DNA from: Piromyces finnis finn
Taxonomy: Eukaryota; Fungi; Neocallimastigomycota
Direction of reading: 5' to 3'
Length of the DNA stretch: 64,000 nucleotides
Assembly (NCBI GenBank): GCA_002104945.1
Contig: MCFH01000005.1
Location: 744,001 to 808,000 of the forward strand
The position numbers and the translations under genes are program-made. Shown piece after piece: positions 1-64,000 of this stretch; the first letter of the stretch is position 1, and each line of letters begins with the position of its first letter. Below the pieces are notes generated by a model, which saw only the letters and a list, made by a program, of their open reading frames with translations, had not been told where the DNA came from and searched no databases.

Positions 1-106
1 ATTATTTTTTCTTTATTACAATTACTCAAATATATAAATAAATATGGGATATGGAAATAATTCCAAAATTAATTACATAAATGTTTATATATAATAATAA
101 ATAAAG

Positions 107-1542
107 CAATGGGGAAATTGGCCGGAGCTTTCATTTGAAAACATGAATTCAACCTGTGCAGTTCAACAATACATTCAATTATTAATTAAGCGTAATCCAG
201 AAGATATAAAAACTATTGTTACTTGTCCAGAAAATCAAGATCCTAATGTTTGGCAATATGAACACTTGAGGTAAAATTTTCTACAATGAATATTTTATTC
301 ATTTAATATTATATAGTAATAATTCATTTATTGAAATAAATAAAAATTAATCATACATCCTAGATAAAATGTTTAAAAAAAGTATATTCAATAATAAATT
401 TAATAATAAATTGATAGACATATAATTATTATTAACAACCGAAAAAAACATTTTAAATTAAAATATATATATCAAAAATGGTTTTATATATTATAATATA
501 TAAATATAAATATAAAATTATAAAACATGAAAAAGATATTTTAAAATATAAAAAATAATTAATATTAATGATATATAAAAAATATAAAAAAAAAAAAAAA
601 AAAAAAAAAAAGAAAAGAAAGAAAGAAAGAATATATGTATATTAATAATAAAAGTATAGAATGATATCTTAACATTGATATTAATATATATATTCATATC
701 ATATAAAAAAAAAAAAAAAAAAAAAAAAAGATTAATATGTCTAGAATTAAATCCTTTACTAATTATGTTAAGTGAAGAATGTCATCCAGATGTTTGTGAT
801 ACCATGAAAGCTACTGATGACGCAGAATTTTTTTGTGCTGCACACCCTAAAGCTCAACCAGTAAATATATTACCTTTATTATTATAAAATAAATAAGATA
901 ATAAAAAACTTTATATTAAAATAAAGTAATTAATATAATTAAATAAATATTCAGTGTAGTGCTATTGATTATTCTATACACACAGTAGACGGTTCAATAT
1001 CATTATTAAATTGTCATTCTTTTTTCCCAACTAGGTAAAATATTAAATATTAGAAATTATATTTGATTCGATAATAGTAATAAAAATTATTTTTAATAAT
1101 TAATAATACATAACCTAATATTTTGTTTATCTATGCATATAAATTATTTTATAAATATTTTATAGAGTTTCAATTCAACCATCTTCCTTAAAACATTTTT
1201 CAAATATTTCCAGAAGATTATATAGAATATTTGCTCATGCATGGTTCCATCATCGTGAAATATTTGTTGAATTTGAAGTAAGTTTTCTCTGTTTTATTCC
1301 TCTTACTTTTGTCTTCTATATTAAAATAATAAAAATAACATAACAATAAATGATTATTATTAATAATTATTTATAAATTTATTCAATTGATTTTAATTTT
1401 AATTTTATTTTAAATATTTAATATTTAGCATCAAACTCATCTTTATGCTAGATTCTTATATTTCTCAACAAAAGCTTTTAATTTAATATCACCAAAAGTT
1501 GTTATTATCCCATCTGAAGCCTGCAACATTGATTTTGATTAA
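107..1542 (+). CDS. MOB4: MOB4/phocein-family protein (STRIPAK component), 5'-partial, 5 exons visible
   Basis: Exons 107-270, 731-860, 955-1034, 1166-1277 and 1429-1542 join at GT-AG junctions into AVQQYIQ..DPNVWQYEHLRLICLELN..ECHPDVCDTMKATDDAEFFCAAH..CSAIDYSIHTVDG..RRLYRIFAHAWFHHREIF. These are hallmark MOB4/phocein motifs. The first exon(s) lie upstream of the window. Confidence 0.9.
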
Positions 1543-1826
1543 ACACTTTCATAATTTTTAAAATAAATAATTAATAAAAATAATATTTTTAAAACATTTC
1601 AAATAAAAAGAATTAGAAAAAAGAAAAAAGAAAAGAAAGGGGAAAAAAGGAAAAAAGAAAAATAAAAAATAAATAAATAAGAAATATATATATAATTAAT
1701 AAATTATTATATTTATAAGCAAATTAAAATAAAAATAAAAAATTAAAATATAATAGATAGTAAATAATAAATAATTGGTTTTAATATTTGTTCATAAATA
1801 AAATTATTATTAATAACATTTTTATT

Positions 1827-1857
<31 letters not shown>

Positions 1858-2578
1858 TTAATATTTTATATGTATAGCTATATTGATATTATAACAAAAA
1901 GTAAATTTTATAGTGTGAAATTTAATATTTTTTAGTATTTTATTAAATTTCAATAATTTAAAGTGTTGTTTTTATATTATATAAAAAAGCGTATAGATAA
2001 ACAATTTAAAATTTTGTACTATTTTAATATTTAAGTAATACAATTTATTTATATAATTTTTTTCTTAAAATTAACAATACTTTAGATTTAATTCTAAATA
2101 AAAAGACTATTTATTTTTGAGTAATTGAATTTAAAAACACATGCATATTTATCATTTACAACCTCGATATTTTACGATATTTTATTTTTTATTTTTATTG
2201 TTTTTTTTTTTTTTTTATCAATATCTTTATAACTTGTATATTGTAAAAATTATAAAAATATTGAGAATATTATTTCTAATGTTTTTATTTTCATACTATA
2301 ATAATAATAAAAGTAAAAAGATAATTAATTTTTTCTGTTAATTCTTTTGTTCATTTGTTGTTGACTACACTATCTATATATTATACTATGCTACTAAAAT
2401 ACTTTTTAAGTTATTGAAATAAATGAAAATAAATAAATTAAATTAAATAATGAAAACTAAATCATTTAAATATGTATATAGAATAGAATAGAAAATAGAT
2501 TATAAAACAATTAAAAAAATAAATAAATAAATAATACTAAATAATCCCTTTAAGATTTATTTTATTATTATTTATATT

Positions 2579-2927
2579 TTATAAATCATTTATTGGTTTA
2601 CACATATCATCTACTGGTTGATGTTGATATTTAAAAATTGGATTATCATATGGAGATCCTATAATTGAAAGCCACTGACTTAAAGTAATACGTTCCATTT
2701 CATTAACCCATTTACTAATTTCTTCTTTCTTTTTATTTATTATTTCTGGATTACTTAAATCATTTAATATTGTTGGAAGTTCTTCAAAACCATCGAAATA
2801 AATAAAAACTTCTCTGAATTCTTCACGATACCACTCAACCCATTTTGAAAGCATATTTTCCATAATTGGTTTCTTTTTCAATTTTATTTCATTATCTGTT
2901 CTTTTATTTTTTTTATCTTTAAAAAAG

Positions 2928-2958
<31 letters not shown>

Positions 2959-4365
2959 TTATATAAAATAAATTTATAATTTATATATTAAAAAAAAAAA
3001 TATTAAATATTAATAATAAATATATAAATATAAATAGTAATAAATAATTAATATTGTAATTAATAACATAAAGGTTATAAAGAAATGTAATTATTACAAA
3101 ATAAAATTAGCATTATAATCTTACCTATTGGTTCATTAAGTTCTTCAACATCTTCAACATGACTATCTATATAATTTTCAACTTCTTCATTATTTGATTC
3201 TTTTCTATCATATGTATTAGATTTATCAGCATCTTCACTACTTGCACTTTGATCAAGAAATATAGATGATTCAGTAAAATGATATTCATTATAAGTTTCT
3301 AATAATCTTTTAAACATAGATGGTGAAGGTAATAAATATATTATTTTAGCTCTCAAATTTTCCATCATTGCCATAACAGAAACTTGATATGGAAGGTAAA
3401 GAAGTGCTTTAAATTTTGCTAAAATTTTTGGACCACCATATCTAGTATTTAATACTTCATATGGAATATCTAATGCTTGTAATGCCGGAACAGAAAGCAT
3501 AGAATCTTGTTTTGAACGAGAAATAACAGCTATTGTTTTTTCAGGTTCTTCTGATTTATAAAATAATGATTCATCATAATCTTCTACAATTGGAGGACTA
3601 CCAGTTGATCTAATTAATCCATAGCGTTGTACATGAATACCATTTCTACATAAATAATAAATTTCATATGGATTATTAACTACAACCATAATTTTCATTT
3701 TCTCGATAGCCTCTTTAAATAATTTATGAAATTCAATTTTATATTCATCCTTTAAAAATACGTCATATCTATAATAGAAATTTTATTATATTATATTTAT
3801 ATATTAATAAAGAATAATCAATACAATAATTCAAAAAAAAAAAAGCTTTATTATACTCTACCTATTTGTTATTTCAGTTATAATTTTTGCTTTACATTTT
3901 GGAAGCTTCAAAAATGGAACAACGTCAAACATAATATCGGATATAATAATATATTGATATTCTTCACAATATTTTTCATATTTACTTTCACAGTTGTTTT
4001 CCATTAAGCAACTTTGTAATTCACTCCATTGCATACTGCTTGACTGTATATGAATATGTTAATAAAAAAACAAAATAAAAAAAGGTAGAATGATAATATT
4101 TTTTAATAAAAATTTTTGTTACTTTAAAATGAGTATTAAATATGTAAAATATATTGATTAAATAAAAATTATTAATATTAAAAAAAATACCTCTGGTGAA
4201 TATATAGTAACATTCCAATTAAGGGTTTCTCCAATATATTTAAAATTTGATATTGTTCCCTCATGTCTGCTAATATATAAAATCGGAATATTAAAAGTTC
4301 TTTGTTTTAAAAAATTAAAATTTTTTTCACTTAAAATATATTTATCATTTTTTATATTTGTATTT

Positions 4366-4397
<32 letters not shown>

Positions 4398-4586
4398 GTT
4401 ATTATTAGCAGAAGAAATCATTTTATCATAATGGCCATTTCTATATTGTGAAAAGTCACTTGCTACATAACTATCAGTAGCTATTTCAACTAACAATTTT
4501 AGTATCTGATAAAAAAGGAGTACAGATATAAATATTATTACATTTATAATTAAAAATCTTTGTATTTTTCTCGGTAAAGCAATCAT
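2579..4586 (-). CDS. Uncharacterised type II membrane protein, possibly glycosyltransferase-like
   Basis: Four exons (about 4586-4191, 4045-3864, 3770-3126, 2916-2579) splice in frame. There is an N-terminal hydrophobic helix (FLIINVIIFISVLLFYQIL), a poly-Asn stem, then YISRHEGTISNF, EITNRYD, VVVNNPYE, LLYLPYQVSVMAMMENL and WVEWY..FIYFDGFEEL. The gene is well supported; the function is only inferred from topology. Confidence 0.55.
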
Positions 4587-4899
4587 TTTTGATTTAATTA
4601 ATATTATGTAAATAAAAAAATATATATTATATATATTAAATAGACAATTGAATAATGCTGTAATTTTAATAAGAAAATATTTCCAAGTTTCAATGTTATT
4701 TAAATAATTTAATTTGTTAAATTCACTAATTTAACAATTATTTATGATATAAAGAGTTTCTAATTAATAAAAACTAAAACAGAATAAAAAAAAACTCTTG
4801 GAATTTTTTTATATTTTTTTTTACTATTTTTTTTTTTTTTTTTTTTTTGAAAAGTTTTTGTTATATGATTTAAGCTGTTATTTAAAATTTGTTTAATAA

Positions 4900-4900
<1 letters not shown>

Positions 4901-4986
<86 letters not shown>
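4901..4986. repeat. (TTA)n microsatellite
   Basis: Uninterrupted TTA run of roughly 28 units; source of the poly-Leu ORF 4889-5077. Confidence 0.95.
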
Positions 4987-6601
4987 TGTTATTTTCATTT
5001 ATATATACATATGTACTTATATTAAGAAAATACTGTTTTCATTAAAACTCTTAAATATTTTCGCTAAAAAAAAATAAAAAAATAAATTTCTATTAAAGCA
5101 ACTTTTTTTTTTTTTTGGAAAAGAAATTCTTACTAAATAATTAAAATTATACCTTTTACACAAATAAAGTAATAAATATACATAAATAATGAATATTTAA
5201 TTTATATATATATTATATATCATAATAATAATAATAAATTTCTTTTTTCTCTTTTTTCCGTTGTAATAATAATTAAAATTTTTAGATAAATTTTTTGATT
5301 TAATAATAAAATTAATGAATAATATATTATGAATCATTATTAAATATATTATAATAATTTATTATTTAATTTAATTTTATATTAAATTATTCTTATAAAA
5401 AATAAAGTTAAAAAAAAGAAATGTAACAAATAGTTTTAAAAATATAATATATATCTTGAAAATATACTAAAAGTATATTATATCAATTTAAATATATTAT
5501 ACATTTAATTTTTTTTATTAAATTAAGCTTTAATAATTATTTTATATGAAAGATATGCCGTATTAATATATATTCTAACCCTTCATGTTTTATAAGAAAG
5601 AAAAGTAGCTTTTTGTGGAGAATGCTTCTAATATTATCATATATTTTTTTTTAAAAAAAAAATATTTATTGGATATGTTATATTTTGGTAAAAACGTTTT
5701 TTTTTTTATATTCTACAAGTTATAACGATCAAAAATTTATCATAAGACTTTTTGAATTGTTTATGAAAGATGATAGATGATATTTAATAATTAATTACTA
5801 ATAATAAAAATATTTTTTTTTTTTTTAGAATTTGTTATATTTAAGCAAAATATTGACATATAGAAAAAACTATATGAGTAATTTATGTAATTTCATTTTA
5901 TTTATATAAAGTTATTTTGTATGTTTATTACTTTACTTTAAATATATAATACATTTTTATATAAATAAAAATTATTATTAAAGATTGATTTTATGACATT
6001 AATTTTTTTTTTATATATATATATAATAAAAAATAATTATTATTTAATTTTTTACATTTCATTTCTTTTATTTTTACAATTCCAGTTATTATTTTATAAA
6101 TAATTAGTATTTGCTATATAGATTATTGTATAAAAATATTAACATCTTTATGCTATTTTTTATATGTATAAATTATAATATTAAGAAGGAAGGATTAGAT
6201 TAACTAAACATTAATTTTCAAAAAATAAAGGGTTAAACATTATAAAAATTTATAAATTTTTTTTATAAATATCAAAAATTAAAAATTAATATTTGCTAAC
6301 AATAATAGACATATAGAATAAAAAACCAGTATTGAAAAAAAAAATAAAAAGAACAAATTTTTATTATATATTTTATTATGTAGGATGGTAACATTTTCCA
6401 ATGCTTATGATTAAATTAATATTTTTTAAATAATAGCATATAAATTATAAATTGTTCTATTATAAAATCTTGTAAATTAAAAAATTATGATTAATGGGAT
6501 AGAGTAAAAATATTTAAGCATTTATATAATATATACATAAAATATATATTATATGTAAAGTATAGATTTAGAAATTTATTGCAAATTATTTCATTGAATA
6601 T

Positions 6602-9563
<2,962 letters not shown>

Positions 9564-10226
9564 GAGGAAATTTAGATAATTAAAAATATTTATGAAGGTA
9601 TAAAAATATATGATATGAATATATAAAGAACTATTTTTTGTTCTATTTTAATTAGAAGTGTTGTATTTTTTTTTTAAAAGTCAATTTTTAATTAATTTTA
9701 TTTAATTAAAACATTTTATTTATTTATTCAATAAATGACATTATAGGTTACAAAAACAACAACAATATTATTATATTTATGCTAAAAAATGTTACTTTTT
9801 TTTTGTATTGATAATATATACGTATTTACAATAAGCTATCCATTTATATATATGTTTTTTTTTTTTTTTTTTTTTTTAAATGAATAAAATATTAAAAAAA
9901 AGTATATTTTTTATTTAATAATCTTTTTAATTAAAAAATAGTTTATTACTATTTTTTATATTATGATATTATTATTATTATTATTATTGTTTTTTTTTAT
10001 ATAATTTCTTTCTTTATTTTATTTTATTTTTTTTTTATGTTTATTTAGTTTTATAAGAAATTAAAAAAAGAAGTAAGCATGAGAGATGAGGTTTCATCAT
10101 GCTTTATAATTTAATATAAAAATAAATTAAAAATGTTTATGTAACATTAAACTTTATTAATTAAGGAATAATAATTTTAAATGAAATATTTTAAATAGTT
10201 TTTAAGAGCATCTTTACATAATATTA

Positions 10227-10229
10227 TAA

Positions 10230-10288
<59 letters not shown>

Positions 10289-10290
10289 AT
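10227..10290. repeat. (AAAT)n microsatellite
   Basis: Tetranucleotide run between the divergent ZnT9 and RAD54 genes. Confidence 0.9.
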
Positions 10291-10902
10291 TTATGGTTTA
10301 TGGTTAAATGATGATAATAATTATAATAAATAAATGTTATTAATATTAAATAACTAAAATATATATTAATATATTATATATATATTACGTATATATATTT
10401 TTTGTGAAATAATACAAATATTTAAAATTATAACTAATTGATAATGGTAACTTTTTATATGTTTTATTTCAATTATAAATTAGTAATGTTAACATTTAAT
10501 AAATAATTATATATAAATATTTTTGTTTAAGTATGATTATCAGAATAAGAAAAATGAAATACTTTGAAGATATGACATTACTTTTTTACAGATAGAAATA
10601 TATATATGTATTATTAAATTTTGTTTTACTATATTACTTATAATATAAAAAATAAAATAGAAATATAGAATTATCAAATTAATAACATTTTTTAGTCATT
10701 ATTATTATTATTTTTTTAATATTATATACCTTAGAAATTTAAATAATACCCTACATTAATTTTGTTATATAATTTATTTATTATTATATATTTTCTCATA
10801 TAATTGAATTAAGAATCAAATTCGTTATATATATATATAACATTTTTGTTTTATAATTTATTAAATACTTAAAAAAAAAAAATAATTAAAGTAATTATAA
10901 AA

Positions 10903-13850
10903 ATGAGAAGAAGTTTTGCACCTAGTAAATACTCTCAAACAACATTGTTGAAATGCATTTCTGTTAAACGAAATTCAAATGTAGAATATGAACAAAAGAT
11001 AAAACGTCAAAAAGTTGTAGTAATTGATGATAAAAATGATTCTGATTATGATGATAATTTCGATAAAGAAAATAAAATTCCAAAAAACACAACTAAGTCA
11101 AATATAATTACTTCGAAAATAAATCAGTATAAACAGCCATTAAAATTAAAAAATGCAAATATTGTCAATCGTGTAACTAAACCTTTTATATTACCATCAT
11201 TTTTAAATGGAAAACGCCCTCCAATTGTAAATCATTCACAGAGATTAACATTGGGTCCAAGAAGAAGAATAGTAGTGGCTGCTAAGCCATTATATGATCC
11301 TGAGGATGAATCGGCTATTGTTCTTTTTGAACCAAAAGAATTGACAGAAACAGAAAAATTGAATTCCCTTTCAAAAGCAGCATTAAACAAAGATGAACAT
11401 TTAAAAATACAAGTTCATGTAGTTGTTGACCCTGCTATTGGAAAAGTTTTAAGACCACATCAAGTGATTATATATACTTTTTTTTTTTTTATTTTATTTT
11501 TTTCAATTTATATATATGTTTATTTTATATAAAATATAAATTTAAAATTATAAATTATAAATTGGTTATTAATCATTAACAATTATCATATTATATTTAA
11601 GATTGAAGGTGTAAGATTTTTATATAATTGCTCAACTGGTAAATGTGTTGAGAATGCTTATGGAGCAATTATGGCAGATGAAATGGTATTAAAAATACTT
11701 AATATTTATTTTGATTTTTAATATATTTATTCAAAATATAATATAACCATTTATTTATATTTATATAAAATAGGGTTTAGGAAAAACGCTACAATGTAAG
11801 TTTTTTTTTATAAATTGATAACTTGTTTGTTTATTTTGTTATTCTTTTTTTAATATTTATTATTGAATATTTCATAGAAGTTTTAGTAAGTGATAAATTC
11901 TAATTTTTTTTTTTTTGAATATTGTGTATAAAAGGTATAACATTGCTTTGGACATTACTTTGTCAATCACCTATCCCAGGTAAATCCGAAATTAATAAAG
12001 CTATTATTGTATGCCCATCAAGTTTGGTAAGAAATTGGATGAAAGAACTTTTACATTGGATAGGGAAAGATAGAATTAATCTTTTGGTATGTGATGGATC
12101 GTTAGGTACTAAAGAACAAACATTAAAAACATTGTCTTCTTTTGCAAGCGCTAAAGGACGAGTTGTTACTCCAGGTAAACTAAATAATTTTTTTTAATAA
12201 TAATAAACATAATAATAACAAACATAAACATAAACATGGTAATAATATATGTATTATAATATAGTTTTAATTATATCATACGAAAGTTTAAGAACTTATA
12301 TAGAGGCACTTCATAAAACAGATTCAATTGGATTAATGTTGTGTGATGAAGGTCATAGATTAAAAAATCAAGACTCATTGACATATAAAGCATTAAATGG
12401 TAATTAATATAAATTTATTATTTGCTAAACAATATTTATATTATATTTATAAAACAAATATTATTTTATTAAATATTTAAATAATAAATATTTAAATTCT
12501 CTTTTTATATTATATAAAAAGAAATTCGGACGAAAAGACGTGTTATTTTAACTGGTACTCCCATTCAAAATGATTTAACAGGTAGACATATCGACAATAT
12601 CGACAATATCGACAATAATTTATTTAAAAGAAATTTAATTTTATTTATTTATTTATTATTATTACATATGCTTTTTTTTTATGTAGAATATTTTTCATTA
12701 ATCAATTTTGCTAATCCGGGCTTACTTGGTACATCTCAAGAATTTAGGAGAAAATATGAAATTCCAATTCTTAGAGGACGCGATTCAGAATCGACTGATA
12801 AAGAAAAAGAAATTGGTGAAGAAAGATTGAAAGAATTATTAGAAATTACCAATAAATTTACTATTCGTAGAACTTCGGATTTATTGTCTAAATATTGTAA
12901 ATTTTCAGACATTATTATTATTATTATTATCGTCATCATCATCGATATTCTTTTTATTCAATAACTAAAAAAAATATATTTTCTCTTATATATATATATA
13001 TTTGACATAATTTGGAACAGTACCTTTAAAATATGAGTATGTAGTATTTTGTAGGTTGAGTGATTATCAATTAAATATATATAAAGAGTTTGTTAAATCT
13101 GATAAAATTAAAGGATTGATTTCAGGAAAAAATGCACAAACATTAAAAGCTATAACTACCTTAAAAAAACTATGTAATCATCCATCACTGGTTGATTTAA
13201 ATGAATATAATATAAAAGTTGAAAAACCTGAACGGAATCCAACTATCTTCAATACTTCTTCAAGGAGAAGATCAACATATAAAGAAGATGATCCAAGGTC
13301 AGAAGATTCTGGAAAACTAGCTTTATTAGATAATATGATTTCAATGATACGACATACATCAGATGACAAAATAGTATTAATTAGTAATTATACCAAAACA
13401 TCAGAGCTATTTGAATTTTTATGTAGAATAAGAAATTATCAGTGTGTTAGGTTAGATGGTTCTATGACCCCTAAAAAGAAAATGAGAATTGTTGAAGAAT
13501 TTAATAAACCAGAATCACCAATTTTTATTTTCCTTTTGAGTAGTAAAGCTGGTGGTTGTGGATTAAATTTAATCGGTGCAAATCGCTTGATCCTTTTTGA
13601 TCCAGGTAAGAAGAATATATATATATAAATGTTAATTATGGCTGTAGAATTTTTTTTTTCATTAATTTTTTTAATATCATTAATCTTTATTTTAAATATA
13701 ATGATTAGATTGGAACCCAGCAAATGATATGCAAGCTTTAGCTAGAATTTGGAGAGAAGGTCAAAAAAAAACATGTTATATATATAGATTTATTGCTACA
13801 GGAACAGTAGAAGAAAAAATTTTTCAAAGGTATTATTTAATATTGTTTAC

Positions 13851-13899
<49 letters not shown>

Positions 13900-14264
13900 T
13901 AAAATCTTAAATATATATTATTAATAGGCAAGCACATAAACAATCAATTAGTTCTTGTGTTGTAGATGAAGATGAAGATGTTGAACGTCATTTTTCACGG
14001 AAAGATTTGAAGAAGCTTTTTGAATTTAATGAACATACCCTCTCAGATACCCATGATACATTTAAGTGTAGTAGGTGTGTTCACGGAAGACAAGTATTTA
14101 AACCACCCGAAATTAATGGTACAAATCAAGGAGATACTAGTTTTTGGAATCATTTCTCAGAATATGAACTTCATAAGATACCCGATAAAATTTTACGTGA
14201 ATGTGGAAAAGGTATAATAACATATGCATTCCAAACAAAAAGTCAGGAACAAATATCAAAATAA
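10903..14264 (+). CDS. RAD54: DNA repair and recombination SNF2-family translocase Rad54
   Basis: N-terminus MRRSFAPS; [16 protein letters not shown]; ADEM|GLGKTLQ (Walker A); CDEGHRLKN (Walker B); [10 protein letters not shown]; RLDG; [19 protein letters not shown]; D|[20 protein letters not shown]; C-terminal HDTFKCSRC. Multi-exon with GT-AG junctions. Confidence 0.95.
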
Positions 14265-14709
14265 TTTCAAATCAAATCAAATTAAGTGATATTTATTATA
14301 TAATTCTATTATCTTAATTAAATAAGTTTAAAATATATATATATATATTTTTTCTATTAATATTTCATTTTCAATTATATAAAATGAAAATATAATTAAT
14401 ATTAATATATTGCATATTAATAATATAACTATCATACTTAAAAAAAATATATTTTTTTATTTTGTTTTATACACTTTTAATATTGATACTACAAGAAATA
14501 TAAAAAATTTGAATACACAAAATCTTCAATAATAAAAATATAATAAAATAAGAATGTCAAATAATTAAAGTGTAATAGTTTAATAAAATTTATATTAAGA
14601 TTTTTAATATATTTTATTAATTTAATAAAAAATTGATTTTTAAATCTATTTAGATTTACAATTATAATGAAATTAGGCTTTTTTTATATTATACATTTAG
14701 TAAATTTAA

Positions 14710-15471
14710 TTAACATTCAAGATATTCAGCAACTGTTAATAATTCAGTTGCAATGTTATCATCAATATGAAATTCTGGAACATCTTCAGAGTTAGAGTAT
14801 TTAGCTTTGTAATAAAAATATTCACAGACTTTTTCTAAAATTTCTCCTCTATATAATTATATTTAAAACATTCGAAACAAATGATTATAATAAAATATAT
14901 ATTAATATAAAATTTATATTATTACGCAGTGAAATTTCATTTTAAATTTTAATGATGTATGATTACCTAATTTCTCCGAAAGGAATTTCATTTTGACGTT
15001 TTTCAACGAAATTTCCTTTTTTATTTATTAAAATTTAAAAATTATAAAATATATAAAAAATTATTAGAATTAAAAATAATTACTACTACTACTATACTAC
15101 CACTATTATTATTATCATTATAATTTTCTTTTTTAAATTTTATTATTAGAAGATATTAAAGTAAATGAAACATCCAACAAACAATCATAAGAATTTATAT
15201 ATTCCTATAATAATTTATTGTTTTTTATTTTTACTTGTTATAATTGATTATTATATTATAGAAGTATTTATTATATTAAATGCCATCACATGTAATTATA
15301 TTTTATTTTTATTCATATACCTGGACTAGAAAGCATGCTTTTTATAGTTCCTGAAATCATTGCACATTTTCTATCAATTATAAATTCAAATCCATCTGAA
15401 CTGATTAATTTTACTGTATTGAAAACAACATTTTCTTCATTTGAAGAAACAGATTGATTATCATCTTCCAT
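14710..15471 (-). CDS. ELC1: Elongin C
   Basis: Three exons give [88 protein letters not shown], the canonical Elongin C sequence. Missed by the ORF track. Confidence 0.92.
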
Positions 15472-16339
15472 GTTTTTTTTTTTTTTTTTTTTTTTTTTGG
15501 TATATTAATTTAATAATTTTATTTTTTTTTTTATTTTATTTTATGAAAAATAAAATATTTTGCTTTAAACTATTAAAAATATAGTTTTATAAAAATTAAA
15601 TTAATTTATTATAAAAAAATAATTGATTTTTAAATATACATAATGATATAGCTTCATTAATTTCTAATACATTAGTTTTAATTAATGTAATTATTATACA
15701 AAAATATTCACTAAACTTTAATCCTATTTTCATGAATTAAAAAATAAAACAAAAATAAAAATACAAAAAACAAAAATAATAGCAGTAATAATAAAAAAGA
15801 AAAATTAAAGAATAAAACAAGTATTTAATAAAAAATAAGAAAACAAATAAATAAATAAAAAAAAAAAACAAAAAAAACAAAAAAAAAATAAATAAAATAA
15901 AAATAATAAAAACAAAAAAATATTACAATAGAAAAGATATAATAATTATAGAATTGAATTAAAAGAGGTAATTTTAAAATAAAATAATCTTCTATATACC
16001 ATTATTATTAATTATTTAATGTATATATATATTTTTTAAATTATATTTATAACTAATAATTTAAATAGGCATCAAGATTTTCTTAGTATTTAAATTTTAA
16101 GAAAATAATAAGCTATAAATAATCAAATTAAAAAAATTCTTTTAATTTCAATTAGATATAGATTATTGAAATTTATGAAACTTATAAACTATGAATAGAC
16201 AATACAATAATTTAAATTAAGTCATATAATAAAATTAATAAAATAATAGATTTTTAATTATTTAAAAATACAATAACATTAATAACATTACGATAATATC
16301 AGATAAATTATTTTTAAATTTTATATTGAAATCAATAAA

Positions 16340-17912
16340 ATGAATGTTTTATATACCAATTCATCAAAACAAATTCATCAATTACAATTAGATTTTGAAA
16401 AATTGGAACAGGGTGAAGATACTTCAAGTGCAATTCAAGGTAAATTTTAATTGAATTTATACTTTTTAATTGTTTTTAATTTTATGATAAACAATTTTAA
16501 ATATGTATTGTTTCAATATATTTTTTTTTAAATTAATTAAAAGAATAAATAAAAGCAAATAACGATTATTTTTTAAAATGAATGAAATGTTTTTTATTTA
16601 ATTATTATAATGTTCTATGTACTATATCTAGAAATGTGATGATTTATCATATTTTCAATTTTTTAAATGTTAATTGTAATCAAATATAATAGAAAAAATA
16701 TATTAATAAAACAAATGATATTTTTATATTAATTTATAAATTTGTAATATGATATATTTAGGCCAAATTTCTGCAAGTTTAGGTGCCTTGAAAAAAGCGT
16801 CAGATGAACTTATGCAATTAGCTAAAAGGGAAATTACTGAAGAAAAAAGAGAAATAGCTTATCAGTAAATAATTATAAATATATTATTTTATTTTTATAA
16901 ATTTTCAAGTAAAAAAACCCTTATTAACACATACAAATTTAATATGCCTATTGTATATAATATTCATTATAATTTAATAATATTTAAACGAAACTTTCAT
17001 TTTATTTAATTTTATTATTATTTTTTTTTTTTTAAAAAAGACGTGCAGAAAAAATACAAAGAGAATACCAACTTCTTCAAGATTCTTTTAATAGATGGAA
17101 ACAGAAACAAGCTGCAAAAGTAAATATTAGTGTACATTAAAAAAATAATTATCTAAAATAAAAATGAATCATAACATTTTATATATTATTATTTGTATTT
17201 AAATAGAGAAATGAAGAACGAGAAAGAGAACTACTTCTTAGACGGCAAGATGTATATACAATAAATTTATATTAATATAAAATTTTCTAAATTAAATGTG
17301 TAATTTTTGATGCGTATAGAATATTTATTAAGTACTATCTTTATTTTTTTATATTATTATTTTTTAATTTTAATAAAATTTACAATAGGGTACTAGGTAT
17401 CAACAGGAACAAAATTCATATTTACCACCAATGGATTATTTTGATCATGAATCTAATGTTTTAAACAGAACTGGAAAGCAAATAGATGATTATATATCAA
17501 TGGGAAGAAGTGCATTAGAAGAATTATATACTCAAAAGAACATTTTAAAGGTATAAAAGTTAATAATATCCGAAATATGATTTTTTTTTAGACTAGGAAG
17601 AGAGGATTATTTTAATGTACTCATAAAAAACGAGTACCAATCCGAATATAATAATATATTAAAATAAAATTTTTCTAGCAAAGTTTATTATCTTTTTATT
17701 AAGCATAAATGCGTTTTAATTTAACATAATTTTTGTAAATAAAATAGGGAACTAGAACAAAAATGTTAGATATTGCTAATACATTGGGTGTATCACAAAC
17801 AGTAATTCGTTATATAGAAACCAGAACTACTCAAGATAAATGGATATTACTTGTGGGTATCATTATTACCATTATTTTAATGTGGTTAATAGTTCATTAT
17901 TTTGGAAAATGA
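16340..17912 (+). CDS. BOS1: ER-Golgi Qb-SNARE Bos1/membrin
   Basis: Multi-exon: MNVLYTNSSKQIHQLQLDFEKLE..; SNARE motif QIDDYISMGRSALEELYTQKNILK|GTRTKMLDIANTLGVSQTVIRYIETRTTQDKW; C-terminal TM ILLVGIIITIILMWLIV. Missed by the ORF track. Confidence 0.9.
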
Positions 17913-18497
17913 ACATTATTTATTAATATAAATAAAATATAATAAACAATTTTAATGTTTAAGTATTAAAAACTTTTTCAAAATTTAAATAATAAACACA
18001 GAATAAAAGACTTTATTATAAAACTTAATTTTGTTTTTCTTTTATTTAATATATAAAAACAATAAATAAAGATTTTTTTTATTTCAACAATTTTACACTT
18101 ATTTTAAAAATTTCCATTATTTATATCTACAATAAAACCTAATCTTAATTTTATATATATTAATAAAACATTTTCTATATTCTATATAAATATATATTTT
18201 ATTTTATATCCTCGCTTTTTGTTGTACATTTTCTCTCTTCATCCACTTTTCTATCACTTATAATTTTCCTCAGATATATCCAAATTATTCTATTAATTTC
18301 ATACAAGATAATATTGAAATATTCCCTGAAACTTTTTTATACTCTCTATAATTTTAAATTTTTATTATAAATTAATTTAAGATGCACACACATATACAAA
18401 TTATTTTTTCACCATATTTTATTATTTTGTAATGTATATTTTTTCCAATACAGTAATGAAATTGTATATATTGAATAATATATAGAACATAATAAAA

Positions 18498-19183
18498 TTA
18501 ACGGTAAGATTTCTATAATAATAGAATAATAATAAAAATAATATTTTATTAGTATCTATAATAATTTCACAAACTTTTAAAATATTTATATATATATTAT
18601 TATTCCTTACTTGGTACTTGGAACGAGCACCCTTTCCTCCGAACTTCTTTGGTTCACAACGACGTGGATCGGCAACAAGAAGAGAACGGTCGTACTTAAC
18701 AAGTAAATCCTTGATTTCCTTCTTAGAGGCTTCATCAACGAACTTTTGGTAGTAAGCAACAATAGCCTTAGCAATAGCTTGACGAATAGCTATATTTTAT
18801 AAAATATACATTTAATATTTCTACTATTTCTTATAGTTTTTATATTATTATTTAAAATTACCATAGATTTGAGAAGTGTGACCACCACCACGGACAGTAA
18901 CTCTGATATCAACGTTAGCGAATCTTTCCTTACCAACAATGAGGATTGGTTCGTAGATCTTGAACTTTAAGATATCTGGTTCAACAAGATCAATTGGAGA
19001 ACCATTGACCTTGAGAAGACCTTTACCAGTCTTACAGTAGGCAACAGCAGTGGCGGTTTTCTAATAATATAAAATTATAATTTTATTAATACTTTATTTA
19101 ATTCACTCTTAATACATAAATTTTAACTTTTAATATCATTATTTATTAATTACTTTGCGACCGTAAGTTTGAACGGCTTCCAT
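18498..19183 (-). CDS. RPS16: 40S ribosomal protein S16 (uS9)
   Basis: [10 protein letters not shown]|[36 protein letters not shown]|[61 protein letters not shown]|KSYR*. Four coding exons, with strong C/G-ending codon bias. Confidence 0.97.
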
Positions 19184-19510
19184 GATTGCTATCCTATATA
19201 ATTATTAATGGATGAATATACATAAAATATTAACATTAAATAATTTAATTAGTAACTTATTTTTAATTATTAATATAAATAAAAATTCATCGTACATAAC
19301 ATTAACACATAATAATGAACACTCTTGAAGAAACTTCAATAAAAACAAACAAAATTCATCATTTAAAACATAAAAACATCATTCATTAAACAAAAATTCA
19401 TATCCTACATACCAATATTTTTTATAATAGCGTTAAGAGGAAGTACTAAATCAGAAATTTTTAATGTTGTTTTTGTTACTTCAAAAAAAATTCTATGGCT
19501 TTGAAAAATA

Positions 19511-19525
19511 CCAATCAATGATTGG
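19511..19525. promoter_or_regulatory. Inverted pair of CCAAT boxes upstream of RPS16
   Basis: CCAATCA-A-TGATTGG is a perfect 7-bp inverted repeat about 100 bp upstream of the putative 5'-UTR intron donor at 19412. Confidence 0.4.
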
Positions 19526-19761
19526 ATAATATAGTTAACATTAATATAAATCAATAATTTATATTATTCAACAATATATTATAACTATATTATTAATATA
19601 TATTTATAATAAATATATTTATTATAAAATGTTACATTTGTAATAAATGTTTGATTATATATATATAATAATTTATTCTATATGAGATTTTTTAAGTCAA
19701 TAATTATTTAGGGTTATTGAATATATTAAGTGTTTTATTTATTTCTAAGTAGAGAAAAAAA

Positions 19762-20746
19762 TTAACTTTTATATATTGGTGGTCTATTTTCTTTATTTCT
19801 TTTCATTCTTAAAATTAACCACTCAATTGCTTCCTTAACACCTTTTCTATTAAATATATTAAACATATTTAGTATTAAAATACATTAAAATATAAAAAAT
19901 ATACTTATTGAATTAAATGAAGTTCATTTTAATACCCTGTTAAAGCTGATATTGGTAATACAGTGCTATCTCTCGCTCCTATATACATTGCTATTTTATT
20001 AAAGCTTTCTTTAATTTCTTCAACTTTTAATGCGTTTGGATTGTCTTGTTTATTTGCTAACATTAGTACAGGAACACCTTCAATAGTATCATCGGATATT
20101 ATATTTTCTAATAAAAAGTTGAATAAGTTAATGTGTTATTAATTTTTTTAGTTTTGATATTTTTATATTATAGTTCTTTAATATTTATTATGTTTGATTA
20201 AATCCTTATATTACCAAATGTTTGTTTACATTCTTCAATTCTTTCTACATCAACTGAATCAACAATAAATGCTATTCCATGACATTCATTGTAATATTCT
20301 TTCCATAATTTTTGTAATTCCTTTTGACCTCCTAAATCCCAAAAATTAATTTTTGAATTTTCATATTCAATTTTTCCAACTTTTTTATTACCATTATTAT
20401 ATAACAATATACTTTATTAATATTTAATTATGTAGAATATAAAATAAATTAATTGATCTTTTTCCTTCTTTTGAAAATAATATTTACCATTAAGACCGAC
20501 TGTTGGTGCAATTTTTTCTGGTGCTAAACCGGGTATACCAAGAAAAATTGATTTTATTTTTTCAAGAAATGTCTTTAAAATTTATATTATTTATTAAATA
20601 AATAATTGAAAGTATTATTACAAATGTATATATTATTAAAAATTATTTATTACTGTTTTTCCTGCATTATCTAAACCCAATATAATAATATAATATTCTT
20701 CTTTTTGAACAATATATTTATAAAGACCACTCAGTAAAGTATACAT
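19762..20746 (-). CDS. ARL3: ARF-like GTPase ARFRP1 / yeast Arl3 type
   Basis: MYTLLSGLYKY N-terminus; GLDNAGKT|T; PTVGLN; FWDLGGQKELQKLWKEYY; LANKQD; ISALTG. The MYTL..GLY start and WDLGGQ are characteristic of ARFRP1/Arl3p. Confidence 0.9.
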
Positions 20747-20883
20747 TTATTTTATAATTGATGTTATAATTTTTAGAGACTTTAAGAATAAACAAAAATT
20801 AATATATTTTTGATTTATTTATTATTTAGAATAATAATTAAAATAAATAATTAAAATAAATAATTAAAATAAATAAAATAAAA

Positions 20884-20888
<5 letters not shown>

Positions 20889-20950
<62 letters not shown>

Positions 20951-20955
20951 AAAAA

Positions 20956-20986
<31 letters not shown>

Positions 20987-20988
20987 AT
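20889..20988. repeat. (AAAT)n microsatellite
   Basis: About 100 bp tetranucleotide run with one interruption. Confidence 0.9.
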
Positions 20989-21147
20989 TGATCCAATATT
21001 ATTTAATATTAATATATTTTTAATTTTCAAATTTTTATATGAAAATTTCAGATGCGAAATTTGTTACAACGTTCAAAATAAAAATATATTATTTTACAAT
21101 TTCTTACATTATGATTTTCTTAGTTATATTAGAAAATTTATCATATC

Positions 21148-21323
<176 letters not shown>

Positions 21324-21543
21324 TCCTAACTAGTATTTTTAATATTAATATTTTCTTTTTATTTTATTTATTTATTACTACTATTATTAAAAATAGTCTT
21401 TATTCTTTTTCTCAATAACATATTATATATTTTTTCTTTTGATTTTTTTTTATAATAGATAACCATTTTTGTTTATATTTTAATTTAATCAATTTCTGTA
21501 ATAATGATTTTTAAATAACATTATAAGAAGTGACAAAATAAAA

Positions 21544-22931
21544 TTATTGTTGTTTTTTGAGGCTGTTCTTTTTGTAAAATTTATCAACAACATTATCAGC
21601 GTCTCTAATAAAAACTTCATCAACAATAGCACTAATTGGAGAAGCCAAAACCTCAAATACAACATTAGTTCTCTTATTGAAACCTTGACTAGAATTTCTA
21701 AGCATTTCGCTAACAACATCATTAGTAATGTAATATCTTTCTCTAAGGGCACCCATAATCATACATCTAGCACATTCATCTGGATGGAGTGCTTTACTTG
21801 GTCCTTCAATTTCAAAAGTACAAGCTGGTTTTACTTTATTTTCATTTTCGAACATTGGACTATTGAAATATTATTAAATTTGCATTAATATATATTTTAA
21901 AAACATTATATATTTTTATTTCCTATTATATACATACGTATCCATGTTTCCAGGTAAATATAAATGAATCTTAGTCTTAAATGGAATTAATTCGTTACGA
22001 AGACCATCAACAAAACCTCTTAAACCATATTTAGAAGCACAATAACCAATGTAACCGGAGAATGAAACAGTAGCTAAGACAGAAGCAACATATATTATTC
22101 TTTCTGGGAATTCCATTTTTAATTTCTGACTTGCAGAAAAAAGAGCTTCAGTAAATCTAATACTACCAAGTAAATTGCTGTTAATTAAGTTTTCCATTAT
22201 AGTTTCTTTACCGGCCATTGTTGATTCAGCATCTTGAATTGCTTGATTTAAAAATTCTCCTGGAGCAGAACAACCTTTTCATAATTATAATTATAAATGT
22301 ATTTAACATCGAATAACATATGAAAAAAAAAAGATAGTATAATTAATATAAAATAACATTTAAAACAAAAGAGAAAACAAAAAAGATAACTAATTTCTAT
22401 AACTTTATGTAACTTATATTTTAATATATCGTTATTATTATTATTTTGAATAGAAATATAATAATAAAAATATAGTTTTTTACCATGACTCATAATAACC
22501 CAATCAATTCCATTATATTTAGTTAAAATACTTGGGACTTCCATGAAGATTTTTTCTCTATCCTTTAAATCTAATTTGTAGGCTTCTATTATTTGATTTT
22601 CTGGATCTTTAGCACAATTTTTAACTTCTTCAACAGCGTAATCAAGACGTGATTTACCATTAGAATCACTATCTTGTCCACGAGCAATTAAAATAACATT
22701 AGCACCATATTGAGCTAAGAGTTTAGCAGTACTTTTACCTAAACCACTTGAAGCACCTGTGACTATAATTTTTTTTCCTTCAACATTTTTTGAAATAAGT
22801 GTTGGAGAAAACTTTCTACTAATAATGAAGAAAATAAAAATTAAGCCATAAGAAATACCACAAATAAGTAAAGGAATTAAAATTAATAAAATATAAAATC
22901 TAAAATCAGTTAATTGATTTTCAAACCACAT
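21544..22931 (-). CDS. TSC10: 3-ketodihydrosphingosine reductase (short-chain dehydrogenase/reductase)
   Basis: N-terminal hydrophobic anchor; IIVTGASSGLGKSTAKLL (SDR NAD(P) motif); IIYVASV; GYIGYCASKYGLRGFVDGLRNEL (YxxxK); YLPGNMDT. Three exons. Assignment to KDSR/TSC10 within the SDR family rests on these motifs. Confidence 0.8.
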
Positions 22932-25038
22932 TATTGTAATTTTGAAAGTTTATAATTTTAAATATTTATTTTTTTAAATATAAATTAGTTGTGGAGCTAT
23001 TGTTATTATTATAAGTTATTTTAAATAAAATGAAAATAAATAAATAAAAATAAATATCACAAACGATCTTTTATTATAATCATTTCTTTAATTAAAAAAC
23101 GTAACTAATGATTTTCACATGTCAACATTAATTTACGATATATTATAGATTTTTAATTAATTTTTAATTAATCAAAAGATTAAGTATTAAAATATTTCAA
23201 TAACCCTTTTTTTATATAATTGTAATATAAATTTTTTATATATATTCATAATATCTTAAATATTTTATTATTGATATAGAATAATAATAAATAGTAAATT
23301 CCCGAAAATATGGACATATCTAATTTTTTTTCTATTTTTTCTTCATAAATGTTCTTTAATTCTGTCAAATTAATTAAAACAGTTAATTTAATTTATTATA
23401 AATTTTTAATTTTATAATAGTAAGTTAATATAAAATGATTTGCCTAAAAAAAAAATTAAAAGCTTTATTTTTAATAACCTATTCTTAGAAAGTAAGATAA
23501 ACATGGCTTTTTGTGATTATAAAGATATTTAACATTTTTGTTAAAGATCCCAAAGCTGATTTAAGAATTTTTAATTTTAATATTTGATGTTTTACTCTAA
23601 TAGAAATTATAAATGCAGAGCCATCAATAATAATACCGTTGGAAGAAAGAATCCTCTTACAATTCTTAAAGTTGAGAAAGGGGAAATAATTAAAATATTG
23701 GATTTAGTAAAAGTTTTATTCAAACTTTTTATGATATCTGAAGGCCACATCCTGCTCCTCCAAAAATGAGAACTTAAATTGCTCCTAATATTTGAATTAA
23801 AATACTATTAATATATATATCCTCATTTTTTATTTTATAAATTAAATTAGCCAACTTCATGTTTTTAAAAGTAGTTTAATTATTTATTATAATTGAAAAA
23901 TCATTTTTATATACTTAAAAAAAATATAATTAATAATATTTATGATTTTATATTTGAATTATTGAAATATTGAAATAATTAATTTTAATTGTAAAAACAA
24001 TAAAAGTCTATCAGTATATATATTTAAATATATTATATATAAAGAGAAATAAATATTTTAAACAATAATTTTATAATATATAGTAAGTTATTAATGATTA
24101 TATTAGGTACTCTTTTTTTATCAGAAAGATGGTAAAAAAAAAAATAAATACCATTGTAGAAGAATAGAAGAATATCAATATATATTAATTCGCATATTAA
24201 ATTTTTAAATGAAAAATTAATATAATAAAAAAGTAAAATCTAAAAAAAAAAATTTTTATATGAAATTATTTTTTTTATAAATCTCATATTTTTAAAATAG
24301 GTAATTGTTTCTTTTTCTTTTTCTTTTATGAAATAGTAGTTTTTTGAATATTCATTTGCAATATTATTATTTTTTATTAGGTAATATATAAAATATATGA
24401 ATATAAAAGATAGAGCTATTATAATTTATTTCTTTTTAAGTATAAAATGTAAACTACATTTATAATCATTTATAAATGATTATAATTTTATTTTTATACA
24501 TTATATTTAAAGTATAAAGATAAAATAAATTATAATTAATTATAATAATAAAAATATATATTAAGATTAATAAAAAAAATAAGTCAACTAAAAAAAACAT
24601 ATTATGTTCATTATTATAATAAATAAGTATTGAAGAAAATAAAATATTCCATAAATTATAAATTATTATTAAAAAAAAAAAAAAAAAAAAAATTTAAATA
24701 TTAATTGATAAACCTTATACTAATTCTAAATAATGATATAACAATATTATTTTATACTTTATTTTTTTTTATATAATTATAGGTTGATGTAAAGAGCTAT
24801 AATCAATTTAGTTTAATCAATAATTATTAATTTTAATGTTTTTATACAAATAATGTCTTCAATAAATTTGAAATGAATTTGTATTATTAAAAAAGTAAAA
24901 AAAAAAGAAAAAAATAATTTATTTACTTAAGAGTAAAAAAAAAAAAAAAAAAAGGGACTAAATATCTATCATTTATAATTCATTTATAATATGGCTATAT
25001 AATATAAATAAAGCACTTTTAATCTTTTTTTCTTTTTA

Positions 25039-25078
<40 letters not shown>

Positions 25079-25392
25079 GAATAGAGAATTATAATTATTA
25101 TCATTTATTAAAATTAAATTAAAGAATAGTTTAATTGTAAAATTAAGAATACAATTTTTATTTAAATTATAAATTACTTTTTATTATTATTATTATTATT
25201 ATTATTTAATTATATTCTATCATATCATTTAAATTCCCCCTTTTTTTTTATAGTATTATAAAATCAATTTTGAAATTGTATTATTAAATATAAAAGAGGT
25301 AATAACAACAATATATAAAATGAAATAATTATTTATATTGTAATTATTAATTTATATTTAAAAAAGATTTTATATTAATTTAATTTTTAATA

Positions 25393-26876
25393 ATGAGTTC
25401 CGAAATAAAACAAGATAAAAATATACTAACTGTGACAGTTAAAAGAATTGTAAGTTCTTTTTCTTTTTAGAATTTATATCAAAATATATAATACTTGATT
25501 TAATATAGTATATATATCAATACATCAAAATATTCATATATTTAAATTTCCATTGAAAAAATAAAAAAATAAAAAACGAAAAAATAAATTTTAGAAATCA
25601 GATCCTCGAAAGAAAATTGAATGGTATGAATTAGCAGGTCATAGAAATAGAAAATTAATAAAAAATTTTTCACCAGTTGTTTTCGAGGTAATTTTTAAAT
25701 ATATATTTTATCATAAACTGATAATTTAATACTGAGATATATTAAATTAATATAATAATGAATTCTTATAATCATAATAAATAAGGATGAAAATATAATA
25801 CCTACGTTATTATTTAGGAATTTACCAGATGCATATTCAAGCAATGAACTATATAATTTATGTAATGAATTTGGTCCGATAGAGTCATATAAATATGAGT
25901 CTTTATGTAATATTGGATCAATAACTTATAATATAAGTAGCAGAAATGGAAAAGTACCAAGAAATGCACTTTTAACATTGACTGGCTCATTAGTAAAAGA
26001 TAAATACATAAAAGTAGAGTTTGATAGAAATGGTAATTACTTCTTTTATATAAATAATATATAAATATAAAAAAAATTAATAAATGAAGTTTTAATTATT
26101 ATAAAATATATCATAAAAAGAATCAAAGTTTAAAGAAATTGTTGAAAAAAAGAAAGAAGAAATAGGGAAACAAAAAGAAATCGAAGATAAAAGAAAGAAT
26201 GAAAATAAAAAAAAGAGTGAAGAAGGAAATAAATCAATAAGATCTTTATTACAAGGAAATGATGAAAAGCAAATGAAAAATGATAAATATAAGACATATC
26301 CTAAAATCCAAGATTACAATGATAATAAGATTGATTATAGTAAAAAACATAATAGACATAGGAATTCATGGAATGAAGAAGGAAATCATAAGCAAACAAA
26401 TAATGCAAAGTTTAATATGAATGATAGGGATAATAATGATCGGTATTATTATAAAAACGAAAGAAAAAGTGATAAAGGAATATACGGAAAAGATAAGATA
26501 GATAAGATGCAAGCTGCTGATCGATTAAAACAAATTGAGATTGAAAAGGCTAAATTGCAAAAAATAATTAATGAAAAGGAAGCATTGATAAAGAAAAATG
26601 AACAAAATGACAATAATAATGTGTCAAAAGTCAAAAAAGAGATTAAACCCGAAAAGTTTACAGGTTTGAATATTACTTCTAAAAGAGCATATTGTTATAC
26701 TAAAAGATGATTATAAGTTTATAATATTAAAAAATTAATATGAAAATATTATTATTTAGATTCCAAGGAATTGGCAGTGGAACATAAAGAAAAAGAATCG
26801 AATAAATCAAATAATGGAATTGAAAGTTTGTTTTAATTATATATATTGTTTTCAAAAAGTTATATTCTAACATGTA

Positions 26877-26930
<54 letters not shown>

Positions 26931-29528
26931 CATTATTATTAAAATCATATGGAATTAAAATAGAAAATACTAATAGTACTAATTCCAAAGAAGATTTAAT
27001 TGAGTACACTCAAACAGTATTAATAGAGGAGTTAAGAAAAGCATTTATAAAAGATTTGAAAATAAGAGTTATAGGTCAAATTATTCATAATTGCTTGATA
27101 TCAGAGTATAGTAAATCTGAAAGCGTATTACCAATTGATTCTAATAAAAATAATAACGATGGTAACAATAATGATAATAATAATTTAGTATCAAAAAATG
27201 AGGTTGCAAAAAAAGATCTAACAAAACAAAAAGAAAATAATGATTCCTTAAACGATGATGGGGATTCAAAAAATAAAAATATATTAGATGATAAATATAA
27301 TAATAACAACAATATAATATATAATAGTGGAATGATAAGTTTTTTAAATAGTACAAAAATTAAGAAAAAAAAGTTACCATCATTTAAAAAGAATATAATA
27401 TCGGATGATAAGAATAGCTCACAGGAGAGATATAGGCAATCTTCACATCGAACATCTAAAAAATCTAAGAGAATAATTAAAAAGCGTAGTATTGATTTTA
27501 CAGATTCTAGTGATGAAGATCCTACCATGGATAATGTATCCATATCTTCTTTAGAATCCAATTCAGAACCTGACAAGAATAATGAAAATACTGATTCATT
27601 AGATTTAGTATTATCAGAAGAAAATCAAGATTCTGATAGTTTCTATGATGAAGTTATAAGAGGAAGGTCAAAGCAAAGAAAAGAAAGATTAAAAAAAAGA
27701 AACTCAAGATCTAAAGCTTATTCTTCATCAAGATCTCGATCTAATTCCATTTCATATTCCCCATTTAGATCAAAATCCAAGAATTCATATACAAAAGATG
27801 TTAAAGATACTGAAATAGATAATGATAAAGATATAAAAAAGAAAGATTTTATGGATATTGATAATACTGAATTAACTGATACTGATGAAGAAACAAATAA
27901 TAAATTGCTAACTGACACAGAGAGTGAAGAAGAAGTTCATTTAGGTACAACCTTTAAACGTGAAACTATAGATTATACATCATCATCATCATCAGACTTT
28001 GATGGAAGTGTACGTCATAAAAGAAAAGGTAGTAAACAAAAAGGAAGTAAGAAAGATATAAAAGGAAAAAGTGATAAGAATAAGCCAAATAGAAATAATT
28101 TAAAGAGAAAAAAATTGGATGATGAATACGAAAAAAGTGCTGATGAAAATGAGAGTTCATCCAAATTAAGTATTAAAAAACAAAATAGATTGAAGAAGAA
28201 AAGAAATATATATGACGATGAAGAGATTTTAAGTCAACAAGAAAGAGAATTTGAAATGAAACATGAGTTTGATTTTGAGTCAAAATCTAGTATTAATGAT
28301 TTAAGAAAAAATATTTATGAAAAGAAAATAAATCGCAGATCACGTCAAAATAGTGTATCAAGCTTTAGGGATGAAGGTAAAGATATTATCTTTAAAAATA
28401 TTAAATGATCTTATTTCTTATATATCTTATTTTTAATGTTTCCATTTTACAATTTTTTTTCTTTTTTTCTTTTTTTTTTTTTTATTTTTTAAATTCTATT
28501 TATAACTTAATTTAAATATAATAATTAGAATCGACATTTTCTGAAGATTCTAGTAGAGAAGTTGGTAATGTTACAAGTATTTCTTTAGAAGATACAAAAA
28601 AATATTTTATTAATGAAAGTGGTTGTGCTAGAACGGAACAGTACCAAAAAATACCGGATCATGTAAAGAATTCATATTTATTACAAAAACGAGAGAATAA
28701 AAATCATGCTTCTAAAATTTCATCAAGAACGAATAGAATACACTGGAGAAAGTTAAATATAGAATTGGATTATCAGAAGAAAGCATTACCAGTACATTCA
28801 GGACATGCTGATGTTTCCGATATTCTTAAATTTAATCAATTAAAAGCACGTAAAAAAGAATTAAAATTTGCAAAGTCAGCTATTCATGATTGGGGATTAT
28901 TTGCTATGGAAAGAATTGATGCTAATGATATGGTTATTGAATATATAGGTGAAATTATAAGACAAAAAATTGCAGATCATCGTGAAAAACAGTATGAACG
29001 TATGGGTATTGGTAGTAGTTATTTATTTAGGATTGATGATGATACCATTATTGATGCTACAAAAAAAGGAAATTTAGCTCGATTTATAAATCATTGTTGT
29101 GATGTAAATATAAATATAAATATAAATATAAATATAAATATGCATATACATACAAAGATTATTATTATATTATTTAATTAATAAAAATATTTTTAAAAAA
29201 TAAAAATCGATTTATTTATTACAGCCAAATTGTAATGCTAAAATTATTACAGTAGATGGTCATAAAAAAATTGTTATATATGCAAAAAGAGATATTGAGG
29301 AAGGAGAAGAAATTACATATGATTATAGTAAGTATTTTTTTTTTTTTTAACATTCTTATCTGTACAGTTAAAAAAAGTAAAATTATAATTATTTATAATT
29401 GAATTGTTAGTAATATTATATTTATTATTTATTTATTTATTTATCATTACTTAAAAGAATTCCCAATTGAAGTTGATAAGATACCCTGTCTTTGTGGTGC
29501 TAAAAACTGCAGAGGATCTTTAAATTAA
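25393..29528 (+). CDS. SET1: Histone H3K4 methyltransferase Set1 (COMPASS)
   Basis: N-terminal RRM ([27 protein letters not shown]); long charged low-complexity middle; Win motif GCARTE; n-[57 protein letters not shown]|[11 protein letters not shown]|KFPIE; post-[16 protein letters not shown]. Confidence 0.93.
26879..26930. repeat. (TTA)n microsatellite in a SET1 intron
   Basis: Lies in the intron at about 26827-26963; gives the poly-Leu start of ORF 26846-28408 and the poly-Ile ORF 26727-26948. Confidence 0.9.
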
Positions 29529-30372
29529 ATATACAATTTTATATCAATTATTATTTTTTTTATTTTAAGAAGAATGGAATTTAATAATTACCCTATTAAA
29601 TTAATAATTTATTTATCGTTTATTTATTGTATTAAAGCAAAGTAAAAATAAAATAATATAAAAACACAAATAATTTTTTTTTTAAAAATGTGAGAAATAT
29701 TATAGTCTTATATATATAGAATAAAGTAACTATAACTGATGAACAATATATTATATATAATATAAAATAGTAAATATATCATTCTTTAAAATATCAATTT
29801 AAAATAAAAATACAATAAATTAAAACAAAAATAAAAACAAATACAAATAAACAAAATAAAAGAAGTTATTTTATTGATTATAAATAATCATTTTTGTCTT
29901 ATTTTTAGTATTAGTTTAAAGTTTTTATAACTCTTTTATTATTAATTTAATTATATAAATCCCTAACGCATCATTCTTTAACTAATATAATTAATGCTTT
30001 ATTGTTTTGCAATAGTTAATTTTATTTCTAATTTTATTTAGCCAGCATTATAATGCAAATATTTTTATAAAATTTATTAAATCTATATATTTTATTAGTA
30101 AATTCCACTCGCTTTATTTATTTGTTTAGTTTTCCATCAAAAAAAAAAAAAAAAAGAAAGAAAAAAAAAAAAGAATATTATATATATAAATATAAATAAA
30201 ATAGTACAAATCATAATGTGAAAATGAAATTTGGATTAACTTTTTTAATAATCCAATGTTCTTTTTTATAAAAAAATATTAATGATGTAATCTTAATAGC
30301 ATTTTATTTTAATAAAATATTTTATGTTACTTATGTATAAATTATATGATTAAAAATCTTATAGTATTTTTA

Positions 30373-31100
30373 TTATATTTGAGTTTTCTTGTTAAGTTGT
30401 TCTTTTATAATTTGAATTTTGACATATGCGAAATATAGGTTTAATACAATGATTGGTACTGTTATTATTATTACGATTACTTCATTAATTTTTTAAAATA
30501 TATAACAAATATAAAAATTGTTAATTTTTATTATTATCTTTGTTTTAAAAATCATAATTTCAAAATCAATATTAATATATAAATTTAAATACATACTCGG
30601 TCCTAATGGGTTATGATATGGTCCAGGTATACCTCTATGAATCATATTTAATCTAATTTCATACATAAAAAGTCCATAAAGCATAACAATAATTGAAGAA
30701 ACACTAAATAATGAACCTGTAATTTTTGCTAATGGCGATTTATTAGCTATTTATATAATTTAATTAATTGGTGTAATTTAGTTGATATTTTTTTTATTAA
30801 TTTTTTTTCTTAATATTTAATATATAAATACGGATATTTACACAATATTGTAACAGCCAAGGATGCTAATATTATTGCTGTACTACACCATGATAAAAAT
30901 GTTCTTTCATTTGATAACCAAACTTTTGGTTCTACTCGCATAGGAATTGCTATTGGTTTTCTTGTATGGCTTTTAGATAAATAATATTTTGGTATAATAT
31001 TTTCTGTGAGAGGATATGAAACATTATCTGGTAAAGCTTCGTTGGATCTTGTCACAACATCTGGTGACATTTCGATTGGTTCTATTGTTTTGAATGCCAT
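30373..31100 (-). CDS. VTC1: Vacuolar transporter chaperone subunit Vtc1 (DUF202, polyphosphate synthesis complex)
   Basis: KPIAIPMRVEPKVWLSNERTFLSW motif followed by three hydrophobic helices and YEIRLNMIHRGIPGPYHNPLGP. Three exons, stop at 30373. Confidence 0.8.
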
Positions 31101-33461
31101 TGGGTAATGATATGATTTTTTATTTATTATTAAATATTTATTTATTTTATATATTTTTTATTATTCTAATTATTATATATATATATATATATTCTCCTTT
31201 ATATGGATTGTTGTTTTTGTTTATTTTTAGTGATTTAAATTATGAAATTTTAATTCTCTAATCTAAAATATAACAAAAATTTTATAAAACTCCTTATAAT
31301 TTCTTATGAATTAAAAAAAATTCTAATTTTAAAAATTATTTTTATATTTAAATAATTTGATATAGAATAATAATAATTGTTAAAAAAAAAAAAAAAATTA
31401 ATGATTTTTTGAAATTTAGATTTCATAATATATTTATATAGAATTGGTTAAATTACCTGTTTATTTATTTATTGTTATTATTTTTTTATGAAATTTTAAT
31501 TTCTATTTCTATTTTATTTTACTTATTAAACTATTATTATTTATATTACATTTCATTTATGTATATATATATTATTGAAAAAGTTTCTTAATTTATTAAT
31601 TACAATTAAAAACATTTATTAAATTCTTTTTAAGTTATATATTTTTTTTTTTTGTTTATGCTTTTATTTAATTTTGAATTCAATTATTAAATTAAATCAT
31701 TTTTAATATCTAAAGAATGCTGAAAACATAGTTAATCTAAATGAAATTGTTTTAGTAATTATTCATTAAATTAATATGTAAATTGAAAATAGAACTATGA
31801 TTTTTTTAATGGATTTTATATTTTTGCTTAAATTTTAAGAATGACTACTGAATTTATTTAGTGTAAACTTTTTTCTTCTTTTAACTTTTTTTTTTTGGTT
31901 AAATTTTAAACAAATATTTTTAATAAATTATTATAATGTATTTTTAAATTTTAAAGAAAAATATTTTATTTTAGGAATTAATGTCTTCTTTTTTTTTTTT
32001 TTTTTTATTTTATTTTTTTTTATGTATAATTTATATTTTGAATAGATTAATGCTTTATTAAAAAAAAAAAAAAAAAAAAAAAAACAAATAAAAAAAATAG
32101 AATATTATTTATCCATATAAAATCACATATTAACACATTTAAAAATCAAAAAGCTATAAAGACTTAATAAATTAAATAATAAAGTTTATTAAATGATAAA
32201 TATATTAGTATTATAAAAATTATTTATGTTATTTAATAGGAGAAATCCATTAAAAAGTAGTCAAAAATAGAATTGCAAATATATATTTATTTTAAATATT
32301 TATGTAATTAATTGTTTTTCATATTAATATTTTAAACAATCATTTATTATTTATTTACTATTATTAAAATACTTATAAATAAAAAACAAAAACGACTTTA
32401 TAATTCTCTTATAAACTCTTACAAAATATTATAGTTTTTTTTTTTTTAAATTGAATTGTAATTAATGAACTTTTATATTTCAAACAAATTCTTTTATTAT
32501 TATTTTATTGCAAATAAACTTTTAGATTTATCTATCTTTCATAATCATAATAATAATATGAAATATTTAAAATATTATGATTTTATATATTTATATTCAC
32601 TATTGCACTCTTCTCATAAAAAAAAAAAAAAAAAAACTTTATTAGCAATGCATCCATATTTATATTGTATATTTAATGTCAGCACCACAATATCTAAATA
32701 TTTCATTTAATATTAAAGTATTGACTTACATGCATGTCTAAAATCAAAGAATTAGTCCATTTTATTATTTACAAAAGATTTATATAGTATTAATAAATTA
32801 TATAAATATTGTAAAACTGGTTCATTTATTTTATTCGAAAAAATTTAATTTAATTTGACATTTTACACTAATTTGAAATATACAATAATTACATAATTAA
32901 TTTATACATAAAATTTTGAGGAAAGTATAAATAGTAATTCCCTAAAATCTCAAAAAATTTTTAAAATTTTAATTAAAAAAAAAAAAAGAAAAAAAAAAAA
33001 CTACTGAAAATAATTATTTTTTTATTTAATTTTGAAAGAATTTTAAATAGATAATTTAAATATAATTCAATGTCTTAAAATCAATAAAAGTAAATATTTA
33101 GTATCCTTATATATTTTTTAATTTAATAAGAAGTATAATATAATTTTAAAAAATCTTTTTTTTTTTTATCATTGTCTTATTTTTTTTAAACATTTTAATA
33201 CATTAGCAACAATAGCAACGACAACATTAAAACAATATATAATTTCATTATAATTAAGTGGACATATATATTTAAGTAAATACTATTTAAATATTTTATT
33301 TACATTTCATATATTTAAAAAATCTCATCAATTCAAAATATGTTTAATAATAATAATAATATTTTTTTTAATATTTTATAAAACCAAATAATATATATTA
33401 ATTATATATAAAAAGCTTTTTCTTTGTTTTCCATACATAAAATAAAACATTATACTATAAA

Positions 33462-36400
33462 ATGACTGTAAAACGAAGAACTTCAACAAGAAATAAAAAT
33501 GGTATGTTTAATAATAATAATAATAAGTTAATAAAGACTTTTTTTTTTAATTATTAAATTATATTATATAATATATTTATAATAAATGATTAGATTCTTC
33601 TGTAAAAAAAAGAAAAATATGTAAGTTAATTATAATTATATTAGTTTTTTATATATTAATGAAATTCTAATAATTATTTCGATTATTTTAAATCAATATT
33701 TTTTAGCCACCAAAAAGGAAAGAAAAAGAATTGAAAAAAATATTAATAATATTGATAAAAATAAGGAATTTACTAATCAATTAACGAAGAATGATTTATT
33801 ATCAATAAATGATAATAAAACAATTATAGATTCTTCCAATAATACTAACGAAATGTTAAATGATAATTTCAATGAAAATTCAAATACTATTGAAAATAAT
33901 GCAAATAATGATGTTGCTAATAAAAAAGGAAAAAATCGTAATAATAGTAAAAGATCCAAAGTCAACCAATTAAATGAAAATGAATCAGAACATTGCAAAA
34001 TTGTGATTAATATTAAAAAATATAAAAAAGAAAAAAGGCAATTAAATAATAATAATAATGAACATGAGCAAAATATACCAAATAATGAACTAATCGAAAA
34101 ACCTAAAACTCCGATATTAGAAAATATAAGTAATCACAACAATATAAATAATATAACAGAAGAACAATATAATTTAGGTAATAAAGAGGAGAAAGAACCA
34201 ATAAAAAAAATAAATAAAAAAAAGAAGTCAGGGGCAACTAAAATTAAAAAGAGAAAGACGAAACCGAAAAACATAGATGATGAAAATGTTAGTAATGATA
34301 AAATTCCTATCTCAATAATAAATGAAAATGGAAGTGTTAGTGAGAATAAAGGCATTAATACAATAATGGATGAAGATAAATCTGAAATAAAAGATATGGA
34401 TAATAATGAAACAAACTTACATAATATTACAACTTTTATTCCAGAAACAATAAATAATTTTACTATCAATTTTGCCACCACATCATCAATTAATGATGAA
34501 AGTTTATATATAAATAATGATACTAATAATATTAATAAAGTTAATTATACCCATAATGACAATGATAATTTAGCTGCAAATTTAAATGAATCAGTAAATT
34601 CATGTAAAAGAAGTCACATGATAGAAAAGGATAAAGTAATTGAAACAGGAGAAAGTAAAAATAATGATATTAAAACAAGAAATTTTAATGACAATATTAA
34701 TGAAGAATATGCAAATAATAATACTATAATAAAAGAAAAGGAAAATAAAAGTTATAGTAGTAAGAACATTAACTCAGCCAATCATGAAAATATAAATAAT
34801 GAAAGTTTGCCTGGCATTAATAAAATCTTAAATTTACATAGTTCTGATATAAAGAATAATATAAATAATGATATAAATAATGACAACAATAATAAAAATA
34901 TCTATTATGTAAATACTATCAGTAATATTGATATAAATAATATCAATAATAATGATAATGTTGATAATATAAATACTATCAGTAATAATAATGGTACGAG
35001 TAGTAATAGTAACAACAATAACAACAACAATAATAACGATAATATCAATAATACAAATACAAATACTATCAATAATAATGCTAATATCAATAGTACAAAT
35101 ACTATCAATAATACTGATATAAATAATAACAATAATAATACTATTAGAGGAGAGAATACAAACAATACTGAAGAAAATAATAGTACTGATAATAATACCA
35201 ATATAATAATAATAAATGGTAATGCTGCAAGTGTAATTGATACCGATAATATTAATAATAATACTAATAATAATATTAATAACAGCACTACTAATAGTAA
35301 TAGTCAAGATGTGGTTCAAATAATAACAGATAGCAGCAACGATGTAAGTCAACAAAATGATAGTTCTAATGAAACAAATTCTGTCAATCAAACAAGTAGT
35401 TCAACAATTAATAGTAGAAACAATAGGATTGAAATCATAATTGATAATTATAATGCTCATTCTACCAATACCAATAATAATTCAAATAATGTAATTGATT
35501 TAACGGATGATGACGTTGTTTGCTTAACTGATAATGTAAATCGACAAAGACCGTTAAGATCTTCTTATCAAAATTCATATAATACAGTTGCTTATAATAA
35601 CAGCAACGATAATAATATTATTAATGATGGTAATATTAATTATAACAACAATAATAATAATAATAACAACAATAATAATATTAATTACTATTATATAGAT
35701 GATAATGTTAATTATATTCGAGGAAATAGTTCTAATAATAATGCTAATCGTCAAAATTATACTCCAACTATCGATTTAACACAAGAAAATAATGACAATA
35801 ACAACAATAATAATGATAATATTGCTGTTACTCGACGTCGTCGTAATTTAATAAGAAATATTTATAACAATAATGCATCTCGATTCCATAATGTAAATCA
35901 TAGCACTATTAGTAATATGAGTTATAATCGCAATTATAGAAGAAATACGGTAACTTCATTACCTGAAATAAGGACAAGCTATACAAGAGCTAATAATCAA
36001 ATAAGAATTATTAGTAATATTCCAGGTATATAAATTTCAAAAATTTTTATTTAAACATTTATTCAATCTTATTTTTTGTAAATATTATAATTAATATTAA
36101 ATTATGATTAATTTTTTTTCTTTGTAGATTTACCAATTCAACTAACTCAATCTGTAGTGCAACCAAATTTAAGAAATAGATATACAGACAGTATCAGTAA
36201 TCACTCTTATCCACAATCTTATTCTAATTCAAACTTACCAGAGGAATACAATAGGCCATCATCGTTAGCTGGAAGAGCTGTTGAAGAAGCTCAAGTGGAA
36301 GAATCACATAATAACAATAATAGTAATATTCAGTTTACTAATTTAAAGTGTTCTATATGTCTTAATAACCCTACCACAGATACTCGTTTGGATAGTACAA

Positions 36401-36654
36401 TATGTGGTAAGTATCACATATTTTATTAATTAAAAATTTTAGATATATTTATATAGATTTATTATTATTATTATTAGTATTAATTTTTTTTTTTTTTTTT
36501 TTTTGTGTGTTAACTAATTTTAAATATATATGTAAAAGGACATGTGTTTTGTCATGATTGTTTAAAAAGAGCATTAAGAGAAGCAAAACGCTGTCCTACT
36601 TGTCGCCATTCTTTAAGAAATCGTTATTCTGTTCATCCGTTATATACTAGTTAA
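33462..36654 (+). CDS. C-terminal C3HC4 RING protein with SUMO-interacting motifs, RNF4/Slx8-like
   Basis: MTVKRRTSTRNK start. A long Asn-rich region carries SIM-like VIDLTDDD, VVCLTD, IEIIID and TIDLT. The terminal RING is CSIC..STICG|HVFCHDCLKRALREAKRCPTC..HPLYTS*. Confidence 0.8.
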
Positions 36655-37236
36655 ATTGTTGCTATTGAATACTAGACATTCATTTTTTAAATCATCTAAT
36701 ATTCAAGAATTTGATAATAGTAATGATAGTAATTCAATAATAAGTGATATCTAAAGTAAACAGATAAATGAATAGATAATAAAAAACAAAACAATCATCT
36801 ACATACAGCAAATGTGTTAATAGTATATATAAAATATAACACCCAGAATAAAAAGTTTTTTTAATTAATAACCACTGTTGATATATTATTAATATACTAT
36901 AATAATAATAATAATAATAATTAATTTTATATTATTTATTTTAATTTCAAATTTTTTTTATACTATTTTGTTACTCTTAGATAGTTAAAGAATTCTTGAA
37001 TATTTTTTAATATTTAATATGTAAAAACAATATAAAGTTTTTTTTTTTTTTTTTGTAGTTAATAAAATATTAAAAAAAAAAAAAAAAATAGTAACAGATA
37101 ATGAAACTAATATTTCATTTAAATGGATTAAAAACAAAACATTATTAATAAACAAACACATATATTTCTTTTCATATGATGTATTATCTTTTTTTTTTTT
37201 TTTTATATATTTTACATCATTTAATACTATTATAAT

Positions 37237-38421
37237 TTATTCGTAATCTTCAACAGACCAATGGCCATCAATAATTGAATCAATTTTTTTTATAAATTCA
37301 TCATCTACTTTCTTTAAAAGAGTTTCTTCTTTAAAAACTTCTGATATAGAATGTGTTTTAAAATCAAACTTATTTTTAAATAATGATTTACTTGGAATGT
37401 TATCAACAGATATAATACTTTTAAAAACATTGACTTTATGATATTCAATACCTTTTTATACATTATTTTTATATAAAAATAGAATTACATTAATAAATTA
37501 TATAAATTCTTTATTTTAAATATTTCGTATAGATATATATATTTTTACTATATTAATAATATAAATACCATATTTAAGCATTAAAGAAACAGCTTCTAAA
37601 CCATATCCTTTTCTTTGGCATTCTTTTTCTATTTCGGATAGAGTATAAAATTTATGGAAATTTTAATTTCTATTTCTATTTTTATTTTTTAGTCACATAA
37701 CATTAATTTACCTGCTATCATTATATCTATTTCAGCAACATCACCATCTTCATCATCAGCTTGGTAAAATAAATTAATATCACCAATAATTCCACCTTTA
37801 GCAATATCATCAATATTTTTATCGAAATCTTTTGCCATAATTAGGAAAATTGATTCTTTTATATTTTAATTTAATAACATTTTAATTTTATATTGAAATC
37901 TATACCATTTTAATATATATATATATATATTTTGCTTAAATATTATGGTTAAAAAAAATTTACTGTCGTTTTCGGTTTCCCATTTTTTTTGCATATCATA
38001 TTCTTCTTCAATGGATAAAGGCTCCGAAGCAGTTAATTCTTTTTTATATTAAAAATTACAATATATATACATTTAATTTTAATAATTTTTTTTAGTTTTA
38101 TTATTATGTAAATGTATAATTTTAACATTAATAAATAAATATGTAAAAAAAATTACCCAACATTTCTTCAGATTGTAACCATTTATGATACATTTCAACA
38201 TGCTTTTTTTTATATGGAATGAGACAAATTCTATTTCCTTTTTATTTTAAATTTTATATATTTTAAAAATTTATTTATTTATTTTTTTATTTTTTTTTTT
38301 ATCATTTATGTATATCTTTACTATATTTATCATTGAAGGTTTTAAACTAATTTTTTTTTTTTTTTTATTTTCATTTTTTACCTTTAATTATAGTATTATT
38401 ATTATTATGGTCAACTAACAT
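37237..38421 (-). CDS. NAT9: GNAT acetyltransferase NAT9-like
   Basis: MLVDHNNNNTIIK|GNRICLIPYKKKHVEMYHKWLQSEEML|ELTASEPLSIEEEYDMQKKW..GGIIGDINLFYQ..|EIDIMIA..RKGYGLEAVSLMLKYG..SEVFKEETL matches NAT9 block by block. Missed by the ORF track. Confidence 0.88.
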
Positions 38422-38960
38422 TTTTTTTTCTTTAATTATGTTTTTTTAAAAAAGCTTTAATAAAAAAACATTAAAAAGACACATTTCTTTTAATTTTTAT
38501 TATGCTTATGCTTATTGGTTAAAATATAAAAACTATTTAAAAAATTAGGGAAAAAAAAATTTTTTTATTGACTATTAAATAAAACTTTCGTTTCATTTCC
38601 TTTATTTTTTATTTTTCCTTTTATTATATTTTATTAATGATAATATGAATTAATATAACTGTATATATATATATATATATAATAGTTACATTGCTAATAT
38701 TTATTATTAAAATGATTATATTATAGAAACAATAATTATAATTACATCAACTATAGAAATATAAACATTTTTATTATTTATAATAAATGATTTTTATATA
38801 AAGTATTTTATTTATACTTGTTATATAAAAATTATAAAAATTATCATTTTATATAACATTTATATATAAATTATATAAAGTTTAAAAGTTTTAATTTTTA
38901 GGTAAATAAAAAATATTTAATACATATTTAGTATTTTTTATTTTTTATTTAATTTAATAG

Positions 38961-40215
38961 TTAATTTTTCTTAGCAACCTTTACAACCTTAACAGTTTTC
39001 TTAGTAGTTTTCTTGGTTGTTTTCTTTGTAGTTGTGATCTTTTTTGTAGTTTTTTTGGTTGTTTTCTTTGTAGTTGTTGTCTTTTTAGTAGTTTTTTTAG
39101 TGGTGATAGGTTTCTTAGTTGTAGTAATTTTTTTTGTTGTAACAGGTTTCTTGGTTGTAGTGATTTTCTTGGTTGTAATAGGTTTCTTGGTTGTAGTGAT
39201 TTTCTTTGTTGTAACAGGTTTCTTAGTTGTAGTAGTTTTCTTTGTTGTAACAGGTTTCTTGGTTGTAGTAGTTTTCTTTGTTGTTTTCTTGGTAGTAGTA
39301 GTTTTGACATTTGATTTACATTGTGAAGAAATATTGAAAGTTGTACCTTCTTGAACTAAACTTTGACTTACCTTAACTATCATACTAATATTAAGACCAC
39401 TAGTATTTTGACATATTTTACTTTTAAGTTTATTGACATTTCCATATGTAATGCCGAAAACAGCTTTTCCTTGATTAAGGAAATTTTTATAATTTTTGCA
39501 TTCGTTGTAATTTACACAGCTTTCATTGATAGCAAAATCGAAATATTTACCAACTTCATTTATCATAAATAAAGAATTTTTTAAACCAATTGATAGTCCT
39601 AAACTGTGAGCAGTATTGGCTAACCAAATTGCATAATTGATTTCATCTTGTTTAGTTAATTTCAATTTTTTATTTTCAGGTTGACTATAACCATCTAAGT
39701 TATCAACTTCAATTGCATCACATCCTTTATTGGCAGCAATTTGCATTCTGTTTTGAATTAAAGGTTTAAGTTCTTTTTTACGAATGTCAAGCCATCTTTC
39801 AGATTCCCAACCGTCGTAAACACTTCCAACTAATCCTTTTACATTATAAAATTTCTTTTTATCATCACGATGATCTTCAATAGTTCCTCCAGAGAAATAA
39901 CAAATAACCTTTTTATTAGCTTTGTGAATATTGTTGATTAAGGATTGTTTAATATTAAAATCCATATCAAGTACGTTGGCCTTTTCTTTAGATCTATTAT
40001 TTTAAATAAAATATTTATATTTCATTAAATATGAATAAATATGCAAAAACGTTATTTTAATTAATATATTATATATCTACTTACAAGTTGAAACTGTTAG
40101 ATTCTAATACATAATTCCAACTATCACCTTGCTTTGGCTTCCATACGGTTTTAGCATCAATACCACTGAATACTAAAGATAAAGTAATTAATGCAGAAGA
40201 AAATGAAAATTTCAT
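38961..40215 (-). CDS. GH114 glycoside hydrolase copy a: signal peptide, catalytic domain, Lys/Thr-rich tail, no TM
   Basis: MKFSFSSALITLSLVFSGIDA-KTVWKP..WNY; one phase-2 intron; VICYFSGGTIE, ERWLDIR, GCDAIEVDNLDGY, FDFAINESC; TTTKK(P/T) repeats to the stop. Confidence 0.9.
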
Positions 40216-41511
40216 CTTTATATTTATATTAGGTAAAATATTTATTTCTTATTTCTTTATTATTTTATTTTTTTATATGAAATATACTATATGAATATAA
40301 ATTATTTATTAAAATAAAAATTTAATTTATAAGGAGGCCTTATTATACTTTAAAATTTTACTTTAATAAACAAATTTTATAATTTTATTAAAACCTTTAA
40401 TTTAAAAGTTCTAATAACAGTAAGATTATTAAAATTAAATGAATCTTATTAAAAATAAATATTATAATTATTTATATTTAACTCTTCAAAGTTAATATAA
40501 ATAATCTTGATAGTATAAAAAATATTTATTTTAAATATAAATATTATACATAAATATACAATATTTATATTTTTTAAAACTTTAAAAAAAAAAATAAATA
40601 AATGTAGACAATCCTTTTTTTTATAATAATATTTAAAAAAATCAATGTTACACAATGAAAGTTAAACTTTTAGCCAACCAATTAAAGTATTATTTTATAA
40701 TTTAAAACTCAAATTAATTAAAAAAAAAAAAGAATTGTAACAATAATACATATTAAAACTTAAATCAATAACAAACTTAATGTTTTAAAAAAAAATGAGT
40801 ATAATGAATGTAAAAATATTTTACTTTAAATTGGCATATTTTCTGTTTTTTTTTTTTTATTTTTATTTTTATTTTTATTTTTATTTTTATTTTCTATTTT
40901 CTATTTTTTATTTCATTTTATTAATAACTAACAATAATAAAACATAAAAATATAGAAACATAAATCAGAATAATTTACAAAAACAAAAATTGCATCGACT
41001 TAAAACCTTTTTTTAAAAATTTAATATATATAAATTACGTAATAATTTTTAATAATAATTATGAGTATGAATAAATTAAATTTTTTTATTTTTTGAAATG
41101 TAAAGTGGATAATTAAATATAATTAAACAAATGGCAAAAAATATACTTATCCATTAAGTTGCTTTGGTGTAATTGATACTTTATTTTTAATAAAACTTAT
41201 TTCAATTTAAAACAATTATATTATTGGAAAATAAAGCATAGTATTTAATATTATATCATAATGATTATAGATTTATATAATAAAAATAAACCACGTTATA
41301 AATATGGATAATGAAAATAGAGTGGACTTTTTTTCTTGTATATACTATTATATATAAGACTAAGTTAATTATTAATAAAATAATAAAATGCTAATCATTA
41401 ATTATAAATTTACACCATTAAGATAAAACTAAAGATGAAATTACTTTTGTTATTTTTAACCTATACTATTCCTATACTACATATTCTTTATACAAAAATA
41501 TATTTATCTAT

Positions 41512-41671
<160 letters not shown>

Positions 41672-42215
41672 AATAAAATAAAATAAAATAAATTAAAATT
41701 TATATAATAAAATACGATAAAGTTTTAAATTAAAATCCAATTACAATACTAAATTTTTTTGGTCACAAAATTTATAATAAAACAAAAAAAAAAATTCAAA
41801 ATATTTAGAATTTAGGATTTATATGTTATTTTCATAATTTATTAAGATACATATACTATTATTTTTCAATAATAATTTTTATATCTAATTTACTTAATAA
41901 ATTCTATTTTTATAATTAAATAAATAATTTATAAATATTATTTTATCCTATATATAAGAGAATAAAAGTATTTATATTTTTGTTAAAACTATATATAAAA
42001 TTGAGTTTGTTTATTGCATACTATATATACTATATAATATAATAAGTTTACTTTGTAAAAAATAAAATAATTTATATAATGATTTATAAATAAATAATTT
42101 AATTTTAATTTTTTTAAAAATATCTTTTATGGTGGGAAAAGAAAAAATTTAAATAAATTTTATATACAAGTGATTCTATAAATTGTAATATATTAAAATT
42201 CTATTTAAAACTCAT

Positions 42216-44663
42216 TTAATTTCTAGTAAATCTTCTGGAAAGTGAAGAAGCTTTTCTTGAGAAGCCTCTTTTAATATTTTGATACTTTCTTGGATTTTTT
42301 TTGAGGAACGCTAAAATTGCAGCAGCACCTAATACAGATCCTGTAATAGCAACACCAGTTACAATTGTTTTTGTATTTCCTTTATTATTTTCAGAGTCAA
42401 TTTGTTCCTTAATTATTCCACTTTCTTTATTGTTAATGTTAACAAGAGTAGAACCATTGTCATCATCTTCAGATAATTCACCATTATCATCGAGAATAGA
42501 TGGGTTAGAGTTTCCGTTATTATTATTATCATTATAATTAGTGGTATTAGTAGTAATATTAACATTGCTATTGCTATCACCATTAACGGCATTATTAGTA
42601 TTGTCAACATTAGTGTTATTTGTGTTGTCGATATTATTAGTGCTACCAGTACTACCAGTGTTATTTGTGTTGTCGATATTATTAGTGCTACCAGTACTAC
42701 CAGTGCTACTTGTGTTGTCAATATTATTAGTGCTGACAATACTACCAGTGCTACTTGTGTTGTCAATATTATTAGTGCTGACAATACTACCAGTGCTACT
42801 TGTGTTGTCAATATTATTAGTACTACCAGTACTATCATTATTATCAGGTTTTTTGCCTACATTACCATTAACAAAAGTTTCATTGTCTTCTCCAATAATT
42901 GAAGCTTGAGAATCATAATGAACATCAGCATCGCTGTAGTTTGATGAATTAGTTTTATTTGAATGACTGACTGGATTGCTATTAGAAGATCCATTTGAAA
43001 CAGGAATATCTCTATTTGAAGAAGTATTAGATTGATTATTACTATTATTATTTGAATTACTAGAAGAATTATTTGAAATAGGCAATTTAATTTGTGTTGG
43101 TTTAACATCTGAAATAGTTTTATTAGATGAAGTAAATGATATATTTTGCTTAGTTGTGGAAGATGGTTTATCTTGTATATTTTGCTTTGAAGTTGCAGAG
43201 GCTGTAATTTTTGTATTTCCAACTGTAAATTTAGATGTTATTTTGGTTTTGAAATCGGTCGTTAATCTAGTATTGACTCTAGTGGTGTATTTTGTAGTAC
43301 GTCTTGTAGCTTTAGTGGTTGATATTTTAATAATAGTGGTTGTAGGTTTAACAATAGTAGTAGTGGTAGTAGTAGTTGTTGTTGTAGTCTTTTTAGTAGT
43401 AGTGGTTGTTTTTTTTGGGATTGTAGTGTTTTGCTTAGATGAACTTACTTTTCCTATATTATTTTTAGTTAAAGCATTAATTTATTTTAATATAATCATT
43501 AGTTATAGAAAATATATAAATAAGGAAAAATAATAAAATTTTTTATAATAATTTATATATATAAAGTAATATCTATTTAACTTTATATTATATTTTATTG
43601 TATCAATAGTATAAATTTACCTGAATTAAAACTTGAACCACAATACTTTTTTCCATCAAAGTAAACAGATTCTTGAACTAAACTACTTCCTGGTTTAATA
43701 ATCATACTAATTGGAAGACCATCTAAATTTCTACATAAAGCTTTTAAGTTACTAGAAAGACCGTTATATGTAATACCTAATACTGGCTTTCCAGTAGAAA
43801 GGAAGTTCTTATACCAATAACACTCGTCACGACGAATACATCCTTCATTAACAGCAAACTCAAAATGCTCACCTACAATATCAATAATATCAAGACAATT
43901 TTTTAAACCTATTGAAATTCCCAATTCATGAGCAGTCATTCCTAACCAAGTAGTGAATTTAATGGCATCATTTTTAGTAAGTGGATTAGACCAACTTTTA
44001 ACATCACTAACTTGATATCCATCGACGTTATCGACATCAATTGCATCACAACCCTTACTAACGGCTTCTTTCATACGTGCTATAAGTAAAGGCTTAATTC
44101 CATCAACACGATAATCAAGCCATCTTTCTTTGGGCCAGGCTGAATATTTATTTCTTACTAATCCACTTACTGCAGTAAATTTATTATAATCTGGACGACC
44201 TTCTTCAATTGTACCACCTGAGAAATAACAAATGACCTTTTTACCATGATTATGATATTCTTTAATGGTTTCAGCACTTTTACCATAATCAACTTCAATT
44301 ATATCTGCACTTTCTTTATTACTATTTTAAAATTTAATTTAAAATTAATTATTTTATGAAATATTTTACAATAATCATTAAATTATTAAAATTATAGAAT
44401 AAAAAAAGATTAAATAATAATAATAAATAGATGTCGAGAAAAATGATAATAATATATAATAAAATAAACCGATGTTGATTATAGTTATATTAACAGAAAT
44501 ACCAGTAATAAATATTTATTAAATCATATTATTTTTCAAATACATACATATCGAAACCTCCAAAAGCAATATTCCATGTCATACTTTGAGTTGGTTTCCA
44601 TCTAGCTTCAGCATTATCTGATAATAATAATGAAGCTAAAATTGCTGGAAAAATAAACTTCAT
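42216..44663 (-). CDS. GH114 copy b: signal peptide, catalytic domain, Thr/Asn/Ser stalk, TM, basic tail
   Basis: MKFIFPAILASLLLSDNAEA-RWKP; VICYFSGGTIE, ERWLDYR, GCDAIDVDNVDGY, FAVNEGC; second intron 43454-43620; TM IVTGVAITGSVLGAAAILAFL then KKNPRKY. Confidence 0.9.
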
Positions 44664-44889
44664 TTTATATTTAATATTAATCAACTAATTATTTAATTAT
44701 GTATACTGTCTTTTTATTTTTTCTCTTCTTTATAATTTTCTTATAATACCTTCCTTTTCAATTTATTTCCTTTTACTTTTATAAATAATAAAATGATTTA
44801 TAAATTTAAATTTTGATTCTGTTAATCTTATTTTATATTATATTTTGAAATTTTCATATAAATATTAAATATGTAATACAAGTTAACCT

Positions 44890-44898
44890 GGCCAATAG
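44890..44898. promoter_or_regulatory. CCAAT box upstream of GH114 copy b
   Basis: GGCCAATAG about 230 bp upstream of the ATG. Confidence 0.3.
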
Positions 44899-46395
44899 TT
44901 TTAATTTATTGTTATTATAATATATGATGAATTTAAATATTAAAATTATATTATTTAATATTTAATATTGTTGAGATAATTTAATTTTCAAATATTTAAT
45001 ATATAATAAGGGTTTATTTAATAAGTTTAATATTCTTAATTATATTAAAAAATAGATTTAAGACATCTATAACTTAACAATAGATTTTTAGTTTTTAAAG
45101 CATATTTTTACATTTTTACTTAAAAATTTTTTAATTCTATTAATGCTTTTTTTCTTTTTATTTTATATAATTATAATGTCATGTGCTTTGTTATATTTAA
45201 GATTTTTCTTTAATTAAAAAAAAAAAAAAAACGGTAGAAAATAAAAATAAAATGATATACATTAAATATAATATATTTGAAAATGATATTTTTTTATATT
45301 AATTAAAGTTTCAAAGATGAATAAAAAATATATTAATTTCTATCAAAGTTGCCATATATGAATAAATATTAAACTTCAAAAATTAAAAAAATATTTTTTG
45401 AAACATTATTAAAGAATAATAATAATTAAAAAGAAGATATATTAATAGATATATATTAACAATCTACTTAAAAATGTATACAAAATTCTTGTATTGTTTT
45501 TTTTTTTTTTTCGAAAAAATATACAGAAAAATTATGTGATAAATATTGAATTTATTTTTTTTTTAAAAAAACAATTCTTATAGAATTAAAGTCTTTCCTT
45601 TTATCTTTGTTATATATCAAAAAAAAAAAAAAAAAAAGATTAATATCAGTATTTATTCATGAATAAAAACAAATTTCATTTATACGCAATATTTATACTG
45701 TTAATAGAATTATTACCATAAATATTAAACATTATTTAATTTGAATATTTTATTTCTTAATAACTTTTAGGAAAAAATATTAACACATATAATATAAATA
45801 TAAATAGTAATTATTTAATAAGTATAAAGATTTTGTTTCATATGTTTAATACTGATGCTTATTAATTTTGATAAATTTCTTTACAAGTTTTTTTTAGTAT
45901 ATGAATGATATCATTTCTACATCTAGAAGATTTTTGATTAATTTCTTTTAATAATTTCATATTTTCAGATGAATAAAAATACAATTCATTTTTTTTTTTT
46001 TTTAAATTCTAACGTTTTTAAAATACTTTTATTATTTTTTTATTGGATATATATATTATTTTTTTTTTTTGATATTAAAAACTCAAATGAATTTTATTAT
46101 ACTAATTGCTAAAACATTAATATCAATTATATAATTACAGTTTATATAATTTAAAATTTAAATTTAAATGAAGGTTAATAATACAAATAAAATAAAATAT
46201 ATATTAAAATTTTTGAAAAGAAGAAATAAATTATTATTATTATTATTATTATTATAAAAAAAATCCTTCAAAATATATTATTTTTCTATTTGCATATTAT
46301 TATATAAATTGTAATCAAACTAAAAGTTCTTTTTTCTATTATACTATCAAAATTATATAAATGATATAATAATATCATTATGTATATTCTATTTA

Positions 46396-47775
46396 TTAAT
46401 TGTTTTCGTTTCTTTTTGTAGTAAGTCTACGTTTAACTGAAGTGGCGCTTCTTGAAATATTTCTCTTAATATTTTCGTATTGTTTTGGGTTCTTTTTAAG
46501 AAAAGCAAATATAGCAACAGCGCCAACAACTGATCCCGAAACAGCTAATCCAGCAACAATAGTGGTATTATTGTTACCTTCATCTTCATTTTTAGTTTTA
46601 AATTGATCATTAATTTCTTTATCATTTGGAGCAATTTGTTTTACAGATGAATCGTTGCCATTAATATTATTGCTGTTAGTATTACTATTATCTGCAATAG
46701 TATTATTACCACTAATAATAGATGGATTTAATCCGGCATCATTAGAAGGTATTAAGGAAGTTGCAGTTGCATTAGCAGTAGTTGGCATTATTGGTTCTTC
46801 TGGAGTAATTGCCGAGGCAACATGACCACAAGATTTAATATCATATGAATTTGTATGTTGATATAACATTTTATCCTTAAAAACATTAGTAAATGGCATA
46901 TCCTTTTGGAATTCGCAAACCTTTGGAGCATAACTTAAACTATAATTAATAGCAAATACTGGCTTTCCGGTTTTAATGAAATTTTTATAGTATTGACATT
47001 CACTTTTTCTTGCACAATCTTCAGAAATACCAAAATCAAAATACTTACCAACATTATCTACAATATCAAAACAATTCTTTAATCCAACTGCAATTCCCAT
47101 ACTATGAGCGGTATTACCAACCCAAGTAGCAAATGTAATAGCTTCTTCCTTTGTAAGTGGGTTAGACCATTCATTCTTAACTGGACGAGCTTGATATAAA
47201 TCAAGATTATCTACATCAATAGCATCACATCCCATATTAATAGCTTTTTGCATACGGGCCTTTATTATTGGTTTTAAAGAATCCTTACGTACATCAACAA
47301 AACGTTCACCATCCCATTCTGGATATTTATTTTTAACTAAACCTTCATGCTTAAAATATTCTTTGTAATCATCACGAAAATCTTCTGCTGTTCCACCAGA
47401 GAAGTAACAAATAACTTTCTTTCCTAATTTGTGGAATTCTTTAAGATGATCTTCATGAATAATATCAATTTCAACAATATCAGCTTTTTCGCTATGGCTA
47501 TTAAATTAAATTTTCAGAATATTTTATTATATATAAATGAAATATTAATAATATTCTTTTCTTTTCTTTTTTTTTAAAAAAAAAGTCTTTTAATTAAATA
47601 AGCAATTATTTAGTAATTTAAGCTATTTAATTTTTTTAAATAATTCTTTTTATTCTTACAAATCTGGATGTCCTTCATATAACATGATATTATAAGTTTG
47701 ACTTTGATTTGGCTTCCAATAAGCTTTAGCGCTTCCTAGCAATAAAGAAGCAGCAGCAAAAGTTAAATATCTCAT
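46396..47775 (-). CDS. GH114 copy c (divergent): signal peptide, catalytic domain, short stalk, TM, basic tail
   Basis: MRYLTFAAASLLLGSAKA-YWKP; VICYFSGGTAE, ERFVDVR, GCDAIDVDNLDLY, FDFGISEDC; TM IVAGLAVSGSVVGAVAIFAFL then KKNPKQY. Confidence 0.88.
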
Positions 47776-47976
47776 CTTAAATTTATATTTTATTTTTTGT
47801 TTTTAATTATTTTTCTTTATTTTATTTAATTATAGCTTTAATATTTTTTATTTATATATTTTTTATTTATTAATTTATTTTAATTTTTTTATTTAAATTT
47901 ATAATGTAGGTTCAAACAAAGTATATTTATACAAAAATTTTTATTTTATTATAAAACCAATGTATCACAAAAAATC

Positions 47977-47985
47977 AGCCAATTA
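47977..47985. promoter_or_regulatory. CCAAT box upstream of GH114 copy c
   Basis: AGCCAATTA about 200 bp upstream of the ATG, with a second CCAAT at 47957-47961. Confidence 0.3.
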
Positions 47986-49415
47986 TTTAAAGATATTATA
48001 AAAATTTTATATGAATTGTTGCGATAAAATATACATAAATTATCATGATAATTATTCTATTCTAATTAGATATAGAAATAGAAAGGATTAAATATTTCAA
48101 TTATAATCTATTAATTTACAATAATAATTAAAGTTTAATGATGAATTTAGAATCATTTTATTATTTATCTTTAAATAATACTTTTTTTAATGTAAAGCTC
48201 AATTATATATTATAATGTAATCCAATGTTAGAAAAAAAAACTTTTATTTACCAACCTTTTTTGAAAAAAACTTCACCAATTCTAAATTATGATAATATTT
48301 TATGCATATTAAAGTTAAAAAACTTTAATTAATAATAAAATACATTTTATTGTTTTTTTTTAAAAAAAAAATTTTATATGATGAATTATCATTTATATTA
48401 AATGGTATTTTAATTTTATTAGTAATAATTATGTTAATAATAACAATATATATAATATATTATTATATATTATATATAATATTTTAGTAAAAAAAAAAAG
48501 GGGGATGATCAATATATTATTAATTAAATGATATACAATATTGATAAATATGTATCAATTAATATCGTAATGTAATAATAATATAAATTGCTTATAATTT
48601 TCATTTATCACTTTTTTTGTTAATGACTTATAAAAGAGTCATCTATAATACCATTTTTAAAACTTTTTATTATTTAAATTTCCATAATCCATTGATAGTA
48701 TTGAAAAAAAAAAAACTTTCAATACTATCTTTTATCAAACATTTCTTTTTATTCAAAAATAAATAAATAAAAAAAAGCAATATTTTATATATTTTATTTT
48801 ATTTACTATTTATTTTATTAGTAATTTTTATTAATTATTAATATACACAATTTAATTTGTATAAGTGATACCAAAAAATTATTATTATATATTGTTGCTA
48901 TTTTTTTTTTTTTTACATTAAATATAGCAATTAAATTATATTATATTTTATATTAAATATATGATTATAACATATTTTAGTTCTAAAATATTTTTTTAAA
49001 AACTAATTTTTTCTTTTATTTTTATATTAACATTAATAATAAAATTATTATGGAGTTTTTTTTTTACAACTATACAGTCATACTTTAATTACAGTAATAA
49101 TAATAATTTTTTAACTATTATTATTATTATAAATCTTAGCATTTGACTATATAATATTATTTAATTATATTATTTAATTTAAATAATAATATAGATGAAA
49201 TGAATATTTATAATATTAAATACCTATCTCCTTAGGACTTCTATTACTCTATTATACTATATTAAAAAAAATATAAAATTAATCAAATAAAAAATTCGAT
49301 TTTAAGTAAATTAATCAAAATATTTATCCTTTTTATGTTATACTTTAATAATACATTAAAGAATAGAACTAAAAAGATTAGATATTGTTAGTTGCAATTA
49401 CAGACATCAACAAAA

Positions 49416-51049
49416 TTAGTTTCTGCCTTTTGTTGTAACTCTTCTAGAGATAGTAGAAGCACCACGCTTAATTGAAGTAGCACTTCTAGAAAGACCTCTT
49501 TTAATGCCTTCAAACTTTTTTGGGTTCTTCTTAAGGAAAGCGAAGACGGCAGCAGCACCAAGAACAGAACCAGTAATAGCAACACCAGTAGTAACAGTTG
49601 ATGAATTATCATCATCAGGGTTAGCTTTATCGAGAGTTGGTGATACAATACTAGTATTATTTCCTTCTTTAATAACTGGTTTGGATTCAGCTGGATTACT
49701 TGGATTAACAGCTGGTTTAGATCCAGTTGGATTGCCTGGAGTTACAACTGGATTGGATCCAGTTGGATTAATTGGATTAGCAGTTGGTTTGGATTCAACT
49801 GGGTTAATTGGAACAACTACTGGTTTAGATCCAGTTGGGTTACTTGAAGTAACGACTGGCTTTGAAACTACTGGAGTATTTGCTGGTTTAACTTCAAATG
49901 GTTTTGGAATTCCAGTTGGAGTAACCTTTGTTGATCTATTAATAGTAGTGATCTTCTTAGCAGCAACTGGTGCAACAGTAGTAGTCTTCTTGATTGTTGT
50001 GGTCTTTTTGACAGTAGTGGTCTTCTTTGGTTCATCATTTCTAGATGGAGAACCTACTTTACCTGATTGGAAACTTGAACCACAATGCTTTTTACCATCA
50101 AAAATAATTGATTTTTGAACTAATTCTTCACCGTCCTTAATAATCATACTAATTGGAAGACCATTTAAGTTTTTACATAAAGCATCTCTATTAGAGGAAA
50201 GACCATGATAAGTAATACCTAAAACTGGCTTACCAGTAGAAAGGAAATTCTTATACCAGTGGCATTCATTACGACGAGCACAACCTTCGTTAACTGCAAA
50301 ATCATAATATTTACCAACTGTATCAACAATATCAAGACAATTTTTTAAACCGATTGCTATTCCCATATCATGAGCGGTTTGACCTAACCAAGAAGTGAAT
50401 TTAATAGCATCTTGCTTTGTAAGAGGATCAGACCAATTATTTTTAACATCTCCAACTTGATAACCATCAACATTATCAACATCAATACCATCACAATGCT
50501 TAGAAACAGCTTCAGAAATACGTTGTTTAATAAGAGACTTGTATCCACTAACACGATAATCAAGCCATCTTTCTCTTGGCCAAGCAGAATATTTATTTCT
50601 AACTAAACCATCAACCTTTGTATATTGATTAAAATAGCTACGATAATCTTCAACTGTACCACCAGAGAAATAACAAATAACCTTTTTTCCACGTTTATGA
50701 AAATCTTGGATTTTTGAAGAAGAAGTATTTTCTAAATCAACTTCTAAAACATCAGCTGATTCTCTTGAACTTTATGTAAAATGTTATAAATAATATGTTA
50801 AATTTAAATTTAAAAATCAAAATTATGTGTAATATATTTATATTAATTACAAGTAAATTATTTAAAATTTCTAATTAAATTTATTTAATATTTATCCTCA
50901 ATTATACATTACACTTTTTTTTTTACTTACATATCAAAACCAGAACCTAGGGCAATGTTCCAAGTTTCATGTTGATTTGGAACCCATCTAGCTTCAACAT
51001 GACTAGTAATTAATAAAGCAAGAGTTGCAACAGATAATAAATATTTCAT
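49416..51049 (-). CDS. GH114 copy d: signal peptide, catalytic domain, Thr/Lys then Pro-rich stalk, TM, basic tail
   Basis: MKYLLSVATLALLITSHVEA-RWVP; VICYFSGGTVE, ERWLDYR, CDGIDVDNVDGY, FAVNEGC; NPTGSKPVV repeats; TM VTTGVAITGSVLGAAAVFAFL then KKNPKKF. Confidence 0.9.
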
Positions 51050-51357
51050 TTTATTTTTTATTTATTTTATTCTATATTATTTTAATTTTTTATCTATTTA
51101 AATTTTTATTTTAGTTTTTATATTATATTATTTATATTTATTTTAATTTATTTATTTTTATTTTTTTTTTTTTTTTTTTCAATTTTTTTTTTATTTTTTG
51201 GTATTTCAACCCAAAAATGAACTAATTATTGCATTTATATGAAAAAAAAATATGCCAATTTCATCTTTTTAAAAATTCTACATTTAATAAGAACCTTCCA
51301 TATTCCAACTAAAAAAATAAAAACCTTATTTTTTAAAAAATTTTAAATTGTAATTGT

Positions 51358-51366
51358 GGCCAATGA
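51358..51366. promoter_or_regulatory. CCAAT box upstream of GH114 copy d
   Basis: GGCCAATGA about 310 bp upstream of the ATG. Confidence 0.3.
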
Positions 51367-52723
51367 TTTTCAAGTATATTAAATTTAACATATTGATTTA
51401 TTGTAATACAAAAATATATAAATTTAATATACCTAAATCATATAATCAAAGTATAATTGTATAATTATAATTAGGTTTAATGTTAACAACCATTTTTTAA
51501 AAAAAAAAAGAAAAGAGAAAAAAAAAATTAAAAATGAAATTTAATTTTAAATTAAAAGAAAAACTAAATTTTCTAATAAAAACTTATTTGTAAACTCTTA
51601 TATTTTATTATCACCACAATTTAAACACTTTTAGGTTTTATGTGTATGAATGAATAAATGGAACTTTTCTAATATTCATTTAAAAATGTATAACCATTAT
51701 AAAATAAGAGCTATACTTCATATTAATTATTTTATAATTATTAAAGTTTATAAACTAAAATTAATTAAACTAGATTTTTTAATATTCTTATTAATAAAAT
51801 ATTTTTTAAATTAATACTAACCAATAATATTATTTTATAAATGATAATATTAAAAAAAAATATTATTTGAGTATATTATAATATATATTATAAGAGTAAA
51901 AAAATAAATAATAAAAAATTGCTTCAAATTTGTACTTAAAGATGAAAATAGGGCTATAGTAAATAAATAAATAAAATAAATAAATAATACCCCTTTATAT
52001 AGTATAAAGGGAAAGAGTAATAATATTATAATATTTAATAATTTCTTTATATCAACAATTGGTAATATAAAATCTACTTAATTCTTATATTAATTATAAA
52101 TATTAAAAAAAAAGTCTTTATCAATATTAATGTTTCTACTTGAATTATATATTTCATTTTAATTTAAATATTTAAAACCAATATGTACATATAAGTATAA
52201 TAATATATAAATAGTTCTTTATATAATATTTATTAATTATATAGTTATATATATTATTTTAGTCATTTTTTAAGATTTCAAACAATTAAATTAAAACAAA
52301 TTTTTTAAATCTAGAACATAAAACGAATAATTTGTGTTTTGTGGACATTCAAATTGAATAATCATGAATTTAATTCACTTTAAAAGACCATAAAAATTGT
52401 TTATTTAGACTAGATAATATAACTGTATTTTTATTATTATTTTTTTTTTATTATTATTTATTATTTATTATTATGTTTACTTGGTTCAAAAAGTTTTAAA
52501 ACTTATTTCATATAAATTATAAAAATTATTTTACATATATTAAAAAATTCTTTTAGATTTAAATACATATAAGATTTACAGTTATATAAAGAGAAAAATT
52601 AATTATAGAGTATATATTATGTATGTGTAATGTGGCAATGTATTAAAACTATATGTGGAAAATTAATATTAAAAAAATTATATTACTTTTATAAATATAA
52701 ATTAAACTTTAATAAAAAAAAAT

Positions 52724-54576
52724 CTAGTAATTTAATGTTTTTGAAAAGGTATATCTATAGGTACTAAATGGATTATCAACAAGATCATAATCTACATCTA
52801 CATTTGTATTTGAATTACTAGCAACAGCCTTGGTTTTCTTCTTTTTAGTGGTGAGTTTTCGAGTAACAGTACTTGCACTACGTTTAACTGAAGAAGCACT
52901 CCTTGAAATATTATTTTTAACAGTACACGCGCCCTTGGATATATTTTGCTTAAGTTGTTCATACTGTCTTGGGTTTTTCTTTTTGAAAACAATAAGTGCT
53001 GCTGCACCAACAACGGATCCAGTGACTGCAACACCAGTAGCAAGACCTTTATGTCCTTTATTTTCATTATTTTCAAGATTGCTAGAAAGTTCTTTACTAT
53101 TTTGATTTTTATCTTTATTTTTATTGCCATCTTCTATTGGAACATCAACGGCGGTAATATTTCCATTAATAATTGGTATTTCTAAACCTCCAGTAGCATT
53201 ACTTGTTGGATTATTTTTATTATTTCCCTTTGATTGAGAAGTCTGTTTATCATTTATCGTTGTTCCTTTATTAGATGATGGATTTGAAGATCCTGATGAT
53301 GAGCTTGATGATCCTGATGATCCTGATGATGATCCTGATGAATTTGACGAACCTGAAGAATTTGATGAACTTGAAGAACTTGACGAACCTGAAGAATTCG
53401 ATGAACTTGAAGAACTTGATGACCCTGAAGAATTCGACGAACTTGAAGAACTTGATGACCCTGATGAGGATGATGATTCTGAAGAAGGAAGACTAACACG
53501 ACCTATTTATATGGAAAATTAATAAATATATATTATATATTGCAATAAAAAATATAAGATATTTTAAATTTCATTTTATTTCATTAGTTTTAGATAGGAT
53601 AAATATTTATTTAAAGTTATATAATATAAATGATTAATATTAACTGCTTACCTGAATTAAAACTTGAACCGCAATGCTTTTTACCATCAAATACTACAGA
53701 ACTCTGTTCTAATTTAGTACTTTCCTTAATAATCATAGAAATAGGAAGACCATTTAAATTTCTACATAAAGCTTCTCTATTAGCAGATAAACCATTGTAA
53801 GTAATACCTAAGACAGGTTTACCAGTACTTAAAAAGTTTTTATAATAATGGCATTCATCACGACGTGCACAGCCTTCATTTACTGCAAAATCATAATATG
53901 ATCCAACAGTATCAACAATATCAAGACAATTTTTTAAACCAATAGATAGACCGTATGAATGAGCTGTTTCACCTAACCATTTTGTAAATGTAATTGCATC
54001 TTCTTTTGTGAGAGGTTTAGACCAACTTTTAACATCTCTAATTTGATAGCCATCAACATTATCAACATCAATTGCATCACATTTTTTTGTAACAGCTAAT
54101 TGCATACGAGCTTTAATTAATGGCTTTATACCATCTACACGGTAATCAAGCCATCTTTCATCTGGCCAATCTGAATATACATTTCTTACTAAACCACTAA
54201 CAGCAGTATATTTATCATAATCATCACGATATTCTTCTATTGTACCACCAGAGAAATAACATATAACTTTTTTACCTACACTGTGATAGGTATCTATTAA
54301 TGATGAACTTTTTTCTAAATCAATCTCAAGAATTTCTGCATTTTCTTTAGAACTATATTTTTTGTTAATATTAATTTAGATAAATATTAATTATCTTTAA
54401 AAATTAATAATATATATATTTATATTGTTGTTTAATTTATGATTAATAACATACATATCAACAGCAGAACCTAATGCAATGTTCCAAGACATATATTGAG
54501 TTGGTTTCCATCTTGCTTTAACATTTATTATGTATAATAATGATACAAAAATTGGAATCGATAATTTAAAAATCAT
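52724..54576 (-). CDS. GH114 copy e: signal peptide, catalytic domain, poly-Ser stalk, TM, long cytoplasmic tail
   Basis: MIFKLSIPIFVSLLYIINVKA-RWKP; VICYFSGGTIE, ERWLDYR, CDAIDVDNVDGY, FAVNEGC; second intron 53503-53651; TM LATGVAVTGSVVGAAALIVF; tail ends DNPFSTYRYTFSKTLNY* at 52724. The last exon is not reported in the correct frame by the ORF track. Confidence 0.88.
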
Positions 54577-55156
54577 GAATGAAATATAATTTATTATTGA
54601 GTATATTTTTGTTCCTTTTTTTTTTTTTTTTTTTTTTTTTTGCTGATATATAAAATGCCTTTTATAATTAAATATATAAAAAATTGCTTTATTGAATAAT
54701 TTATATTTTATATAGCTCTTTATGATTTATATAGTTTTTATTTTTGATATGCCTTAAAAAATACATAAATCAATAAGAAACGAAGATGATGTCTATTAAA
54801 CTCAAATATTTGTTATATATTATTAATTATCATTTAATTTAAAGTATAATGTATAATAATTATAATTGCATTATTTTGAAATTGGTTAATTTACAATAAA
54901 TTTATATTTATTTATTTATTTATTTTCAATTTTTATTTAAATTATAAGGTTTATTTTGCAAAATCATTTATAAACTAATTTACACAAAATATACAAAGTT
55001 AAAATAAAAATAAAATACAAAGAATAAAAAATAAAAAAATAAAAAAATAAAAATAAAAATAAAAAAAAAAAAAAAAGCTACTTTTAATATAAAATAAGGC
55101 GTTTTTAATTTATATAAATATTAAAACTATAAAGTGGTGTAACATATATTAATATT

Positions 55157-55165
55157 AGCCAATGA
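55157..55165. promoter_or_regulatory. CCAAT box upstream of GH114 copy e
   Basis: AGCCAATGA about 580 bp upstream of the ATG. Confidence 0.25.
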
Positions 55166-56407
55166 ATTTTTATTTAACTTTAATATAAATTTCCATTAAT
55201 TATAACATAAGGTTATAAAAATAAAAATAACTTTTTTTTTATTATTGATATATAATAATTAATTAATCTTATTTAAATTAAAAAAACGGCACATAATTAA
55301 AGACAGTATATAAATAATATTTTCTATAATGAAAAACTTAATTAATACTATTATTAAAATAGAATTGGAATAATTTAAATTTTATATTTATACAATGGAA
55401 AATATAATAAAAATAATATATTTTTTTATTTATATTTTAATCATTTTTAATATATAAATAATTGTATTTATAAATATTAATATTAAATAATACTAAAATT
55501 TTTCTATTTAATATTCACAGTAGTGTAAAAAAAAAATTAATTTATTTATGAATATATGTATATAATTATTATTGAATTTTCAAAATATTTTTATTAAAAA
55601 ATAATTCTTATACCTCTCCTTAATAAAGTAACGCCATTTAATAAACTTTTTTTTTTTTTTTTACTTTATGTAAAAAAATTTTATTTAATAATTTCATATT
55701 GCGTTTTTAAATTCTAACATTCTAAATTTATATAAAGATTTCTAAAGAAATTATATAAATAACATGTATAAAAAAAATATAAATATTCTAACTATTTTAT
55801 AAATAATAATAAAAAAAAAAAAAAGTAAACTATATATTTATAATATAAATAAATTATACTAATTGTTAATATATATTTTTAAATTTTGTAAACTATATAA
55901 ATGTTATATAAATGTTATATTATATTATTAATATATTTATGAAATGATTTATATAAATTATATTTATAAATAATTATGATTATACTAAATATTATAATTC
56001 ATTTTTTGATTTACGTTTAAGATTTAGATTAATGCGATTTGCATTTACGATTGTTATTTGTAATTTGATATTTAAACTATGTTAAATTTTTAAATTACTT
56101 TAATATTGTTTTGTATTTTGTTTTTTTGCTTTTTGCTTTTTTTTATCAATATTTTAATTTGATATTTTTATATATTTTTTATTTCAAAACTCTTTTAAAT
56201 TAATATTATTATTTCCTTTTTAAACGCTTTAATATTTTTAAAAATAATAATATTTTTTACTTTTATTATTTATTAAAAACTATAATAATTAAATAAGAGT
56301 TTTGCTTTATAAGTAATTATTAATTAATTAAATGCGTTTCTTTTTTTCAATATTTTGAAAGTATTTTAATTAGTTATCAGTTATAATGTTGCATAATTTT
56401 GAGTAAT

Positions 56408-58756
56408 CTAGACTCTGGAACGCTTAAAAGAGCTAGCTCTCATTGAAATACCTTTTTTGAATTGTTGATATCTCTTTGGATTTTTCATGAAAAGAGCAAA
56501 AACAGCAGCAGCACCTAAAACACTACCTGTAATAGCAAAACCAGTAGCTACAGCACCAGTGTTACTATCTCTGTTTTTGTTATCTTGTTCAGATGATCTA
56601 TCAATAGTACTAGCTTCACTATTAGAACTAGTAATATTGCTTTCTAATTCATCATCACTACTTACATCACCATCATCAGATGAACTATTATCAGTGATAT
56701 TGTTACTATAACTAGAGGTATTTCCATCAGTGGTAGTACTATTACCTTTAACAACAGAAGGAATGATAACATTATCATTATTAGCATTAGTGTTACCATT
56801 ATTTGTGTTGACATTATTGTTGGTGTTGGTATTGTCACTATTGGTGTTTGTATTACCATTGCTAGTGTTGGTGTTACTATTATTACTGTTATCACTTGTA
56901 TCCTTAATGATATCAGAAAGGAAAGAATTGACTCTATTGGTATCATCTTCATTATTACTTGAAAAAGATGCAGGTTCATTAATATTAATATCATCGTTAT
57001 TCATTAAAATAACAGGTGGTCGAGAAGTAGCATTAGCATTATTTGAGGTAGAAGTTGCAGTTTGAGAAGTAGCATTAGCATTATTTGAGGTAGGAGTTGC
57101 AGTTTGAGAAGTAGTATTAGCATTATTTGAGGTAGGAGTTGTAGTTTGAGAAGTTGCATTAGCGTTATTAGAGATAGAAGTTGTAGTTTGAGAAGTTGCA
57201 TTAGCGTTATTAGAGATAGAAGTTGCAGTTTGAGAAGTAGCATTAACGTTATTAGAGGTTGAGGCTACAGATTGAGAAGTGGTAACTGAAACTTGAGTAA
57301 TAGAGGAAGCTGGAGCTTGAGAAGCAGTAACTTGAGTAGTAACAGTTTGAGAAATAGCCTGAGAGGTTGCACCATTAGAAGTAGTAGTAACTTGATTAGT
57401 TGGAACAGCTCTATCAGTTGTACTAACATTGTTAATAGTTTTAGTTATTGGTTTTTCAACTACTACATTTGTAATTTGGATAGTGGTAGTAGTAGTTGGT
57501 TTAACAATAGTAGTAGTAGTAGTGGTAGTAGTGGTTGGTTTAGCAATAGTGGTAGTAGTGGTTGATTTAATAATAGTGGTAGTAGTGGTTGATTTAATAA
57601 TAGTGGTAGTAGTGGTTGGTTTAGCAATAGTAGTAGTAGTGGTTGGTTTAGTAATAGTAGTAGTAGTGGTTGATTTAACAATAGTTGGTGATGTTGAACC
57701 ATTAACAATACCACTATTGAAATTAGAACCACATTCTTTCTTTCCATCAAAGAAAATAACATCTTGAATTAAACTACTTCCTGGTTTAATAATCATAGTA
57801 ATTGGAAGACCATTTAAGTTTCTACATAAAGCTTCTCTATTTCCAGAAAGACCATTATAAGTAATACCGAAAACTGGTTTACCAGTAGCAAGGAAATTTT
57901 TATACCAGTAGCATTCATTACGTCTGATACAACCTTCATTAACACCAAAATCAAAATTTTTACCAACAATATCAATAATATCAAGACAATTTTTAATACC
58001 AATTGAAATACCCATTGAATGAGCAGTTTGTCCTAACCAAGTAACATAAGTAATTGCATCATCTTTAGTAAGAGGACTAGACCAAACGTTTTTGACATCC
58101 TTAACTTGATAACCATCAACGTTATCAACTTCAACAGCATCACATTTCTTATCAATAGCCTTCTTAATACGAGCCTTCATTAAAGGCTTGATTCCTGAAA
58201 CGCGATAATCAAGCCATCTTTCATTTGGCCAAGCTTCATAAATGTTTCTTACTAAGTTTGGAACTTCAGAAAATTGGTCATAATCATCACGACCTTTTTC
58301 AATAGTACCAGCAGAAAAATAACAAATAACTTTCTTTCCAGCATTATGATATTCTTTAATAGATTCTTCAGACTTATCAAGGTCTATTTCAATTATATCA
58401 GCCTTTTCTTTAGAGCTATAAAGTATCGATTATATATATTAATAAATTATTTTTTATATTCTAATTCATTACTATTATATTGAATATTTTATATAAAAAA
58501 ACAAAACTTTAAAATTTCAAAGGTAAATTGAAAATCCAAACTAATTTTAAAAAATAGTTTGATATCATTAAAAGTTATGCTCTTTCTTTTTTTTTTTTTT
58601 TATTTAAATATACATAATATATTTAAAATATGCTTACATATCAATAGGACTTCCAAAAATAATGTTATATTTTTGAGATTGTGTAGGCTGCCATCTAGCT
58701 TCAACATTACTTATTAATAATGAAACTAAAAAAGTAATTAGTAATATTAATTTCAT
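56408..58756 (-). CDS. GH114 copy f: signal peptide, catalytic domain, long Thr/Ser/Asn stalk, TM, basic tail
   Basis: MKLILLITFLVSLLISNVEA-RWQP; VICYFSAGTIE, ERWLDYR, CDAVEVDNVDGY, FGVNEGC; TTTTTI(A/I)K(P/S) and SQTATSTSNNANAT repeats; TM VATGFAITGSVLGAAAVFALFM then KNPKRY. Confidence 0.9.
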
Positions 58757-60807
58757 TTTGATTTCTCTATTCAATGTTATTTATTTTTATTATTATTTAT
58801 TTATATATTTATTGATTTGCTTATATCTTTCTTTTCTATATTTCTTTAAAATATTTTACAATTTTAAAGAAAAATAATTCTAATAATTACTTAAATTAAA
58901 ATAGTAATAAAATTATATTTTTATTTATAATAAAAAATGAATAAATTGTGTTATATTTATAGTTCAGTAAGCACACAATTAATATTTTATATATTTTATA
59001 TATAAATAAATTACATTTTATATTGACCAATAATATATTGTTTTCTTTTTATTATACAGAAAAAAAAAAAAAAAAAAAGATAAAGTACAGAGATTAAATT
59101 ATATAAAGAATATTCATTATTATAAATTTGTATATATTAAATATATTTAAATGTATTAGTCTTGATGAATAAGAAACTTAAATTTTGTATTTCAAAATTT
59201 AAGGTTTCTTTTAAATAAAATGACTAAGGCGTTTAGAAGCTATATAAATTTCTAATAGCCTAGTATAATAACACTACTAAAATATCTTTATCTTTTTTAT
59301 TTAATTACATTATCTAGTAAAAAAAAAAAAAAATAACAATAATTTTAATATAATACCTTTAATAATAATTCCAGAATTCCAAATTATTTTTTTTAATTTT
59401 ATTTTTTTTTTTCGGTCAAACTTATGGAAAAACTCCAAAATTTTTTTTCTTCTATATATTAATTAATTAAAAAATTTTTTTATTAAAATCAAAAATGTTT
59501 GATACATTTTATATCAAATCAATATGAATTAAAGTTTATAAATTAATATACTATAAAAGGAAAGAAACTTGATACCTATTTACACCCTTTTTAGTAAATT
59601 AATTTACTATTATAGTATTGTACTAATTGTTCTATGACTATTAAAAGTTTAAAATCTAATAATTAAAGTTACAATACAAAAAAGCATAACCAATAAATTT
59701 ACAGAAAAAATTAATATTATCTATACAAAATATATTAAATATATAATAATTTATAATGTAATTTATTCATTTATATATTCCATCTATTTACTTTTTTACC
59801 AAAACAAAAGAATTATGAAAAAAAGTGAATTGTAATATATGGCTATTCTTGTACAAACTAATAATAGGGTGGCTTAATATAATTGTTAATATATGTCAAT
59901 TTAATTTAAACTTCAACATAAAAAAAAAAACATTTTACCACTTTAAAAGATAAAAATATATTAATGTAATGTATATTTTAGATTGAATACATTATAATTT
60001 TAAATAAAAATGATTTCTTTTTTTTTGTTTAATTTTATCATAAAAATAAAGAATAATTATATAATTATTAATAAAAATATATTATTATTAGGTATAAAAA
60101 CCACTATAAGATATTCGAAATGGAATGAAATAATAATTAAAAATTATAAAATTATAAAAAGAATAAAGCTTAAGACTTAAATAGTGTAATTGATTTTTAA
60201 TCACTTGTATTCATATAATAATAAAATTCTATAACTTTTTTTAATATGCTAATATTCATTTATATTTTAATTTATAAAATAAGCACATTTTTATTTATGT
60301 TTTAAAAAAAAGTAAAAATTTATAAAATTTTAACATAGCATTGTTATTTATTATTAGTTTTTATTTGTATATTCTTTTATTTAATTATACTAAAATGGTT
60401 TTTAGTAGAAATATTTATATCAATTATATAATAATAAAATTAAGTTCAATTACTTTTATTATTAATAATGTTCTTATTTCACGTTCATTTACTTTTCTTT
60501 TTTTATTTATTTTTAATATTTTTTTATTTCAACTTTTTAAAGCTTATGATTAATAATTTTCAATTCTAAATATTTCTTTTTTTTTTTTGTAATTTTTAAT
60601 TTTTTTTTTTTTTGTAATAAAATATATACTATCATAACTATTTTAAATTTTACAATTAAATTAAAATTAATGTATCTTTTAAGTATACTTTTAATATTAA
60701 CATAATTAAATTTTTTAAAAAAAATTATTTTTAATTTATATCATATATATTTTAAACAATTTAATCTTTTCTATTTATATCTTTATATATTGCATATTAT
60801 TATTAGT

Positions 60808-62866
60808 CTATAAATCAAAATTTTGTGTAAATTGATATCTATAAGTACTGTATTGATTATCATTAATGTTTATAGCAGCAGGATCATTAGTTACTGGAAG
60901 ATTTGGAGTTGTTTTAGATTTCTTTGAAGTAAGTCTTCTTTTGACAGTACTAGCACCACGCTTTACAGAAGTAGCTCTTCTTGAAATACTTCTCTTAAGT
61001 TGGTTATACTTCTTTGGATTTTTCTTTACAAAAACAAAAGCAGCTGCCGCGCCAACAATTGATCCTGTAACGGCAACACCGGTTACAACAGAACCAGAAC
61101 CACCTTCTTTTTCATCATCAAATTGACTATTAATAATATTTTCAGTTTCTTCAATTTTATTATTTATTGTAGATGGTACTTCTTTATTATTTGTGTTATC
61201 CTTAACAACAGGAATATCATTATTAGCAGGCTTTGAAGTTGGATTTGATACAATATTATTAGTTGAATTTGTTGTTGCATCATTTGAAATTGCATTTGAT
61301 ACTGCATTTGAAGAAGCGTTAGAAGTAGCATTTGAAATTTTATTTGAAACTGCATTTGAAGAAGCATTGGAAACGACTTTAGATGCTACTTTAGAGGATT
61401 CTTTGGAAGAAGCATTTGAAGCTGCTGCACTTGAAATAACTGAGTTGGAAGATGCTGCTTTTGAAGTGGTTGAATTTGATGTAGCATTGTTTTTAGCAAC
61501 TGAACTGTTTGAGACAGTTGGCTTTTGAACAACAGGAGTAGGATTTTGAACAAGAGTAGTTGTCTTCTTAACAGTAGTTTGCACAATTGTGGTCTTTTTT
61601 ACTGAGTTGCTAGAGTTGCTAGAGCTTATGCCTAACGTATTAAATAAAATTCATTAATTAAAATTATGAAAAAAAAAAAAAAAGAATTAATTTATGATAT
61701 ATTTGGTTATACACTCTATTTATAATAACAAGAAAACAAAAAAAAATAAAAAATATTTAATTTATATACATACCTGAACTAAAATTAGAACCACATTGTG
61801 ACTTTCCATCAAAAGTCCAACCAGCTTGTTTTAAATTTTGGGAAGATTTTACAATCATACTAATTCCTATACCATTCAAAGCATTACATAAAGTTGGAAG
61901 CTTATCGTTTAAATTACCGTAAGTAATACCAAAAACAGCCTTGCCATTATTAATGAATTTTTTATAGTATGAACATTCTTTACTATGATTAACACAACTT
62001 TCATTAATTGCAAAATCATAATAGCTTTCAAGAGTATCAATTAAGCCAGGAATATTCTTTAAACCAATAGAAATTCCTAATTCATGAGCTGTATTTCCTA
62101 ACCATTTAGCAAATTGAACTGCATCTGATTCTTTAAGATCCCAATGATTTTTATTTACACTATAACCATCTAAATTATCAACTTCAATACCATCACAGTT
62201 TTTACTTACAGCAACTTTCATACGATTCTTAATTAAAGGCTTAATACCTTCAACTCGATAATCAAGCCAATATTCACCTGGCCAATCATCATATTCATTT
62301 TTAACTAATCCTGATATAGCTTTAAAATCTTTAAAATCATCACGCCATTTTTCAATTGTACCTACAGAGAAATAACATATAACCTTTTTACCAGCATTAT
62401 GAAATTCTTTAATTTTTGAATTGCTTAATTCATAATCAACATCAATAACTTGGGCCTTTTCGGAATTACTTTATTAAGTTGGAATAATATTACAGTAAAA
62501 TTATTTTTAAATAATATTAATGTATTATAAAATATAAAAAAAAATAAAAATAACATATTAATAAATGACTATATAATTTATTATTATAAATAATATTTCT
62601 TGATATTAATATTATTAATTTTTTTTAAAAAAAAAAATATTATATAAATTATAAACTAAAATTTTGTTTTTTTTTATCTTTCACTAAATATTTAATTTAT
62701 AATTTAAAATATTCTAATTTAAAATAATTATTATATTTAATACAAACACATTAAATTTATCATCTCCTATAACATAATTCCAAGTTAAACCTGGAGTTGG
62801 TTTCCATCTTGCTTCAACATTAGATAACAATAAGGAGGTAATTACTGTTGATAATAAGAATTTCAT
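60808..62866 (-). CDS. GH114 copy g: signal peptide, catalytic domain, Ser/Asn/Ala stalk, TM, long cytoplasmic tail
   Basis: MKFLLSTVITSLLLSNVEA-RWKP..WNY; VICYFSVGTIE, EYWLDYR, CDGIEVDNLDGY, FAINESC; second intron 61632-61773; TM VVTGVAVTGSIVGAAAAFVFV; tail ends DNQYSTYRYQFTQNFDL*. Confidence 0.9.
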
Positions 62867-63555
62867 TTTTTTTTTTTTTTTATCTTTTAAAAATCTATTA
62901 TTTTATTATATATTTATATATATTATACTTTATATTATTGAATTTTATAAAAACTCTTTATTTTTAATAATAAAAAAAAGAAATTGATATTGTCGTCAAT
63001 TGCTATTTTTTTTTTTTTTTTAGAAATCTTTATATAACAAATTGTAATTATTTTCAATTTAATTATTTAAAAGGTAAATTAATTTGAAAATAATTACAAT
63101 TAATTTCAATAATAATAAAACAAATCTATAAAAATATAAAAGAAAAGAAATGAAAAGAAAAGAAAAGAAAAATAAAATAAAAAACAAAAAAATAAAGGGG
63201 ATATATCTTAATATTTATTATTAATGATTATTCATATCATAATAATAGCAATAATCATTAATAATTTAGAAAATGACAAATGTTAATCATGATAAAATAG
63301 TTTCACAGCATTATTATTAAAATTACCAACAATTTAATAATATTTAAAATTTCTATATTTTAAATCATTTAATATAAGAAATTTTAAACATTATTAAATA
63401 TAAAGGTAATACAAAATTTATTTTAACCAATAGCTTTATCACTAGTTTATTAAAAGCAAGTAAAAATAAACCATGAATAAATTTAATTTAGTGAAATATA
63501 ATAAAATATTGCTTTTTTTAATATATAAAATATTTATTTATATTAGTGAGTTTCA

Positions 63556-63646
63556 AAATTAACAAACGACAAAATTCATAATATATATTATTAAAAATTA
63601 AAAAATTAACACACGACAAAATTCATAATATATATTATTAAAAATT
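63556..63646. repeat. 47-bp tandem duplication
   Basis: ACGACAAAATTCATAATATATATTATTAAAAATT occurs at 63566 and again at 63613. Confidence 0.85.
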
Positions 63647-64000
63647 TTAAAAAACTAGAAAAAATAAAAAGTAAAAATATTTAAAAAAAAAAAACAAAGA
63701 CCCTTTTTTATTTACTATTAATTCATATTTTACATCAATATTAAATAATATATAATTATATTTTAGAGCTGACTCTAAAAATTATGATAATATATATATT
63801 ATTAATATGATATTAAATAAATATTATAATTAGTATTTTTTTTAAATATGGGTAAGAATTTCCCATTTATTAATAATAAACAATAATAATATATAGTTTT
63901 CTATATTAAAAATTATATTAAAAAATCATTTTATTCGCATTTGTTTAACATCAAAATCTAATTATATTAGCGCAATTAAAATCACAATAAAAAATGATAA

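Follow-up and report, generated by a model that had tools for sequence, protein, structure and literature searches.

The question raised by this locus of Piromyces finnis is what a tandem series of GH114 genes does for an anaerobic gut fungus, and whether the substrate of their products is made by the fungus itself or by other organisms. GH114 is abundant in anaerobic fungi, yet the family has no action on the plant cell wall. Its expansion in these fungi has been published (Couger 2015, PMC4672494; Gruninger 2018, PMC6054980; Orlowska/Muszewska 2022, PMC8778642). A first interpretation made from the DNA alone, hereafter the sequence-only reading, had allowed that GH114 might already be counted in gut-fungal lists, and these papers bear this out for 2015 and 2018. 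They rank GH114 in the top five GH families of anaerobic fungi by abundance, with its function unknown, and the 2018 paper explicitly left its role open. As far as their accessible text goes, these papers count domains, with no description of tandem arrays, of a type I anchor and stalk, of a basic-tail variant or of catalytic-residue conservation. Because the expansion was already known and the genome is public and annotated, the advance is incremental; the locus supplies seven intact, expressed candidates with complete catalytic residues and a clear domain architecture.

The stretch analysed, hereafter the window, comprised 64 kb of P. finnis DNA (GenBank contig MCFH01000005.1), and all positions refer to it. 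Seven intact GH114 genes, co-oriented on the minus strand, form an array at 38961-62866 (Table 1), with start-to-start spacings of 3112-4448 nt, in agreement with the seven paralogues about 3-4.4 kb apart described in the sequence-only reading. GH114 was confined to the array, as a tblastn search of the whole window gave seven matches, all at 39321-62440. All seven coding models have GT-AG introns, lengths divisible by three and no internal stops, and share a signal-peptide exon followed by a phase-2 intron. By its sequence features, exon 1 encodes in each case a hydrophobic, signal-peptide-like N-terminus ending ..VEA/RWKP, as had been proposed for every member. An Rfam scan of the 64-kb window returned no match.

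Table 1. Gene models of the GH114 array in window coordinates, with positions of the predicted catalytic codons and membrane helices.
Gene	Product	Span	Strand	Exons	Asp codon	Glu codon	Predicted TM helix	Public model (aa)	Intron 1
g1	GH114, 387 aa	38961..40215	-	40215-40085, 39993-38961	39704-39702	39524-39522		387	40084-39994
g2	GH114, 684 aa	42216..44663	-	44663-44548, 44321-43621, 43453-42216	44032-44030	43846-43844	42359-42303	280	
g3	GH114, 405 aa	46396..47775	-	47775-47660, 47497-46396	47211-47209	47022-47020	46554-46498	405	
g4	GH114, 490 aa	49416..51049	-	51049-50931, 50769-49416	50477-50475	50288-50286	49589-49533	490	
g5	GH114, 533 aa	52724..54576	-	54576-54455, 54352-53652, 53502-52724	54063-54061	53877-53875	53038-52985	505	
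g6	GH114, 708 aa	56408..58756	-	58756-58638, 58415-56408	58126-58124	57937-57935	56545-56489	708	
g7	GH114, 545 aa	60808..62866	-	62866-62748, 62468-61774, 61631-60808	62179-62177	62002-62000	61083-61027	545	

The new gene models agree in length with the public annotation for five of the seven genes and correct it for g2 and g5. The public model of g2 (P0004) reads into intron 2 and terminates there, and therefore lacks the stalk and anchor; this phase-1 intron lies at a position equal to that of an RNA-confirmed intron of g5. The public model of g5 begins at an internal Met and has no signal peptide. The public g4 protein (BCR36DRAFT_344570, P0001) was identical to the present model over the matched domain (exon 2 residues 1-235). 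Both introns of g5 (54454-54353 and 53651-53503, GT..AG on the minus strand) were spliced out in RNA-derived contigs of runs X1, X2 and X4, from three studies, and contigs over this gene extended to 54603, upstream of the modelled ATG. Positions 49300-50349 of g4 were covered by RNA-derived contigs from three runs with 0 mismatches, and two pieces of g4 were present in a community metatranscriptome. Transcripts of array genes also came from runs whose label names one organism only; such bacteria-free expression, it may be observed, is compatible with a constitutive defensive or foraging role as well as with a self-made substrate. A putative small transcript at 51834-52376, between g4 and g5, was suggested by read depth and rejected as cross-mapping because the segment is AT-rich and of low complexity, with weak matches throughout the window.

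Profile PF03537 matched the exon translations of all seven genes (E 5e-16 to 6e-64, the latter for g1; 59-216 bits) above its curated cut-off of 27 bits, and full-length g4 (P0001) scored 199 bits over profile positions 1-227 of 231. This was one of the checks proposed in the sequence-only reading, and the assignment to GH114 was upheld. The closest solved relative by sequence was Ega3, the endo-alpha-1,4-galactosaminidase of Aspergillus fumigatus (PDB 6OJ1/6OJB; E 2e-39 for g1 against 6OJ1), ahead of FsGH114 of Fusarium solani (E 9e-22). An AlphaFold model of g4 (pLDDT 97.2) gave the same order in Foldseek, with Ega3 as the top PDB match (TM 0.85/0.87, rmsd 2.2 A), followed by FsGH114 (9EP6), GH191 and the GH166 enzyme PelA. 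These last three share the modified (beta/alpha)8 fold and the catalytic pair but are weaker matches (ranks 2-15, TM 0.69-0.78, 12-23% identity) and are soluble or periplasmic.

None of the seven proteins departs from the D of VDN.D.Y or the E of [NS]E.C, as had been claimed, and the two residues are also invariant in the fungal and bacterial relatives compared. They align to D189 and E247 of Ega3, of which the former is the verified nucleophile and the latter the acid/base (PMC12054363). A loop-tip Trp (W62 of alignment A1) and six Cys columns are likewise invariant across the alignment, and the Trp corresponds to the mobile loop-tip W154 of Ega3 when mapped through the 6OJ1 alignment and PMC12054363. 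Many acidic residues are also shared with Ega3 and with bacterial proteins named as polygalactosaminidases. The most divergent copy is g3, with an SEDC acid/base motif and DLY in place of DGY. The predicted (beta/alpha)8 domain keeps the retaining machinery of Ega3, with its Asp, Glu, loop-tip Trp and three probable disulfides. The substrate specificity of GH114 rests on very few enzymes, and no assay of a gut-fungal member was found in the literature searched.

Beyond the catalytic domain, g2-g7 each contain a single C-terminal hydrophobic helix (Kyte-Doolittle 19-mer mean 1.9-2.25), rich in Gly and Ala, followed by a basic tail of the KKNP..Y type (KKNP/KKKNP/MKNP), and are predicted from hydropathy and motifs to be type I single-pass membrane proteins. 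The predicted number of six membrane proteins was thereby reproduced. The exception is g1, which lacks a transmembrane helix and ends in a Thr/Lys-rich repeat tail of ~112 aa (last residues ..VKVVKVAKKN); a TM exon was sought down to 37600 and none was seen. The stalks of g2-g7 are mucin-like, rich in Ser, Thr, Asn and Pro, and are probably O-glycosylated. They measure ~364 aa in g2, ~80 aa in g3, ~160 aa in g4, ~154 aa in g5, ~390 aa in g6 and ~180 aa in g7; that of g6, the longest, contains in-frame repeats of 42 nt and 27/54/81 nt. The cytosolic tails (KKNPRKYQNI... in g2; 87 aa, ending ..NPFSTYRYTFSKTLNY, in g5; 72 aa, ending ..NQYSTYRYQFTQNFDL, in g7) carry Y..[ILF] motifs, with F for Y in g4, and NPF-like motifs in g5 and g7. 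Neither stalk nor tail matched a Pfam family. A word search with the g4 TM and tail region returned two proteins, both GH114; the query is too short for an E-value against 5.8 billion sequences, and because of this shortness the search is silent on use of the anchor by other enzyme families.

A Pfam scan of all exons and stalks detected neither a dockerin (CBM10, PF02013) nor a CBM in any of the seven genes, as anticipated in the sequence-only reading, and the array proteins differ in this from the components of the gut-fungal cellulosome. The same scan detected CBM10 in a relative (P0022), and the module also occurs in a Neocallimastix neighbour (L005). The dockerins on these relatives direct attention outward, to plant particles and the biofilm on them, an observation at odds with a self-made substrate.

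Ega3 and g2-g7 are alike in family, catalytic pair, loop Trp and cysteine pattern, and as single-pass membrane proteins with an extracellular catalytic domain, the topology of g2-g7 being predicted. Ega3 is of type II, being anchored at its N-terminus and having a ~20-aa linker, and is a single gene in a five-gene GAG cluster (PMC9860509), whereas g2-g7 would combine a cleaved signal peptide, a stalk of 80-390 aa, an anchor at the C-terminus and a cytosolic tail that is conserved. The P. finnis array has seven genes and no cluster partners, and identity to Ega3 is only ~33%.

Identity among the paralogues is 44-75% and dN/dS is 0.23-0.63; the array is under purifying selection, and it is old and conserved, not recent. 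Piromyces sp. E2 also has a co-oriented GH114 array with the same anchors; the tree shows separate orthologues of g2 and g6 in that species (P0009 being the sister of g6), and GH114 gene clusters were found in Anaeromyces and Neocallimastix as well. In the tree, g1 and g7 fall in deeper subclades, that of g7 being gut-fungal and apart from g2-g6. Among 40 gut-fungal relatives sampled, 17 have the TM and KKNP anchor, the commonest architecture there. Of the novelty that had been claimed, the type I anchored architecture of gut-fungal GH114 stands as new, and the array does not, being old and present in other genera. The corrected models of g2 and g5 are likewise new. It might be supposed that the array consists of decaying duplicates, or of an annotation or assembly artefact, and is now functionless: the public models of g2 and g5 look broken, and degenerate GH114 fragments occur in Neocallimastix. 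However, those two models owe their faults to annotation, each of the seven genes keeps an intact frame and canonical splice sites, the spliced RNA agrees exactly with the g5 model, and selection and the orthologues in another species tell the same way. On the intact models, spliced RNA and dN/dS this explanation was rejected as extremely improbable.

The array is flanked by a Rad54/SNF2 gene, a classical short-chain dehydrogenase, a DUF202 gene, a SET-domain gene and an Asn-rich ORF. An exact look-up of a 726-aa flanking ORF returned no record. No glycosyltransferase, deacetylase, epimerase or GH135 gene was found in the 64-kb window (ORFs of at least 75 aa, reaching 1.1 kb beyond g7), so that the adjacency seen in GAG clusters of the uge3-sph3-gtb3-agd3-ega3 type is absent. 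Nor did the neighbourhoods of two further P. finnis GH114 genes (loci L003 and L004) yield a synthase, deacetylase, epimerase or GH135 gene, and no GAG-cluster partner genes were found at the GH114 loci of Piromyces sp. E2, Anaeromyces and Neocallimastix. A very large gene adjoining the L003 GH114 was considered as a synthase and rejected, as it has no GT or PelG-like Pfam match. The claim of an array without biosynthetic partners thus holds locally only: a published MycoCosm table lists 16 CE18 (Agd3-family) deacetylases and 19 CBM87 modules for P. finnis (PMC12586995), and Agd3 homologues are known from anaerobic herbivore symbionts (PMC7229062). No report of a galactosamine polymer from any anaerobic fungus was found in the literature searched, which, with the lack of partner genes in the window, is an observation against a self-made polymer.

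The best-supported function is remodelling of the fungus's own matrix. The seven Ega3-like GH114s make up a tandem family that is old, conserved and transcribed; the proposal that they remodel a galactosamine-type matrix of the fungus itself is given about an even chance of being correct. It is based on the CE18 and CBM87 complement of P. finnis and the Agd3 homologues of symbionts; on transcription in single-organism runs, together with the 16 GH114 transcripts of Orpinomyces C1A, of a related genus, upregulated on lignocellulose in pure culture (PMC4672494); and on the fact that Ega3, the founding member, is itself anchored in the membrane and acts on a polymer that its own fungus makes (PMC9860509). 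The sequence-only reading had instead favoured a surface battery against foreign cationic exopolysaccharide, either bacterial Pel-type polymer or the GAG of another fungus, serving in biofilm clearing or feeding or in contact with partner microbes. Its structural part stood, namely a non-cellulosomal, surface-displayed, type I tandem array of GH114; a foreign target is not favoured and is considered unlikely. Such a target would suit the conserved Ega3-like active site, the local lack of biosynthetic genes, the g4 pieces in a community metatranscriptome and the dockerins of some gut-fungal GH114s, which would seat them on plant-bound cellulosomes, and in vitro Ega3 and its relatives break up biofilms built on Pel or GAG (PMC12054363, PMC8778642). 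The many CE18 genes, however, look like partners of a self-made polymer, a plasma-membrane tether limits reach to the length of the stalk and is a poor design against a neighbour's matrix, and conserved, sorting-like cytosolic tails suit enzymes of wall growth. A complete endogenous pathway expressed with the array had been named in advance as favouring self-matrix processing; it was found in part, in the CE18 table and the single-organism transcription, and self-matrix processing is for this reason better supported than a foreign target.

A gut-fungal clade with altered specificity or reaction, acting on another cationic or amino-sugar polymer or as a wall-building transglycosylase, would make the GalN-polymer label wrong for these seven genes. 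In the GH114 tree the gut fungi form a long-branched clade of their own, apart from a long-branched group that mixes bacteria with one ascomycete, with only 33-41% identity to characterised or named enzymes and with clade-specific insertions, e.g. VKN.WS.PLTK. Gruninger et al. considered that the catalytic function might be an unknown one (PMC6054980), transglycosylation by GH114 is known (PMC12054363), and FsGH114 may accept an acetylated substrate. Against this, no change from Ega3 and the bacterial proteins is seen in the catalytic pair, the loop Trp, the cysteines or many of the acidic residues, and the joint expansion of CE18 and CBM87 suits a GalNAc/GalN polymer, so that such a change is judged to have a low probability.

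Under self-matrix remodelling, each protein would enter the secretory pathway through its predicted cleavable signal peptide, and in g2-g7 the helix and basic cytosolic tail would anchor the stalk at the membrane, leaving the catalytic domain extracellular. Unequal stalks would put the same chemistry at differing depths of wall or matrix; g1 may be set free, or else be held to the wall by its basic tail. The Y..[ILF] and NPF-like motifs, short as they are, suggest endocytic recycling to growth zones. The substrate would most probably be a self-made, cationic, alpha-1,4-linked, galactosamine-containing polymer, which the GH114s, acting with the expanded CE18 deacetylases, may trim, loosen or release as rhizoids grow and as the fungus attaches to plant particles and detaches. 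A more specific and rather doubtful version is that gut fungi make a GAG/Pel-like cationic galactosamine adhesin, with depth-graded, tethered GH114s, endocytically recycled to rhizoids, controlling sticking and release together with CE18. If true, this would answer the puzzle posed by Ega3, a membrane-bound enzyme whose substrate is deacetylated out in the wall, and would place such a polymer in an early-diverging lineage in which none has been described. More generally, a self-made substrate would mean that gut fungi own an undescribed cationic matrix bearing on fibre attachment, and a foreign one that these fungi are armed against biofilm. As agents for dispersing biofilm, GH114 enzymes have applied interest too.

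The layout of the anchored array proteins recalls that of fungal wall sensors of the Wsc/Mid2 type, which have a signal peptide, a long O-glycosylated Ser/Thr-rich stalk, one TM helix and a short basic cytosolic tail, and which carry no enzyme domain. The likeness is one of layout, an analogy and not homology.

A tblastn search of the window (about 18% G+C) with one catalytic domain as query returned exactly seven GH114 copies, all on the minus strand between 39321 and 62440; the same search found no GH114 copy in the first 38 kb. The seven co-oriented paralogues of the sequence-only reading, here g1 to g7 by rising coordinate, were confirmed, and all seven matched the Pfam profile PF03537 (Glyco_hydro_114) far above cut-off. 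Searches with the spliced models took one exon at a time, and full-length searches used the public Piromyces finnis protein BCR36DRAFT_344570 (490 aa), which matches g4 with 100% identity over the matched domain (exon 2 residues 1-235). Full-length g4 covered profile positions 1-227 of 231, and no other family was matched in Pfam. The closest solved relative by sequence was A. fumigatus Ega3 (6OJ1, E 2e-39), then a GH114 enzyme from F. solani (9EP6, E 9e-22). The AlphaFold2 model of g4 residues 20-275 (pLDDT 97.2) superposed on Ega3 with TM-scores of 0.85/0.87 and an rmsd of 2.2 A, and the following matches were 9EP6, GH191 enzymes and PelA.

The seven catalytic domains were aligned with three relatives, one from an ascomycete and two from bacteria. 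Invariant columns included an Asp (in VDN.D.Y), a Glu (in [NS]E.C), one Trp and six Cys. Through the 6OJ1 alignment, the Asp, Glu and Trp correspond to Ega3 D189, E247 and W154; the sequence-only reading had already seen that the Asp and Glu are kept. [quoted passage not shown] Many acidic columns of the alignment were likewise invariant, as would be expected of a binding groove for a cationic polymer. Judged by sequence and model, g1-g7 display every testable defining feature of GH114 and are predicted enzymes.

Features of the GH114 array and its surroundings (window coordinates)
Feature	Position	Strand	Description
Asn-rich ORF	33853-36033	+	726 aa
g1	38961-40215	-	387 aa, intact
g2	42216-44663	-	684 aa, intact
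g3	46396-47775	-	405 aa, intact
g4	49416-51049	-	490 aa, intact
g5	52724-54576	-	533 aa, intact
g6	56408-58756	-	708 aa, intact
g7	60808-62866	-	545 aa, intact
g2 second intron	43454-43620	-	phase 1
g5 second intron	53503-53651	-	phase 1
g5 first intron	54353-54454	-	phase 2
g7 second intron	61632-61773	-	phase 1
Microsatellite	41515-41714		(AATA)n, ~44 copies
Coding minisatellite	39001-39284		period multiple of 3
Coding minisatellite	42612-42834		period multiple of 3
Coding minisatellite	49669-49864		period multiple of 3
Coding minisatellite	53276-53486		period multiple of 3
Coding minisatellite	57022-57280		period multiple of 3
Coding minisatellite	57480-57710		period multiple of 3
Coding minisatellite	61281-61374		period multiple of 3

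A phase-2 GT-AG intron lies at the same codon in all seven genes, directly 3' of a signal-peptide exon ending ..VEA/RWKPTQ..WN. The second intron follows ..SSFNSG in g2, g5 and g7 and is precisely absent from g3, g4 and g6, which are uninterrupted at this site. Both g6 and g4 are close relatives of the intron-bearing g2, g5 and g7, and the pattern across the array, with the 5' intron kept in seven of seven, is consistent with the 3' intron having been lost repeatedly. Public models equal ours in length for five of the seven genes. At 280 aa, the public g2 model continues into intron 2 and ends there at a stop, so that about 400 aa of stalk, transmembrane (TM) helix and tail are missing, and the public g5 model (505 aa) takes an internal Met as its start, without a signal peptide; both look wrong. 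RNA contigs back the g5 model given here. In three runs, each from a different study and labelled with one organism, contigs exactly skip both g5 introns, each skip being GT..AG on the minus strand, and g5 contigs reach 54603, upstream of the modelled start codon. Contigs of these runs also cover g4 without mismatch (49300-50349), and a community metatranscriptome held two near-identical g4 pieces; as assembled contigs, these data speak to presence and splicing, not to expression level. Only 1.1 kb is visible beyond g7, so the array could run past the window end. The g1-g2 spacer contains a long microsatellite.

Signal peptides and TM helices were called by hydropathy and homology, and the claim of a signal peptide in each protein and of six type I proteins was borne out for g1-g7 and g2-g7, respectively. 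In g2-g7 the catalytic domain is followed by a stalk rich in Ser, Thr, Asn and Pro, with respective lengths of about 364, 80, 160, 154, 390 and 180 aa. Each stalk has its own in-frame coding minisatellite (periods 45; 36; 36/18/9; 42 and 27/54/81; 48/24 nt), and each paralogue's stalk therefore evolves by expanding its repeats separately from the others. A single Gly/Ala-rich hydrophobic helix follows, e.g. TGVAITGSVLGAAA.. (KD 1.9-2.25), and then a basic tail starting KKNP[KR].[YF]..[ILF] and rich in R..S/T. Because signal peptide, C-terminal helix and basic tail occur together, g2-g7 are predicted to be type I membrane proteins whose enzyme domain faces out of the cell. Motifs of the Y..phi and NPF kinds act as signals for endocytic sorting, and we infer that the tails may do so here. 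The tails of g5 and g7 are longer, ending ..NPF/NQY-STYRY.F. A C-terminal motif ..N[PQ][FY]S/N.YRY.F[TS].. is conserved in g5 (52724-52790), g7 (60808-60870) and the GH114 relatives P0003, P0026, P0027 and P0038, from several species; the motif may serve in sorting or in binding EH domains. The g1 C-terminus (38961-39300) is a Thr/Lys-rich repeat closing ..VKVVKVAKKN, and no hydrophobic segment was found in this tail. Such a repeat, ending ..V.VVK.V.K.V.KKN without a hydrophobic helix, is a second recurrent C-terminal module of gut-fungal GH114s, seen in g1, P0011, P0013, P0016, P0022, P0023, P0028, P0035 and P0036, one of which (P0022) bears a dockerin. This module might bind wall or polyanions. 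Pfam detected no dockerin or CBM in g1-g7, in agreement with the earlier description.

The catalytic domains share 44-75% pairwise identity, and dN/dS among the paralogues is 0.23-0.63 with synonymous sites near saturation. At the DNA level the copies resemble one another only in exon 1 with the 100 nt or so before it, in the catalytic exon, and in the segment coding for TM and tail; since the similarity reaches the last of these, the anchor was inherited by duplication. A tree of 77 proteins groups gut-fungal GH114s in a single clade (SH-aLRT 99). Within it g2, g4, g5, g6 and g3 share a subclade, where one Piromyces sp. E2 protein is sister to g2 and another to g6; g1 and g7 belong to different subclades that branch more deeply. 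In Piromyces sp. E2, three GH114 genes of one orientation lie within 21 kb, and the TM and tail of g2-g7 recur after every one of them. Anaeromyces robustus also carries three in one orientation, within 11 kb, and Neocallimastix has two (one dockerin-bearing) plus one degenerate fragment. Among 40 proteins of the gut-fungal clade, 17 carry the TM and KKNP anchor, three another TM, at least five the g1-type basic tail and two a dockerin. Given these copies and counts, array and architecture characterise the lineage as a whole and do not reflect a recent burst confined to this locus. The short Neocallimastix fragment (locus L005, 19976-20364) is a GH114 match split across frames. At the Anaeromyces locus (L007, 16193-16890) a match likewise changes frame, at ~16456, possibly through a frameshift or a small intron.

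That GH114 already figures in gut-fungal CAZyme lists was correctly supposed. Orpinomyces C1A has 16 GH114 transcripts, with significant upregulation on each of the four lignocellulosic substrates (Couger et al. 2015, PMC4672494), GH114 ranks in the top five GH families by abundance in four genera and is noted as not a plant-wall family (Gruninger et al. 2018, PMC6054980), and it is listed among families expanded in the phylum (2022 comparative study, PMC8778642). The array and its architecture had been put forward as new; no description of tandem arrays or membrane anchoring of gut-fungal GH114 was found in the passages retrieved from the literature searched, and both features are shared across the lineage.

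The sequence-only reading saw g1-g7 as a weapon against the exopolysaccharide of other microbes, an idea built largely on the lack of biosynthetic partners. At the locus that absence stands. The flanks contain Rad54/SNF2, a classical short-chain dehydrogenase, DUF202, a SET-domain gene and an extremely Asn-rich ORF that matches no Pfam family and is identical to no called product on record. The profile matched by the dehydrogenase is the classical one, not that of extended-SDR epimerases. Genome-wide, however, the absence fails, as P. finnis has 16 CE18 and 19 CBM87 entries in a published MycoCosm table (PMC12586995), and the Agd3 paper noted Agd3 homologues in anaerobic herbivore symbionts (PMC7229062). 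Transcripts of the genes moreover come from runs labelled with a single organism, and the enzymes are predicted to be tethered to the producer's own membrane. On balance, g1-g7 therefore more probably remodel a cationic polymer that the fungus makes itself, and a foreign substrate is less probable. No report of a galactosamine polymer or exopolysaccharide of anaerobic fungi was found in the literature searched. For gut-fungal GH114 a GAG-like role or a new activity has been proposed by Gruninger et al. (2018, PMC6054980); that the clade has changed specificity, acting on another polymer or by another reaction, is likewise less probable than the self-polymer reading.

The locus bears comparison with a puzzle of the GAG field: why GalN-specific Ega3 sits at the membrane on a 20-aa linker when deacetylation takes place out in the wall (PMC9860509). 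Unlike that linker, the stalks of g2-g7 are long and unequal, and would carry the catalytic domain outward to different depths.
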